From the NCBI GenBank assembly GCA_051362555.1, contig CM120647.1, positions 5,580,001 to 5,644,000 of the forward strand: a stretch of 64,000 nt of DNA. The letters are read 5' to 3'. This document shows, piece by piece, positions 1 to 64,000 of this stretch. The number at the start of each line of letters is the position of its first letter. Positions within the stretch are counted from its first letter, which is position 1. The stretch comes from Lingula anatina (Eukaryota; Animalia; Brachiopoda). The position numbers were made by a program, and so were the translations under genes. The notes beneath the pieces were generated by a model. That model worked only from the letters and a program-made list of their open reading frames with translations, was not told the origin of the DNA and made no database searches.

Positions 1-318
1 CACTTAAATGCACTTTTACTTATTTCAAACGTTTCAATATCCAACGGATAGTGGTTATTAACAGAAATCAACGACAAAATACGGATAAAATATTCGCTGA
101 AACCAACGATTTGAATAGACATTTATTCACATGACATCATAAAGATAGACAACACTGCACGCCAACAGAATCAGACGCCTTTAATACTTCACTTAATACT
201 TCACTTCATACTACATCAAGATAAAAAGGATACTTTAAATATAACTCGCTCTCGTTCTCTCTCTATCTCTCTCTCTTTTTCTTTCCTCTCTGTGTGTTTG
301 TTGTTGTTGTTGTCGATG

Positions 319-352
<34 letters not shown>

Positions 353-374
353 ATACATGCGTGCGTGCTCTTAC

Positions 375-3274
375 CGTTACCTCTTTTCTCCGCCTCTATG
401 TCAATGGCTTTGTCGTTTACCTTTTCAGCTCTATACCCTCTATACCCTATATAAAGAAATAATTGTTTAATAGTATCTTGCCCGTGACCAAAATAACAGC
501 AATGGCATATCTCCCCAAACTTTATTCACTTGAAAATATACCGCTTGTATTTTAAGATGTACCGAAGTCATATATACGTCTAATTATCTCACCAAACAAA
601 AACTATTTTCCAAATTAGAGCTTCAAACGAAAAAACAACAACAAAATAGTACCTGGTACAATAATTTTTGTCTGCATAGTCAAGAAGACAAGGCGGTTTA
701 AATGAATCATAATATACTTAGAACTATTTTTTCATCAGGCTTGCTATAAATTTCTCAGTTGGAAAGAGTTTTTTCTTCGTCTACTTACCGTACCTATACG
801 GATACCCTGAAAGAAAACATGTAGGTTGCAATTGAATGTGTTTTCTGTTACCATAATAAAAATGGCGATAATAAAAGCGTATGGTCACAGGATTTTTGAG
901 ATTGCATCGCCAACTTTGTCATCCAATGTATTTTAACAAATCAAATGTCTCTAAATGGCTCTTATTATTATTATTATTATTATTATTTTTTTTTTTTTTT
1001 TTTATTGTCAATAATATCAGAAATATCAATCATCATACAGCATTTCGTTAACATACATAAAATATATACAGTGGGAAATAAGCACAATGTGAGGAGGTCA
1101 CTGAAACACTTTACCCAACAAATTCCATCGTTCAGTATATTCTACATATTTTCCATTACTTATATATATGTATTTTTCCATTTCGAAATAGTTTTTTAGT
1201 TTATTTTGTAGACCTTGAAAATCTAATCTTTTTTCATTCATTCTTTTTCCATATATATAATACTTCGTTACCAGTATGAGTATATTAATGGCTGCACATT
1301 TTGTATCGTTTTTCAAAAACAATATATCTGCTAAAGAAAAATTAATATTCAAGAGTGCTTTCTCATTTATCAAGTTTTTTAAATCTTCCCATAACGGTTG
1401 AACCAAATCACAATAAAAGAACAAATGTTCAATGCTTTCATTTTCCTTTTCACAGAAAGAACACAATGAGCTATCTTTAACCTTAATTCTTTTAAGAAAT
1501 TCATTTGTTGCAATAATTCTATGTACTATTCTATATTGAAACCATATTAAAGTCGTATCTTTCGTAAAGTAGAATATATTTTTATTTATCATAGTCCAGT
1601 CTAAGTTTTCATCAATATTTATTTTCATCTCCCATTTAGCCTCAGTTGCCGGTTTACAATACGCATTACTAATCAATATGTCATATATTGACCGCGATCC
1701 CTTAGATTCTTTACAGATTATTTCTATAAATTTAGGTCTGTAGGGTAGCGCCAATTTGACGTTTTCTTCCCTTAGCTGTGGCCACCGTTGTGTAATTGCA
1801 GTCTTAACTCCGAGAAATAATGTAAATGGGCATTTAATGTCATACTGGGAACTAAATGATTCGAAAGAATGCGGTTTTCCACTATTTTCAAACAGGTCAT
1901 TTACTATATTTACACCCCTGTCATTCCAAGACTTAAAATAAATATCATTATTATCTACCCTCACCTCTGAACTATTCCATATAGGCTTTTTCAAAATATC
2001 TTTCAAATTATCTGAACTTGAGATATCTCTTTTAAACTCCGCGAGATAAAGAACGATTTCTTTCCAAAAATAATTGGTCATGTTTTCCGCGCACCTAACC
2101 AAGTATAAGTCTCCCCGATCAATAAGTCGATTTATATTAATATTTTGTGTATCTATCATAAGTCTAACCCAATCTGTGTCATTTTTTGTCATAAGTTTCC
2201 TTATCCAAGTTAATTTTAAGCTTTTTATAAACGTTTCTATGTCAATCATTCGACAGCCTCCACATTCTATTGGTTGAATAAGCACCTTCCTAGCTATCCT
2301 ATCCCTTTTATTTTTCCAAACAAATTTAAAAAGCGCGTTTTCCAATCTCTTTATCGTTTCATCTTTTGGTTTAGGTAAGGAAATAAATAAGTGAGTAAAT
2401 TTGGATAAAAGTAAAGTTTTCGTTACTGTAATTTTTCCCAAAGGGGTTAAATTTCTCCTATTCCAACACGTTATTTCCTTTTCAACTTCCAATAATCTAT
2501 CCGAGTAATTTAAGTCTTCAATATTATTATTATTTTAAAAAATTAAGAACCATCTTATTTATAGTATATTTTGATTAAATATATCTTTTAGTTTTTAATA
2601 ACTTTTATAATTTGGTTTTTATTTGAACTGTGTAATTTTAGTTTTATATACATATGTAAACAGCGCTGAGACGCTTGTGTGGTGCGGTTTTAAGAAATAG
2701 ATTATTATTATTATACAACTATTCATTTTAATAATATAAATTCACGTTCATGTGTTTGCCTATATGTTTCAATACTAAGTGTCTGCAGGTACTGTAGGTG
2801 TTATGTTTGGTCACCGTAATATCCGCCATATCTCTTTACTTCGTCTTCACCCTCACTGGCGGCGACTTCTTGGTCTTCTAGCACTGGAATTAAGCAAGTA
2901 TTTTATTACTCAAGAAAACTGTTAGATTGGAATCATTACCTAGATATTTAAAATCTGATTATTTTAGCAATATCTTAGATAACACACCGAAACTCATATA
3001 TATCAAAAGCCCACACACAAGTTCGCATAAAAAAGCGCAAATGCGGGTAGACACAATCACACTTATACCAAATCAAAAGATCAAACTAAAACGCAAATGT
3101 GCAAGCACACACACCCAAAATCAAGAATACCTAAAAAAAAAACCAAAGATACAAACTTAGACACACACACAAAACACACACACACACTGTTTTCTTACCT
3201 GTCTCTCCCAATACTCCTACATACATAATAACCAGCCCACAAACGAGGAAGAAAAGAAGAAGTGGATTCTTCAT
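375..3274 (-). CDS. Gene A (3'-partial): secreted Gly/Tyr/Arg-rich, KR-processed repeat peptide precursor; micro-exon gene
   Basis: Exons with GT/AG boundaries: 3199-3274 (MKNPLLLFFLVCGLVIMYVGVLGET, signal-peptide-like), 2815-2883 (VLEDQEVAASEGEDEVKRYGGYY), 789-806 (GYPYRY), 375-446 (GYRGYRAEKVNDKAIDIEAEKRGN). All introns are phase 1. Bases 1-300 match the gene C intron at ~22837-23150, so the gene continues left of the window. Confidence 0.8.
962..2530 (-). mobile_element. 5'-truncated L1/Tx1-clade non-LTR retrotransposon in intron 2 of gene A
   Basis: Absent at the paralogous sites (~11150, ~23815). Minus-strand AATAAA at ~1001-1006 is followed by poly(A) and (TAA)n. Both sides are flanked by TATTATTATT-type sequence consistent with a target-site duplication. 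Confidence 0.9.
1098..2522 (-). CDS. C-terminal part of LINE ORF2 (post-RT region plus zf-RVT CCHC zinc finger), 5'-truncated
   Basis: Uninterrupted frame IEDLNYSDRLLEVEKEITCWNRRNLTPLGKITV...FVWKNKRDRIARK...GGC...CSFCEKENESIEHLFFYC; these motifs are typical of L1/Tx1 ORF2 C-termini. No endonuclease or RT core is present. Confidence 0.88.
   Translation of the reverse strand: MEDLNYSDRLLEVEKEITCWNRRNLTPLGKITVTKTLLLSKFTHLFISLPKPKDETIKRLENALFKFVWKNKRDRIARKVLIQPIECGGCRMIDIETFIKSLKLTWIRKLMTKNDTDWVRLMIDTQNININRLIDRGDLYLVRCAENMTNYFWKEIVLYLAEFKRDISSSDNLKDILKKPIWNSSEVRVDNNDIYFKSWNDRGVNIVNDLFENSGKPHSFESFSSQYDIKCPFTLFLGVKTAITQRWPQLREENVKLALPYRPKFIEIICKESKGSRSIYDILISNAYCKPATEAKWEMKINIDENLDWTMINKNIFYFTKDTTLIWFQYRIVHRIIATNEFLKRIKVKDSSLCSFCEKENESIEHLFFYCDLVQPLWEDLKNLINEKALLNINFSLADILFLKNDTKCAAINILILVTKYYIYGKRMNEKRLDFQGLQNKLKNYFEMEKYIYISNGKYVEYTERWNLLGKVFQ
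2560..2712 (+). repeat. Old LINE/SINE-like 3' tail remnant ending in (ATT)n, copied with the gene array
   Basis: tgtaaacagcgctgagacgcttgtgtggtgcggttttaagaaatagattattatt resembles L2/CR1-type 3' ends. Related copies occur at ~9680-9820, ~11190-11330, ~20370-20500 and ~22100-22260. Confidence 0.4.
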
Positions 3275-3344
3275 AGCTAAATTGCGATCGGTTGTCGCCA
3301 CGTCTGTGATTTTACAAGCAGTGTCCGTTTATCGGTCAAAGTAA

Positions 3345-3397
3345 AATGAGCTGCTGGCTGATATTCGCGGCTTTTATATCATTTGGAGTCACGCCCA
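3345..3397 (-). promoter_or_regulatory. Core promoter of gene A: TATAAAA, Inr-like TCATTT and GGGCGTG (Sp/KLF-type) box
   Basis: TATAAAA at 3372-3378 lies 31 nt from the Inr-like A at 3347. GAGTCACGCCC at ~3386-3396 is conserved in B, C and D. Confidence 0.7.
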
Positions 3398-3443
3398 CCT
3401 CTCTGTCACAACTTTAATGAGAGTGTGGAGCTGGGCAATGACA

Positions 3444-3834
3444 GGGTTCCCATACCTAGATCGGTCTAACTGGATAGATCCATCTCCGAGAGGTTTATCG
3501 CTAAATTGCTTTCACCTTAAGCGGCTTCGATATTTGCGGCACACCTACTGAGGCTGCTAAATAATAATTAATTATTATCCTCTACCAGGGTCGCAGTTAT
3601 ATTTGTGGACATTTTTGGTAGAATCGACATCAGACCAAAATGACTTTCTATTTTTCTAAAGACATATCGGTATCGATGAATATCTTTGGAAAATCAATAT
3701 ATCGCCCTGGTGATAAATTACCCCCTAGCAGCTTCAGTAGGCGTAACAGACATCTAAGCTTCATAAGTTGATTTCAAGTTAGTGAGAATCTCCTCGGAGA
3801 TAGATTGATCCACAGTATGTACAGGCATGGTCCC
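3444..3834. mobile_element. Palindromic MITE-like element just upstream of gene A promoter (copies ~12144-12533 and ~24689-25083)
   Basis: Imperfect inverted repeats (cccatacctagatcg.../tctccgagag...ctcctcggaga; ctaccaggg...ccctggt). Shares the agatcgatc-rich termini of the TTA-flanked MITEs elsewhere in the window. Confidence 0.6.
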
Positions 3835-4507
3835 TAAATGAAGTCGTTTATCATCATTAAAGCGGGACAACCGTAGAGGAGAGACCCACCTTGGGATATA
3901 ATCAACTATGATATAGAGAGTGACCGGACAAGATATTTTTGTGCGCGGTGACTTCGATTACATTCAGCAATTTTTCTCATCATGTAAACAGAGTTCAAAA
4001 AAGGCTTTAAAAACGGCTGTTGAATATTTCGGAAGAGGCAGCTAGGTGGTTTAATTTATTAATTCCCGTTTTCTACGACGATGGTTTTAGAAGTACAGTC
4101 ATGTATACATCACTATTTAAGAACCATGAGCGACTGTTTTATTTAAAACAGAAGAAAATAACACAGTTGTCCTGAAAACCCGATAGTTCCAAAAGTTTCT
4201 TCCGTCTCAATTCAGAGGCATTTTTATAATGCAAACCTAATTTGCGTTATGTCGGTCCTGTATATCATCATACTATCAGTTTACACATTAATCAGGTGAT
4301 GCGATAATATTTTACCCGGTATGTCATTTAATAAACATGCATATTTCCTTTTGTGGTATATAAACTGTATTGTTAACATTGGAACTCATCCTTAGTTCAT
4401 ATGCACCAGTAGTGTTGTCAAAACAATTTAATGTAAAACAAGCAAGAAAAAAATTCAAGCGTTATCTTTGCTGAGAGAGAGAGAGAGAGAGGGAAGAGAG
4501 AGACCCT

Positions 4508-4563
<56 letters not shown>

Positions 4564-4899
4564 CACTGATAATCTCCGACAACTTTCCTGGACACATTTT
4601 CATCCCAAACAGGTAAATCAATGCCACAATGAAGTTACGCCACTGTGTCATTAATACCCCCCCTCTCCGCGTTATGAAGGTGTCGATTACGTCACTATCA
4701 AATTAACACCACCTATCCCGCTCAGGTGACTTCATTATGTGCCAAAGGCAACGACAGGGGGTGGTATCACAGTCTGTATGAAATGTGACTGGGAATTTTA
4801 ATGCTGTGAGATGTGAGAATGTGAGAAAGGAAAACGCCCAGAGGTATGTGCGAATTCGAGAATTTGACTCCTCAAACATTAATAAAGATTTAAAGAAAA

Positions 4900-5322
4900 C
4901 TGAAAAGCATGCCGAAAGCGCAGGCCCCCACCAAAGCAGTTCAGTTCTAACTGTTATTTATTAATCAGTTTCTCAATAATTGATTTAGCTTAATTATCAT
5001 TATTATTTATTATTTTCTTATTTACTCATTGATCAGCAATTTTTTCACAATTTACCAATTAATTCTTTCACTGATCCAACACCAAAATCTAAACTATTCC
5101 TTACCTGTTCGGAGAATTTTACCAAAATCTCTCAACAATTTTTGCATATTGATGCTTATGGACACACAACCAAATGAATTAACTAATTAATATTTAACCA
5201 CTCCCAACAGTTTCTGAAAATCTCACCAAATTACGTCCAGAAATTTTTTTTCGTGATTTTGCCAACAAAGAAGCAGATAAAGGGAACCAAACATATAAAG
5301 TGACCTCCTTGGCAAAAGCAAT
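4900..5322 (+). mobile_element. Degenerate short interspersed element (Helentron-associated/HINE-like); copies ~13650-14075 and ~26200-26620
   Basis: Starts ...gaaagcgcaggcccccaccaaagc and ends ...gacctccttggcaaaagcaa. This resembles the widespread 'gcgcagacctccgccaagg...aacctccttggcggaggtaa' repeat type; the family assignment is tentative. Confidence 0.4.
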
Positions 5323-6179
5323 TATAATGTAGAAAAGAAAAACCTTTTTATTTAAAGAACATTTTACTTTACTTTTATCTTTTTGTTTTAATTTTGTAAT
5401 GTTAGTTTTTAATTTATCTTAAATAGTGTATGTAAATATTTAAATTAAAATATGTAAATTATTTAAAGCGCCCCATCTACTTTGACACTGTAAAAATACG
5501 ATACGATTTGTCAGAGATTTCGAAGGGAAAGTCTATTAGACATGTCCTGCAGAAAAAGAAAAACAAACAAACACAGAATGTGTATTTCTAAGCAGCAATA
5601 AAGACACTAAAAAAGGGAATAAAGAATGCAAATATTATGTAGTCTCTACGTGCTCGAAAGAACCTTTTTTTTTTTTTGCAACCACTAACGCGTTCACTTC
5701 TACACCATTCAAAATAAAACACTGAAACTATTGACGGGAAATTATTATATATTTTCCATTCAACTGGCGGCAAAGGTGAATTTTCTATTAAGAATTAACG
5801 ATTACATGGACGACTATTTTGATCGGTAAGGCATACTATGCACGTTAGATCATTAGATGAAAAATACCGAATATCACGGATACAGCATAGCAAAACAAAA
5901 TGACGAACAATGACAATATTGACAATATAAATATATATTTAAAAAACTCATATTATTTAAAATTACACTTAAGGTATGTATTATGGCTTAGGCTCTAAAG
6001 TTAACTTTCCTGAGGATTTCAACAATTAGTTGTCAGTCACAAAAATACTTCCTATACGAGATTGTTGCATTATTTTAATGGGTAGGAGCACACACAGCAT
6101 CTATACCATTCAACTATCACACACTTTTAACATATCTGGCTTTCGAACAAATTGGAAAAGAAATAAGAAACACAAGATA

Positions 6180-6805
6180 CATTTACACTATATTGCTATT
6201 TATTGACTGTTTAACTGCTTGCTTTTCAGATATCGTTTGATAAGAAAACGAAGTTAGAGCATCAATTTAACAGTATAAGGATCATATTTTAAAACAAAAT
6301 GGATTGTTTTAATTCTACAAAAACGTTAATCACTTTATACTATTACTAATTGCGATCTAAAAGGATCGAAAACACCATCAAAACATGTCCAGTGACCAAA
6401 GCAGACTGTCTGGATGTCATGATTATAACTTCTGCTCTGTGGTGATATTAATGACCAATGAAGGTCGCATTACCCAAAGTTACTTCATTTCTTGTATTTA
6501 TATATATATCAGAAAAAGAGGGCTTCACTTTCCATTTTTATAAAACGACATGATGTACATTAATTACACGTTGCCCATGCCTACGATGGTCAGTTGTTTG
6601 TTCTTAGTAGTTCAAAATCTGTTTGCGATGAGATATGTTGAGAAAAGGACCAGTTGGATGAAAAATACGCAAATATGTTTATATTACACCAATCAAATCA
6701 CTGATTTTCTTTTCATCTCCGGCACGATCTTGTACCAATCCAGGTTGACTCTTGCAGGAAAGCGGAAGTCACGTGTTGGAAGGATAGTGTGCCCAGATGA
6801 TACAA
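6180..6805 (-). other. Non-coding last exon (3' UTR) of gene B with poly(A) signal
   Basis: Acceptor tttcgtctttcag|TTGTATCATCTGG at 6805 is conserved at 15553 (C), 27980 (D) and 40300 (E). AATAAA at 6199-6204 lies in a context conserved in all four genes. Confidence 0.65.
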
Positions 6806-7122
6806 CTGAAAGACGAAAGAGGAATAAATAAATAAATAAGTAAATAAATATAGATAAATTAACTGTTTTTGTCTGCAGGTCATTTTGCCAAACAGACAGT
6901 TAAGATTTAATAACTTTAACGTACATGTACAGGTGATGTGCACAAAGATTGGAATGAAAATATTTAAATTAATCTTTTCTTTCAGAGAGAGTTTATGGTA
7001 ATTCAACATCAACGCAACTTTCAGAGTAATATTTTATCTACGCAAGATCACATTTAGTCTGAATTGCATAATTTTACACAGTGACTTCATGCTATTTACG
7101 TACGTTCTTTACCTCTTTACCG

Positions 7123-10100
7123 TTAAAGATCCAGGAGTCTTTTAAGTAGGTTGATATTGGCATCTTCACCTGAAAGCAAAGTCATACAAAGTTATATTAA
7201 AATATCGAAGTAGGTATGCAGACACATAATTACTGAAGCGGCTTCTGTAAACTTAGATGATAAACGAAAGTCAGAAGTGTCCACCTGCCATAAAAACTGT
7301 TTGCAAATGAATTTTATCACTAATTCAAGTTTCTAACTATAAAAAAACTGTTCGCATGCGTGTGTTCTTACCGTAACCTCTTCGGTTCAGTTCGTCGTCG
7401 GTCTCACCGTCGAACACCCGCTGGGTTTTATACCCTGAAATGGGACGACAAAAATCAATGCAATGCTTTTTTCTGTTACAAATATGGGACCAAATATGGG
7501 TGCATTTTTAAGAATTAAAATACAGAAAGATACAGTTTCCATGCAGTTAATTTCCCATTGTGTATTTTTTCTATGTTTATTCATTATATCATTACTTTCC
7601 CCTAAGGCCCAAGTGTATGTGCCTGTGAGCTGTGATTGGTCAGTCGTCACATGTGTACATGTATGTTTGTGTGTTACCTCCGAAACGCCGTTTATCGTCG
7701 TTAATCCTCTGTGCTCTATACCCTGAAATTGAGCAGGCATAGTAATAATAATAATAATAATAATAATCGTTTTATTTCCTTGGAACTTTTCGATGATTGT
7801 GCATTTTCATAAAATAGAGGTTTTCTATATAAAAAATTACACGTTCGCATATAACCATTGCTTTTTTATTTTTCAATTGTTCTTTTTATGTTGTTTATAT
7901 TTTAATGCACATTTCGATATCACAGGTCGTCCTAGTATAACATGTTACAAAATTATGTTTGAACTGAGCAATAGCAACACTAATGGTCAGAAAATACTTT
8001 GAAGGCATTTTTGCTCGAATTTTCATTTCTTAATGCATCTGAATTCCAAATGCAAGCTTTAAAGTACATAGATTAAACTGCCATCGCAATGTCCTTCTGA
8101 ACCGTAGATCTTTGAAAGGTCCAAGACAAATATAATTGAGAGATATTTTCGTCTATATTATACAAGATTAGAGGCTACAATGTCAGATTGTATTACGAAT
8201 GTTTTTTCGGAAGGTGCGTATCTTGTTAATCTCAAGAAGGCAGTGGGTTCTAAATGATCGGCAACTAATTAATTTTTAAATAATTATTATTAAAAATTGT
8301 AAAAAAAAAAAAAAAACATCGACTTAACTGCACCAATAAAGAATTGAAAATTGCAGATACAGGTATTTGCTTTTTTCTAGAGAAAAAATCCGTTTTGGCG
8401 CGAAGAGCACGGTAACAAGGACCTCTTAAGGATACTTATAAATATAGCTCTTTGAGTGCTGATGTTGTTGTAGTTTCTGTTTGTATATGTGTTTTTATCC
8501 ATGCAAGTGTGCTTTTACTTTTACCTCTTTTTTCTGTTTCTATGTCGGTGGATTTGTCAGTTCCCTTTTCAGCTCTATACCCTCTATACCCTAAATAAAA
8601 ATGATAATTGTTTTGTAGTATCTTGCCCGGCACCAAATAACAACAATGGAATATCTCTCCAAACTTTATTCACTCGAAAGTATATCGTTTTTGTTTTAAG
8701 ATATACCAAAGACATATATTTCTTCGCCTAATCATCACACCAACCAAAAATTATTCTTCAAATCAGACCTTCACTAAAATAAACATAGCAAAAACAGTAA
8801 CTAGTTATTTTTCGCTGCAAAGACAAGAATACACCGCGGTTTAAATGAGTCGTAACACGGTAAGATTTTTTTCTTTAAAAATGCTACAAAACAGCTATCA
8901 CAAATGAGGGAACGGATGGAGCAATGATTTTTCAGCAGGACAATGCACTTTCTTCGTCTACTCACCGTGCCCATATCCTGAAACAAATAAGGAGGTTCCA
9001 AATTTATATTTCGTCTGTTATCATAATAAAAACGGCGATGGTCACAGGCCTTTTGAGACTTCAACACCAACTTTGTGATACAATTTAATTACCAAACTAA
9101 ATGTCTTTTAATGACTCTGACCTTTTTTTTAGATTAAAAATCTTTTTAAATCCGAGCAATTCAGTCTACCGAACATTTTAAAAAAGAACTCAAAACATAC
9201 CTTTTTAGGAAATAATTGGTTTTATAAATCTTGTATTAATTGCATTTAATCGTATGGATTAATGGCTGTTTTACCTAGATTTTATTTATAATATTTTATG
9301 TAGTATCATTTATGATATTTTATGTAAAGTCTACTGAACATTTAAAATGGATTTTAGACTTAAAATAAATTTATTATTATTATTTATTATTAATTTAAAG
9401 TTTATTTTCATCAACTGTATCCGGGAAATGATTTCTCAGTAGGAAAATGCACTTTCTTCGTCTACTTACGGTAACACCTTCGTCTACTTACCGTAATATC
9501 CTGAAACAAATAAGTAGGTTCCAAATTAATATTTTGGCTGTTACCATAATAAAAACGTGTGGTCACAGGATTTTTGAGACTTCAACACCAACTGTGTGAT
9601 CCGGTTTTATTACCAAACAAAACGTCTTTTAATGACTTTTAATGACCTTTTTTTAAATTGAAAACCTTTTAATTAAAAGTATATTTTGATCAATTGTATC
9701 CTTTAGTTTTTAATTACTTTTATAACTTAGTTTTTAATTCATCTGTGCAGTTTTAGTTTTATATACATGTACATATGCCGAGACGCATTTAAGAAATAAG
9801 TTATTATCGTTATTATTATAAAATCATTCATTTTGATTATATCTGTTCACGTTCATGTGCTTGTGTGTGTGTTTCGATGATTAATAACTGCAAATATTGT
9901 AGGTGTAATGTTTGGTCACCGTAAAATCTCTTCATTTTGTCTTTTTCATCACTGTCGTCGACGTCTTGGTCGTCTAAAACAGAAATTAAGCAAGCATTTT
10001 GCTATTCAAGAAACTGTTTGATAGACATCTTTACCCAAGTAATTTAATTCAGGAAAATTTTAAAGTAACAATTAGATAACGCACCTAACTTCATATATTT

Positions 10101-10487
10101 AATTAAGCCTAAAATATCATTTTTTTACTTACATAAATCTTTAACTATATTAAACGTTACTCTGTCCAACGGACATTTTCATTTGTCAAGTGGTCATTAA
10201 CAGAAATTAAAGACAAAAGACGGAAACGATATGGATGGGCCTTCATTACAATGACGTCATAAAGACAGACAACAATGCACTCCAACAGAATCCCACGCCT
10301 TTAAAGACATAACTGAAATACTTCACTTCATACTGCATCAAGATAAAACATCAACTTCTAGTGCACAGATTCATCGAACAAAAAAGAGACAGTACCAGAA
10401 ATTAGCTTTTTTTCTCGCGGAAAATTCGTTTTGATGCGAAGAGCAAGATCACAAAGATCTTATAAGGATACTTTTAAGTATAACTCT

Positions 10488-10531
<44 letters not shown>

Positions 10532-11974
10532 ATACATGCGTGCGTGCTCTTACCGTTACCTCTTTTCTCCGCCTCTATGTCAGTGGCTTTGTCGTTTACC
10601 TTTTCAGCTCTATACCCTCTATACCCTAGATAAAGAAATAATAATTGTTTAATAGTATCTTGCCCGTGACCAAAATAACAGCAATGGAATATCTCCCCAA
10701 ACTTTATTCACTTGAAAATATACCGTTTGTATTTTAAGATGTGCCAGAGTCATATATTCCTACGTCTAATTATCTCACCAAACAAAATCTATTTTCCAAA
10801 CCAGAGATTTAAACGAAAAAAACAACAACAAAATATTACCTGGTGTAATCACTTTTGTCTGCATAGTCAAGAAGTCAAGGCGGTTTAAATGAATCATAAT
10901 ATACTTAGAACTATTTTTTCATCAGGCTTGCTATAAATTTCTCAGTTGGAAAGAGTTTTTTCTTCGTCTACTTACCGTACCTATACGGATACCCTGAAAG
11001 AAAACATGTAGGTTGCAATTGAATGTGTTTTCTGTTACCATAATAAAAATGGCGATAATAAAAGCGTATGGTCACAGGATTTTTGAGATTGCAACGCCAA
11101 TTTTGTGATCCAATTTTATTAACAAATCAAATGTCTCTAAATGGCTCTCATTATTATTTTTAAAAAATTAAAAACCATCTTATTTATAGTATATTTTGAT
11201 TAAATATATCTTTTAGTTTTTAATAACTTTTATAATTTGTTTGTTTTTTATTTATGTTTTATATACATATGTAATCAGCGCTGAGACGCTTGTGTGGTGC
11301 GGTTTTAAGAAATAGATTATTATAATTATACAACTATTCATTTTAATAATATAAATTCACGTTCATGTGTTTGCCTATATGTTTCAATATTAAGTGTTTG
11401 CAGGTACTGTAGGTGTTACGTTTGGTCACCGTAATATCCGCCATATCTCTTTACTTCGTCTTCAGTCTCACTGGCGGCGACTTCTTGGTCTTCTAGCACT
11501 ATTATATTATATTATATTATATTATATTATATTATATTATATTATATTATATTATATTATATTATATTATATTATATTATATTATAATTAAGCAAGTATT
11601 TTATTATTCAAGAAAACTCAGATTGAAATCATTACCTAGATATTTAAAATCTGATTATTTTAGCAATATCTTAGATAACACACAGAAACTCATATATATT
11701 TAAGACCCCACACACGCTCACACAAACAAGCACAAATACGGGTAGACACAACCACACACATAACAAATCAAAAGATCAAAATAAAACGCAAATGTGCAAG
11801 CACACACATATACACACCCAAAATCAAGAATACCTAAAAACAAAACAAAGATACAAACTTAGACACACACACAAAACACACACACACTGTTTTCTTACCT
11901 CTCTCTCCCAATACTCCTACATGCATAATAACCAGCCCACAAACTAGGAAGAAAAGAAGAAGTGGATTCTTCAT
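7123..11974 (-). CDS. Gene B: secreted KR-processed Gly/Tyr/Arg-rich repeat peptide precursor (~178 aa, 11 coding exons)
   Basis: Exons: 11899-11974 (signal MKNPLLLFFLVCGLVIMHVGVLGER), 11430-11498, 10976-10993 (18 nt), 10554-10625, 9920-9973 (shifted acceptor), 9492-9500 (9 nt), 8966-8977 (12 nt), 8519-8590, 7678-7722, 7372-7434, 7123-7169 (GEDANINLLKRLLDL*). All internal exons are multiples of 3, phase 1-1, and join without a stop. Confidence 0.8.
11501..11586. repeat. (ATTAT)n pentanucleotide microsatellite at the exon-2 acceptor of gene B (also 24068-24126 in gene C)
   Basis: Directly visible; absent from gene A at 2884-2890. Confidence 0.95.
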
Positions 11975-12044
11975 AGCTAAATTCCGATCGGTTGTCGCCA
12001 CGTCTGTGATTTTACAAGCAGTGTCCGTTTATCGGTCAAAGTAA

Positions 12045-12098
12045 AATGAGCTGCTGGCAGATATTCGCGGCTATTATATCATTTGGGAGTCACGCCCA
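12045..12098 (-). promoter_or_regulatory. Core promoter of gene B (TATAATA variant, Inr-like, GGGCGTG)
   Basis: Aligns with the gene A promoter; TATA at 12072-12078 reads TATAATA. Confidence 0.6.
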
Positions 12099-14929
12099 CC
12101 GCTCTGTCACAACTTTAATAAGAGTGTGGACCTGGGGAGTGACTGGGTTCCCATACCTACATCGATCTAACTGGATAGATCCATCTCCGAGAGGTTAATC
12201 GCTTAATTGATTTCACCTTAAGCGGCTTCGATGTCTGCGGCACATCTACTGAGGCTGCTAAATAATAATTAATTATTACCCTCTACCAGGGTCGCAGTTA
12301 CATTTGTGGACATTTTTGGCTGAATCGACATCAAACCAAAGTGACGGTCTAGAGACATATCGGTTAATATCTTTGGAAAATCTATCTGTCGCCCTGGTAG
12401 AGGGTAATTAATTACCCCCTAGCAACTTCAGTAGCAGGCGTAACAGACATCTAAGCTTCATAAGTTGATTGCAATTTAGGGAGAATCTCCTCGGAGATAG
12501 ATTGATCCACAGTATGTACAGGCATGGTCCCTAAATGAAGTCGTTTATCATCATTATAGCGGGACAACCGTAGAGGTGAGACCCACCTTGGGATATAATC
12601 AACCATGATATAGAGAATTGCCGGACAAGATATTTTTGTGCGCGGTGACTTCGATTACATTCAGCAATTTTTCTCATCATGAAAACAGAGTTCAAAAAAG
12701 GCTTTAAAAACGGCTGTTGAATATTTCGGAAAAGGCAGCTATGTGGTTTATTTTATTAATTCCCGTTTTCTACGACGATGGTTTTAGAAGTACAGTCATG
12801 TATACATCAATATTTACGAACCATGAGCGACTGTTTTATTTAAAACAGAGGAAAATAACACAATTGTCCTGAAAACCCGATAGTTTCAAAAGTTTCTTCC
12901 GTCTCAATTCAGAGGCATTTTTATAATGCAAACCTAATTTGCGTTATGTCGGTCCTGTATATCATCATAGTATCAGTAAACACATTAATCAGGTGATGCG
13001 ATAATATTTTACCCGGTATGTCATTTAATAAACATGCATATTTCCTTTTGTGGTATATAAACTGTGTCGTTAACATTGGAACTCATCCTTAGTTCATATG
13101 CACCAGTAGTGTTGTCAAAACAATTTAATGTAAAACAAGCAAGAAAAAAATTCAAGCGTTATCTTTGCTGAGAGAGAGGGAGAGAAAAGAGAGAGACCCT
13201 GTTTTTTTTTTTTTTTTTTTGTTTGTTTTTTTTTTTTTTTGTTTTTTTTTTTTTTTTGCGAAAGCAATGCTTGAGCCCTACTTGGAGTCAGAGCATACCG
13301 GGTAGCTATACAATACAATAACCTGCATCACTGATAATCTCCGACAACTTTCCTGGACACATTTTCATCCCAAACAGGTATATCAATGCCACAATGGAGT
13401 TACGCCACTGTGTCATTAATACCCCCTCTCCGCGTTATCAAGGTGTCGATTACGTCACTATCAAATTAACACCACCTCTCCCGCTCAGGTGACTTTATTG
13501 TGTGCCAAAGGCAATGACAGGGGGTGTTATTACAGTCTGTATGAAATGTAGCTAGGAATTTTAATTCTGTAAGAATGAGAAATGCACAGAGGCATATTGT
13601 GCGGATTCGAGAATTTGACCCCTTAAAAATTAATAAAGATTAAAAGAAAACTGAAAAGCACGCCGAAAGCGCAGGCCCCCACCAAAGCAGTTCAGTTCTT
13701 ATTGTTATTTATTAATCAGTTTCTCAATAATTTAATTAGCTTAATTATCATTATTATGTATTACTTACTTATTCACTCATTGATCAGCAAATTTTTCACA
13801 TTTTACCAATTCATTATTATTTCACTGATCAACACCAAAATCTAAACTATTCCTTACCTGTTCGGAGAATTTTACCAAAATCTCTCAACAATTTTTGCAT
13901 ATTGATGCTTAAGGACACACAACCAAATAAATTAACTAATTGATATTTAACCATTCCCAACAGTTTCTGAATATCTAACCAAATTACGTCCAGAATTTTT
14001 TTTCATAATTTTGCCAACATAGAAGCAGATAAAGGGAACCAAGCATATAAAGTGACATCCTTGGCAAAAGCAATTATAGAAAAGAAAAACCTTTTTATTT
14101 AAAGAACATTTTGCTTTACTTTTATCTGTTTGTTTTAATATTGTAATGTTAGTTTTTAATTTATCTTTAATAGTGTATGTAAATATTTAAATTAAAATAT
14201 GTAAATTATTTAAAGCGTCCCATCTACTTTGACACTGTAAAAATACGATACGATTAGTCAGAGATTTCGAAGAGAAAGTATATTAGACATGTCCTGCAGA
14301 AAAAGAAAAACAAACAAACACAGAATGTGTATTTCTAAGCAGCGATGAAGACACTAAAAAGGGAAGAAAGAATGCAAATATTATGTAGTCTCTACTTGCT
14401 CGAAAGAACCTTTTTTTTTTGTTTGCAACCACTAACGCGTTCACTTCTACGCCATTTACAAAAAAACACTGAAACTATTGACGGGAAATTATTTTATATT
14501 TTCCATTCAACTGGCGGCAAAGATGAAATTTCGATTAAGACTTAACGATTGAATGGACGACTATTTTGATCGGTAAGGCATACTTTGCACGTTAGATCAT
14601 TAAATGAAAAATACCGAATATCACGGATACAGCATAGCAAAACAAAATGACGAACAATGACAATATTGACAATATAAATATATATTTAAAAAACTCATAT
14701 TATTTAAAATTACACTTAAGGTATGTATTATGGTTAAGGATCTAAAGTTAACTTTCCTGAGGATTTCAACAATTAGTTGTCAGTCACAAAGATACTTCCT
14801 ATACGAGATGGTTGCATTATTGTTATGGGTAGGAGCACACACAGCATCTATACCATTCAACTATCACACACTTTTAACACATCTGGCTTTCGAACAAATT
14901 GGAAAAGAAACAAGAAACACAAGGTACAT

Positions 14930-15553
14930 TTACACTTTATTGCTATTTATTGAGTGTTTTATTGCTTGCTTTTCAGATATCGTTTGATAAGGAAACAAAG
15001 TTAGAGCATAAATTGAACAGTATAAGGATCATATTTTAAAACAAAATGGATTGTTTTAATTCTACAAAAAAGTTAATCACTTTATACTATTACTAATTGC
15101 GATCTAAAAGGATCGAAAACACCATCAAAACATGTCCAGTGACCAAAGCAGACTGTCTGGATGTCATGATTATAACTTCTGCTCTGTGGTGATATTAATG
15201 ACCAATGAAGGTCGCATTACCCAAAGTTACTTCATTTCTTGTATTTATATATATATCAGAAAAAGAGGGCTTCACTTTCCATTTTTATAAAACGACATGA
15301 TGTACATTAATTACACGTTGCCCATGCCTACGATGGTCAGTTGTTTGTTCTTAGTAGTTCAAAATCTGTTTGCGATGAGATATGTTGAGAAAAGGACCAG
15401 TTGGATGAAAAATACGCAAATATGTTTATATTACACCAATCAAATCACTGATTTTTTTTTTCATCTCCGGCACGATCTTGTACCAATCCAGGTTGACTCT
15501 TGCAGGAAAGCGGATGTCACGTGTTGGAAGGATAGTGTGCCCAGATGATACAA
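14930..15553 (-). other. Non-coding last exon (3' UTR) of gene C
   Basis: Conserved acceptor at 15553; AATAAA at 14946-14951. Confidence 0.62.
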
Positions 15554-15870
15554 CTGAAAGACGAAAGAGGAATAAATAAATAAATAAGTAAATAAATATA
15601 AATAAATTAACTGTTTTTGTCTGCAGGTCATTTTGCCAAACAGACAGTTAAGATTTAATAACTTTAACGTACATGTACAGGTGATGTGCACAAAGATTGG
15701 AATGAAAATATTTAGATTAAACTTTTCTCTCAGAGAGAGTTTATGGTAATTCAACATCAACGCATCTTTCAGAGTAATATTTTATCTACGCAAGATCACA
15801 TTTAGTCTGAATTGCATAATTTTACACAGTGACTTCATGCTATTTACGTACGTTCTTTACCTCTTTAGCG

Positions 15871-16690
15871 TTAAAGATCCAGGAGTCTTTTAAGTAGGTT
15901 GATATTGGCATCTTCACCTGAAAGCAAAGTCATATAGTCCGGTTGCTTAGGGCAAAAAAATGGCCAAATCGTGACACGGCGGATAAAAGCACCAAATTTT
16001 GCATGTGGGTACCTTTTGACATACTAAATCAAATTAGAGCCGTAGCCCACGGAAAAAAATTACCGTTTGGCCAAAAAATCCAAAATGGCCGCCAATTTGT
16101 GAAATTTTGTAGAAATATATACATACTTTTGTTGATTTTTATCAAATAAAGTATTTTCTCAGTGTTTTCCACATCCTTATTACCCATATTATGCATGTAT
16201 GTCAGATGAAAAACGAGTGTCCTTGGACTTTTTGAAAATACAAGATGGCCGCCGTATGGCATAGGAATACTAGAACATGTACAAGGGTTTTCAACTAATG
16301 CCAACTAGGAAGATGCATTGCCCACTATCTAATTAATTTTGTTTCTGAGTGCCTTATTACAGAAATAATATATTTTGGTAAGTAACTAACCTTTATTCTC
16401 AGGCATTTCGAGAAAAATCCAAGATGGTCGCCATATCAAAGAAACACTATAGTATACACATAGGGCTTCTTCTGCCATGGAGATATAATATTAATTGATA
16501 AATTAGGCTTGTTTCTGAGTATTTTCCACATCTTTTTAATCCACATAATATATATGTGATGAGAATGTTATGTGTATCCTTTTTGAAACAAAACAAAATG
16601 GCTGTCAATAGCCATAGAAGGTGGGGTTAAGTTAATACCTGCGAGAGATAGGCTTCAATATAAAATGAAGCTAAATTCAGTTGTTTTTCT

Positions 16691-16735
<45 letters not shown>

Positions 16736-19030
16736 CCCATGATACATGTCTGTTAGGTAAGTAATGTTCATATTTGATCATTTTGGGGAAATCCAAGATG
16801 GCCTTCTTTTCCCCATAGGAAAACTGGTGCATTGGATTTTATAGGCACTTCTACGGCAAATCAGGGTCATTATGATATTTTGTCAAAATACTTAACGGTA
16901 CACACTTGTAATCCACCAGATAGATATCTCAAAGTCCAAAAAGAATGTGAAATACCAAGAAACAAAAATCATTTTATAATGAACCCAATGTCTCTCTGGC
17001 ACTAGTTGACTGTACTATTCCTATTGTGAATTGCAGCAATCTTGAATTTTCTCAAATACGCTAGATGCACACTTGCTACACCCCAGATTTATATAGAGTA
17101 AGGTTAATAAGGATGTCAACGTGTTTGAACATCAAACGGCTTTATTTCATGTTGGAATCAATGTCTGAACTGTTCCATTAATTGACACCTCTGTGCATTT
17201 GAATGATATATTCCTATCGCAACTGGCAGCTATCCTCGGTTTTCTCCGAATAATACTCAAGGATACATACACTTTCTACACACACACACACAAAGTCTTT
17301 CATAAGGATAAATAGGATATGAAAGGGAAAACGTTTAAAAACAATCAAAAGTTAACTACATTTAAATTGTACTCAGTGTATCTCTGGCATTATTTGATTA
17401 TGTGTACGAATATTCTAATGACAAAAGGCAGATATCTTGAATTTTTTTCAGAATACCCAAAGATACACACATGCTACAGACGAGGTTTACATCATAGGGG
17501 TAATAATAAATGGAAAGAAAAATGTAGATTATTTTTAAAACAAACCCATGGTAATGTAATTGTATAATGAACCACATGCCGCAATTGAAACCCACCCATT
17601 AGTATTCCTATGTCAAATTGTAGCTATTTTGGATTTTCTCAGAATATCCATGGATGCACACTATTTCCCCACCAGATATATATCATAGGAATAATAAGGA
17701 TGGGCAAAACTTAATAAGCAAACACAATTTCACCCTGGTAGTAGATGAAAAGCCATGGATGTGCAGTTGTAATTCCAGTAGCATTCCTATGGCCAATGAC
17801 GGCCATCTTGGATTTTCTCAGAATGATCAAAAATGCACATTTATTACCTGCTAGATATGTATCACAGTGTAATAATAATGTGTAAAACACTGAAAAATAA
17901 ACTGAATTTGACAGTGAATTATGTTTTTCCTAGCTGGCATTAGTTCTAACCCTTTGTAATACTAGAAGAATTCCTATGACATATGGCGGCCATCTTGGAT
18001 TTTCTCAAAATGCCCAAGAATACATGTTAGTAACTCACCACATACATTGTGTGGGTGGAAAGGATGTGGAAAACACTCAGAAACAAACTTAATTTGATAG
18101 TGGAAAATTAATCTTTCCAGTTGCCATTAGTTGAATCTCCCGTATACTAGAATTCCTGTGGCACATGGCAGCCATCTTGGATTTTCCAAAATGCCCAAGA
18201 ACACTTCGCAGTTTCTCACCACAAACATATTATGTGGGTAACAAAAACCTGAGAAACAGACTTAATTTGATAGTGCACAACATATCTTTATAGCTGGTAT
18301 TAGTTATGCACTAGATTTCCTATGGCTGTTTCTATGGCATATGACAGCCATCTTGGATTTTTTCAAAAAGTCCAAGGGAACTTGTTTACTATCTGACATA
18401 TATGAATAAAATGGGAAATAAGGGTGTGGAAAACTCTGAGTAAATAATTTATTTGATAAAAATAAACATGGGTATGTACATATTTCTAAAGAATTCCATA
18501 AATTGGCGGCCATTTTGGATTTTTTGACCAAACGGTAAATTGTTTGAGAGGGCTACGGCTCTAATTTGATTTAGAATGTCAAAAGGTAACTACATGCCAA
18601 ATTTGGTGCTTTTATCCGCCGTGTCACGATTTTTTCCTTAAGCCACCGGACTAATACAAAGTTATATTAAAATATCGAAGTAGGTATGCAGACACATAAT
18701 TACTGAAGCAGCTTCTGTAAACTTAGATGATAAACGAAAGTCAGGTGTTCTCACCTGCCATAAAAACTGTTTGCAAATGAATTTTATCACTAATTCAAGT
18801 TTCTAACTATAAAAAACTGTTCGCATGCGTGTGTTCTTACCGTAACCTCTTCGGTTCAGTTCGTCGTCGGTCTCACCGTCGAACACCCGCTGGGTTTTAT
18901 ACCCTGAAATGGGACGACAAAAATCAATGCAAAGCTTTTTTTCTGTCACAAATATGGGACCAAATATGGGTGCATTTTTAAGAATTAAAATACAGAAAGA
19001 TACAGTTTCCATGCAGTTAATTTCCCATTG

Positions 19031-19062
<32 letters not shown>

Positions 19063-19226
19063 GTTTATTCATTATTTCATTACTTTCCCCTAAGGCCCAA
19101 GTGTATGTTCCTGTGAGCTGTAGTTGGTTAGTCGTCACGTTTGTACATGTATGTTTGTGTGTTACCTCCGAAACGCCGTTTATCGTCGTTAATCCTCTGG
19201 GCTCTATACCCTGAAATTGAGCAGGC

Positions 19227-19258
<32 letters not shown>

Positions 19259-21373
19259 TGTTTTATTTTATTAAAACTTTTTCAATGATTGTGCATTTTC
19301 ATAAAAAATGAGTTTTTCTATATCAAAAATTGCATTGTTGCATATAACGCACCATGACTTTTTGGCGAAAAGAACAAGGTAACAAGGACCTTTTAAGGAT
19401 ACTTTTAAATATAACTCTTTGTGTGTGAGTTGTTGTTGTTGTTGCTGTTTGTATGAGTGTTTTTATCCATGAAGGTGTGCTTTCACCTCTACCTCTCTTC
19501 TCTGTCTCTATGTCGGTGGCTTTGGCATTTGCCTTTTCAGCTCTATACCCTAAATAAAAATAATAATTGTTTTGCAGTATCTTGCCCGTCATCAAATAAT
19601 AACAATGGAATATCTCTCCAAACTTTATTCACTTGAAAGTACCGTTTTTGTTTTAAGATGTACTAACGTAATATATTTCTTCGCCTTATTATCTCACCAA
19701 CCAAAAATTATTCTTCAAATCAGTACCAAGTGCCATTATATTAGGCTGCAAAGACAAGACGACATCGCGGTTTAAATGAGTCATAATAAGCTGAGAACTA
19801 TTTTTCCATTCAAAATGCTACAAAACAGCTATCACAAATAAAGGAACGGACCGGGCAATGATTTCTCAGTAGGAAAATGCATTGTCTTCGTCTACTTACT
19901 GTACCCATATCCTGAAACAAATAAGGAGGTTCCAAATTTATATTTCGTCTGTTGCCATAATAAAAACGGCGATGGTCACAAGCCATTTGAGACTTCAAAA
20001 CCAACTTTGTGATACAATTAAATTACCTAACCAAATGTCTTTTAATGACTCTGACCATTTTTTTTAAATTAAAAACCTTTTTAATTTAAAGTATATTTTG
20101 ATCAGCTGTATCCGGGCAATGATTCATCAGTAAGAAAATGCACTTTCTTCGTCTACTTACGGTAACACCTTCGTCTACTTACCGTAATATCCTGAAACAA
20201 ATAAGTAGGTTCCAAATTAATATTTTGGCTGTTACCATAATAAAAACGTATGGTCACAGGATTTTTGAGACTTCAACACCAACTGTGTGATCCGGTTTTA
20301 TTACCAAAAAATCGTCTTTTAATGACTTTTAATGACCATTTTTTTTAATTAAAAACCTTTTAATTTAAAGTATATTTTGATCAATTGTATCCTTTAGTTT
20401 TTAATTACTTTTATCACTTAGTTTTTAATTCATTTGTGCAGTTTTAGTTTTATATACATATGCTGAGACGCATTTAAGAAATAAGTAATTGTCGTTATTA
20501 TTATAAAATCATTTTGTTTATATCTGTTCACGTTTATGTGCTTCCGTATGTGTTTCGATATTTTGTAACTGCAGGTATTGTAGGTGTTTTGTTTGGTCAC
20601 CGTGAAATCTCTTCATTTCGTCTTTTTCATCACTGTCGTCGACGTCTTGGTCGTCTAAAACTGGAATTAAGCAAGCATTTTGTTATTCAGAAAAACTGTT
20701 TCATAGACAGCATTGCCTAAGTAATTAAATTCAGGAAAATTTTGAAGTAACAATTAGATAACGCACCTAACTTCATATATTTAATTAAACCTTTCACACG
20801 CCTCCCCATGTGTCGTCCCAATGGAGCCGAGATTTAATGACTGTACCCCCACAGGGACGACGCATAGGGAGGCGTGTGAGAGGCGGAGAGACTATTAAAA
20901 GATTAGGCGGTTTTCCTTTCATGTATGTATGCCATATTTAGTTCGTGACTTTGTAGAGCCATGGCTCAACTCATTGTGAATGCGGTCCTACAATATCTTT
21001 TTTTTTTTTACTTACATAAATCTTTAACTATTTCTAACGTTACTCTGTCCAACGGATATTTTCATTTGTCAAGTGGTCATTAACAGAAATTCAAGACAAA
21101 ACACGGAAACGATACGGATGGGCCTTCATTACAATGACGTCACCAAGATAGACAACAATGCACTCCAACAGAATCACACGCCTTTGAAGACATAAGTGAA
21201 ATACTTCACATCATACTGCATCAAGATAATTAAAACTTCAACTTCTAGTGCACAGAGTGATCGAACAAAAAAGAGACAGAAGCAGAATTTTGCTTTTTTT
21301 TCTCGCGAAAAACCCGTTTTGATGCGAAGAGCAAGATCACAAACATCTTATAAGAATAATTTTAAATATAACG

Positions 21374-21414
<41 letters not shown>

Positions 21415-23154
21415 TGTATGTTTATATACATGCGTGCGTGCTCTTACCGTTACCTCTTTTCTCCGTCTCTGTGTCAGTGGCTTTGTCGTTTACCTTTTCA
21501 GCTCTATACCCTCTATACCCTAGATAAAGAAATAATTGTTTTATAGTATCTTGCCCGTGACCAAAATAACAGCAATGGCATATCTCCCCAAATTTTATTC
21601 ACTTGAAAATATACCGTTTGTATTTTAAGATGTACTAAAGTCATATATTTCTACGTCTAATTATCTCACCAAACAAAAACAATTTTCCAAATTAGAGCTT
21701 TAAACGAAAAAAAAACAACAAAATAGTGCCTGGTACTATAATTTTTGGCTGCATAGTCAAGAAGACAAGGCGGTTTAAATGAATCATAATATGTTTAGAA
21801 CTATTTTTCATCAAACTTGCTATAAATCTCTTAGTTGGAAAAAGAATGTTCTTCGTCTACTTACCGTACCTATACGGATACCCTGAAAGAAAACATGTAA
21901 GCTTCAATTAAATGTTTTTTTTTTTGTTTTTTTTTTTTTTTAATATAATTTCATAATAAAAAAGGCGATAATAAAAACGTATGGTCACAGGATTTTTGAG
22001 ACTACAACACCAATTTTGTGATCCAATTTTATCAACAAATGTGTCTTTTAATGGCTCTTATCATTATTAAAAAAAGGTACGTTTTTATTTACATAATGTT
22101 TTGATTAACTGCATCTTTTAGTATTTAATTACTTTTATAATTTATTTTTTATTTAGCTGTGCACATTAAGTTTTTAATATACACATGTAAACAAAGCTGA
22201 AACGCATGTGTTGCCTTGTTTTTGAGTAATTTATTATTGTTATTATTATCATTATTATTATAATTATTTTAAAAAAACATTCATTTTGGTAATATCAATG
22301 CACGTTCGGGTGCTTGCATGTATGTTTCAATGTTATGTGTCTGCAGGTACTGTATGCTTAGGCTCTATTCCCATAGATTTTAGATCGATCTATCCCCGCG
22401 GGGAGTCTCACTAGATTACTTTCAGATAATCCGACTTAAATGTCCGTCCCGCCTACTACAAGCTGTAAGAGGGTAATTAACTTTCGTGTCCGCCCGGCTG
22501 ACAGCTATTTAGCGTGAACCCCCAGGGAGTTAGGTCGATCTAAAGTAGGTCGATCTAATCTATGGAAATGGGGTGTTAGTTTGCATGGTCACCGTAATAT
22601 CCGTAAGATCTTTTCATTTCGTTGTTTTCATCACTGGCGCCGACATCTTGGTCTTCTAGCACTGGAATTAAGCAAGCACTTTGTTATTCAAGAAAACTAT
22701 TTGATAGACATCATTACTAGCTTAGCACTTTAAATCAGGGTTAATGTTTAGTAATAGCTTAGATAGCACTTTACCTCACATATTTTATGAAGCCCACATT
22801 TTTTGTTATTGAATAATATCATTTTTCAAATCTTTTCACTTAAATGCACTTTTACTTATTTCAAACGTTTCAATACCCAACGGATAGTGGTTATTAACAG
22901 AAATCAACGACAAAATACGGATAAAATATTAGCAGAAACCAACGATTTGAATAGACATTTATTCACATGACATCATAAAGATAGACAACATTGCACGCCA
23001 ACAGAATCAGACGCCTTTAATACTTCACTTAATACTTCACTTCATACTACATCAAGATAAAAAGGATACTATAAATATAACTCGCTCTCGCTCTCTCTCT
23101 ATCTCTCTCTCTTTTTCTTTCCTCTCTGTGTATTTGTTGTTGTTGTTGTCGATG

Positions 23155-23192
<38 letters not shown>

Positions 23193-24519
23193 GTTTATAC
23201 ATGCGTGCGTGCTCTTACCGTTACCTCTTTTCTCCGCCTCTATGTCAATGGCTTTGTCGTTTACCTTTTCAGCTCTATACCCTCTATACCCTAAATAAAG
23301 AAATAATAATTGTTTAATAGTATCTTGCCCGTGACCAAAATAACAGCAATGGAATATCTCCCCAAACTTTATTCACTTGAAAATATACCATTTGTATTTT
23401 AAGATGTACTAAAGTCATATATTTCTACGTCTAATTATCTCACCAAACAAAAACTATTTTCCAAACCAGAGCTTTAAACGAAAAAACAACAACAAAATAG
23501 TACCTGGTACAATAATTTTTGTCTGCATAGTCAAGAAGACAAGGCAGTTTAAATGAATCATAATATACTTAGAACTATTTTTTCATCAGGCTTGCTATAA
23601 ATTTCTCAGTTGGAAAGAGTTTTTTCTTCGTCTACTTACCGTACCTATACGGATACCCTGAAAGAAAATATGTAGGTTGCAATTGAATGTTTTTTCTGTT
23701 ACCATAATAAAAACGGCGATAATAAAAGCGTACGGTCACAGATTTTTGAGACTACAACACCAATTTTGTCACCCAATGTATTTTAACAAATCAAATGTCT
23801 CTAAATGGCTCTTATAATTATTTTTAAAAATTAAGAACCATCTTATTTATAGTATATTTTGATTAAATATATCTTTTAGTTTTAAATAACTTTTATAATT
23901 TAGTTTTTCATTTATCTGTGTAGTTTTAGTTTTATTCACGTTCATGTGTTTCAATATTTAGTGTCAGCAGGTACTGTAGGTGTTATGTTTGGTCACCGTA
24001 ATATCCGCCATATCTCTTTACTTCGTCTTCAGCCTCACTGGCGGCGACTTCTTGGTCTTCTAGCACTATTATATTATATTATATTATATTATATTATATT
24101 ATATTATATTATATTATATTATTATAATTAAGCAAGTATTTTATTATTGAAGAAAACTGTCAGATTGAAATCATTACCTAGGTACTTAAAATCTGATTAT
24201 TTTAGCAATATCTTAAATAACACACCAAAACTCATATACATTTCAAGCTCCCACACACGCTCACACAAACAAGCACAAATACGGGTAGACGCAATCACAC
24301 ACATACCAAATCAAAAGATCAAAATAAAACGCAAATGTGCAAGCACACACATATACACACCCAAAATCAAGAATACCTAAAAAAAAAAAACAAAGATACA
24401 AACTTAGACACACACACAAAACACACACACACTGTTTTCTTACCTCTCTCTCCCAATACTCCTACATGTATAATAACCAGCCCACAAACGAGGAAGAAAA
24501 AAAGAAGTGGATTCTTCAT
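15871..24519 (-). CDS. Gene C: secreted KR-processed Gly/Tyr/Arg-rich repeat peptide precursor (~230 aa, 14 coding exons)
   Basis: Exons: 24444-24519, 23997-24065, 23640-23657, 23219-23290, 22593-22661, 21865-21882, 21448-21519, 20601-20660, 20183-20191, 19900-19911, 19487-19549, 19166-19210, 18841-18903, 15871-15917. Joined translation: MKNPLLFFFLVCGLVIIHVGVLGERVLEDQEVAASEAEDEVKRYGGYYGYPYRYGYRGYRAEKVNDKAIDIEAEKRGNVLEDQDVGASDENNEMKRSYGYYGYPYRYGYRGYRAEKVNDKATDTETEKRGNVLDDQDVDDSDEKDEMKRFHGYYGYGYRYRAEKANAKATDIETEKRGRGYRAQRINDDKRRFGGYKTQRVFDGETDDELNRRGYGEDANINLLKRLLDL*. Confidence 0.82.
15935..18653. mobile_element. Non-autonomous DNA transposon, Academ-like (TAG...CTA termini, long TIRs, 3-bp TSD ATA)
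   Basis: Left end TAGTCCGGTTGCTTAGGG...CGTGACACGGCGGATAAAAGCACCAAATTT matches the reverse complement of the right end over roughly 300 bp. ATA is duplicated at 15932-15934 and 18654-18656. The empty site gtcATAcaaag is present in gene B at ~7181. Internal ~120-bp 'gccatcttggattt' subrepeats; no transposase ORF. Confidence 0.85.
20790..20988. mobile_element. Truncated copy of the palindromic MITE seen at 28862-29163
   Basis: Near-identical core cacacgcctccccatgtgtcgtcccaatggagccg...gggaggcgtgtgagaggcggagag; absent from the gene B equivalent intron (~10110). Confidence 0.7.
22361..22575. mobile_element. PIF/Harbinger (Tourist-like) MITE, TTA TSD
   Basis: TTA on both sides (22358-22360, 22576-22578); TIR ...ttcccatagattttagatcga / tcgatctaatctatggaaat. 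Same family as 28539-28764 and 58636-58849. Confidence 0.75.
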
Positions 24520-24589
24520 AGCTAAATTCCGATCGGTTGTCGCCACGTCTGTGATTTTACAAGCAGTGTCCGTTTATCGGTCAAAGTAA

Positions 24590-24643
24590 AATGAGCTGCT
24601 GGCTGATATTCGCGGCTATGATATCATTTGGGAGTCACGCCCA
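24590..24643 (-). promoter_or_regulatory. Core promoter of gene C with degenerate TATA (TATCATA)
   Basis: Aligns with the A/B promoters; TATA position 24617-24623. Confidence 0.55.
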
Positions 24644-25748
24644 CCTCTCTGTCACAACTTTAATAAGAGTGTGGACCTGGGGAGTGACTGGGTTCCCATA
24701 CCTACATCGATCTAACTGGATAGATCCATCTCCGAGAGGTTAATCGCTTAATTGCTTTCACCCTAAGCGGCTTCGATATCTGCGGCTCACCTACTGAGGC
24801 TGCTAAATAATAATTAATTATTACCCTCTACCAGGGTCGCAGTTATATTTGTGGACATTTTTGGCTGAATCGACATCAAATCAAAGTGACGGTCTATTTA
24901 TCTAGAGACATATCGGTGAATATCTTTGGAAAATCTTTCTATCGCCCTGGTAGAGGGTAATTAATTACCACCTAGCAGGTTCAGTAGGCGTAACAGACAT
25001 CTAAGCTTCATAAGTTGATTTCAATTTAGGGAGAATCTCCTCGAGGATAGATCGATTCACAGTTAGTACGGGAATGGTCCCTAAATGAAGCTGTTTATCA
25101 TCATAAAAGCGTGACAACCGTAGAGGAGATACCCACCTTGGGATATAATCAACCACGATATAGAAAATTGCCGGACAAGATATTTTTGTGCGCGGTGACT
25201 TCGATTACATTCAGCAATTTTTCTCATCATGAAAACAGAGTTCAAAAAAGGCTTTAAAAACGGCTGTTGAATATTTCGGAAGAGGCAGCTAGGTGGTTTA
25301 ATTTATTAATTCCCGTTTTCTACGACAATGGTTTTAGAAGAACAGTCATGTATGCATCACTATTTAAGAACCATGAGCGACTGTTTTATTTAAAACAGAA
25401 GAAAATAACACAGTTGTCCTGAAAATCCGATAGTTCCAAAAGTTTCTTCCGTCTCAATTCAGAGGCATTTTTATAATGCAAACCTAATTTGCGTTATGTC
25501 GGTCCTGTATATCATCATACTATCAGTTTACACATTAATCAGGTGATGCGATAATATTTTATCGGGTATGTCATTTAATAAACATGCATATTTCCTTTTG
25601 TGGTATATAAACTGTGTCGTTAACATTGGAACTCATCCTTAGTTCATATACACCAGTAGTGTTGTCAAAACAATTTAATGTAAAACAAGCAAGAAAAAAA
25701 TCCCAGCGTTATCTTTGCTGAGAGAGAGAGAGAGAAGAGAGAGACCCT

Positions 25749-25801
<53 letters not shown>

Positions 25802-27489
25802 GAAAGCAATGCTTGAGCCCTACTTGGAGTCAGAGCATACCGGGTAGCTATACAATACAATAACCTGCATCACTGATAATCTCCGACAACTTTCCTGGAC
25901 ACATTTTCATCCCAAACAGGTAAATCAATGCCACAATGAAGTTACGCCACTGTGTCATTAATACCCCCCCCCCTCTACGCGTTATGAAGGTGTCGATTAC
26001 GTCACTATCAAATTAACACCACCTATCCCGCTCAGGTGACTTCATTATGTGCCAAAGGTAAAGACAGGGGGTGGTATCACAGTCTGTATGAAATGTAACT
26101 GGGAATTTTAATGCTGTAAGAATGAGAAACGCCCAGAGGCATAACGTGCTGATTCGAGAATCTGACTCCTCAAAAATTAATAAAGATTAATAAAGAAAAC
26201 TGAAAAGCATGCCGAAAGCGCAGGCCCCCACCAAAGCAGTTCAGTTCTTACTGTTATTTATTAATCAGTTTCTCAATAATTTAATTAGCTTAATTATCAT
26301 TATTATTTATTACTTTCTTGTTCACTCATTGATCAGCATTTTTTTCACAATTTACCAATTAATTCTTTCACTGATCAACACCAAAATCGAAACTATTCCT
26401 TAACTGTTCGGAGAGTTTTACCAAAATCTCTCAACAATTTTTGCATATTGATGCTTATGGACACACAACCAAATGAATTAACTAATTAATATTTAACCAC
26501 TCCCAACAGTTTCTGAAAATCTCACCAAATTACGTCCAGAAATTTTTTTCGTGATTTTGCCAACAAAGAAGCAGATAAAGGGAACCAAACATATAAAGTG
26601 ACCTCCTTGGCAAAAGCAATTATAATGTAGAAAAGAAAAACCTTTTTATTTAAAGAACATTTTACTTTACTTTTATCTTTTTGTTTTAATTTTGTAATGT
26701 AAGTTTTTAATTTATCTTAAATAGTGTATGTAAATATTTAAATTAAAATATGTAAATTATTTAAAGCGCCCCATCTACTTTGACACTGTAAAAATACGAT
26801 ACGATTTGTCAGAGATTTCGAAGGGAAAGTCTATTAGACATGTCCTGCAGAAAAAGAAAAACAAACAAACACAGAATGTGTATTTCTAAGCAGCAATAAA
26901 GACACTAAAAAAGGGAAGAAAGAATGCAAATATTATGTAGTCTCTACGTGCTCGAAAGAACCTTTTTTTTTTTTTTTTTTTTGCAACCACTAACGCGTTC
27001 ACTTCTACACCATTCAAAATAAAACACTGAAACTATTGACGGGAAATTATTATATATTTTCCATTCAACTGGCGGCAAAGGTGAATTTTCTATTAAGAAT
27101 TAACGATTACATGGACGACTATTTTGATCGGTAAGGCATACTATGCACGTTAGATCATTAGATGAAAAATACCGAATATCACGGATACAGCATAGCAAAA
27201 CAAAATGACGAACAATGACAATATTGACAATATAAATATATATTTAAAAAACTCATATTATTTAAAATTACACTTAAGGTATGTATTATGGCTTAGGATC
27301 TAAAGTTAACTTTCCTGAGGATTTCAACCATTAGTTGTCAGTCACAAAGATACTTCCTATACGAGATGGTTGCATTATTTTAATGGGTAGGAGCGCACAC
27401 AACATCTATACCATTCAACTATCACACACTTTTAACACATCTGGCTTTCGAACAAATTGGAAAAGAAATAAGAAACACAAGGTACATTT

Positions 27490-27980
27490 ACACTATATCG
27501 CTTTTTATTGACTGTTTAAGTGCTTGCTTTTCAGATATCGTTTGATAAGAAAACAAAGTTGGAGAATAAATTTAACAGTATAAGGATCATATTTTAAAAC
27601 AAAATGGATTGTTTTAATTCTACAAAAACATTAATCACTTTATACTATTACTAATTGCGATCTAAAATGATCGAAAACACCATCAAAACATGACCAGTGA
27701 CCAAAGCAGACTGTCTGGATGTCATGATTATAACATTAATTACACGTTGCCCATGCCTAAGATGGTCAGTTGTTTGTTCTTAATAGTTCAAAATCTGTTT
27801 GCGATGAGATATGTTGAGAAAAGGACCAGTTGCATCAAATACACACAAATATTTTGATATTTCGCCAATCAGATCATTGATTTTTTTAAATCTCCGGCAC
27901 GATCTTGTACCAATCCAAGTTGACTCTTTCAGGAAAGCGGAAGTCACGTGTTGGAAGGATAGTGAGCCCAGATGATACAA
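27490..27980 (-). other. Non-coding last exon (3' UTR) of gene D
   Basis: Conserved acceptor at 27980; AATAAA at 27504-27509; ~120-bp deletion relative to B/C at ~27733. Confidence 0.62.
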
Positions 27981-28363
27981 CTGAAAGACGAAAGAGGAAT
28001 AAATAAAGAAAAAGATAAAACTAAATAAGTAAATAAATAAATAAATGAACTGTTTTTGTCTGCAGGTCATTTTGCCAAACAGACTGTTAAGTTTTAATAA
28101 CATTAACGTGCATATACAGGTGATGTGCTCAAAGATTGGAACGAAAATATTTAAATTAAACTTTTCTCTCAGAGAGAGCTTATGGTAATTCAACATCAAC
28201 GCAATTTTCAGAGTGATATTTTATCTACGCAAGATCACATTTAGTCTGAATTGCATAATTTTACACAATGACTTTATGCTGTTTACGTATGTTCTTTTTT
28301 ACCTCTGATTTATTGAATATAATATATAATATTATGAACTATTGTTACTTCTTTCACATTACC

Positions 28364-31300
28364 TTAGTGCTTTTTCCTTTGAAGATCCAGGAGTCGTTTA
28401 AGCAGGTTGATATTGGCGTCTTCAACTGAAAACAAAGTCATACAGAGCTACAATAAAAACATCAGATGTGGGTATTCAGACAAATAATAATTGTCTGCAG
28501 ATACATATATAATTACTGAAGCAGCTTCTGTAACCTTAGGGTGCTTTCCCAGAGATTTAGATCGATCTAAAGATTAAATTTTAGATCGACCTAACTCCCT
28601 GGGGGTTCAGGCTTAATTGCAGTAAGCCGAGCGGACACCATAGTTAATTACCCCCTTACAGCTTTTAGTAGGCGGGACAGACGCTTAAGCCGGCCAAGCT
28701 GACAGTAATCTAGTGAGACTCCCCACAGGGATAGATCGATCTAAAAATCAATGGAAATGGGGTGTTAGATGATAAACTCAAGTCATGAGTGCCCAACTAC
28801 CATAATTTATCACCATAAAAACTCTTCGCACACGTATTTTATCACAAATTTGTGTTTCTAAGATCGCATTCACAACGAGTTGAGCCAGGCTTTACAAATC
28901 CTGGGGACTAAATATGGCGGACGTACATGAAAGAAAAACCGCCTAATCTTTTAATAGTCTCTCCGCCTCTCACACGCCTCCCCATGTGTCGTCCCAATGG
29001 AGCCGAGATTTAATGACTGTCCCCCCGCAGGGACGACGTGTGGGGAGGCGTGTGAGAGGCGGAGAGACTATTAAAAGATTAGGCGGTTTTTCTTTCATGT
29101 ACGACCGCCATATTTAGTCCCCAGGATTTGTAAAGCCTAGCTTAACTCGTTGTACATGCGATCTAAGTGTATGGATACTGCAAACAGAGGGGTGACAGCA
29201 TTCTATTACGAATTTCTCTATCTGTTAATTTTTTCATAATGTTGAATTTATCTATACGACCTAAACAGTCTGTCCTTGCGTCGGTTACGACGTGTGTATA
29301 TGTATGTATGTTACCTTTGGAGTGGCGTTTCTGTTCGTCATCGTTGTCACCGGATTTGTCGTTAACTTTGGTCCCATAGTAACCTGCAGCAGATAGAGGT
29401 TATTGTCATTTAGATTTTAGTTTAATGTTTCCAAAATTTCGACTGTTTTGCATTTTATCTGACGCAATTTGTTTAATCACAGAAACACCTTCTTACCGCG
29501 ACCTCCTCGCTTCAACTCGTCATCTACGTCACTGTCGTCCACCCGCTGAGCTGCATACCATGAAAATAAGACGACAATTTATTATTCTCGTCTGCTTCAA
29601 ACATTAAGACAGTCTTACCGTTTCAGTTTCGGGATTTATATATATTCTCTCTGTAATTTGTTTCGAAAAAAAAGTTACATACATCTTCGTTTCATGTTTA
29701 CCATATCTCTTTATAGCATAAAAGAGTGTGGTTATTGGTTATTTATTATGTGTGTACAGGTATGAGACCGTCTATGTTCCTACTACAGTAAAATGCATGT
29801 GTGCACTGCCGTGTGTATATGTACTAGCACGTGTTTATGTTTACGTGCGTGTGTGCTTACCGTGAACTCTACCGTAACCTCTTCGCTTCACTTCGTCATC
29901 CACGTCACTGTCGTCCACCCGTTGAGCTCCATACCCTGAAAAGTGGGTGACTATTAAATATTCTCGTCTGCTACAAATATTAAGACAGCGTTGCATTATC
30001 ACAGGTTCGGGGTCAATTCTATTTGTAATTTTTTGGGAAAATGTTACATACATATTTACGCCTTTCATATCCCTTTATAGAGTGCATGAGTTTGTGAAGG
30101 CGATTGGTTATTGATTATGGGTGTGTATATATGAGAGCATGTTACCTCTGGAAGCTTTGAAGCGCCGTTTCTGTTCGTCGTCAACGTCGTTAAGTTTAGC
30201 TCGGTAGTAACCTGAAACAGATATAGGTTATTATATTTAGCCTTTTGTTTGTTTCTAAAGTTTCTATAGTTTTCCATTATCGGTCTTAAGGTATAAAAAC
30301 AAATAGATATATTTTGACTCATAAAAACCGTGGGTTTCTTTCTGCAGCGTAATGTTTTTTATCGCCCCAGAATTTATTTTAAATGCAGTGCAAACCTATT
30401 CTTACCATTTCAGAAACCATTATTTCTGCCCTAAGCTTGACAAAGATACTACTTCAGGTAGAATGCATTCGTGCAGGGTAGTGTGACCATACGCGTGTGC
30501 ATGAACCTGCACGTGTTCATGTTTGTGTGCGTGTCATCTTACCGTAACCTCTTCTCTTCACCTCGTCATCTACGTCACTGTCGTCCACCCGCTGAGCTGC
30601 ATACCATGAAAATAAGACGACTATTTATTATTCTCGTCATAAAGACAGTCTAACAGTTTCAGTTTCGGGATATATTCTCTCTGTAATTTTTTTTTCGTAA
30701 AAAGTTACATACATCTTCGTTTCATGCTTTCCATATTATTATTTCCATATTTATTATGTGTGTACAGGTATGAATGCGTCTATGTTCCTACTACAGTAAA
30801 ATGCATGTGTACAATGCCGTGTGTACCAGCACGTGTTTATGTTTGCGTGCGTGTGTGCTTACCGTGAACTCTACCGTAACCTCTTCGCTTCACTTCGTCA
30901 TCTACGTCACTGTCGTCCACCCGTCGTTGAGCTCCATACCCTGAAAAGTGGGTGACTATTTAATATTCTCGTCTGCTACAAATATTAAGACAGCAATGCA
31001 TTATCTCTGTTTCGGGGTTAATTATATATTTTTATGTTTGCTATCTATCTGCATCATACGGTATTTTTAGTATTCATTATCGCCCTAGAATTTATTTTAA
31101 ATGCAGTGCAAACCTATTCTTACCATGGAAGAAACCATTATTTCTGCCATGAGCCTGACAAAGATACTACTTCAGGTAGAATGCATTCGTGCAGGGTAGT
31201 GTGACCATACGCGTGTGCATGAACCTGCACGTGTTCATGTTTGTGTGCGTGTGTTCTTACCGTAACCTCTTCGCTTCACTTCGTCGTCTACGTCACTGTC

Positions 31301-32164
31301 GTCCACCCGCTGAGCTGCATACCATGAAAATAAGACGACTATTTATTATTCTCGTCATAAAGACAGTCTAACAGTTTCAGTTTCGGGATATATTCTCTCT
31401 GTAATTTTTTTTTTCGTAAAAAGTTACATACATCTTCGTTTCATGCTTTCCATATCCCTTTATAGCATAAAAGAGTGTGTGTGTTTGTGATGGCCATTGT
31501 TTATTTATTATGTGTGTACAGGTATGAATGCGTCTATGTTCCTACTACAGTAAAATGCATGTGTACAATGCCGTGTGTACCAGCACGTGTTTATGTTTGC
31601 GTGCGTGTGTGCTTACCGTGAACTCTACCGTAACCTCTTCGCTTCACTTCGTCATCTACGTCACTGTCGTCCACCCGTCGTTGAGCTCCATACCCTGAAA
31701 AGTGGATGACTATTTAATATTCTCGTCTGCTACACATATTAAGACAGCATTGCATTATCACTGTTTCGGGGTTAATTATATATTTTTTATGTTTGCCTTC
31801 TATCTGCATCGTACGGTATTTTTAGTATTCATTATCGCCCTAGAATTTATTTTAAATGCAGTGAAAACCTATTCTTACCATTTCAGAAACCATTATTTCT
31901 GCCCTAAGCTTGACAAAGATACTACTTCAGGTAGAATGCATTCGTGCACGGTAGTGTGACCATACGCGTGTGCATGAACCTGCACGTGTTCATGTTTGTG
32001 TGCGTGTGTTCTTACCGTAACCTCTTCGCTTCACTTCGTCATCTACGTCACTGTCGTCCACCCGCTGAGCTCCATACCCTGAAAGGTGGGCGACTATTTA
32101 GTATTCTCGTCTGCTTCAAACATTAAGACAGTCTAACAGTTTCAGTTTCGGGATTTATTCTCTC

Positions 32165-32201
<37 letters not shown>

Positions 32202-34638
32202 TAAAAAGTTACATACATCTTCGTTTCATGCTTTCCATATCCCTTTATAACATAAAAGAGTGTGTGCGTTAGTGATGGCGATTGGTTATTTATCATGTGT
32301 GTACAGGTATGAGAGCGTCTATGTTCCTACTACAGAAAAATACATGTGTGCCTGTATCGATGTAAAGATATTAAATCACATTTACACCGTGGTCATGAAA
32401 ATTTCCTTATATTTGTTTTCTTTCGGCTGTGCACGGTAACGTTAATAGTTACTTATCGCCCAAAAATTAATTGTTAATGCAGCGAAAAACTATTCTTATC
32501 ATAGTATAAGCCATAACATTCAGGCAAAATTAATTCTGCCACGACCCTGGCAAAGATTCTGCTACAGGTAGTATGCATATGTGCGATGTCGTGTGGTCAC
32601 ATGCGTGTGTATGTGCCGGCACGTGTTCATGTTTGTGTGCGTGTGTTCTTACCGTAACCTCCATAATGTCTACCGTAGCCTCTGCGGTTCACCTCGTCAT
32701 CTACGTCACTGTCGGCCACCCGCTGAGCTCCATACCCTGGAAAATGGGTGACTATTTAGTATTCTCGTCTGCTACAAACATTATGACAGTGTTACATTTT
32801 CACAGTTTCGGGACTTATTGTTTTTTTTGTTTTTTTGTTTTTTTGTTTGTTTGTTTTTTGTTTGTTTTTTTTTTACGAAAAAAGTTCCATACATTTTCGT
32901 TTCAAGCTTTTCATATCCCTTTATAACATAAGAGAGTGTGTTTATGATGGCGATTGGTTATTTATTATGTGTCTACAGGTATGAGAGCGTCTATGTTCCC
33001 ACTACAGTAAAATGCATGTGTGCACTGCCGTGTGTATATGTACCAGCACGTGTTCATGTTTACGTGCGTGTGTTCTTACCGTAACCTCTTCGCTTCACCT
33101 CGTCATCTAAGTCACTGTCGGCCACCCGTCGTTGAGCTCCATACCCTGAAAAGTGGGTGACTATTTAATATTCTCGTCTTCTACAAATATTAAGACAGCA
33201 TTGCATTATCACTGTTTCGGGGTTAATTATTTATTTTTTATGTTTGCATTCTTTCTGCAGCGTACGGTATTTTTAGTATTCATTGTCGCCCCAGAATTTA
33301 TTTTAAATGCAGTGCAAACCTATTCTTACCATTTTAGAAACCATTATTTCTGTCCTGAGCTTGACAAAGTTTCTACTTCAGGTAAAATGCATTCGTGCAG
33401 GGTAGTGTGACCATATGCGTGTGCATGAACCTGCACGTGTTCATGTTTGTGTGCGTGTGTTCTTACCGTAACCTCTTCGCTTCACTTCGTCATCTACGTC
33501 ACTGTCGTCCACCCGCTGAGCTCCATACCCTGAAAGGTGGGCGACTATTTAGTATTCTCGTCTGCTTCAAACATTAAGACAGTCTAACAGTTTCAGTTTC
33601 GGGATTTATTCTCTCTGTATTTTTTTATTTTTTTTTTTATTTTTATTTTTATTTTTTTGTAAAAAGTTACATACATCTTCGTTTCATGCTTTCCATATCC
33701 CTTTATAGCATAAAAGAGTGTGTGTGTTTGTGATGGCGATTGGTTATTTATTATGTGTGTACAGGTATGAGAGCGTCTATGTTCCTACTACAGTAAAATG
33801 TATGTGTGCACTGCCGTGTGTATATGTACCAGCGTGTGTAAGTACTAGCACGTGTTCATGTTTGTGTGCGTGTGTTCTTACCGTAACCTCTTCGGTTCAG
33901 TTTGTCGTCCACCCGTTGAGTTTTATACCCTGAAACCGAACAAGAAGATGACTTTTACGTGGCCCATCTGCTACAAACATTTACAAAGCCTTGCATTTTC
34001 ACAGGATCGAGATTTTTATTACTACAATATATGTTTTGTAACTGTTAATATTTACAGATTCAAACTTTTTTCTTCAAAAATGTAAAGAGGACAGTAAGTA
34101 TTATATTATATTACATCACTTGTATGCCTAAAATAACCCACTTCAGTGTCTAAGTGTATGTGTGCTTGATTGCGATAGTTTTTTTTTTTTTTTTACGTGT
34201 ATGTGAGCGGCTTACCTCGATATCCCCTTTTCTTCTCATCGGCTGAAACCGAACAAAAATATAACTATTTAATGTTCTTATATGCTTCAAACATTTCAAT
34301 TACGGTGCATTATCTCAGATTCAATTAAATCTTCCTTTTTATCATAGTTATACGTAAAAGACAGTGTTAAAAAATGGACAAATTATTTGAAATAATTTGT
34401 CCATTGTTAAAAGCAAAAGTTTCTTCGAGGTAAGATATACGGGTAAGATGTAAGATGTCTGTCATAACTGCACTATGATTTACAAACAGACTAATTTACT
34501 GATGTAAAAAGATACATTTTAGTTTGGAATTATACACCTAAAGGCACTGATAATTAAGTTCAAATTCACTTTTTTACCTCTAAAATGTTCTTTGTGAATC
34601 TCTCTTTTTCTGTTAACACAAAGGCAACAGACCACATG

Positions 34639-34669
<31 letters not shown>

Positions 34670-34899
34670 CCCAGAGAGAGATTGAAAAACCCAAATACAT
34701 ACAATTACATATATACATGTACACACACCTAAAAAGACGCAGACACAGTCATAATCTGACTCAAGTTGGGCACTCTCAAACATACAAATACACACAAATA
34801 CACACACAATGCACATACTGGTTACTTACCTTCCTCTCCAAATATTCCTATTATAACAAGTCCACAAACGAAGAGAAAAAGAAGGGATGGATTCTTCAT
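28364..34899 (-). CDS. Gene D: secreted precursor with tandem GYGAQR-VDDSDVDDEV-KRR-GYG units (~336 aa, 16 coding exons)
   Basis: Exons: 34830-34899 (MKNPSLLFLFVCGLVIIGIFGEE), 34216-34242, 33882-33929, 33467-33529, 33080-33145, 32653-32736, 32016-32078, 31617-31694, 31261-31314, 30863-30940, 30543-30596, 30146-30211, 29861-29935, 29497-29550, 29315-29383, 28364-28425 (VEDANINLLKRLLDLQRKKH*). All internal exons are symmetric phase 1. Confidence 0.8.
28539..28764. mobile_element. PIF/Harbinger-like MITE, TTA TSD
   Basis: TTA duplicated; the empty site tgtaaacTTAgatga is present in genes B (~7250) and C (~18722). Confidence 0.8.
28862..29163. mobile_element. Long palindromic MITE, TAA TSD
   Basis: gatcgcattcacaacgagttgagc...gcttaactcgttgtacatgcgatc with ~130-bp inverted arms; flanked by TAA; absent from the B/C equivalent introns. 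Confidence 0.8.
29430..33960. repeat. Tandem exon-intron array inside gene D (period ~350-400 bp, dimer ~720-755 bp)
   Basis: Near-identical intron and exon blocks recur, e.g. exons at 30543/31261/32016/33467 and 29861/30863/31617/33080. Confidence 0.9.
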
Positions 34900-34957
34900 A
34901 GCTGAATTCAGATCGCTTCTGCGAATAAAAGTCGTGTCCGTTTGTCGTTCAACCTGA

Positions 34958-35030
34958 AATGAGCTGCTATTAGACGAATGCAGCTTTTATATCTCCCTGA
35001 GTCACGCCCAGTACAAGGGGGTGTGGCTCT
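34958..35030 (-). promoter_or_regulatory. Core promoter of gene D: TATAAAA, Inr-like, TGAGTCA (AP-1-type) overlapping GGGCGTG, and a CACACCC box
   Basis: TATAAAA at 34985-34991 lies 31 nt from the Inr-like A at 34960; tgagtcacgccc at ~34998-35009. Confidence 0.7.
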
Positions 35031-36593
35031 CTTACTTTAACAAGATTGGGGAGGTAATTAAGTGACTGCATCTGAATTAAATTCTTTGTGATCAGTAACG
35101 CGTTGCGGCCGTAGAGTTGGGTTCCATCTTAGGGTATAATCAGCGGTAATATTGAGAATGGCCGGAGATTCCCGCGCCTTTGTTCTGTGCGCCATGACTT
35201 CTTTGATTTCCACATCATTCCACGTCATGTGCTTGTTTTTGAAAACAAAATGGCTGCCTTCCAGCTGCTGCACTTTTAAGAACTTTTCAACAGAGAGGGA
35301 GGCCGATCATTTTATTAGCTTATTTCTTTTACGTGCATCTGAAGGAATAGTCATGGACATGTACTTATAAATTGTTAAAGTACCACGAGTAACTATTTTG
35401 ATATAAAAAAAACTGACAGAGACCGCCATCCTAAAAATCCAATAGTTTCTCCTTTCTCGTGATACGCAGAGCTGTATATAAATCGATATCGCAATTGTTG
35501 CAACGCTGGTCCGAGTCCTGGTGCCGTCCTAAAAAGAAATAGTTTCACTTGTTTCTGACTTTTAACGTCAAAGAGAATCCACAAGACTGGCTGCATAACG
35601 GCACTTTACGCCGATATTGTTATTAACTTTGAAATAAAAAAACATACTGCTCTCTTTATAAACCCAGTGGTAATGAACTTACTAAGTCTAAATTATTTAC
35701 CTTGCCTTTCTATATTATAAAAATATTTAAATGAGAAACAAACATGAGTCTTAAGTTTCATTTCATTTTACTTTATCCATTTATTTATGAATTTTTAACA
35801 CCAGACCCTGTTTTTCTTGATGCGCGTTTTTCGATAAAGAAGGGACTTTCGGACATTAACATTTGTTTAATTAATTGATTACTTGTTATTATTTTATTAC
35901 GTTTCTCTGTACCTACATGTACATTCTGCACATGGTTTACGAGAATACATTTTTATAACAGTATCTGTTAAATCAAAACGTGCATAAATGCAAACATTTT
36001 ACTTAAATTGTACAGCGAAGAGACTGCTAAAACTTACCAGGTAAATCTCTACCAGTTTCTGGTTAAGACATGTCATGCACGCCATATTTTTTTTTCTTAA
36101 ATTTTGTGGATGTGGTGCATTTAGGTGATAAAAGAAAATATTTGATGGAATATTCACGGAAAAAAAATCATCTTAAGGTCTATCTCCCTCTTCGTTTCTT
36201 TTAGTCGAAACTCATGGTTATAGCTACATGTACGTATAGGTATATTTAACACTTCAGCTGAATACTATAATTTGAATTTAAACACAAACAATGAGTCTCC
36301 ACCATGGGCTACATGTTACAGTGTACGTGTCGATGCATGGTTATGTCATATAAAGTCCGGTATGAAAGCCAACGACCGACAAGTCCTAATTATGTTGGAT
36401 TCATTTCAAGCTTCTATATCAATGATACAAAGGGATTTCCCCGCGTACCATGATAATGTTTTACCACTAACCAGTCATTATAGAGTTGATTACGTCACTA
36501 TCAACTTACCTGCTCCTTTGTCGTTTGGCTGACTCCGTGGTGTCCCAAAGGCGAAAACAGAGGTATCATTAAAGTGTGAATGAATCTGACTTA

Positions 36594-36832
36594 GGGGAGA
36601 CCGGGGCTAGTTGGACCCCGGGGTAAGTTGGCCTCCCATTAATTTATGATAAAGTAACTATGGGGTAAAAGAATTGATCACATCATTTTGTAAAGTGACC
36701 GTATCCAATAGTGCTAAGAAAGCGTCGGCGGTGAATCCAAATGAAATAATGTAGCATCTTAAAGTAACTTGATGGGGGGGGGGGGGGGGGGGGGGCAACT
36801 TACCCAGGGGTCCAACTAGCCCCGGTCTCTCC
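36594..36832. mobile_element. Tc1/mariner/pogo-type MITE, TA-flanked
   Basis: TIR ggggagaccggggctagttggaccccggggtaagttg / caacttacccaggggtccaactagccccggtctctcc, with TA at both ends. Confidence 0.8.
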
Positions 36833-37407
36833 TAAATTCTATTGTTGCCATAAAGAGTAAAACAGCAGCCAAAGGTATAGTGTATTCTTGATGTATGCTT
36901 GGCCCCCTCGTAAATTTAAAAAAAAAGATGAAAATATAGAAAAAGTGTCACATTTACCGGTACATAAACTTCGTAATAAGATTAATCCAAGGATTAATCA
37001 CGATAGTACACCAACATGAGGTTTCCAACAAAGGAAGATCAGACAAAAAGCGAACATTTCTTAACAATGATAAAAAAGGGGGGAAAAGAAAGCAGAGATT
37101 TCCCCCCAGAGACGAGTTAGCCGAAAAAAACTCATTTGATTTGAGCAACCACAAATTCTGGCATTTGTATTAGTCAGCTCTTCAAAGTTGGGCCTATGAA
37201 AATAATTCGATTATTCAATTTCATATTCCCCGTTCAATTGACGGCAAACATCCAAGCATAATATGAATTTTTAAAAAAAATTATTCAATCTTTCGGTCCC
37301 ACCATAATAACAATATACAATATAGCACAGCACGACAGAATACAGCACAAAAAAATTAACAAAATCACCAGGAATTTACTTTTAAAGGGGTGAAATCTCT
37401 GCCCATG

Positions 37408-37438
37408 GGTGTGTGTGTGAGCATGTGTGTGAGTGTGT

Positions 37439-37479
<41 letters not shown>

Positions 37480-37508
37480 TGTGTGTGTGTGTGTGTGCGT
37501 GTGTGTGT
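37408..37508. repeat. (GT)n-rich microsatellite
   Basis: Directly visible. Confidence 0.9.
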
Positions 37509-38336
37509 AGGTGTTAACTTCCATGCTTGGCCTACTCAAGAACGGCGTAATTACATGTATATGTATTTAATTTAACTCTCATACAGGCCCGGATCTTTGA
37601 GTATGTTCTTTTATTCATTTGTTCATTTATTTATTTATTTATTTTTATTTATCTATATGACCATCTTTAAAAGATGAATGTGTAATTTTTATGTATTTCA
37701 TTTTATTCCATCTCATTTTAACTTATTCACTTAAACTTATTTATTTTATTTTTTTTTTTTTCATTCATCTTTTAAGTCATACCGGGCATATTAATGTTCA
37801 CTATGGCATAGTTCGCCATGCATGTATATAAGACTTAGGCTTGGTATAGAGGCCCGGATAACACACTCCATAATATTACAATATTACTGGTATCAATATT
37901 AACTTGATCATCTTACTATTCCCCTGGGAGTCATGTGCACCGTAAACACCTGAGTCAGCTTACAGTAGCAACTTAAGCTCATTGCGTAGACGAATATGCA
38001 CCTGGCGGTCTTCCAAAATGGGGACAATAGTCTACAATTACTGCGATCGTATTGTTCGTATTGTCTGGGTTCAATACCTCACCTGTTTTTAACTCCGTTT
38101 GTTTGCCTTTGGCGTCAAGCTCGACAGGCTTCCAACTTGCTTTTAATAAAAGCGACTTAAATACCAGTTAAAACTAGATCAGGGGATGTAGTAATCCTGT
38201 TACGCAATGTTGCACCGGCTTGATAACAATACAGTAAAAAGATGTGTCTTGATATTTTGTGAGTCTTCTTTAAGATCTTATATTGATGAGGCAACATTTT
38301 GTGCGATATTTTAGCTATATAAGTGCGATTAAAAAA

Positions 38337-38337
<1 letters not shown>

Positions 38338-38395
<58 letters not shown>
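38338..38395. repeat. (ATT)n microsatellite
   Basis: Directly visible. Confidence 0.9.
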
Positions 38396-38396
<1 letters not shown>

Positions 38397-39589
38397 GTTT
38401 TCCGCTTTCTTTAAAAATAACCGCACGTGATCTGTCATTACCTCTGTTTAAATTAGGATCCAACATTTCTAGTACCTTTAATAAGCTAAAATTTAAAACA
38501 ATAAAGCACAAGTTAGATTGCAAGCATCAGAGCCGGAAATCCTGGAGTTATCTTTAGGTATGGGTCATCTCTTTACGTTCCCACATCGTTTCTTCCCTTC
38601 AGCTACAAAAGAAATACATGTACATGTATAAACAATATTGGTATCAATACGCCCCCGCATCTTTACTACTCCTCACCCGTTTTTGAATGATGGTTCAAAA
38701 ATAAATCTCGCTTTTGGTCCTGGGAAGAAATATTTTCATAGAAAAATATTTTATTTACATTAACATTTTAAGATAAATAATAATAATAATATTTAAATAT
38801 TGATATTAAATTTTTGTAATAATGTGATATATGTTGCAATAAATGTTTACCAGGAGCGACAAATGTCACCTGGACAAAGTAATGGGAAGCGGACCACTGT
38901 TCCTAACGGACTACCGTTCTTAATTGTCACACCGGCTCTGAGTTTTAAATATTTCGTATATGTAATATGAGATGGATTTCTTTAGTAAGACCTGTTGCAT
39001 ATTTTTCGTTCAGACCTGTGTCTTCTTTGATCCCTGATGACTACTTCTTTTGAAGTCCTAATTTATAGGGGAGCAGGGGGCGAGGCAAGGGGCGTGGCAA
39101 GGGGCGGGGCACAATTCATTTGACAACAACGCATGGCTATGCCAACCCCTCTCAACCACGCCCTTTAATTAACTGGAACAGGCAGTCTCTGCACCTTGTA
39201 GACATTTCATATGGACGAACCTCAGTTATAATGAAACAATCAAATCTCACTGACACGGAGAACACACCTTTCGACCTTATCAAAAAGCTTTCTATAGGTG
39301 AACTGATTTTCACTTGTCACCGGTGTCAGGTGTGGTGGCAGTCCGCGCAAGATGTCTCCTAGGGCTCAGTCTCACCGATGAGTCAATATGATATTTAATT
39401 TTTTCGTTATCTAAGAAGGAATAGATTATTCTTTTAGGCTCGTTCGCCACCCAGCAACTCCTTGCTGGTTACAATCAGAATGAGAGCATGCAGCGTGTAT
39501 ACCACACAATTTTCACACGCTTTCACACAGCTGAAACTCGAAGGCATCATTTTTGAATATGACAATGAAACAAAACATCAAACACAAGC

Positions 39590-40300
39590 TTTACAATGCT
39601 GCGATTTATTGACTGTTAGTAAATAATTTTTTTCTAGATTATCATTTGCCCGCTTTAGACTTTAATCAGTTACGATCTTAAAGAATATAAAAAAATGGTC
39701 GGAAATAACCAAAAAATCATCATGTCCAGTAACGGATGCGGTCTGTCTTGGATGGTATCTAATTGTCTGTGGTCATATTGTCGAACAGTTGGACACACTC
39801 CAAAAAGTAGTCTCGTTCCTGATTTACAGCATAAAGAAAGATTGACGTCCACGTTGTCTCTGATGGGAACACTGAACCAGTAGTTCGAGTTCTGTTGTAA
39901 AAATTCAATGCGAAAATTCAAATCTCGCGAGAATCTTGCGGGAATTTTACACTGGGAAACGGTGTAACGAAACTGAGGGTCCGTGTGACAGAGAGGCCGC
40001 CCTCCATTTTGTAATAATGGTTAGGGTTAGTCTGACCTAAGTGGGTCAAAATCTAGGGCGAGGCTTACCTGTAGAAATGAATGGGAAGCGGACTCCCTAT
40101 CATGGGGGACTCTCTATCACGTTACACTGGTATGGTTTCTCAGGCATGTAAATTAATATGTAAATTTGTAGTCAAGTAGTTTAAATAAAAATAATCACTC
40201 AACATCTCAGAACGAAGTGGTGCTTATCCAAAAGAAGTTTGTTCTCGCGGGAAAGCCGAGGTCACGTATTGGAAGGATAGAGTGCGTCCAGATGATACAA
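39590..40300 (-). other. Non-coding last exon (3' UTR) of gene E
   Basis: Acceptor tttcgtctttcag|TTGTATCATCTGG at 40300. AATAAA at 39605-39610 lies in the context aacacaag..tttaca..gc.atttattgactgtt shared with B-D. Confidence 0.6.
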
Positions 40301-40681
40301 CTGAAAGACGAAAAATAAATAAATAAATAAATAAACTACGTAACTCTTCTGTTTTTGTTTGCAGTTCATTTTGCATATTAGCTTATGATTTTTTGCACGT
40401 GTGGTGTGTTTAATATTGAAACCAGAAAGGAAACCGATTTACAATATAATCCAATTCAAATCAAACTTTCCCTCAGATTGCTTTTGTTGTAATTTGATAT
40501 ATTGCAACAACTTCCAGATAAATAGATTCTTAAAAACAAGAACACATTTAGTATGCACTGATTACTTTACATAATAATTTAATGCATATTTTAATTTCCA
40601 AAAAAGTATAGTTAAAGAAAATTATATTTTAAGAAAATATATCTCATCAATTTTTGACACTGTAGCCAAATTAATCAGACC

Positions 40682-41187
40682 TTATTTCTTTCTCCGTTGA
40701 AGATCAATGAGTCTTTTAAGTAGGTTGATATTGGCGTCTTCAACTGAAATAGAAACCATACAGTTATAATTACAACACTGCAGGCAAGTCGAGAGAAAAT
40801 AGGAGACCGGTGTTGGTTGACCCATTAAGACACTTTGGCCTGGTACAATTTCATAGATGCGAATTAATGCTTTTATCACAGAAATGTAATTGTCACAAAC
40901 AGTATACATCTGTATATAGCGCTACACATATCTCCTTTTAAAAAAAGAAATGTGTCTATTTGGCGTGACTGCATGTGAGTGTAAATTCATCATAAATGTA
41001 CATGTATGTGAGCGTGCGTACACTTCTTACCTCGCTTACTGCCACTTGGCAGTTTGGGATTCGCACCTGAAATCGAACGAAAGAAATGATTAAGTTCTCA
41101 TGTGCCACACAGCAGTGTTGCCTTTTCACAAATTGGGGGTTTTCAGTGCAAAGTATTCTACATGCTTTTCAATAAGCTATTCTTAAC

Positions 41188-41222
<35 letters not shown>

Positions 41223-44200
41223 TTTCAGCAATGTATTATTCACCTGAAGAGTAGTTTACAAAATTCACATCTTGATCATCATCATCTGAGTTGTCGGCAA
41301 TCTCCTTAACTTTATATCCTAAAATTGAACAAAATTAGTTCATTTTCATGCTTTCTTTACTTCCGTCATTATATGCTTATACATACATAACAGTACACCG
41401 GAAGATATGTCTAAAATGCAGTTGTCATATTCACTTATATTGCTTAAATGTTCTGCTTTAGTGTATGTATACATGGTTTTATACCTTATAATCAAACGAG
41501 CAAACTTTTTCACCTGGGCCTGCTACTTTTTTAGCAAGAATAAGAACGCTCTAACAACAGAAATGCACGGTGGCCCGTCAAATTTCAATTCCATTTTTAA
41601 CATATTTTTATATTAAAATGAATTACATTAATGTTCTGTTTAAGTGACCATGCGCGTGTGTTTGTTTGTTTGTTTGTTTGTTTGTTTGTTTGTTTATACG
41701 CCAGTGAGAGCGGGTATTTGGAATTTTTCACGTGTGAACCTGTATGTATGTATGTATGTATGTATGTATGTATGCGTGTTACCTCCATAAGCTCGTTTAT
41801 CGTCGTTAACCCGCTGAGCTGGTCTACCTAAAATGGAACAAAATGTCTTGTGTAAAAGTTTAACGATGGTGCATTTTTGAAAATGACAGTTTGCTGTAGA
41901 AAACGGCTGGTGAGAACACACTGATCTAGGTTTTATCTTTCTTCATGCATTTGGATCGTAAATATAAAGCACCACCACATTTTTTCTATACTCAAATTTC
42001 TTTCGATATTGTTACATTCAGCCATATGGCTTTCACATTTCAATATGAGTAGTGGAATGAATGTAAACGTGATGGTGATTGGCTATCAATCACGTGTGCA
42101 CAGAAATGTATGCGTGGTACCTCTGTAGGAAGTGGAAAGGCGTTTCTCCTCGTCGTTTATGCCACTGTCTTCGTCGTTGACCTTAGCAGCACCACGGTAT
42201 CCTGTAACACAGATAGATAGGTTCTTATATAATTAAGTTTTATGTTTGTATTCAAACTTACAACATATTTTTATTTAATCTACCGAAGAATAATCACAGA
42301 AACACTTAGTCGTTTCAACAGGCATTTCCATGTTCAGTTCACAAATATAATCCCCAGACTTGTATATAAATTTTATTGGAGTCGCTTGCTAGTGTAATCG
42401 ACTCGTTGTATGGCCTTGCATGTATTTGAGTAATTAAAGTAAGTATGCACCCCCAAACAGTGCAGCATTGAATCCACCATAGATAAAAAAATATGCAATT
42501 AAAACATTCAGAAGTAATATCTGGGGTTTGAGATGAGAGAAATAGGGAGACCGCCTGGGAGAGCTAGGTAGACGAACCCGAGCCATGGGAGATGGTTCAG
42601 AAATTTAGGCTTCGTGCTACAGAAACATACAGTGTATGGATCGTAAATATAAAGCACCACCACATTTTTTCTATACTCAAATTTCTTTCGATGTTGTTAC
42701 ATTCAGCCATATGGCTTTCACATTTCAATATGAGTAGTGGAATGAATGTAAACGTGATGGTGATTGGCTATCAATCACGTGTGCACAGAAATGTATGCGT
42801 GGTACCTCTGTAGGTAGTGGAAAGGCGTTTCTCCTCGTCGTCTATGCCACTGTCTTCGTCGTTAACCTTAGCACCGCGGTATCCTGAAACACAGATAGAT
42901 AGGTTCTTATATTATGATTAAGTTTCATATTTTCATTCCAAATCACAACTTATTTGTATTTAAACGGCCGAAGAATGTCCCATCACTGAAACATCATAGA
43001 GCAGTTGGCATTACCACTGTAACCAGAAATCTAAATGAGTGTATGATTGAGATCGATCGAGAATATAACAATTTTATGTTTATGAAGGCTCCCCCATTTT
43101 GAACAGTCGTGCATTTTGGAAGATCTAAAAACATTACAAATACAGAAATGTTAACATCATTTTGCGTTTTTTTTTTATTAATAAAACATCAATATTATGC
43201 TTTAAGGCCCATGTGTATGTGTCACGTGTGTACATGTATGTGTGCGTGTTACCTGCGGGCCTTCGTTGATCGTCGTTAACCCGCTTGCCTGAATAAGACA
43301 CTGAAATGAAACAAAATAATATCTTCATTATTTCAGCGTTTGTTGCATTTTTGTAGATGGCAATTTTTCTTGGAAAATGCCCGCGAGAACAAAATGATCC
43401 TACAGCCTTTTATGATGCGAGCATTTTGAAAGCGGAGCATTTTTCAGAAACTTAGGCTTCTTGCTACAAAAAAAATACGGTGCACTGGGAATGTCCCTTT
43501 TACAATTATCCAATTGTGGGTTGTTACATGTATTCTTGACAAGTGGTGCATTTGTGAAGATGCCAGTTTCTTCTACAAAAATTGCAAGCGAAAACATGAT
43601 AATTAAGTGTCCTTGTTTCTAACAATTTGCTTCAGTGCCCATGTGCATATGTTCTTCACTTTGAGTGGGGTTTTGTCGCGTGTGTACATGCATGTATGCG
43701 TGTTATCTCTTCGTTTATCGTCGTCCACCCGCTTGCCTACATAATACCCGAAAGTGGAAGAAGATTTTGTTTTGCAAATTTCCTACACTGGTGCATTTTC
43801 CTAAATAAAAGTAACCTCTGGCAAAAAAAAACCAACAAAAATATGAAGATTTGACGTTCCATATGTGTCAACGACTGTGGGCATTCATGGAAAACGTGTG
43901 TACATGTACGTGTGCGATTCACCTTGGTCTCCTCGTTTATCGTCGTTAATCCGCTTGCCTGCATAATTTGAAATGGACTAAATATGTCTTCCACAAAATT
44001 TCAAAAGTTGGTGCATTTTCGGTGATCGCCAGACCAACAAAGCGTCTGGAGAGGTTTTGTTTGCTGATGATTTAACAATTGCTTCACAATATAGTTCAAG
44101 ATCTACGTATTCTCATTAACAGCTATATGACTGTGTTACCTTTATAGCAAGTTTCGCCACCAAATATTAAACAGTTTTTAAAAGTTAAGGATAATTTTAA

Positions 44201-47200
44201 CAAAACAGAAATGTACAGTGGCCCCTTAACATCACATTGGTGTACACCCTGAAACTGAAAGAACTTGGAATAATTCCATGCGTGTGTTTGTCTGCAACCA
44301 ATATTTTTTCAAGACGAAAAATGCATCAGGAACAGGAATCCACGGTGTCTTGTCAAAATAATTGTTTTTCTATATAAATAAATTACACTCACATTTACAT
44401 TCTGCTTTAGTGGTTAAGACCGCGTGCACGCGTGTATACGTGTTCGTGTTTGTATGTTCGCCACTGTGGTTATTTGGTTATTGTTCACGTGTATACATGA
44501 ATGTGAGCGTGTTACCTGGTGCCCCTCGTTTATCGCCGTCAACCCGATTGCCCCCGTGATACCCAGAAATGGAACAAGAATGTCATCAACAGTTGGTGCA
44601 TTTTTATTGATGGCCAGATCAACAAAGTTTTATGTTTGCTGATGATGCAACAATTGCAGAGCAATTAAGTGCAAAACCTTTTTTCCCTAAAGCATCTATG
44701 TGAGCGCGTTCCTGTTTTTTTTTTCACCAAATATTAAACAGTGGTGACGTTTTCAAAAATTAAGGCTGACTTTAAAATATACACAGAAATGTTGGGAGGA
44801 CCCTTATTGGTGTACATTAGTGCAGTAAGTAACTATATCAATTTCTCATGTATTGCATTAATATTGTGCTTTATCGCACACATGGTAATGATTTAAACCC
44901 TGAGGTTAACGAACTTATAATAATTTCATGTGCATGTTTCTCTGCTACTAACTTTTATTAAGGAATAACAGCACGTCACCACAGAAATTGTATTTTATAT
45001 ATTGATAAATAACATTAATAATAATCTCATAAAGTGGTCAAGCGCGCGTGCAGGCGTGTGTATGTGTCTGTTTGCCACTGTGAGTGGTTATTTGGTTAGA
45101 AAAGTACCCATTAGTAAATAATTATTCAGCGTTCTTTTTCTGGGAAAGGCATTTCCACAGCAGATCATTTCTCAAAAACTGAATGTACATGTATATTTGT
45201 GTTTTACCTGGAGTCCCTCGTTTATCGTCGTTAACTTGCTTACCTGGATAAGAACCTAAAAAGAAACAAATATGTCTTATACAATTGGACAGGTGCTTTT
45301 TTGTTGATGGCCAGGTCAACATAGCGTCTGGAGAAGTTTTATGGTTGCTGATGATGCAACAATTGCTGCACAATTCAGTGCAAAAACTGCTTATTTTCAT
45401 GAACATCTATTCGAGCGTGTTACCTCTTAAGCAATTAAAATCTTGTTTTACACCTAATTTTTAAATAGTTAGGGCACGGTGAGCCATTATAAACTCATAC
45501 TCTTTTCCTATATATCTAAGTCAATTTAATATTTTGATCAAGTGTCTATCTGTATGTTTGCGTAAAAACCTTTTAGTCCTCGTTTACTGTCGTCAATCCG
45601 CTTGCCTGCATAATACTCTGAAAAAAGAAAGAAAAAATTTCCTACACTGGTGCATTTTTTGTAGATAACCATGTCTTCGAACTAAAATACCAACATTAAT
45701 ACGATTTAGCGTTCTATATGTGTTTGCGACTGTGAACAATCGTTTGCCATGTGTGTACATGTATGTGTGCGTTTTACCTTGGTCCCCTCGCTTATCGTCG
45801 TTAACCCGCTTCCCTGAATAAACCCCTGAAATGAAACAAGAATGTTATTTCACAAATTTCAACAGTTGGTGCATTTTCGGTGATCGCCAGACCAACAAGA
45901 GAGTGGTTTTATGAATTTTTATCTGCAAATTGTAATACACGGGTGCATTTTTCTAGATTTCATCGTCTTACAGAAACAAACTAAAAAATGTGACTATATA
46001 CTCTGAAATGAAACAAGAATTTTTTTCTGCAAAATTCCATGCACTGGTGCATTTTCATTCTTTTTCTTACACAAACAAACTAGCAAACAAATGATGATTT
46101 ATCGTTCTATATGTGTCCTCGGCTGTAAGCAATCATTTGTCAGGTGTGTACATGTATGTGTGCGTGTTACCTGGGGCCCCTCGTTTATCGTCGTTAACCC
46201 GCTTGCCTGAATATACCCCTGAAAGACATAAGAATGTCATCTGCAAATTTCCTACACTGGTGCATTTTCGTTGAGAGCCAGACCAGCCAAGGATCTGGAG
46301 AGATTTTATATTCGCTGATGATGCAACACCAGCAATGCAATTCAGTTCAACAGCTTCTTTTTCTAATAAATATCTATGTGAGCATGTTACCTCCATATCA
46401 GTTTGAAGTTTTTGTTGGCCTCCACATTAGAAAAGTAATTTTATTACAAAAATATGGATGATTCAAAAAAGAAATGTACGGTGACGCTGAGGAGAACGAC
46501 CTAAAATGGAGAGTCGTCAACTCCTGAAAAGGAACCAGACTTTTTCATTTTCATATTTTCTTTACTTCCATTATTCTAAATAATTTCCTTACATAAAGCA
46601 CATCATATGTACAGTACGCTTGTACCGGTGAAGAATGAATATATTTCCCTTTACCTGCTTAATATTCGCATCGAATAATTGTTTGTGTATGTGTGTATGC
46701 TACCACAATTACCTCGTTTATCGTCGTTAACCCGATAGGCTTCATAACCTGAAATGGAAAAAGAGGCTCTGTCTGTTACAGACACTTCAACAGTGGTTAA
46801 TTTATTAAAGACTGGTGCTTCTGACTGCAAATATATACGGTGGGTCTAGAGTAACATTCCTTTTTTTTTTCTTAGTAGTATTTTTTACGTCCATAGTTAC
46901 CATGGCCTCTTTTCTTCTCATCTACTCCACTGTATTCATCGTCAACCTCTTCAACTTGATATCCTGAAATCGAACGAGAATAATTCATTTTCACATTTTC
47001 TTTCCTTCCATAATCAAAACAATCTCGCTGAGCTTTATACCGTAAAATTGAACAAGGATAAAATGATTTAGTGTTCTTGTCTGCTACAAATATTTTAAAA
47101 GAGGCGGATTTTCACCGATCGGAGTTTCTTGCTATAGAATTATACGGGGCACCGTAAGCATCTTATGAGATAAATATTTTTCCAAACTGCGGTGCAAATG

Positions 47201-48444
47201 TTCGGTCTACTACACTTGTCAGCATGCATACGGTTTCGTTGCACGTGAGCGTGCGTGTGTGTAACCTCTACCATTTTTTTTTCTCATTGTCTACGTCACT
47301 TTAAGACACCCACTGAACTTTCTGTCGAAAATGTAAACGCTACGGTAACGGTATTTTCAAGAAATAAGAAAGCTTAATTATGATCTCAATCTCTTAGTTT
47401 CTGCTTCTTGGTGCCTTTCCGCTTTTTTATGACTGTTAACATACCATTTTTGACTAATGTTGCAAACATCTAAACCGCCTTAACATCGACCATTATTATC
47501 ATATGGTATATTCACTATTATTACCAATCAATTTAACATTTTACTTTAGTGAACATCTGTACGTGCGAAAGACTGTTATTCATCACGTGTGTACATGTAT
47601 GTGTGCGTGTTACCTCTGTATCCACGTTTATCATCATTAACCCGCTGGGCTCTATATCCTGTAAAAAAAACAAGAATCAAGATTTCTGTTAAAAGAAAAC
47701 GTTTGATCAACTACGCGTGCCACCTTGCACAGGGTATATTGATGCGTGTTTGCATGTTATATCTACCTTTCACAGCTTAATACCGTAAAATCTAATAAAG
47801 GCATGATGACTGAGTCTCCCAGCCAGTTGTTGTCTCTTCACTTTTTTTTCTCCATGATTCTATATGTATCTATACGTTTAAATATTCCGCTTTATAGTGT
47901 CAGTGTGTACATGTGTGTGTGTGTGTGTGTGTGCGTGTGTGTGCGTAGTGGCGCCTGGTTATTGATAATGGGTGTACAGGTATGTGTGCGTGTTACCTCC
48001 GTGGGGTCGTAGGTTTTGTATCTCCTCGTCTTCTATGTTGCTGTCTTCCGCGTCAGCCTTACTAACCCAGTAACTTCCTAAAACAGAGATTGGAGTGTGT
48101 GTGTGTATGTGTGTGTATGTGTGTGTGTGTGTCTTATATTGGTCACTTCGTTATTCGCTGATAACACGCTGAACTCCATTCTAAGAAAACGCAGAAGAAT
48201 ATATTTCATTTTATTCTCCGTTGTTTCAACATTTGTCTTAGAAGTGAATGTTTGATGGAGCACGCGAATCAGCATGTAAATGGGGGTAAATGTTTTCTTT
48301 GCACGTGGGCATGCGTGCATCTTACCTCTTCCTCGTTTCTCCTCGTCTTCTAAGCCACTGTCTTCGTCGTTCACCTGGGTGCCTGCATAGGAGGCTGAAA
48401 CACAGATATGTTATTATTATTATTACCTCTGCCATGCAGGTCAC

Positions 48445-48487
<43 letters not shown>

Positions 48488-49269
48488 TTTTATTTTTCTA
48501 TTAATTTAATTTATTTATTTACTTATTTATTTATTTTTTGGTTCCGTTAGTCTCTTTATTAATTTGTCTGTCTATTGGCAAAATTGTGCAGAAAATTTAT
48601 GGATGAATTTGATATTCCGCTTTAGTGTAGTGTCAGTGAGTGTGTGTGCGTGATATAGCGATTGGTTAATGGTTATTTCAGTACATGACTACGTACTTTT
48701 ACGACCTGGAGGCCCTTCAGGTAAGTTTCGTTTTTCCTCGTCGTCTACGCCAATGTCTTTGTCGTTAACCTGCGTACCCGCATAGGAGGCTGAAACAGAG
48801 ATACCAGCATGTTATTATAAGAGAGAGCGCAGGTCTTAGCTGTAAGAAATTACAGACCATTAACAACGTATATACATGTACCTGGAAGTACTTTCAAGGA
48901 AGATAGCAATATATGAAAACTACAAAACAACATTCAATCCATTTCGGCAAATGATCCGAACTGTATGATCAAACGCATGTGTCAGCATACATGTGGGTGT
49001 ATATGTTTGCTGTGCATGTTACCTTTTCCTCGCTTTTCCTCATCATCTACGTCACTGTCATCCGCTCGTCCACGTTTCGCTGAAAGCGTACAAAAATATA
49101 ATTATTTCATGTTTTGTCAGCTACCGGAATGTCAACATTTTATTTTCAAGCATAAGACACATGTTACTATATTTTTAAAATATTAGAATTTTGTTTGGTA
49201 GAATTTTCACTGTGTGTGTTTGCACTGTTTGAAAACCAAGGCATATTTTCACAATAAAGTTCAATTGAG

Positions 49270-49343
<74 letters not shown>

Positions 49344-52300
49344 CACACAGACACACACTGCGTGTGTTTGATTATCCTAATTTGCTCACTTCTCATCCAC
49401 CTGGTCATAAATCTTCTAAACCTTATCCCCCCAAACCCGGCGAGTGAATAACTTTTATATTTTGTTTACTTCAAAATTCTAACAATACCGAAATCCATGA
49501 TATACAGACATCTGTAATATGACACCCCTCTGCAGGGCTTACTCGCCTTAAGTATTCCACCTTAATGAGCGCATTCAGCACAGCGGATCAAATATGGCTC
49601 CCCCTAAAAAGCTTGCCGCTTAATACCCACGGGTGTTTGGGTGTCTGTTTGAGCTTGTTCTCCACTGTGAGTGGTTATTTGTTTATTTGTTATATACATA
49701 CATGTTTGTGAAAGTGTTACGTTCGTAAGCTCGACTATTGTCGTTAACCCGATGAGTTGGACGACCTATAATAAAAGCAAGAAAGTCTTCTGGAAAAGTT
49801 CAAAAGTGGTGAATTTTTGTAAATGGCAGTTTTGTCTAGAAAAATACCCATTACCAAATAATTATTCAGCGTCCTTTATCTGGGGAAGGCATTTCCACAG
49901 CGGATCATTTCTCAAAAACTGAATGTACATGTATATTTGTGTTTTACCTGGAGTCCCTCGTTTATCGTCGTTAACTTGCTTACCTGGATAAGAACCTAAA
50001 AAGAAACAAATATGCCTTATACAATTGGACTGGTGCTCTTTTTGTTGATGGCTAGGTCAACATAGCGTCTGGAGAAGTTTTATGGTTGCTGATAATGCAA
50101 CAATTGCTGCACAATTCAGTGCAAAAACTGTTTATTTTCATGAACATCTATTCGAGCGTGTTACCTCTTAAGCAATTTAAAACTTGTTTTACACCTATTT
50201 TTAAATAGTTAGGGCACGGTGAGCCATTATAAACTCATACTCTTTTCCTATATATCTAAGTCAATTTAATATTTTGATCAAGTGTCTATCTGTATGTTTG
50301 CGTAAAAACCTTTTAGTCCTCGTTTACTGTCGTCAATCCGCTTGCCTGCATAATACTCTGAAACGAAAGAAAAAGATTTCCTACACTGGTGCATTTTTTA
50401 TAGATAACGATGTCTTCCAACTAAAATACCAACATTAATACGATTTAGCCTTCTATATGTGTTTGCGACTGTGAACAATCGTTTGCCATGTGTGTACATG
50501 TATGTGTGCGTTTTACCTTGGTCCCCTCGCTTATCGTCGTTAACCCGCTTCCCTGAATAAACCCCTGAAATGAAACAAGAATGTTATTTCACAAATTTCA
50601 ACAGTTGGTGCATTTTCGGTGATCGCCAGACCAACAAGTGAGTGGTTTTATGAATTTTTATCTGCAAATTGTAATACACGGATGCATTTTTCTAGATTTC
50701 ATCGTCTTACAGAAACAAACTAAAAAATGTGACTATATACTCTGAAATGAAACAAGAATTTTTTTTCTGCAAAATTCCATGCACTGGTGCATTTTCATTC
50801 TTTTTCTTACACAAACAAACTAGCAAACAAATGATGATTTATCGTTCTATATGTGTCCTCGGCTGTAAGCAATCATTTGTCAGGTGTGTACATGTATGTG
50901 TGCGTGTTACCTGGGGCCCCTCGTTTATCGTCGTTAACCCGCTTGCCTGAATATACCCCTGAAAGACATAAGAATGTCATCTGCAAATTTCCTACACTGG
51001 TGCATTTTCGTTGAGAGCCAGACCAGCCAAGGATCTGGAGAGATTTTATATTCGCTGATGATGCAACACCAGCAATGCAATTCAGTTCAACAACTACTTT
51101 TTCTCATAAATATCTATGTGAGCATGTTACCTCCATATCAGTTTGAAGTTTTTGTTGGCCTCCACATTAGAAAAGTAATTTTATTACAAAAATATGGATG
51201 ATTCAAAAAAGAAATGTACGGTGACGCTGAGGAGAACGACCTAAAATGGAGAGTCGTCAACTCCTGAAAAGGAACCAGACTTTTTCATTTTCATATTTTC
51301 TTTACTTCCATTATTCTAAATAATTTCCTTACATAAAGCACATCATATGTACAGTACGCTTGTACCGGTGAAGAATTCATATATTTCCCTTTACCTGCTT
51401 AATATTCGCATCGAATAATTGTTTGTGTATGTGTGTATGCTACCACAATTACCTCGTTTATCGTCGTTAACCCGATAGGCTTCATAACCTGAAATGGAAA
51501 AAGAGGCTCTGTCTGTTACAGACACTTCAACAGTGGTTAATTTATTAAAGACTGGTGCTTCTGACTGCAAATATATACGGTGGGTCTAGAGTAACATTCC
51601 TTTTTTCTTTCTTAGTAGTATTTTTTACGTCCATAGTTACCATGGCCTCTTTTCTTCTCATCTACTCCGCTGTATTCATCGTCAACCTCTTCAACTTGAT
51701 ATCCTGAAATCGAACGAGAATAATTCATTTTCACATTTTCTTTCCTTCCATAATCAAGACAATCTCGCTGAGCTTTATACCGTAAAATTGAACAAGGATA
51801 AAATGATTTAGTGTTCTTGTCTGCTACAAATAATTTAAAAGAGGCGGATTTTCACCGATCGGAGTTGCTATAGAATTATACGGGGCACCGTAAGCATCTT
51901 ATAAGATAAATATTTTTCCAAACTGCGGTGCAAATGTTCGGTCTACTACACTTGTCAGCATGCATACGGTTTCGTTGCACGTGAGTGTGCGTGCGTGTAA
52001 CCTCTACCATGTTTCTTCTCATTGTCTACGTCACTGTAAGACACCCACTGAACTTTCTGTCGAAAATGTAAACGCTACGGTAACGGTATTTTCAAGAAAT
52101 AAGAAAGCTTAATTATGATCTCAATCTCTTAGTTTCTGCTCCTTGGTGCCTTTCCGCTTTTTATAACTGTTAATATACCATTTTTGACTAATGTTGCAAA
52201 CATCTAAACCGCCTTAACATCGACCATTATTATCCTATGGTATATTCACTATTATTACCAATCAATTTAACATTTAACTTTAGTGAACATCTGTACGTGC

Positions 52301-52808
52301 GAAAGACTGTTATTCATCACGTGTGTACATGTATGTGTGCGTGTTACCTCTGTATCCACGTTTATCATCATTAACCCGCTGGGCTCTATATCCTGTAAAA
52401 AAACAAAAATCAAGATTTCTGTAAGAAGAAAATGTTTGATCAACTACGCGTGCCACCATGCACAGGGTATATTGTTGCGTGTTTGCATGTTATATCTACC
52501 TTTCACAGCTTAATACCGTAAAATCTAATAAAGGCATGATGACTGAGTCTCCCAGCCAGTTGTCGTCTCTTCACTTTTTTTCTCGATTATTCTATATGTA
52601 TCTATACGTTTAAATATTCCGCTTTATAGTGTCAGTGTGTACATGTGTGTGTGTGTGTGCGTGGTGGCGCCTGGTTATTGATAATGGGTGTACATGTATG
52701 TGTGCGTGTTACCTCCGTGGGGTCGTAGGTTTTGTATCTCCTCGTCTTCTATGTTGCTGTCTTCCGCGTCAGCCTTACTAACCCAGTAACTTCCTAAGAC
52801 AGAGATTG

Positions 52809-52845
<37 letters not shown>

Positions 52846-53376
52846 TGTCTTATATTGGTCACTTCGTTATTCATCACGTGTGTACATGTATGTGTGCGTG
52901 TTACCTCTGTATCCACGTTTATCATCATTAACCCGCTGGGCTCTATATCCTGTAAAAAAAACAAGAATCAAGATTTCTGTTAAAAGAAAATGTTTGATCA
53001 ACTACGCGTGCCACCATGCACATGGTATATTGATGCGTGTTTGAATGTTATATCTACCTTTCACAGCTTAATACCGTAAAATCTAATAAAGGCATGATGA
53101 CTGAGTCTCCCAGCCAGTTGTCGTCTCTTCACTTTTTTCTCGATGATTCTATATGTATCTATACGTTTAAATATTCCGCTTTATAGTGTCAGTGTGTAAC
53201 ATGTGTGTGTGTGTGCGTAGTGGCGCCTGGTTATTGATAATGGGTGTACATGTATGTGTGCGTGTTACCTCCGTGGGGTCGTAGGTTTTGTATCTCCTCG
53301 TCTTCTATGTTGCTGTCTTCCGCGTCAGCCTTACTAACCCAGTAACTTCCTAAAACAGAGATTGGAGTGTGTGTGT

Positions 53377-53410
<34 letters not shown>

Positions 53411-53722
53411 CTTATATTGGTCACTTCGTTATTCGCTGATAACACGCTGAACTCCATTCTAAGAAAACGCAGTAGAATATATTTCAATTTATTCTCCGTT
53501 GTTTCAACATTTGTCTTAGAAGTGAATGTTTGATGGAGCACGCGAATCAGCATGTATGTGGGTGTAAATGTTTTCTTTGCACGTGGGCATGCGTGCATCT
53601 TACCTCTTCCTCGTTTCTCCTCGTCTTCTAAGCCACTGTCTTCGTCGTTCACCTGGGTGCCTGCAAAGGAGGCTGAAACACAGATATGTTATTATTATTA
53701 TTACCTCTGCCATGCAGGTCAC

Positions 53723-53765
<43 letters not shown>

Positions 53766-54621
53766 TCTTTAATTTTTATTTATTTATTTATTTTATTTTA
53801 TTTTTCTATTAATTTAATTTATTTATTTACTTATTTATTTATTTTTTGGTTCCGTTAGTCTCTTTATTAATTTGTCTGTCTATTGGCAAAATTGTGCAGA
53901 AAATTTATGGATGAATTTGATATTCTGCTTTAGTGTAGTGTCAGTGAGTGTGTGTGCGTGATATAGCGATTGGTTAATGATTATTTCAGTACATGACTAC
54001 GTACTTTTACGACCTGGAGGCCCTTCAGGTAAGTTTCGTTTTTCCTCGTCGTCTACGCCAATGTCTTTGTCGTTAACCTGCGTACCCGCATAGGAGGCTG
54101 AAACAGAGATAACAGTATGAAATTATAAGAGAGAGCGCAGGCCTTAGCCAAGGATTTTACCTGTAAGAAATTGCAGGCAACGGACATCGCATGTGCTGCC
54201 TGGAAGTACTTTCAAGAGAGATATCAATGTATAAAAACTACAAAACAACATTTAATTCAATTTGGCAAATGATCCAAACTGTATGATCAAACGCATGTGT
54301 CAGCATACATGTGGGTGTATGTTTGCTGTGCATATGGGCATGCGTGCATTTTACCTTTTCCTCGCTTTTCCTCGTCATCTACGTCACTGTCATCTGCTCC
54401 CCCACGTTTTGCTGAAAGCGTGCAAAAATATAATTATTTTACCTGTTTTGTCCGCTACCGGAATGTCAACAATTTTTTTAAAATTCATTTTCAAGCATAA
54501 GACACATGTTACTATGTTTTTAAAATATTAGAATTTTGTTGGGCAGAATTTTCAGTGTGTGTGTGTGTTTGCACTGTTTGAAAACCAAGGCATATTTTCA
54601 CAATAAATTTCAATTAAGAAA

Positions 54622-54670
<49 letters not shown>

Positions 54671-57600
54671 GTCACACACACACACACACTGTGTGTGTTT
54701 GATTATCATAATTTGCTCACTTCTCATCCTGCTGGTCACAAATCTTCTAAACCTTATCCCCCCAAACCCGGCGAGTCAATAACTTTTATATTTTGATTAC
54801 TTCCAAAATCCGTACAATACTGAAATCCATGATAACAGACACCTGTAATATGACACCCCTCTGCAGGGCTTACTCACCTCAAGTATTCCACCTTAATGAG
54901 CGCATTCAGAACATCGGATCAAATATGGCTCCCCCTAAAAAGCTTGCCGCTTAATACCCGATTAGACTTAATACTGTATAGATTCCCCAGGATAATGCAA
55001 CCAGTTTTCTAGTGGGTCGGCCATATTTGATCCGCGGATCTATTAGTCCGCTGTTCTGAATGCAGTCAATGTCAGTGTGTATATTTGCATGATACATACA
55101 CATGTATGTGTGCGTGTATATTTACGTGATACAGGTATGTGTGCGTGTTACTTCAGTTACCTGGTGTAGCGCTGTTAGCACCTGGATGTGTTGCACCTGT
55201 AATACAACGAGAATTTAATTTAGTGTTATCTCTAGCGAATCAAAGTCCCCATTTAGAAAAGGGGATCCGGGTTCGAACTGATCCGCCAACTAAATATGGC
55301 AGACCACACTTCAAAAGAGATGCCTCTGATTCCTGATGGTCTCCCCGCCTCTACACGCGCCATTAAACGGATTAAATCTCAGCTTTAAGGTTTAATTTCT
55401 AGGCCCCTGCAGCGACGACGCGCGTGGAGGCTGGTAGACCATCGAGAATCAGCGGCATCTCTTCTGAAGTGTGGTCGGCCATATTTAGTCGGCGGATCAG
55501 TTAGTACACGGATCATTTATTTTGAATGTGGCCAATATTTAGATGAGAAACGAATGTTCTATTAACTACAGATATCAAAATGCACGCAGGTGTATGTTAG
55601 AGCGACACGCGTGTATGCGTACATATTATCTCTACCCGACATACGCTTGTAAAGCTTAAAACAGTGAACTTCTTCAATAGGGACATAGTGACTTAGTTTG
55701 CCTGTCCGCTACGATTCGTTTATCATTTTCGATGATTTTGCATACGGCTATCTACTAGTAGGCTGTTCTGGCATACATCGCTCTGATGAGAGTGTATATT
55801 CTCACGCAAAACATGATTCTGCGTGTAAATAAATTTTTTAGATAATTTATTAATATTAAAGAGAATTGACCTCCCTTTGCGGAGGTCTGCTCTCTTTGAG
55901 TGTTTCTTTATTATAGTGGTTATTATATAGTATGAACTATTTTGTTTCGTGTAAGTTTTTTCTTACCGTTTTCTTTCGTGCCGAAGTCCACTTACACTTC
56001 ACTTTGCTTAACTTTGCATCGTACTGTTATATATGTAAAGGCATATGTCTGTTTTACTAATAGCATGCATGGGGTGATTGTTTGCGTTGCCAAAAAATGG
56101 CAGTTCACTTTAATTTAGAAATGACGCTGCAGTCTATTGGGGGTTGAAGTTTTCAAACACGTGTGCAAGTGCATATCTATACATAAATAAGCTGTGTCTG
56201 TGTGCGTGCATGCGCGAGAGCGGGCGCGCGCGTGTGTGTGTGCGTGGTTATCACGACCTGCTCGTTTTTCCTTACCGTGTTCACCACTCAAAATGTAGGT
56301 AACAACCATTGCACGACCATCAGGAAGGGTTACTGAAACGTAAAAAAGAAAAATTCTACTAACGTGCTTAAGCCCACTTTACACTGGACGGCATCCTTTC
56401 TGAGTCCCGTAGTACAGCCACGTTTGAGAGTAAAAAAAATAATAATCTTTACATGCCGAAAACTGGCCAATCATTGAGCATTCATTCTAAAACCAAAGCG
56501 ATGCTTGTGCCTCCTTTCTACGACCACAGCGATGCCAGTTTCATGGTCACACAAAGGACGCAGAAAGGAGGCCGTCCAATGTAAAGGGGGTTTTACAAAT
56601 CGTTCCTTCCTATGATTTAAGAAGTGCATAGGAATGTATGGTCTTTCCCTGCGGAGGTTAAAAAACCAGGCTTTTGATTGTAAAGGAACGTTTGGTCTGG
56701 TTACCTGCTTAAAGCAGTGTTGCGATTACAGAGGGCCTTGCAAAAGGCCTTTTGGTGGCAATCTACCCCTCATTTTCTACAGAACGGGTCGTTCTGTAGA
56801 GTTGCAGCATAATTTTTTTTTTTAATTTTTTAAAAATCAAAAAAAAAAAAACAAGAACAGTTGGTCCTTGTTTCTGGTGGTAAGTTGTGGATGTCATGTG
56901 CGTGGCATCTGCACAACTACCAGTCTGGGAATACTCCTGCAAGACTGCGCCGTTCTTTTCTTGTGACACAATAATCTGTCTGGCAATGTCTATCTGATTC
57001 GAGCCATTCTAGCACAGAGTAACAGTACTCTGGCACAGAATTTCCTCTCATTTCATGACCCGTAGAAGTGGCACCTTGTATGCAAAATTTCAAAGTCTTC
57101 TGTGCAGACGCTTCCGAATATGGAAAGATTTTGTGACAGAACCACCCTTTGTCACAGTTATGCTAAGACCAAACCAAAAAGAGAACTACCCTATGGAATC
57201 ATCGCATACTACAAAATGCCGTAGTGTAAGACAGTTGTTTAATTGATCCTAACACACCTGGGCTCCGTATCTCGAAAGGTTCGCTATGTTGCGCACGTGT
57301 GCGAGTGTCTCGATTCCATAACCGATTCTATTTCGAGATACGGGGCCATGGCATCGAGACACTTTAGCACGTGCGCAACATAGCGAACCTTTCGAGATAC
57401 GGAGCCCTGGCTACACATTTCCTTATCCGCATCTCTCACATGAGAAGGTTCTTTTTTAAAATAATACATTTTACCTAGACATACCTTATAATCTGAAATA
57501 ATTTATATTAATTGTCAAGTCTGTATTAAAGAAGTAAAAATGATGAAAAATTCAGGTTCACCTAACGTCACACCATGGACGATATTATTGATTCTATAAT

Positions 57601-59962
57601 TACTCTTATTGTTCTTTGCACCTATCTTGTTAACCATTGGTCGCATTCAAAACAGATGATCCGCGGACTTGCGTTGGTCTACAATCCATATAAAATGTTC
57701 AGTAGACTTTACATGGGGCTCACCGCCTCCACACGCACTAATGAACAGATTAAATGACGGTTCCGAGGTTTAATTGCAAGGCCCCTGCAGGGACGGTGTG
57801 TGCGGAGGCGTGGAGACCATCAGGTGAGCAGCTTCCTTTTAACTGGGTCGGCCATATTTGATCCGTGGATCTGTAGGTCCGGGGACTATCTGTTCGGAAT
57901 GCAACCATTAAATCCACTTAAACAGTTATGTGAGCGTCTTACCTCTATAGCTTCCCGGCGGGTCGTCCATGACACCGGATTTGCGATCAAGGCCACTGCG
58001 TTTGTCGCCAAGCTGTTGGTCGTCCATGACACCAGATTTGCGGTCAATGCCACTGCGCCTGTCGTCAAGATGCTCGACTGAGTACGTCGAAAACACAAAA
58101 GGACGGTGCATTAGTACGTTATGTTGGAGATAAGGTAGTGTAGCCAAAGGCATATAATATTTATTACTGCTTTGAGTATGAGGCTCTTTCTCAAAACGTC
58201 TCAAGTTTTTTTGCCAAAACTAAATTGCTAATGTCGTATAGCCGACTACAATCAACCTCTAACACGAAATTCATGCGTTAGCACTTCTGTTTACGGTTAC
58301 TGATTAACAGCAATTCAAGCGCATAACTATACACATACTAAACGCCACTACCCCACTTCTGAACCCACGAGTCTTACACCTATCGTACTGGATTTAAAAA
58401 AACTTAAATTTAAGTGTGTTAAAAATCAAAGAAGGTTTACTGAGGGTTTACGTACTAAATTTGTAAAATCCAAGCAATTATAATATCTGGTGACAAACTG
58501 GCGAATAACCTGTTTTTAATTTATTAAAAAAACGCTAAATTACTTGCTAAGACACTAAAAAAAATTGACTGAGCGTCTAACTGACTGACAGGCAAGATAA
58601 CTGAAAATACATCATTGAAATTAAATAATGAATAAGGGCGCATTCCCATAGATTTTAGATCGATCTATCCCCGTGGGGAGTCTCACTAGATTACTGTCAG
58701 ACAATCCGGCTTAAATCTCCGTCCCGCCTACTACAAGCTGTAAGGGGGTAATTAACTTTCGTGCCCGCCCGGCTGACAGCTATTTAGCGTGAACCCCCAG
58801 GGAGTTACGTCGATCTAGTTGGATCAATGTAATCACTGGGAATGAGGTCTAAGTCAGAGGCTTACCTTTTTCTTCCACACCTGCGGTTACGGCAGAGTTA
58901 CCTGAAATGTAAAAAAAATAGTTTTCATTCATAAGTCAATCGTCTCTACACGTATGTCCATTATTAAAGGGATAATAACTCTTCGTTTCGGCCAAAAAAT
59001 GAATTTTCCTGGAGTAAACAACAATTTTCCCATACTTACCAATGGTTAATGAATCCATTTTTACATTCAAAGTTAGTCCCTGGTTTTTTCTAAAAAGTTT
59101 GGTTTTTAGTTAAAATCTCTTAAGGTATAGCCTTCAATGGAGGTCACGTGGTCTAAAGACAAGCTCAGATATCAGAATAATAGCTATAACTGCTGTTTTT
59201 GTGGTAAAACAGAATATATTATATTTCTATGAGTTATTCACAATGTTTTTATTGTGAAATATAGATCTCATACGAAGAGTTATTATCCCTTTAATTTATT
59301 CTTTTGCTGTTGTCAGCTAAGTATAAAGTTATACTGTATGTGTTTGAAAATTTCCCAAAGTCATATTTTCTTTGCCTAAATTTTCTGCACGGCGACTTAT
59401 CTTTCCCCATTCAAACCTCAAAGTCTATTTTTAAAAACCCTCTAATAAAAGTGCTTGACGTGGAATTTTCCTTCTGAATGATAAGTCGTTCTAAATGAAT
59501 GGCTAGACATTTAGAACTGAGTAATTAAATCCGGCTAGAATAAAACATCGAATAAATAGGGACGGGCAATGGTTCGTAAATAGGAGAAATTGTTTTGTTT
59601 TTTTTCTTCCTATACGAACATTCAATTTGGCGAGTAAATCCCACATAGAGGGTACCTTTAAAGTATTTTACGGCTTTAGTGAGATATGAAACTTTCTGAA
59701 GTTTGCCTCTCCACTGTTGATGCGTCATTATGGACCTTCAACAGCTGTCCCCAAGCGTCTTTCCTTAGCATACGGACCAGGGCCCCGTTACTCGAAAGCA
59801 TCGCGAATTGCGACCCAGCGCAAGCGTCTCCATTCTATAACTCGCCCATACTCGCACCATACAATACACTGTAGCCTCTATGTGATATCGCTTTTTGCAA
59901 TACGCGATGCTTTCGAGTTACGGGACCCTGCTCTCTTTCTGTCTCTTCTATTTCTCCCTCAC

Positions 59963-60001
<39 letters not shown>

Positions 60002-60081
60002 AATAAATTACCTGAATTCACAAGTATCCCCAAGACAACAGCTCCGCAAGCTAAAGCGACGAACAAATACAGGTCCTTCAT
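40682..60081 (-). CDS. Gene E: large secreted multi-peptide precursor (~37 coding exons, roughly 700-735 aa if all are included)
   Basis: Signal exon 60012-60081 (MKDLYLFVALACGAVVLGILVNS). Phase-1 symmetric exons at 58866-58901, 57943-58077, 56276-56332, 55161-55196, 54355-54411, 54011-54097, 53604-53672, 53269-53349, 52905-52949, 52713-52793, 52348-52392, 51641-51703, 51444-51488, 50911-50958, 50517-50564, 50310-50357, 49948-49995, 49721-49765, 49023-49079, 48703-48789, 48326-48394, 47997-48077, 47614-47658, 46901-46963, 46704-46748, 46171-46218, 45778-45825, 45570-45617, 45208-45255, 43253-43300, 42806-42883, 42121-42201, 41783-41827, 41244-41318, 41031-41066. Last coding exon 40682-40743 (VEDANINLLKRLIDLQRRKK*). 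The motif RVNDDKRG recurs. Some boundaries are ambiguous. Confidence 0.75.
41951..42990. repeat. Tandem duplication (~685-bp offset) of one exon-intron block in gene E
   Basis: 41951-42300 is nearly identical to 42636-42990; both contain GYRGA(A)KVNDEDSGI(D/N)DEEKRLST(T/S)YRG. Confidence 0.85.
43706..44563 (-). pseudogene. Decayed repeat exons (pseudo-exons) within gene E
   Basis: 44516-44563 has acceptor TG instead of AG; 43923-~43967 has acceptor AA (possible in-frame cryptic CAG); ~43706-43750 has both splice sites lost. Coding similarity to the GKRVNDDKRG exons is still obvious. Confidence 0.6.
45100..54960. repeat. ~4.74-kb tandem duplication of an 11-exon block within gene E, with a nested ~556-bp two-exon duplication (~52316-53430)
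   Basis: Constant 4740-bp offset, e.g. 45208/49948, 46171/50911, 46901/51641; introns are nearly identical. Confidence 0.9.
55244..55533. mobile_element. Palindromic MITE-like element (related copy ~57642-57904)
   Basis: gatccgccaactaaatatggcagaccacacttca...tgaagtgtggtcggccatatttagtcggcggatc inverted arms. Confidence 0.65.
57258..57410. mobile_element. Near-perfect hairpin MITE (CTG-flanked, Harbinger-like)
   Basis: gggctccgtatctcgaaaggttcgctatgttgcgcacgtg...cacgtgcgcaacatagcgaacctttcgagatacggagccc. Confidence 0.75.
58636..58849. mobile_element. PIF/Harbinger-like MITE, TAA TSD
   Basis: Same family as 22361-22575; TAA on both sides. Confidence 0.75.
59778..59930. mobile_element. Hairpin MITE in intron 1 of gene E
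   Basis: cagggccccgttactcgaaagcatcgcgaattgc...gcaatacgcgatgctttcgagttacgggaccctg inverted arms. Confidence 0.7.
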
Positions 60082-60124
60082 TATTTTTTTCACCCGCTTG
60101 TTAACAAAACCGAGTTACAAAAAG

Positions 60125-60165
60125 AAAATACGCTGCCCGAATGACAAACAAGGTTTTATACCTCC
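60125..60165 (-). promoter_or_regulatory. TATA box of gene E
   Basis: TATAAAA at 60154-60160, about 75 nt upstream of the ATG at 60081, similar to the paralogues. Confidence 0.6.
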
Positions 60166-60514
60166 ACCCGATCGACTTTTGTCGTCATTGCGATCACCGG
60201 CTGGTTCAAGATTTTTACATGGGGGACGGAGCTACAAAATTTTCAAGACAATTTGTTCAGAATTGTACAAGCAGCCTTAACAAGGTGGTTGCCCACGAAA
60301 CGGTAGCTTTTGGGTTCTTATTTTTCTTTCTTTTTTTTTTTCTTTCTTACGTCATTTCTTTCCCTTTTCTGTTTATTTTTAGATTAAGCATTACACATTA
60401 CAATTTGAGATTACTTTATCATAGTATAATGAACAGTATTCATATCTCTAATGTACATTGTCGCCAAATACCTGTATTGTATAGGCTGCAATTAACTCTG
60501 TACAATGTATGTAT

Positions 60515-60549
<35 letters not shown>

Positions 60550-60706
60550 TTTTACTTGCCTCCGAATCCCCCTCATCTCCTCTCTCGACCCGCTATAAAA
60601 TAAAATACTCCTTGCGTTCGTGTATCAAATTCCCATAATTGGTAATAGCCAGAGTGAAGCGAGGTCAGCTGTGTGAAGACGCCGTCGCTGGCCAATACTT
60701 ATTTTA

Positions 60707-61441
60707 GACCCCATTCCCATACCTAGATCGATCAAGCAGGATCGACCTATGTCCGAGAGGTTGCTCGCTAAATTGCATTCAGCTTAAGGCCCCTATTTCA
60801 CACAGACCACGAATCCCACGAATAGCCAGGAATTGACAAATTTCAGGATTCGTGAGGATTCGTGAGATTTTGCCAATTTTCTGGTCTAATTCGACACGCT
60901 CACGATTCAGTTACGATACAGGTGCGATAGTGTTACGAATACTCGTGGGCTTCGGCTGGAGTCGTGAGGTTTTGCCAATTTTCTGGTTTAATTCGACACG
61001 CTCTACGATTCAGATACGGTACAGGTGCGATAGTGTTACGAATATTCGTGGGATTCGGCTGGAATCGCACGAATATTGTCCAGAAATTCACTACGATTTT
61101 TTGGAATCGGGAGTTCGTGGCCTAAACTTTGAACAGCTCAAAATTTTTGCCACGAATGCCCGATTGATCAAGAATTGCAAGAACTGACTGCGATTATATA
61201 CGAATCTGTTAAGAATCTGTTCAACCACGAATCCTGAAATTTTCAATTCCTGGCGATTCGTGGGATTCGTGGTCTGTGTGAAATAGGGGCATAAGCGGCT
61301 GTGATGTCCGGCACGCCTACTGAGGGTGAGAGGGGGTAATTAATTATCGTTTAGCAGCAATTAAGCTGAATGCAATTTAGTGAAAATCCCCTCCGATTTG
61401 GATCGATCCTGTTAGATCGATCTTGGTACGGGAACGTGGTC
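60707..61441. mobile_element. Harbinger-like MITE (TTA TSD) carrying a nested element
   Basis: gaccccattcccatacctagatcga...tcgatcttggtacgggaacgtggtc, flanked by TTA. Confidence 0.7.
60788..61291. mobile_element. Nested Harbinger-like MITE (TAA TSD)
   Basis: TIR gcccctatttcacacagaccacgaatcccacgaat / attcgtgggattcgtggtctgtgtgaaataggggc; TAA on both sides; internal ~100-bp tandem duplication. Confidence 0.8.
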
Positions 61442-63229
61442 TTAGACATTAAACTTTTCAATTTTTTCACTCTTTTGAGCTGTACCTAAACAAAGCCTTC
61501 GATCACTACTCAAATAAGTGTAAACTTTGAAAAGTTTAAACGTCTAAAATAATCAGAAGAATACACAGATGAATTTCCGTCAAAATACTGTGCAATAATA
61601 AAGTACAGAAAAGGGCACGCTTGATAATCTAGACAGAGAAGTACTTGTTATTTGTTATTTGATATTAAAATGTCGACATTTTTTATTTGGCCATAACCTT
61701 TTTTTACATGAAGGTCATGGGTTTTATTTACAGTTTTCATTTGGCCAAAATCCTGATTACTTCAACATTTCCTAGGTCAAGGTTGCTGTACCAATTTATT
61801 TATTTATTTATTTATTTTGCAGGCTTAAGAGTATTCTCCCCCGAATTTTCATGACAGATCTAATCTTCCTCGAGAAAATTTTTTCTCCACAAATCATTGT
61901 TCGACCCATACCCTTACTTGGAATTGATGTTTTATATCATGTAAATATATATTTTAGTTGTAAATAACTAACCAGACATTGAGACTAACATTGTCTTTTT
62001 GACCTTTCATAAGAAAATAATGACATGATGTGTTTTAATTGAAAGGATTTTATCATTTATAAAATCTGGACTGGCAAGATTAATACAGACTTGACATTTA
62101 ATATGGAATATTTTTTTCCAAATCATTTTTCATCAGTTTTTTCCTATTTTGCTGACTGATAAATGAAAATAAGGCTTAAAATTGGGTTTTAATAACTTTT
62201 AATTATCCTTTTGATGTCATTGTGTCTTCAGTTAATTAATGGAATTCGCCAGAGAAGCAAACAAAAACACATTGCCTATTCTATGTCATACGACAACAAT
62301 TAAAAGAGATATTTTGGATCTCCATATTTTCCAAATTATTTTCTGTAAAAGAGTTACACGCCTCACAAAGAACCCCCATGTCAGTGTCTAGTCACAGTAA
62401 CGGTCGCTGTTACGCTTGACCTCTTCTGTCTGCTACCAGCGCTCTCAAGGGGCAAGGCATTCCTTGGGTTAGGTTTTTAGAGTTAAATCTGGAATAACAT
62501 TCCAGGCATCGGTCAAAATCTGTCCTATTTGGTCCAGTTTTGTTGTAGGACATGTAGGTCATTGATTCGGCGAGTAATGGCCTACCCACATATTGTCTAT
62601 GTGGTTCAAATGTGGCGATTTTGATTACCAAGGTAGCTGCTGATTTCCTTGGTTCTGTAAGTAATCTGCTTTTAAAAGTGCTCTGTGTGTACCGGCAATT
62701 TCACCGTGCAACCTAAAATTGTTCCTAAGGTGCCCCCTGTCAAATGATAGTCAAGTGGTTCCCAGATTATTCCTTTATTTGATCTGGTTCAGGTTTTCGT
62801 GGATGACCACCATTGGTGTTTTGGCACCAATGTGGTATCCGCTCCAATTACCGACGCTGTTAATGAACTAAGTCACTTTAAACGCGGCACACGCTTAGTT
62901 GTTGGCCTCTTCTGGATGTCTGTAAATTCTGTTTTGACAAGTTGAGCGGTACAGGTGAAAACTGACCTCAATAAAGAAAGCCACGAGTTTTCAGTGTTCA
63001 ACTCAGAAACAGTCAAGGTCCCCAATTCATTAGAGAAACATACAGCGATGTTTTGCTGTTTACAGTGGGTTCCCCCGAGGTCGTCTGGTATTCTAACCAG
63101 CTAAAACCAGTTTGGTGTTCGCTAAGGGCCTTGAAAAATGCGTTTTGGTGGCAATTTACCCCTCATTCTGAACGGACTGGGTGTTTTTTGTTTAGTTGCA
63201 ACAACATATCCCGACAGACAGTACGTCCT

Positions 63230-63750
63230 GTACCCTGGTGGTAAGATTTCAATACATTGGGTGTGGTCTCTGTGTAGGTGCATCAGTCTGGACATTACTC
63301 TATAAAACTGTGCGGACCGTTTCGTTTGGCGCAATTATCTGTCTGGCAATACCTGGCTTTTTCGAGCCATTCTGCCACAGATTAACAAATTTGCGGAGCA
63401 GTGCATAGCTCATTTTACACCTTGCAAAACTGACCACTTGCATGCCAAATTTCAAATTCTTCTATGCAGTAGTTACCGACATATGGATACTTTTTTGGAA
63501 GAACCATGCTTTGCCAAAGCCAAGCTTTGACCTGCCCAAAGGAGCACTACCCAATTAAATCACTGCATATTACATAATGCAGCAGCGCAACAAACCTGGA
63601 ATTCAGTGAATTGGAAGTGACACACCTGACTACACACTTCTCCATTCACATATCTTATATGAGATCTGAGTTTTTTGAAAAAAGGATGCATTTTTACCTA
63701 GGCATACATTCGAAACTGAAATATTCCATATTAAATGTCAAGTCTGTAGC
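63230..63750. repeat. Diverged interspersed repeat, related to ~56870-57530
   Basis: Shared collinear blocks: atctgtctggcaat, cgagccattct, aaatttcaaa, ttttacctag, tgtcaagtctgta. Confidence 0.5.
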
Positions 63751-64000
63751 TTTGCAGGATAGTTTTAAATATTTAAATATACAGACATAACTATATAACT
63801 TTAAAAGATATCAAAGGCAAGCGCCTTCCCTAATGCATTGCCTTACTTATTGCTCGTTACAGTCTTTTCTTCATGACTGGGTTGAGATCAAAAACTTACA
63901 GGATTATTTTAAGGGGGGGTCCGCGGATGCGAAGCCGACCATCCCCCCCCCCCCCCCCCCCCCCCCCCCACCGGTTGGCGTGGGGTTCGTGGCCCGCTGA

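Follow-up and report, generated by a model that had tools for sequence, protein, structure and literature searches.

What do the intron-rich genes lined up on the minus strand of this part of the Lingula anatina genome encode, and what could their products be for? The preliminary description of the locus had claimed five minus-strand paralogues, each with a signal exon followed by a run of small exons, and this was borne out by sequence-based gene models, by which the five-gene structure is confirmed. Within the window, that is, the whole 64-kb stretch of DNA analysed, the start codons lie at positions 3274 (gene A), 11974 (B), 24519 (C), 34899 (D) and 60081 (E), and 74 internal exons were modelled (three in A, nine in B, 12 in C, 14 in D and 36 in E). 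The frames of B to E are all open and encompass 176, 230, 336 and 739 aa, respectively, and gene A, which is truncated at the window edge, provides 78 aa so far.

All features are given on the minus strand. Gene A is represented by its 5′ part (375..3396), with a promoter motif at 3396, a TATA box at 3380 and exons at 3274–3199, 2883–2815, 806–789 and 446–375; it carries a LINE insertion. Gene B (6199..12097) comprises a signal exon (11974–11899), internal exons 1 to 5 (11498–11430, 10993–10976, 10625–10554, 9973–9920 and 9500–9492) and 6 to 9 (8977–8966, 8590–8525, 7722–7678 and 7434–7372), a stop exon (7169–7113) and a non-coding last exon from 6805, with AATAAA at 6204. Gene C (14946..24642) has its signal exon at 24519–24444, 12 internal exons (24065–23997 to 18903–18841), which include one three-exon block more than in B, its stop exon at 15917–15861 and its last exon from 15553. 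A 2.7-kb transposon lies 17 nt upstream of one acceptor of gene C, and an early stop is seen in B and C. In gene D (27504..35009), the signal exon (34899–34830) is followed by 14 internal exons (34242–34216 to 29383–29315), mostly a single unit of 54–84 nt recurring every 300–400 nt, a stop exon (28425–28363) and a last exon from 27980. Gene E (39605..60160) has a TATA box at 60160, a signal exon at 60081–60012, 36 internal exons (58901–58866 to 41066–41031), a stop exon at 40743–40681 and a last exon from 40300; sequence comparison revealed an internal block duplication of ~5 kb (~54900–49800 and ~49600–45100). The C-terminal exon and 3′ UTR said to be common to B–E were thereby found as a stop-bearing and a non-coding last exon, with AATAAA ~600–700 nt past the start of the latter. 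A TATA-type promoter had been ascribed to every gene, but just three (A, D and E) have an intact box; that of B is TATAAT and that of C is broken.

All 74 internal exons of the models, described earlier as more than 70, are multiples of 3 in phase 1-1 with GT/AG ends, and the first exons of all five genes are in phase 1 at their 3′ end. Since the exon borders had been chosen with the frame in view, a frame-blind splice scan was run, in which candidates inside the genes were defined by generic splice signals and their lengths checked for divisibility by 3. This applied to 40 of 53 candidates (p = 4e-10) and, with near-identical copies collapsed, to 21 of 27 (p = 3e-6), compared with 5/15, 3/13 and 6/14 in the plus-strand, reversed and complement controls. 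Some donors of the modelled exons are weak (six GTGACC, two GTTTTT and two GTCGTA), and a microsatellite takes the place of the exon-2 acceptor tract in B and C. The label "micro-exon" is overstated: although 70 of the 74 exons are ≤81 nt, the median is 57 nt, 32 exons are ≤51 nt and just 15 are ≤36 nt, the cut-off for micro-exons. As in schistosome MEGs (PMC4350168), a signal peptide precedes a series of small exons that are symmetric, here without exception, and the same 70 exons fall inside the 3–81-nt range given for MEGs (bioRxiv 2023.06.21.545858). According to the available text of these sources, MEGs appear restricted to flatworms and their definition includes alternative splicing, whereas in the Lingula cluster introns are short and the exons are duplicated copies of repeat units bearing KR sites. 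The parallel with MEGs drawn in the preliminary description concerns the architecture only and is not the nearest precedent, apidaecin (PMC1847501) and the myticalins (PMC5577615) standing nearer.

RNA reads mapped from eight of nine raw-read runs, which stem from three studies with tissue unspecified, gave trace depth over the cluster, and at these trace reads none of the junctions listed from the eight runs matched a modelled splice site. Such near-zero depth fits expression in a restricted gland or stage.

The five genes, all rich in introns, are best explained as a tandem family in which a single small in-frame exon cassette was duplicated again and again. Repeat units are 92–96% identical. 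At least six decayed exon copies were read from the sequence of gene E (minus strand; near 52057, 51781, 47320, 47041, 44558 and 43748, within 43700..52075), in which the AG or GT has been lost or a stop or frameshift has appeared. In gene D, three minus-strand units (31323, 30605 and 29559, within 29497..31323) have an acceptor AG changed to TG; in each, an in-frame AG newly formed 9 nt further downstream would rescue the unit. Exons diverge less than their flanks (28/1171 versus 325/7419; p = 9e-4), even in the youngest pairs, with one of ten exon-versus-flank comparisons in the opposite direction. The pooled pN/pS is 0.60 (p = 0.014), unevenly distributed between A/B (1.34), C triplets (1.78) and E blocks (0.14), and indels are multiples of 3 in 8/10 cases in exons versus 11/28 in introns. 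The exons are under mild purifying selection.

As to the encoded precursors, all five first exons specify a hydrophobic N-terminus, with a maximum 11-residue Kyte–Doolittle value of 2.8–3.3 versus ≤1.25 elsewhere, and, judged by hydropathy, each is predicted to supply an N-terminal signal peptide, as in convertase-processed precursors. Most internal exons had been described as an acidic spacer plus KR or RR, and 57 of the 74 do carry an acidic residue ≤6 aa before such a pair. The repeat units are bordered again and again by dibasic sites whose P1 residue is Arg, likewise as in convertase-processed precursors; the overall counts are 67 KR, 21 RR, 5 KK and 4 RK, and the 36 distinct exon types have 29 KR versus 3 RK. 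The KR:RK ratio of 67:4 favours cutting by a convertase. The residue after the spacer-to-peptide site is Gly in 35 of 52 cases, and of the 14 dibasic sites that open onto a spacer, 12 have Val or Ile next, residues that convertases disfavour after the cut site. Computed cutting at the upstream sites alone yields mostly neutral or acidic two-block products. The basic segments, most of which span 6–15 aa in D and E, contain 11–36% Tyr, 22–28% Gly and 18–22% Arg+Lys, the spacers of B–E contain 33–41% Asp+Glu, and Cys is absent outside the signal peptide. The B–D precursors are close to charge-neutral (net −3 to −6), gene D setting +29 in its basic segments against −32 in its spacers. Amidation-type G-K/R-R sites number eight in E and zero in A–D. 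The claim of lineage-specific, secreted, convertase-processed multi-peptide precursors is supported by the signal exons, the KR:RK bias and the Gly after the sites, as well as by the mild purifying selection and the negative homologue searches.

These searches used single exons of 20–47 aa or exon profiles as queries rather than whole spliced proteins, so that sensitivity to distant relatives was low. A 30-exon profile search returned 0/7985 candidates at E ≤ 0.01; with exon queries, the ESM Atlas gave no usable match, the PDB 0 matches and metagenome scans 0 matches (0/596 confirmed); Pfam gave nothing below E 0.08 for the 21 of 30 exon peptides scanned (best E 0.084), and Rfam 0 matches. One match among 1.84 billion representatives (E 6e-4) was to a Thr/Ser/His repeat protein of 2303 aa; it showed no matched stretch and was dismissed as compositional. 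The exon-4 profile matched 8/7998 candidates, four of them TPR-repeat, nuclease-like or hypothetical by name and the others with kelch-type domains, and these were rejected as short local matches. No paper with these peptides was found in the literature searched, which was mostly open-access, and the available text of papers on Lottia shell, chiton radula and abalone mantle holds no matching protein. The family appears new, as judged from sequence; unnamed shell, radula or byssus proteins in the papers' supplements could bear on its novelty.

The spliced model of gene E contains an R&R-like motif in exons 3–5 (minus strand; 58077–57943, 56332–56276 and 55196–55161, within 55161..58077), which spans the exon 3/4 junction. 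It agrees with the printed Rebers–Riddiford consensus at 6/9 positions, a match noticed post hoc, and exons 3–4 include the G-x8-G-x6-Y core of R&R/CPR domains with exact spacing, together with E-x-G and the final Pro after a one-residue insertion. A 6/9 match occurred in 0/2000 shuffles of the N-terminal region and 26/2000 of the whole protein, and A–D match at just 3–4 of the nine positions. Core, E-x-G and Pro are shared with CPR (PF00379) chitin-binding proteins, including squid beak CBPs (bioRxiv 2020.01.08.899344, PMC2259329), whereas neither the aromatic triad nor the invariant G-F/Y that the available text of PMC2259329 describes over ~64 aa is present in the gene E model, and exon 4 alone has no Pfam match. 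The motif may at most be a relic.

The preliminary description had offered four options for function. Because of the Tyr/Gly/Arg composition, the charge balance and the R&R-like motif of gene E, the choice tilts to sclerotisation or adhesion and away from a neuro/endocrine role. We tentatively favour, at somewhat less than an even chance, tanning or adhesive matrix peptides that would harden or glue an extracellular, probably chitinous, structure. The signal peptide would route the precursor to secretory granules, perhaps aided by the conserved Leu-rich C-terminal exon, and the Asp/Glu spacers would neutralise the basic Tyr-rich segments in storage. A prohormone convertase would then cut after Lys-Arg to yield short Tyr/Gly/Arg-rich peptides. 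Cuts at the spacer-KR sites would free basic and acidic peptides separately; should the K/R-Val sites further downstream escape cutting, the products would be two-block peptides instead. The material would condense through its opposite charges and be cross-linked by oxidised Tyr, as DOPA or dityrosine, while phase 1-1 symmetry would permit exon gain, loss or skipping without breaking the frame. In composition, the Tyr/Gly-rich cationic segments correspond to DOPA-cured adhesive or tanning proteins. As set out in the available text of PMC9999432, sandcastle-worm glue consists of polycationic and polyanionic proteins cured through DOPA, and a Nereis jaw protein has GYG motifs; the Lingula products may be analogous to the sandcastle-worm proteins Pc-1 to Pc-5 and the jaw protein in polycation plus polyanion, Gly/Tyr motifs and proposed DOPA curing. 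In the sandcastle worm, however, the opposite charges reside on separate proteins, whereas in Lingula both would derive from one cleavable precursor. An extended version, which we consider unlikely, is a one-gene, two-component glue or tanning system descended from a chitin-binding cuticle-type protein, with the relic in gene E. Here, every exon cassette would contribute a polycation rich in Tyr and a polyanion rich in Asp, stored together in a precursor of neutral charge. Once released by convertase cutting, the two would form a complex coacervate that cures on chitin as its Tyr is oxidised, and the recipe would be tuned by gaining, losing or skipping exons, none of which would disturb the frame. 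Counting against matrix peptides are the nearest architectural precedents (apidaecin, myticalins and nlp-29), which are all antimicrobial; the eight G-K/R-R sites in E, which would yield amidated peptides typical of signalling; the trace reads, the lack of a listed junction at modelled sites and the uneven pN/pS; and the R&R match, which is post hoc, limited to one gene and devoid of aromatic triad and G-F/Y.

The main rival, possible though on the unlikely side, is a library of cationic Gly/Tyr/Arg-rich antimicrobial peptides, which the acidic spacers would mask up to the point of secretion, as they do in the precursors of apidaecin and the myticalins. According to the available text of PMC1847501, honeybee apidaecin has one peptide per exon and a variable exon number, with 4–11 Pro-rich 28-aa units at one locus; the one-unit-per-exon layout recurs here in the 57 spacer-plus-KR/RR exons, whereas the Lingula cluster has five genes, 74 exons, Gly/Tyr/Arg-rich units and peptides that straddle exon borders, Pro is outside its eight commonest residues, and no sequence match was found. 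Mussel myticalins, as presented in the available text of PMC5577615, have a signal peptide and join a cationic Pro/Arg/Tyr-rich peptide to an anionic region across a Lys-Arg site, in a multigene family with pseudogenes, a phase-1 intron and gill expression. They differ in encoding one peptide per three-exon gene in the order cationic-KR-anionic, whereas the Lingula products are polyproteins in the order anionic-KR-cationic; an alignment and comparison with that text show in Lingula neither the myticalin signal consensus, from which its own differs, nor a three-exon gene layout with one cationic peptide preceding KR. A young tandem array of genes for secreted Gly/Tyr-rich peptides, in this case antimicrobials, is also seen in the nlp-29 cluster of C. 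elegans (caenacins), which is made up of small genes in 12 kb, and long exon arrays with acidic spacers are not reported in the available text (PMC2453101). Exon birth and death, with some pN/pS above 1, also suit an antimicrobial library. Against it, most basic segments of D and E have just 6–15 aa, and Val or Ile occupies P1′ at most of the sites whose cutting would strip off the acidic tail; because upstream-only cutting gives mostly neutral or acidic two-block products, the fit to cationic antimicrobials is poor. It also faces near-zero expression in the eight RNA runs (tissue and challenge state unspecified) and leaves the R&R-like motif without explanation.

Neuropeptide or pheromone precursors, from which E would release short amidated Tyr-Ser/Tyr-Ala peptides acting on receptors, would account for the classic prohormone layout of signal peptide, acidic spacers and KR sites and for the amidation-type sites of E. 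We judge them quite unlikely, as A–D have none of these sites, the peptides lack a common C-terminal motif, exons turn over fast with decayed copies, and the protein searches found no match, whereas neuropeptide families are usually conserved. Still less probable are matrix proteins that remain uncut and disordered, alternate in charge and, like Pif80, bind both mineral and chitin: near-neutral block polyampholytes with Asp/Glu-rich spacers in B–E and the R&R-like motif in E would suit them, and Pif joins chitin-binding and mineral-binding parts (PMC11291548), but a role of charge needs no Lys-then-Arg order, contrary to the KR:RK bias and the Gly after 35/52 sites. Finally, the cluster could be silent or decaying in part or whole, or some of A, B and C could be allelic copies tandemised by assembly, as might be read from the trace or absent RNA, the broken TATA and transposon in C, the LINE in A, the early stop in B and C and the high identity of the units. 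This we regard as the least probable account, since exons are better kept than flanks even in the youngest pairs, exon indels are mostly multiples of 3, lost acceptors have in-frame replacements, and a single diploid could not carry as alleles all three copies, which differ in their insertions.

The locus thus adds five genes and dozens of predicted peptides that were missed by ORF-based annotation and are unmatched in the protein libraries searched, and it displays exon birth, exon death and splice-site rescue side by side. If the defence reading were true, an apidaecin-like peptide library would exist in another animal lineage; if the peptides do serve a matrix, they would represent a new way of designing an underwater adhesive or hardening material, one that is stored and then triggered by a protease.

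The complete minus strand of the window was read to build models of five head-to-tail paralogous genes (A–E), with minus-strand start codons at 3274 (A), 11974 (B), 24519 (C), 34899 (D) and 60081 (E). Gene A is incomplete, being truncated by the window edge. The first exons are mutually alignable and, by hydropathy, encode the sole strongly hydrophobic stretches of the precursors. The 74 internal exons measure 9–135 nt (median 57) and every one is phase 1-1; since they mostly end and begin with G (final base in 72/74, first base in 53/74), Gly predominates among the codons that span junctions. Genes B–E have in common a Leu-rich exon with the stop codon, a final non-coding exon and a poly(A) signal. 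Genes A, B and C plus their flanks share 92–96% identity across several kb, gene D is an array of a single unit, and gene E contains an internal duplicated block with copies 90–97% identical. The window itself is AT-rich (GC 0.31–0.43 per 2 kb), animal-type DNA with GT-AG introns, and includes microsatellites, many small inverted-repeat elements and one LINE fragment; TACATGTA occurs 28 times versus 2.2 expected. Its general character would suit a marine invertebrate, for instance a mollusc, among other groups.

The last coding exon shared by B (7113–7169) and C (15861–15917) carries a CAA-to-TAA change, which places the stop 5–6 residues before that of D/E, with loss of the basic tail. Six related exons of A–C (2815, 11430, 9920, 23997, 22593 and 20601) have the weak donor GTGACC in common, and read-through is predicted to reach a stop within ~4–30 codons, yielding short one-peptide isoforms. 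The pyrimidine tract before exon 2 is replaced by an (ATAAT)n microsatellite in B (11500–11586) and C (24067–24122), not in A. Genes A–D, and not E, share a conserved AP-1-like motif of 11 nt whose core is TGACTC (3396, 12097, 24642 and 35009); its distance upstream of the TATA position is 16–17 nt.

Candidate exons were also sought with a frame-blind scan that relied on generic splice signals, with three control strands for comparison. Within the genes, 40/53 candidates were multiples of 3 (21/27 with copies collapsed), compared with 5/15, 3/13 and 6/14 on the control strands. Divergence was lower in exons than in aligned flanks in 9/10 paralogue comparisons, the exception being the B/D last coding exon (12.3% vs 6.1% in flanks). 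Pooled over five of the ten pairs, picked as recent and limiting overlap, divergence was 28/1171 in exons vs 325/7419 in flanks (p=9e-4); the pairs outside the pool were the B/C promoter, B/C exons 3–4, B/D last, D/E last and B/D promoter. Across seven sets, pooled pN/pS, uncorrected for multiple hits and shared ancestry, was 0.60 (p=0.014), with sets spanning 0.14 to 1.78. Indels were multiples of 3 in 8/10 cases in 12 exon pairs vs 11/28 in 11 intron pairs. In three gene D units the acceptor AG was lost and a new in-frame AG lies 9 nt downstream, a similar replacement is found in gene E at 43958, and gene E holds at least six decayed exon copies. Together, the frame, exon conservation, pN/pS, indel phase, AG replacement and decayed copies show that selection acts on the locus for both coding and splicing and that exon turnover is ongoing.

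After the signal peptide, Asp/Glu-rich spacers with KR or RR at their end alternate along the chain with Tyr/Gly/Arg-rich basic segments. Split by a rough pattern, the basic segments comprise 11–36% Tyr, 22–28% Gly and 18–22% Arg+Lys; precursor net charge is −3 to −6 in B–D and −20 in E. Dibasic pairs number 67 KR, 21 RR, 5 KK and 4 RK, and Gly comes next after the spacer-to-peptide site in 35/52 cases; the preference for KR over RK, together with this Gly, fits convertase sites and not simple charge pairs. Processing into peptides is a well-supported prediction. The downstream edge of the basic segment is usually K/R followed by Val or Ile (12/14 of dibasic cases), and convertases disfavour Val/Ile after K/R. 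Because cutting would be disfavoured there, the products may be two-block peptides, mostly of 10–50 aa and neutral to negative in charge. Eight G-K/R-R sites, which could yield amides, occur in gene E alone.

In the N-terminal non-repeat region of gene E, exons 3–5 matched 6/9 positions of the Rebers–Riddiford consensus for binding chitin (R&R), as printed in bioRxiv 2020.01.08.899344. This score was reached by 0/2000 shuffles of the region and by 26/2000 of the whole protein, and the R&R-like core runs from exon 3 into exon 4, lending support to the join modelled there. According to PMC2259329, the family requires an aromatic triad and G-F/Y. Since both are absent from the gene E region, a Pfam scan of exon 4 alone gave no match, and the likeness was noticed after the fact, it is a lead and not family membership.

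Among mobile elements, a non-coding 2.7-kb DNA transposon (15935–18653), presumably Academ-like by its end pattern, has long terminal inverted repeats that begin with TAGT, and its 3-bp target duplication reads TAT; it lies 17 nt before the acceptor of the gene C stop exon and is missing from B. RNA reads show that its relatives are transcribed. The 3' part of a non-LTR retrotransposon (about 975–2534, minus strand; 478-codon open frame, zf-RVT E 2.6e-9, poly(A) tail) is inserted in an AAT run in gene A intron 2, not in B. MITE-like inverted-repeat families of 150–300 nt (22366–22576, 28560–28770 and 58641–58852; 20820–20987, 28858–29167 and 55247–55531) take most RNA reads mapped on the window.

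Of nine RNA runs available under the species label, all but X6 were mapped, four on 40200–60190 and four others on 14800–34790, with 6–30% of each run read. Across the eight runs, high depth was confined to transposons, and bins of exons and ordinary introns alone showed 0–0.5; the D UTR exon had depth 0 in 4/4 runs and the C UTR exon 0.45 in one. The best 15 of 63 and best 15 of 57 splice joints in the two regions all fell within repeats and confirmed no modelled junction. Short exons can evade read mapping. Over the D array, runs X2 and X3 gave nine non-zero values (bins 29474–34142, depth 0.03–0.31) from a handful of reads, the first mate being plus-strand throughout, which matches minus-strand RNA if the library is stranded; X1 reads over gene E were of mixed strand. 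In the sampled runs, expression of the genes is absent or nearly so.

Searches with single exons or exon profiles, which distant relatives may escape, found no homologues of A–E, and the literature search found no report of the peptides. The gene cluster of the preliminary description is real, and its family appears undescribed within the databases and literature searched, but exon-per-peptide precursors are already a known kind. The earlier comparison with schistosome micro-exon genes (PMC4350168) stands for architecture and for nothing beyond it.

As for what the peptides would do, an antimicrobial role, rather doubtful overall, has precedents in apidaecin, whose exons each encode one peptide (PMC1847501), myticalins, with a cationic Arg/Tyr-rich half and an anionic half (PMC5577615), and the Gly/Tyr-rich nlp-29 cluster (PMC2453101). 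Behind this and the matrix role rank signalling peptides, which are improbable; an uncut polyampholyte like Pif80, slightly more so (PMC11291548); and, least probable of all, a cluster that is silent or in part allelic. Tentatively, and at somewhat below even chances, a tanning or adhesive matrix is favoured by analogy because of the Tyr/Gly content, charge balance, probable two-block products, R&R-like motif and restricted expression; modelled on sandcastle-worm glue and the Nereis jaw protein (PMC9999432), the A–E peptides may contribute to such a matrix.

Follow-up and report, generated by a model that had tools for sequence, protein, structure and literature searches.

In honeybee, the apidaecin precursor carries one peptide per exon, and its repeats are parted by an acidic spacer and a dibasic site, as described in the available part of the published account (PMC3415428). 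The predicted products of the Lingula anatina genes analysed here would be secreted like it, and resemble it in having units bounded, exon by exon, by acidic spacers and dibasic sites, an arrangement read from an exon list that was partly selected for that feature. In contrast to the predicted Lingula peptide, which draws on three or four exons, micro-exons among them, apidaecins are Pro-rich, and no sequence similarity was found between the two. Myticalins are multigene and variable, with a signal peptide, a cationic Pro/Arg/Tyr core, a Lys-Arg site (KR) and an acidic extension, according to the accessible sections of their description (PMC5577615). A signal-like start, a cationic Tyr region, a Lys-Arg site and an acidic extension recur in the Lingula family. 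However, a myticalin precursor as described in those sections yields a single mature peptide, from within one exon of a three-exon gene, whereas the Lingula genes have 11-14 coding exons and a signal exon unlike the myticalin consensus; no homology was detected.

Schistosoma MEGs encode secreted products with a signal peptide, built like the predicted Lingula products from short exons (6-81 nt in MEGs) that are mostly multiples of 3; the portion of the source at hand (PMC10526429) gives most MEG exons as about 15 nt, diversified by alternative splicing. The coding regions of the Lingula genes B and C do not consist mostly of very short symmetric exons: every coding exon is at most 81 nt, those of at most 36 nt hold 7-8% of the coding bases, and the predicted product has convertase sites. 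The mussel adhesive Mfp-3 is Gly/Arg-rich and is not known to derive from a multi-copy precursor with acidic spacers. It has a size of about 6 kDa, DOPA makes up 10-20 mol%, and the form that is more cationic sticks better (PMC12721214, in the part available). Being small, Tyr(DOPA)-rich and cationic in that account, it resembles the predicted Lingula peptide heads by composition alone, and no homology between them was shown.

The gene family and its micro-exons

The micro-exons lie in three recent copies (A, B and C) of a tandem gene family. The following in silico exon models were obtained in the window (the whole 64-kb stretch of L. anatina DNA analysed).

375..3274, minus strand: gene A, 5' part, running off the window start; signal exon 3274-3199, spacer+KR exon 2877-2815, micro-exon, repeat exon 446-375
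6180..11974, minus strand: gene B; exons 11974-11899, 11492-11430, 10993-10976, 10625-10554 (or 10560), 9973-9920, 9500-9492, 8977-8966, 8590-8519 (or 8525), 7722-7678, 7434-7372 and stop exon 7169-7113; 3' UTR exon predicted between 6806 and a poly(A)-like signal at 6199
14930..24519, minus strand: gene C; 14 coding exons (24519-15861), followed by a UTR exon predicted between 15553 and a poly(A)-like signal at 14946
27490..34899, minus strand: gene D, paralogue with about 15 repeat exons
39590..54411, minus strand: gene E, paralogue with many repeat exons, 5' end approximate

Gene C has one extra spacer/micro-exon/repeat module. Spliced in silico with all micro-exons in, genes B and C give open frames for predicted precursors of 172-176 aa and 224 aa, respectively. 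The last exon of gene B was considered as coding and rejected, the stop being located one exon earlier. Coding exons of at most 18 nt amount to 3 of 11 in gene B and 4 of 14 in gene C; in gene D no exon below 27 nt passed the splice-matrix scan. The eight micro-exons are the following.

789..806, minus strand: 18-nt micro-exon of gene A, reading Gly-Tyr-Pro-Tyr-Arg-Tyr, phase 1-1
10976..10993, minus strand: 18-nt micro-exon of gene B
23640..23657, minus strand: 18-nt micro-exon of gene C, first module
21865..21882, minus strand: 18-nt micro-exon of gene C, second module
9492..9500, minus strand: 9-nt micro-exon of gene B, Gly-Tyr-Tyr
20183..20191, minus strand: 9-nt micro-exon of gene C
8966..8977, minus strand: 12-nt micro-exon of gene B, Gly-Tyr-Gly-His
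19900..19911, minus strand: 12-nt micro-exon of gene C, Gly-Tyr-Gly-Tyr, ending in A, with the lowest donor score

All eight were found where the preliminary description had placed them, each preceded by tttcag and followed by the claimed donor, GTGAGT for the exon 8966-8977 and GTAAGT for the other seven. Their translations also agree with its claim that they encode neither an acidic spacer nor a dibasic site. Its view that they insert only Gly-Tyr did not hold, as the 18-nt exon also brings Pro and Arg, and the 12-nt exon of gene B brings His. In the 12-nt exon of gene C the terminal A turns the junction codon into Arg. The 18-nt sequence is identical in all four copies, and the three lengths (9, 12 and 18 nt) are all multiples of 3.

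Splice matrices were trained on 30 longer exons of the window, which belong to the same gene family and include a few with coordinates that are off (negative minimum scores). With these matrices seven of the eight micro-exons pass the scan, the donor of the 12-nt exon of gene C scoring 4.6 against a cut-off of 6. On the minus strand 21 AG..GT pairs of at most 30 nt pass, nine of them being at most 18 nt long and a multiple of 3. The plus strand has none, and the latter class averages 0.35 (maximum 2) in 20 Markov simulations, a contrast to be read with the eight copies representing three cassette types of one ancestry and not eight independent events. Micro-exon acceptors score 11.1-14.5 (long exons: lower quartile 10.3, median 15.4). 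Since canonical strong splice sites occur here far above the plus-strand and simulated background, we consider that the eight segments are very probably real coding exons.

A second donor motif had been noticed 22 nt downstream of the 9-nt exon, and it is indeed present in genes B and C as part of a tandem duplication (first and second donor G: 9491 and 9469 in gene B, 20182 and 20160 in gene C).

9456..9477, minus strand: gene B, second copy of the 22-nt tandem duplication, with the second GTAAGT (G at 9469)
20147..20168, minus strand: gene C, second copy of the 22-nt tandem duplication, with the second GTAAGT (G at 20160)

As a length cassette the duplicated donor was rejected: splicing at it would produce an exon of 31 nt in which an in-frame stop follows at once.

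A profile of 19 exon translations matched a single gene among 1.84 billion representatives, the uncharacterised L. anatina LOC106162183 (E = 7.7e-6), and its two isoforms (X1 and X2, the latter XP_013394820.1) were the sole relatives found. The X1 signal exon is identical to that of gene C at 24 of 24 positions, X2 shows 13/18 identity with gene D, and the beginning of exon 2 is shared as well, as is the Y-R-A-E-K...D-K...E-K-R repeat. In contrast to genes A-C, both RefSeq models lack the micro-exon residues and the Gly/Tyr-rich extended heads. The isoforms have different first exons, and thus look like models joined across the tandem cluster. By the homology of signal exon and repeat unit, the genes belong to a LOC106162183-like repeat precursor family. 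In word-indexed searches against longer proteins, the exon profile had no match at E<=10 among 7994 scored and a single-protein query none among 938; among 93 proteins of near length, the latter recovered only the two LOC106162183 isoforms. None of seven exon translations matched a Pfam family, the ESM Atlas gave no usable match, and the literature and paper supplements searched, which did not include the 2018 Lingula immune-gene study, contain no description of the gene family.

Peptide heads and inclusion of the micro-exons

The first exon translates into a hydrophobic, signal-like start of 22-23 residues. Each repeat exon (phase 1-1) combines a head that contains Tyr with a basic hinge, an acidic tail and a dibasic site. 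A basic residue stands just before the acidic tail in 38 of the 46 listed repeat exons, counts that are partly circular as these exons were selected for a length divisible by 3 and for Tyr or dibasic content. The peptide of genes A-C starts in a spacer+KR exon, gains length but no cleavage site from one or two micro-exons, and ends with a full repeat exon. As previously proposed, inclusion would alter head length and Tyr count, adding in silico 3-7 residues and 3-4 Tyr per head. With and without its micro-exon, the head of the 18-nt module has 20 versus 14 residues and 8 versus 5 Tyr; that of the 9+12 module has 18 versus 11 residues and 6 versus 3 Tyr in gene B, and 15 versus 8 residues and 5 versus 1 Tyr in gene C. 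On the favoured reading, the micro-exons are likely included as building blocks fixed in the genome, by which one peptide head is extended. We hold it somewhat probable that they are mostly included, and give about even chances to the whole reading, in which the exons are real, are mostly included, and contribute to a multi-peptide precursor that is cleaved.

The preliminary description saw in them optional cassettes, by which one gene would yield several peptide lengths and Tyr counts through alternative splicing, in the manner of schistosome MEGs. Exons of 9-18 nt between introns such as those found here (271-710 nt) are prone to skipping, the frame is kept when any or all micro-exons are skipped, and the tandem donors of the 66/72-nt exons, spaced by 6 nt, together with two acceptors at exon 2, suggest loose splicing. 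However, all internal coding exons of genes B (9/9) and C (12/12) are phase 1-1 and multiples of 3, a family trait resulting from exon duplication, and symmetry was consequently rejected as a sign of optional splicing. The splice scores of the micro-exons also resemble those of long exons. Four of nine raw L. anatina RNA runs were aligned to positions 6100-11497, giving 0, 4, 51 and 42 reads (97 in total), with no joints and none on micro-exons, so that neither skipping nor including reads are seen in these runs. Nearly all reads fall on AT-rich intron repeats (the 51- and 42-read runs). In the 4-read run the bins of the final two gene B exons have coverage at 90-95% likeness, from at most one fragment, which is probably a paralogue transcript. 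No RNA run with a match was listed for the gene B 3' UTR as query. Length variation is present at the DNA level: one 18-nt cassette versus a pair of 9+12-nt cassettes, a 9-nt loss in exon 19549, and the extra module of gene C. Optional splicing is not supported so far, and we regard it as rather unlikely.

Between genes B and C, long exons differ at 14/297 positions and introns at 198/2217 (p=0.014), whereas micro-exons are not significantly more conserved than introns in this comparison, either by themselves (2/39, p=0.57) or with their splice sites (3/81, p=0.11). The codon changes comprise 10 non-synonymous and 4 synonymous ones. The low micro-exon signal and this 10:4 ratio, like the lack of A-C transcripts in the four RNA runs and of micro-exon residues in the two RefSeq proteins, count against reading the micro-exons as included building blocks. 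That they are silent intronic relics, or genes A-C unexpressed duplicates, would fit this non-significant conservation and the lack of A-C expression in the four RNA runs, but is very improbable given that splice sites are intact in all eight copies, each of the three types has a length divisible by 3, the frames are unbroken, and the long exons are constrained.

Origin of the cassettes

The proposed descent of the micro-exons from one ancestor is borne out by homologous flanks, about 190-300 nt aligning around each exon. The 18-nt type aligns with the 9/12-nt types at 70-73% and the 9-nt type with the 12-nt type at 78-84%; cassettes of one type align at 81-98%; the 18-nt exon is unchanged although one cassette is only 81% like another overall. 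A repeat exon would have gained an internal donor, its spacer half turning into intron, and the truncated cassette would then have multiplied through exon and gene duplication. Two segments of gene E (42883-42806 and 42201-42121) are the best matches to a micro-exon cassette with its post-donor intron. In anchored alignments with paralogous exons masked, random intron controls reached the observed score in 9/400 (gene B, 9-nt), 16/400 (gene B, 12-nt), 24/400 (gene C, 12-nt) and 87/400 cases (both 18-nt). Post-donor introns alone, in local alignment, scored 21-30 versus 14-27 for long-exon donors, no clear excess. From these comparisons donor capture is a tentative proposal, to which we give slightly less than even chances; if true, it would clearly illustrate how truncating an exon can create a micro-exon and alter the proteolytic map.

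In a more specific form, the Gly-Lys codons of the hinge would themselves have formed the 5' splice site in a repeat exon, giving birth to skippable cassettes that tune the Tyr (DOPA) dose of a secreted defence or adhesive peptide. Such a donor would move spacer and cleavage site into the intron and join Tyr modules to the peptide that follows. The intermediate stage of donor capture would be represented by the 48-nt exons of gene E, which have a strong internal donor 12 nt in (49995-49984 and 45255-45244). We consider this combined reading improbable; if it were true, a MEG-like combinatorial secretome would exist in a free-living animal.

Possible functions of the peptides

Convertases would cut the precursor at the dibasic sites and perhaps also at the hinge, releasing heads of 15-20 residues with 33-40% Tyr and a net charge of +2 to +3; the acidic tails would offset the head charge during storage. 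The heads of genes B and C are Gly/Tyr/Arg-rich. A role in host defence at the surface is the favoured reading, though we put it at somewhat below even chances. If cleavage occurs at dibasic sites alone, the computed net charge of the released peptides is 0 to -1 (neutral or acidic), unlike a cationic antimicrobial, which counts against this reading.

A DOPA-type adhesive role ranks close behind surface defence, and is compatible with either splicing mode. The heads, with one third or more of Tyr and Arg adjoining, would be hydroxylated to DOPA and serve for adhesion or quinone tanning in pedicle mucus, periostracum or chaetae; cross-linker density would rise with the micro-exons. Mfp-3 is a precedent for Tyr(DOPA)-rich cationic adhesive peptides (PMC12721214, same part), and near-absence from the four RNA runs fits narrow tissue expression. 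However, the heads of paralogues D and E have 1-4 Tyr only. The family motifs are also absent from the available supplement text of the Lingula shell-proteome and 2026 biomineral proteomics papers, which may contain no sequences, and the shell proteins reported in those parts are collagens and Ala-rich proteins. We rate this role as possible.

A lineage-specific neuropeptide or pheromone precursor, with micro-exons extending the N-terminus of a signalling peptide, would account for the signal, the acidic spacers, the dibasic sites and the Gly-Lys-Arg/Gln hinges resembling amidation sites in nine listed exons of gene E, a feature that also speaks against the DOPA role. For neuropeptides it is atypical that the genes were recently triplicated, that each exon holds one unit and that A-C share no C-terminal motif. 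No family motif occurs in the supplements of lophotrochozoan neuropeptide surveys, one of them available in part, and this function seems doubtful.

Repetitive secreted proteins with short symmetric exons are already known, and so are precursors with one peptide per exon. The family itself is undescribed in searchable sources, and public models miss its micro-exons and Tyr-rich heads, so that brachiopod peptide catalogues likely lack it. Few effector peptides have been characterised in this phylum, and the predicted heads are concrete candidates for tests of defence or wet adhesion.

Gene family and precursor layout

The window (GC content of 36%) exhibits a tandem gene family on its minus strand, whose members A to E are predicted to encode secreted precursors cut into Tyr-rich peptides. 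Genes A, B and C arose by recent duplication and share long blocks at 92-96% likeness; the paralogues D and E are older and rich in repeat exons. The first exon of each gene is hydrophobic and ends in phase 1, the internal coding exons are all multiples of three (9/9 in B, 12/12 in C), the stop codon is placed in the second-last exon, and four conserved poly(A)-like signals lie at the ends of B, C, D and E. Repeat exons typically comprise a head containing Tyr, followed by a basic hinge, an acidic tail and a dibasic site; the hinge occurs in 38 of 46 listed repeat exons, a list filtered beforehand for such features. In A-C, an exon of spacer and KR opens the peptide, one or more micro-exons lengthen it and a full repeat exon closes it. 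Spliced in silico with all micro-exons, B (172-176 aa) and C (224 aa) read open with no stop, and the frame is also kept when the micro-exons are skipped.

Several other features accompany this layout. The start of the predicted 3' UTR exon (6806, 15553, 28000 and 40306, minus) is conserved across B to E; in B-D it stays open for some 35 codons and could encode protein if splicing left out the exon with the stop. In B and C, a (TATAT)n run (11498-11586 and 24067-24125) directly precedes exon 2 and displaces an upstream acceptor, which is retained in gene A and apparently used in RefSeq isoform X1. Gene A carries an insertion of about 1.5 kb (977-2525) in the intron before its micro-exon, absent from B and C, which by eye looks like a retrotransposon fragment. 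Gene C has a 2.7 kb intron insertion (15935-18653), absent from B, whose long inverted ends match at about 76% over 640 nt.

Micro-exons and their ancestry

All eight micro-exon segments reported in the preliminary description were found in place, each preceded by tttcag and followed by GTAAGT or GTGAGT:

789-806, minus, 18-nt micro-exon of gene A
10976-10993, minus, 18-nt micro-exon of gene B
21865-21882, minus, 18-nt micro-exon of gene C, second module
23640-23657, minus, 18-nt micro-exon of gene C, first module
9492-9500, minus, 9-nt micro-exon of gene B
20183-20191, minus, 9-nt micro-exon of gene C
8966-8977, minus, 12-nt micro-exon of gene B
19900-19911, minus, 12-nt micro-exon of gene C

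The homologous flanks claimed for them are likewise present: about 190-300 nt align between copies and types, with identities of 81-98% within one type, 78-84% between the 9- and 12-nt types, and 70-73% between the 18-nt type and the other two. Judged from these sequences, the three types share one ancestry. A donor-side motif follows every micro-exon (10 occurrences on the minus strand of the window, none on the plus strand), with the claimed additional copy 22 nt behind each 9-nt exon. Its use would yield in silico a 31-nt exon with a stop after Gly-Lys; the simplest account is a neutral 22-nt tandem duplication whose -1 base is weaker.

Seven of the eight micro-exons passed splice matrices that had been trained on 30 longer exons of the window; the donor of the C 12-nt exon fell below the cut-off. 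No AG..GT pair of 30 nt or less passed on the plus strand. Pairs of at most 18 nt and divisible by three numbered nine on the minus strand, against a mean of 0.35 in 20 simulations. The scan establishes an exon-like structure rather than eight independent events, since the training exons belong to the same family and the micro-exon copies share ancestry.

The intron right behind the micro-exon donors resembles acidic-spacer codons of full repeat exons. Among 26 exons, 42883-42806 or 42201-42121 was the best match for all five cassettes tested, which are not independent. Against a masked background, the observed score was reached by 9/400 controls for the B 9-nt cassette, 16/400 for B 12-nt, 24/400 for C 12-nt and 87/400 for both 18-nt cassettes. 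In two 48-nt exons of gene E (49984-49995 and 45244-45255, minus), the Gly-Lys codons form a strong donor 12 nt past the acceptor; these are possible nascent 12-nt micro-exons. Together, the spacer-like introns, the control counts and the gene E donors weakly suggest an ancestral micro-exon derived from a repeat exon by shortening at an internal donor, which would have shifted the cleavage site into the intron.

Inclusion and effect on the peptides

The micro-exons had been proposed as optional cassettes. The sequence leans to inclusion rather than skipping, because divisibility by three is common to the whole family, the micro-exon acceptors score on a par with those of long exons, and the length differences are genome-encoded, by duplication or loss of cassettes, modules or 9-nt units. 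A firm call is withheld, as micro-exon conservation between B and C is not significant (2/39 differences versus 198/2217 in introns, p=0.57) and codon changes are 10 non-synonymous to 4 synonymous; long exons are more conserved than introns (14/297 versus 198/2217, p=0.014). Four of nine listed RNA runs were aligned to gene B, with no joints and zero depth on exons 7372-8977; near its remaining micro-exons, reads covered AT-rich intron repeats only. In RNA run X1, the last two exons of gene B had trace coverage at 90-95% likeness. That birth by donor capture and combinatorial skipping both apply is quite improbable.

Counting the head from dibasic site to hinge, the 18-nt exon changes it from 14 to 20 residues, from 5 to 8 Tyr and from +2 to +3 net charge. 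The 9+12 pair lengthens it from 11 to 18 residues (3 to 6 Tyr) in B and from 8 to 15 (1 to 5 Tyr) in C. By computation, inclusion would shift both length and Tyr count, and the proposal of optional cassettes for these is supported in part. The inserts do add Gly and Tyr, but not only these, as Pro, Arg or His are also encoded. With the hinge uncut, the predicted peptides have 26-31 residues and a net charge of 0 to -1.

Some of the repeat exons of gene D (29861-32736, minus) carry another donor, 12 or 21 nt beyond the first, which lengthens the head by Gly/Tyr/His/Arg and is a further way of reaching the same variation in length. At three gene D exons (31323, 30605 and 29559, minus), the acceptor has AT instead of AG, and an in-frame AG follows 9 nt downstream. 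Nine listed repeat exons of gene E (43253-50958, minus) differ from A-D in their hinge, Gly-Lys-Arg/Gln, from which short amidated peptides would be released. Its multi-exon duplications (45091-48156 versus 49831-52872, 97% identity; 47575-49628 versus 52866-54959, 90%) reflect recent expansion or assembly duplication. The 5' end of gene E is provisional, with what may be a broken end of a first exon near 54880 (54870-54895, minus); another signal-like first exon lies near 60081, and below it are several short exon candidates (55160-60081, minus).

Relatives and possible function

A profile of 19 exon translations matched a single protein, isoform X2 of Lingula anatina LOC106162183, out of 1.84 billion representatives; a search seeded with it added isoform X1 alone, whose first 24 residues are identical to the gene C signal exon. 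This points to L. anatina or a near relative in its genus as the source of the window. Neither model contains micro-exon residues. With family sequences, Pfam gave no match and the ESM Atlas no usable one. The family was not found in the searched supplement text of PMC4595640, PMC13425148 and PMC13121700; other supplements, or those with gene identifiers only, could include members.

A host-defence function is tentatively proposed by analogy. Myticalins have a comparable cationic head, dibasic site and acidic tail (excerpts of PMC5577615), the multipeptide precursor with one unit per exon matches apidaecin (excerpts of PMC3415428), and antimicrobial peptide genes have been described to evolve through recent duplication of genes and exons (excerpts of PMC2853521). 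A DOPA adhesive or tanning role, only somewhat less likely, would fit Tyr beside Arg and the 33-40% Tyr of the heads, as in Mfp-3 (excerpts of PMC12721214). A neuropeptide or pheromone role is unlikely; no family motifs occur in the searched supplements of PMC8557429 and PMC6425005, one of them covered in part. Schistosome MEGs (excerpts of PMC10526429 and PMC5825161) offer an analogy only; here, exons of at most 36 nt hold 7-8% of coding bases. The Lingula genes form a predicted multi-peptide precursor family that is undescribed in the literature searched, with an architecture of an already known kind.

Follow-up and report, generated by a model that had tools for sequence, protein, structure and literature searches.

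Tandem in-frame copies of symmetric exons form a cluster of previously undescribed genes for predicted secreted precursors in the brachiopod Lingula anatina

In the honeybee apidaecin genes a signal exon is followed by repeated peptide exons that vary in number and sequence, and in the part of that report available to us splice variation was proposed, not shown (PMC1847501). RNA depth was often too low to follow splicing of the beetle periviscerokinin (Capa) genes, according to the excerpt consulted (PMC6585902). The available text on the Schistosoma micro-exon genes (MEGs) describes skipping as demonstrated (PMC4015677), and that on the spider cupiennin precursors gives alternative splicing as speculation only (PMC7889660). 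The locus described here, a window of 64,000 nucleotides of L. anatina DNA, holds a tandem cluster of five genes on the minus strand, named A and B with paralogues C, D and E. These are previously undescribed genes for predicted secreted precursors built from tandem in-frame exon copies.

A rule-based scan of the window for exons with an acidic spacer and KR gave 57 candidates, not curated exons, in phase 1 of the minus strand, all with a length divisible by three; the same scan yielded one candidate in phase 0 and two in phase 2, the plus strand had none, and 30 shuffles averaged 0.07. A chance origin of the pattern is excluded. All five genes start with a hydrophobic exon of 23–25 residues, a putative signal peptide as judged by pattern. 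The interval 18841..33929 of the original prediction covers both A and B; a stop exon at 28364..28425 and a new signal exon at 24444..24519 separate the two genes.

All features listed lie on the minus strand. Gene A opens with a signal-peptide exon (34830..34899) ending in a phase-1 donor. Exon 2 (34216..34242) encodes a spacer, KKR and GYR, and exon 3 (33882..33929) the C-half GYKTQR and the N-half GY. Exon 4 (33467..33529), a 63-nt unit of the layout regarded as typical, is identical to exon 7 (32016..32078); between them lie exon 5 (33080..33145) and exon 6 (32653..32736), the latter with an N-half (GYGRHYGGY) longer by 21 nt. Exons 8 (31617..31694) and 10 (30863..30940) are likewise identical to each other, and the N-half of exon 8 (GYGRVH) is longer by 12 nt. 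In exon 9 (31261..31314), which starts with AQR, the ancestral acceptor AG has become AT and a new acceptor lies 9 nt inside; the acceptor is also shifted in exons 11 (30543..30596) and 14 (29497..29550), and the exons following all three GYGRVH exons share this AT and the new AG 9 nt further in. Exon 12 (30146..30211) carries the N-half FKASR and is followed by exon 13 (29861..29935), and after exon 15 (29315..29383) the last coding exon (28364..28425) encodes an INLLKRLL motif and the stop.

The signal-peptide exon of gene B (24444..24519) matches the first 24 residues of the Lingula protein P0003. Exon 2 (23997..24065) encodes a spacer, KR and YGGYY, and a 5-nt microsatellite replaces the pyrimidine tract of its acceptor. 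An 18-nt micro-exon for GYPYRY (23640..23657), exon 4 (23219..23290) and exon 5 (22593..22661) are followed by a second 18-nt micro-exon (21865..21882), exon 7 (21448..21519) and exon 8 (20601..20660). Then come micro-exons of 9 nt (GYY, 20183..20191) and 12 nt (GYGY, 19900..19911), exons 11 (19487..19549), 12 (19166..19210) and 13 (18841..18903), and a last coding exon with the stop at 15868..15917, outside the interval originally delimited. Paralogue C (7120..11974) has once an exon triplet of which B contains two copies, the 5′ part of paralogue D (375..3274) runs off the window, and paralogue E (40683..60081), partly annotated, contains many repeat exons, some with G-KR, and an internal 4.7-kb duplication.

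Every internal exon of A (14) and B (12) is flanked by phase-1 introns and has a length divisible by three, 26 of 26, as had been predicted. The repeated dibasic sites with acidic spacers known from multi-copy peptide precursors are present in all 22 non-micro internal exons, each with KR or RR (A 14/14, B 8/8). In these exons the donor lies 2–9 residues past the last dibasic site, so that the junction falls inside a Gly/Tyr-rich block. The predicted exon layout of C-half, spacer, KR/RR and N-half describes 13 of the 14 A exons well, but only 5 of the 12 in B, where three exons have the spacer at their very start and four micro-exons lack both spacer and KR. Micro-exons of 9–18 nt, all in B, make up 4 of the 26 internal exons, and 5 of 26 measure 27 nt or less. 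The split codon encodes Gly at 19 of 28 junctions, in line with the G|G splice consensus, which favours Gly at a phase-1 junction.

As regards the products, the C-end of the "mature peptide" was an assumption of the original prediction: most blocks end at a single R or K followed by V, I, L or A, a context that may be disfavoured, with no dibasic site. This absence would suit a protein that acts whole, as a block polyampholyte with Tyr/Arg blocks set against Asp/Glu blocks, in adhesion, periostracum or chaetae, so that no mature peptide would be split at all. Such a protein would also be consistent with a net charge close to neutral (A −2, B −7), the segregation of charged blocks, the Tyr content of 8–12%, and the lineage-specific low-complexity proteins of Lingula shells (PMC13425148). 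Nevertheless, KR or RR is retained in all 22 internal exons of A and B other than the micro-exons, whereas the spacers change; gene E has G-KR motifs; and neither the family motifs nor the RefSeq identifiers were found in the supplements of two shell-proteome papers, the tables of which may use other identifiers. We consider a whole-protein role quite unlikely.

The history of the exons can be read from their flanks. In gene A the introns on either side of the exons show homology: of 91 pairs each, 71 upstream and 49 downstream exceed the 99th percentile of random pairs; self-BLAST revealed duplications of 0.5–4.7 kb at 75–97% identity, and the exon triplet occurs twice in B and once in C. Because the flanking introns are homologous, the position of the junction inside the block was inherited by duplication of exon plus intron and does not reflect repeated design. 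Phase symmetry is no evidence of skipping, since tandem exon duplication also needs symmetry and the introns show that duplication took place. The repeat exons are under purifying selection, with pN/pS of 0.41 over 30 exon pairs, which are not independent of each other, and pS of 0.11 as compared with an intron divergence of 0.135. The diversity that is visible is genomic, arising from gene duplication, exon copy number, insertions at donor ends, in-frame sliding of acceptors and micro-exon inserts. Since the predicted peptides straddle splice junctions, sliding of a splice site in frame or a small insertion at an exon end rewrites them. Four of the five junction-made products quoted in the prediction do come from neighbouring exons; the fifth, GYGRVH+GYGAQR, is wrong, the actual product being GYGRVH+AQR.

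RNA was analysed in four of the nine raw-read runs that came up by species label, over 15750–34760, a range that excludes the signal exon of A. Expression was thin, gene A being detected in one of the four runs and gene B in none. Two exon-exon joints appear among the joints listed (15 of 44), both between neighbours: A exons 12 and 13 (9 reads) and A exons 13 and 14 (4 reads), 13 junction reads in total and all from one run. The latter is the joint GYGRVH+AQR, and thus one splice-site slide is used in RNA. These 4 reads may derive from the look-alike pairs 8–9 or 10–11. High RNA depth at 15.9–18.7, 22.1–22.7 and 28.4–29.1 kb belongs to dispersed repeats and not to genes A or B.

The prediction that every skip would preserve the reading frame and bring together halves not otherwise joined was borne out, and no forward pair of exons creates a stop. 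The combinatorial reading built upon this supposes that frequent skipping joins new halves and adds or drops micro-exons, yielding more peptides than are encoded in order. By computation, gene A would yield 25 distinct blocks instead of 8, and gene B 106 instead of 5, if skipping were allowed, and in B, which also has the micro-exons, three donors are of the weak gtgacc type and one acceptor lacks a pyrimidine tract; partial accounts of the schistosome micro-exon genes and of beetle periviscerokinin offer precedents. A dip in RNA depth over A exons 7–11, at 0–1.3 per exon base versus 3.6–7.9, is also compatible with it, but was discounted as evidence because identical exon copies confound read placement. 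Such a dip would likewise result if the block were skipped or if one allele had fewer exons. Against frequent skipping, only neighbours and no skip joint are seen among the joints listed (15 of 44) at about 4–9 reads per junction, in most A exons the donor is a strong ACG|gtaag and the pyrimidine tract is good, duplication accounts for the symmetry, and the RefSeq isoforms of the family have no internal skip. Because many exons of A differ little or not at all from one another, many skips would alter copy number only. Compared over 31 nt per side, only 7 of the 105 possible skip junctions of A, and 2 of the 78 of B, have the same sequence as a junction between neighbours. Skipping is compatible with the RNA at this low depth, and tolerance of some skipping is likely. 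Frequent skipping is nonetheless unlikely, and it is doubtful that splicing drives a library of up to 25 (A) or about 100 (B) distinct Gly/Tyr peptides per gene, most of them from no neighbouring exon pair; a regulated library has the status of a proposal only.

The sole relatives found in database searches were two uncharacterised L. anatina RefSeq isoforms, LOC106162183 X1 and X2 (XP_013394820.1), of the same family; they have a signal peptide, and their repeat unit reaches 77% identity over 22 residues. Their repeats are not those of this window, and the models lack the INLLKRLL end; the isoforms differ only upstream of the repeats, all three of which are common to both. In word-based searches the exon profile had no match among longer proteins, and P0001 retrieved only its own isoform and likewise nothing longer. 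The second HMMER match, P0002 (fluke, 2303 aa), was rejected as compositional noise without an aligned stretch. The sole Pfam match, to GIT_SHD, was below threshold, and P0001 and P0003 had none; the PDB search gave no match, and a literature search for the family motifs or identifiers found none.

INLLKRLL is also the end of a nemertean vasotocin-related precursor. This C-terminal LLKRLL motif, together with signal peptide, dibasic sites, acidic spacers, G-KR in gene E and low bulk expression, could suggest a Lingula-specific family of multi-copy neuropeptide precursors. Such a family is hard to reconcile with five tandem paralogues in fast turnover and with A and B sharing neither a C-terminal motif nor an amidation signal. 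The four repeat motifs had no match in the brachiopod proneuropeptide supplement (PMC8557429), where matches to MKNP and NLLKRL belonged to other proteins, and we regard this assignment as unlikely.

The explanation we favour, with somewhat better than even confidence, is that of tandem precursor genes in which exon-plus-intron copying passed on the in-block junction, with mostly ordered joining and likely cutting at KR/RR. Each repeat exon was copied with its flanking introns, every copy thereby inheriting a junction inside the Gly/Tyr-rich block, and the exons are probably joined mostly in genomic order. The signal peptide would direct export of the precursor, the C-terminal INLLKRLL helix may help packaging, and the acidic spacers may neutralise the cationic blocks until convertase cleavage at KR/RR frees cationic Gly/Tyr blocks of 8–20 residues, with or without spacer. 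A defence-type exocrine secretion seems the most likely function, a tanning or adhesive role being nearly as plausible. Against this explanation, joining "mostly in order" relies on 13 reads from one run and 15 of 44 joints listed, and B has weak splice sites and four micro-exons.

In comparison with the known systems, judged from the parts of the sources available, the layout of cationic linear peptides and anionic linkers with Arg at both ends makes the cupiennin precursors similar to those of Lingula, although they use single-Arg quadruplet motifs instead of KR/RR (PMC7889660). The duplication-precursor reading is supported because this anionic linker–cationic peptide layout matches both cupiennin and apidaecin. 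The likeness to apidaecin is one of organisation: an apidaecin exon is a complete Pro-rich unit, whereas the Lingula junction cuts through a Gly/Tyr-rich block 2–9 residues in, and in Lingula neither one complete Pro-rich peptide per exon nor a Pfam family at threshold was found. Like the MEGs, described as gene families, the Lingula genes have symmetric exons divisible by three after a signal peptide (26/26), but micro-exons form up to 75% of MEG coding sequence versus 4 of 26 internal exons here (5 of 26 at ≤27 nt), and the available MEG text does not describe dibasic processing (PMC4015677). Periviscerokinin genes share phase-1 introns for all coding exons and the possibility of varied precursors, yet have 4–7 exons and belong to a conserved neuropeptide family, against 14–16 or more exons in Lingula, and the consulted excerpt does not describe junction-built peptides (PMC6585902). 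In the NPF family, as presented there, an intron also interrupts the mature peptide, but this is a single peptide with a phase-2 intron and no repeats. The cluster adds an undescribed, fast-evolving family of predicted secreted peptides from a little-studied phylum. A splicing library, if real, would amount to junctional diversity among the short peptides that a brachiopod secretes. Should skipping prove common, the genes would directly test the long-proposed, unshown idea, raised for apidaecin and the cupiennins, that splicing makes peptide libraries; should it not, they would be a clean case of symmetric-exon duplication mimicking combinatorial design.

Five tandem genes for putative peptide precursors, all on the minus strand, were found in the window by sequence reading and an exon scan, each opening with a predicted phase-1 signal-peptide exon, which the scan placed on the same strand at 60012–60081 (gene E), 34830–34899 (A), 24444–24519 (B), 11899–11974 (C) and 3199–3274 (D, which runs off the window end). 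A last exon with an INLLKRLL-like motif is present in all four complete genes. With every exon joined, the 16 exons of gene A encode 336 aa and the 14 exons of gene B 230 aa; the region 18841–33929, to which the original prediction referred, comprises most of both. Gene E (40683–60081, minus strand) has many more repeat exons, several of which carry a second, in-frame AG 12 nt into the exon, and contains G-KR amidation-like motifs.

A 28-exon profile, run with HMMER against 1.84 billion representatives, had two matches at E ≤ 0.001, the credible one being Lingula anatina LOC106162183 X2. The first 24 residues of gene B are those of RefSeq isoform X1 of this locus, and the differences between X1 and X2 are confined to the region upstream of the repeats. 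On these matches, Lingula is the most likely source of the window. Pfam and PDB searches gave no match for the family. Two of its motifs and three ids had no match in a full-text literature search (subscription papers and bioRxiv supplements lying outside its reach), nor was any member recognized by motif in the supplements of PMC8557429, PMC4595640 and PMC13425148, where tables under other gene ids would escape. Within this full-text and supplement search, the gene family is undescribed.

The exon architecture is real. In agreement with the prediction that all exons are phase-1 symmetric, each of the 26 internal exons in A and B has phase 1-1 and a 3n length. A rule-based scan returned 57 phase-1 candidate exons on the minus strand, every one of 3n length; the plus strand gave 0 and shuffled sequences a mean of 0.07. 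KR or RR occurs 2–9 residues ahead of the donor in all 22 non-micro exons of A and B, and the basic Gly/Tyr block downstream of KR is therefore assembled across the splice junction; in gene B, its middle is encoded by four micro-exons of 9–18 nt. The predicted formation of the post-KR product at a junction thus holds for the block, the C-end of which is uncertain: in A and B it is mostly a lone R or K ahead of an aliphatic residue, a context presumably disfavoured for convertases, so the released unit may contain the acidic spacer too. Four of the five junction products quoted in the prediction derive from adjacent exons. The fifth, GYGRVH+GYGAQR, does not: in all three cases, the exon next to a GYGRVH exon lacks the original acceptor (AG>AT) and has gained another 9 nt further in.

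The variation seen in the genome lies at the junctions, with acceptor slides (9 nt in A and, in a single C exon, 6 nt), N-halves extended by 12 and 21 nt, micro-exons and exon-triplet copy-number change. Introns flanking the exons of gene A are homologous to one another: the 99th percentile of random pairs is exceeded by 71 of 91 pairs on the upstream side and by 49 of 91 on the downstream side. Self-BLAST of the window revealed nested duplications of 0.5–4.7 kb. Exon and intron together form the duplicated unit. Duplication of this kind needs symmetric phase and passes one ancestral junction position to every copy; the 57 candidate exons are thus not independent cases. Gly is the split codon at 19 of 28 junctions, as fits the phase-1 G|G splice consensus and a Gly-rich block. 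The repeat exons are under purifying selection, with pS 0.111, pN 0.045 and 0.135 for flanking introns (30 hand-picked, non-independent exon pairs).

The original prediction had further proposed that exon skipping might join N-halves and C-halves combinatorially. The potential is real and greater in gene B than in A: under assumed block boundaries, gene A yields 13 blocks (8 distinct) with all exons joined and 25 distinct blocks over 16384 exon subsets, and gene B 5 and 106 distinct blocks, respectively, the latter over 4096 subsets. No forward exon pair creates a stop codon. Splice sites are weaker in gene B than in A.

RNA reads of four of the nine raw-read runs matching by species label were mapped over 15750–34760, joints being listed from 3 reads (15 of 44 joints and 12 of 21 rows of table 5c). 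Gene A exons were covered in one run only, X1, at a depth of about 4–8 per exon base, a repeat inflating the 29.1–29.7 kb bin; first mates lay on the plus strand, which fits minus-strand RNA in most stranded libraries. Gene B exon bins had zero or near-zero depth in all four runs. Among the joints listed, 2 of gene A's 14 covered introns appear, both connecting adjacent exons: 29936→30148 (9 reads, one letter between), equivalent to intron 29936–30145 with one base different, and 29548→29861 (4 reads, two letters between), equivalent to intron 29551–29860 with the shifted acceptor used. Reads of the latter could stem from look-alike exon pairs, which leaves the joint type unchanged. No exon skip occurs among the 15 of 44 joints listed at this threshold for the four runs over 15750–34760. 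In run X1, depth drops to 0–1.3 per exon base over the recently duplicated A exons 7–11 (30332–32233), some of which are identical in sequence to other exons; the dip is compatible with ambiguous read placement, with skipping of a block of exons and with an allele that has fewer of them. A skip-built peptide library is possible, but the sparse RNA gives it no support and we regard it as rather improbable; phase symmetry is explained more simply by exon-plus-intron duplication.

Several repeats lie within the cluster. The last intron of gene B holds a 2.7-kb element (15935–18653), presumably Academ-like, with terminal inverted repeats of about 630 bp, TAG...CTA ends and a 3-bp ATA duplication relative to the empty site in paralogue C. 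A LINE reverse transcriptase 3' fragment (478 stop-free codons; zf-RVT, E 2.6e-9) occupies 1098–2534 (minus strand) in a gene D intron, and palindromic MITE-like insertions occur at ~20790–20900 (gene B intron) and ~28860–29170 (gene A intron). In B (24067–24122) and C (11500–11586), (TATTA)n stands in place of the exon 2 acceptor pyrimidine tract, making this exon a candidate skipped exon in both; the tract is intact in paralogue D, unlike B and C. A short dispersed repeat at ~22360–22578 and ~28530–28760, resembled by another near 58640–58850, was covered very deeply by RNA reads in each of the four runs, with numerous loose ends, and is probably carried within other transcripts. Joint 16307/28677, between two different repeats (65 reads, run X1 only), likely derives from a transcript of another genomic locus.

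The blocks have 8–20 residues, a net charge of +1 to +3 and up to 40% Tyr. We favour a precursor that would be cut by convertases to give an exocrine, defence-type secretion, over an adhesive or tanning protein that stays uncut and over a neuropeptide family. Precedents for single features are described: an intron inside the mature peptide of NPF and alternatively spliced periviscerokinin precursor genes with phase-1 introns throughout (both PMC6585902), symmetric micro-exon genes with skipping (PMC4015677, a review) and calcitonin precursors with skipped exons (PMC6586643). The alternation of basic blocks with acidic spacers is likewise described for cupiennin and apidaecin precursors in PMC7889660 and PMC1847501, respectively.
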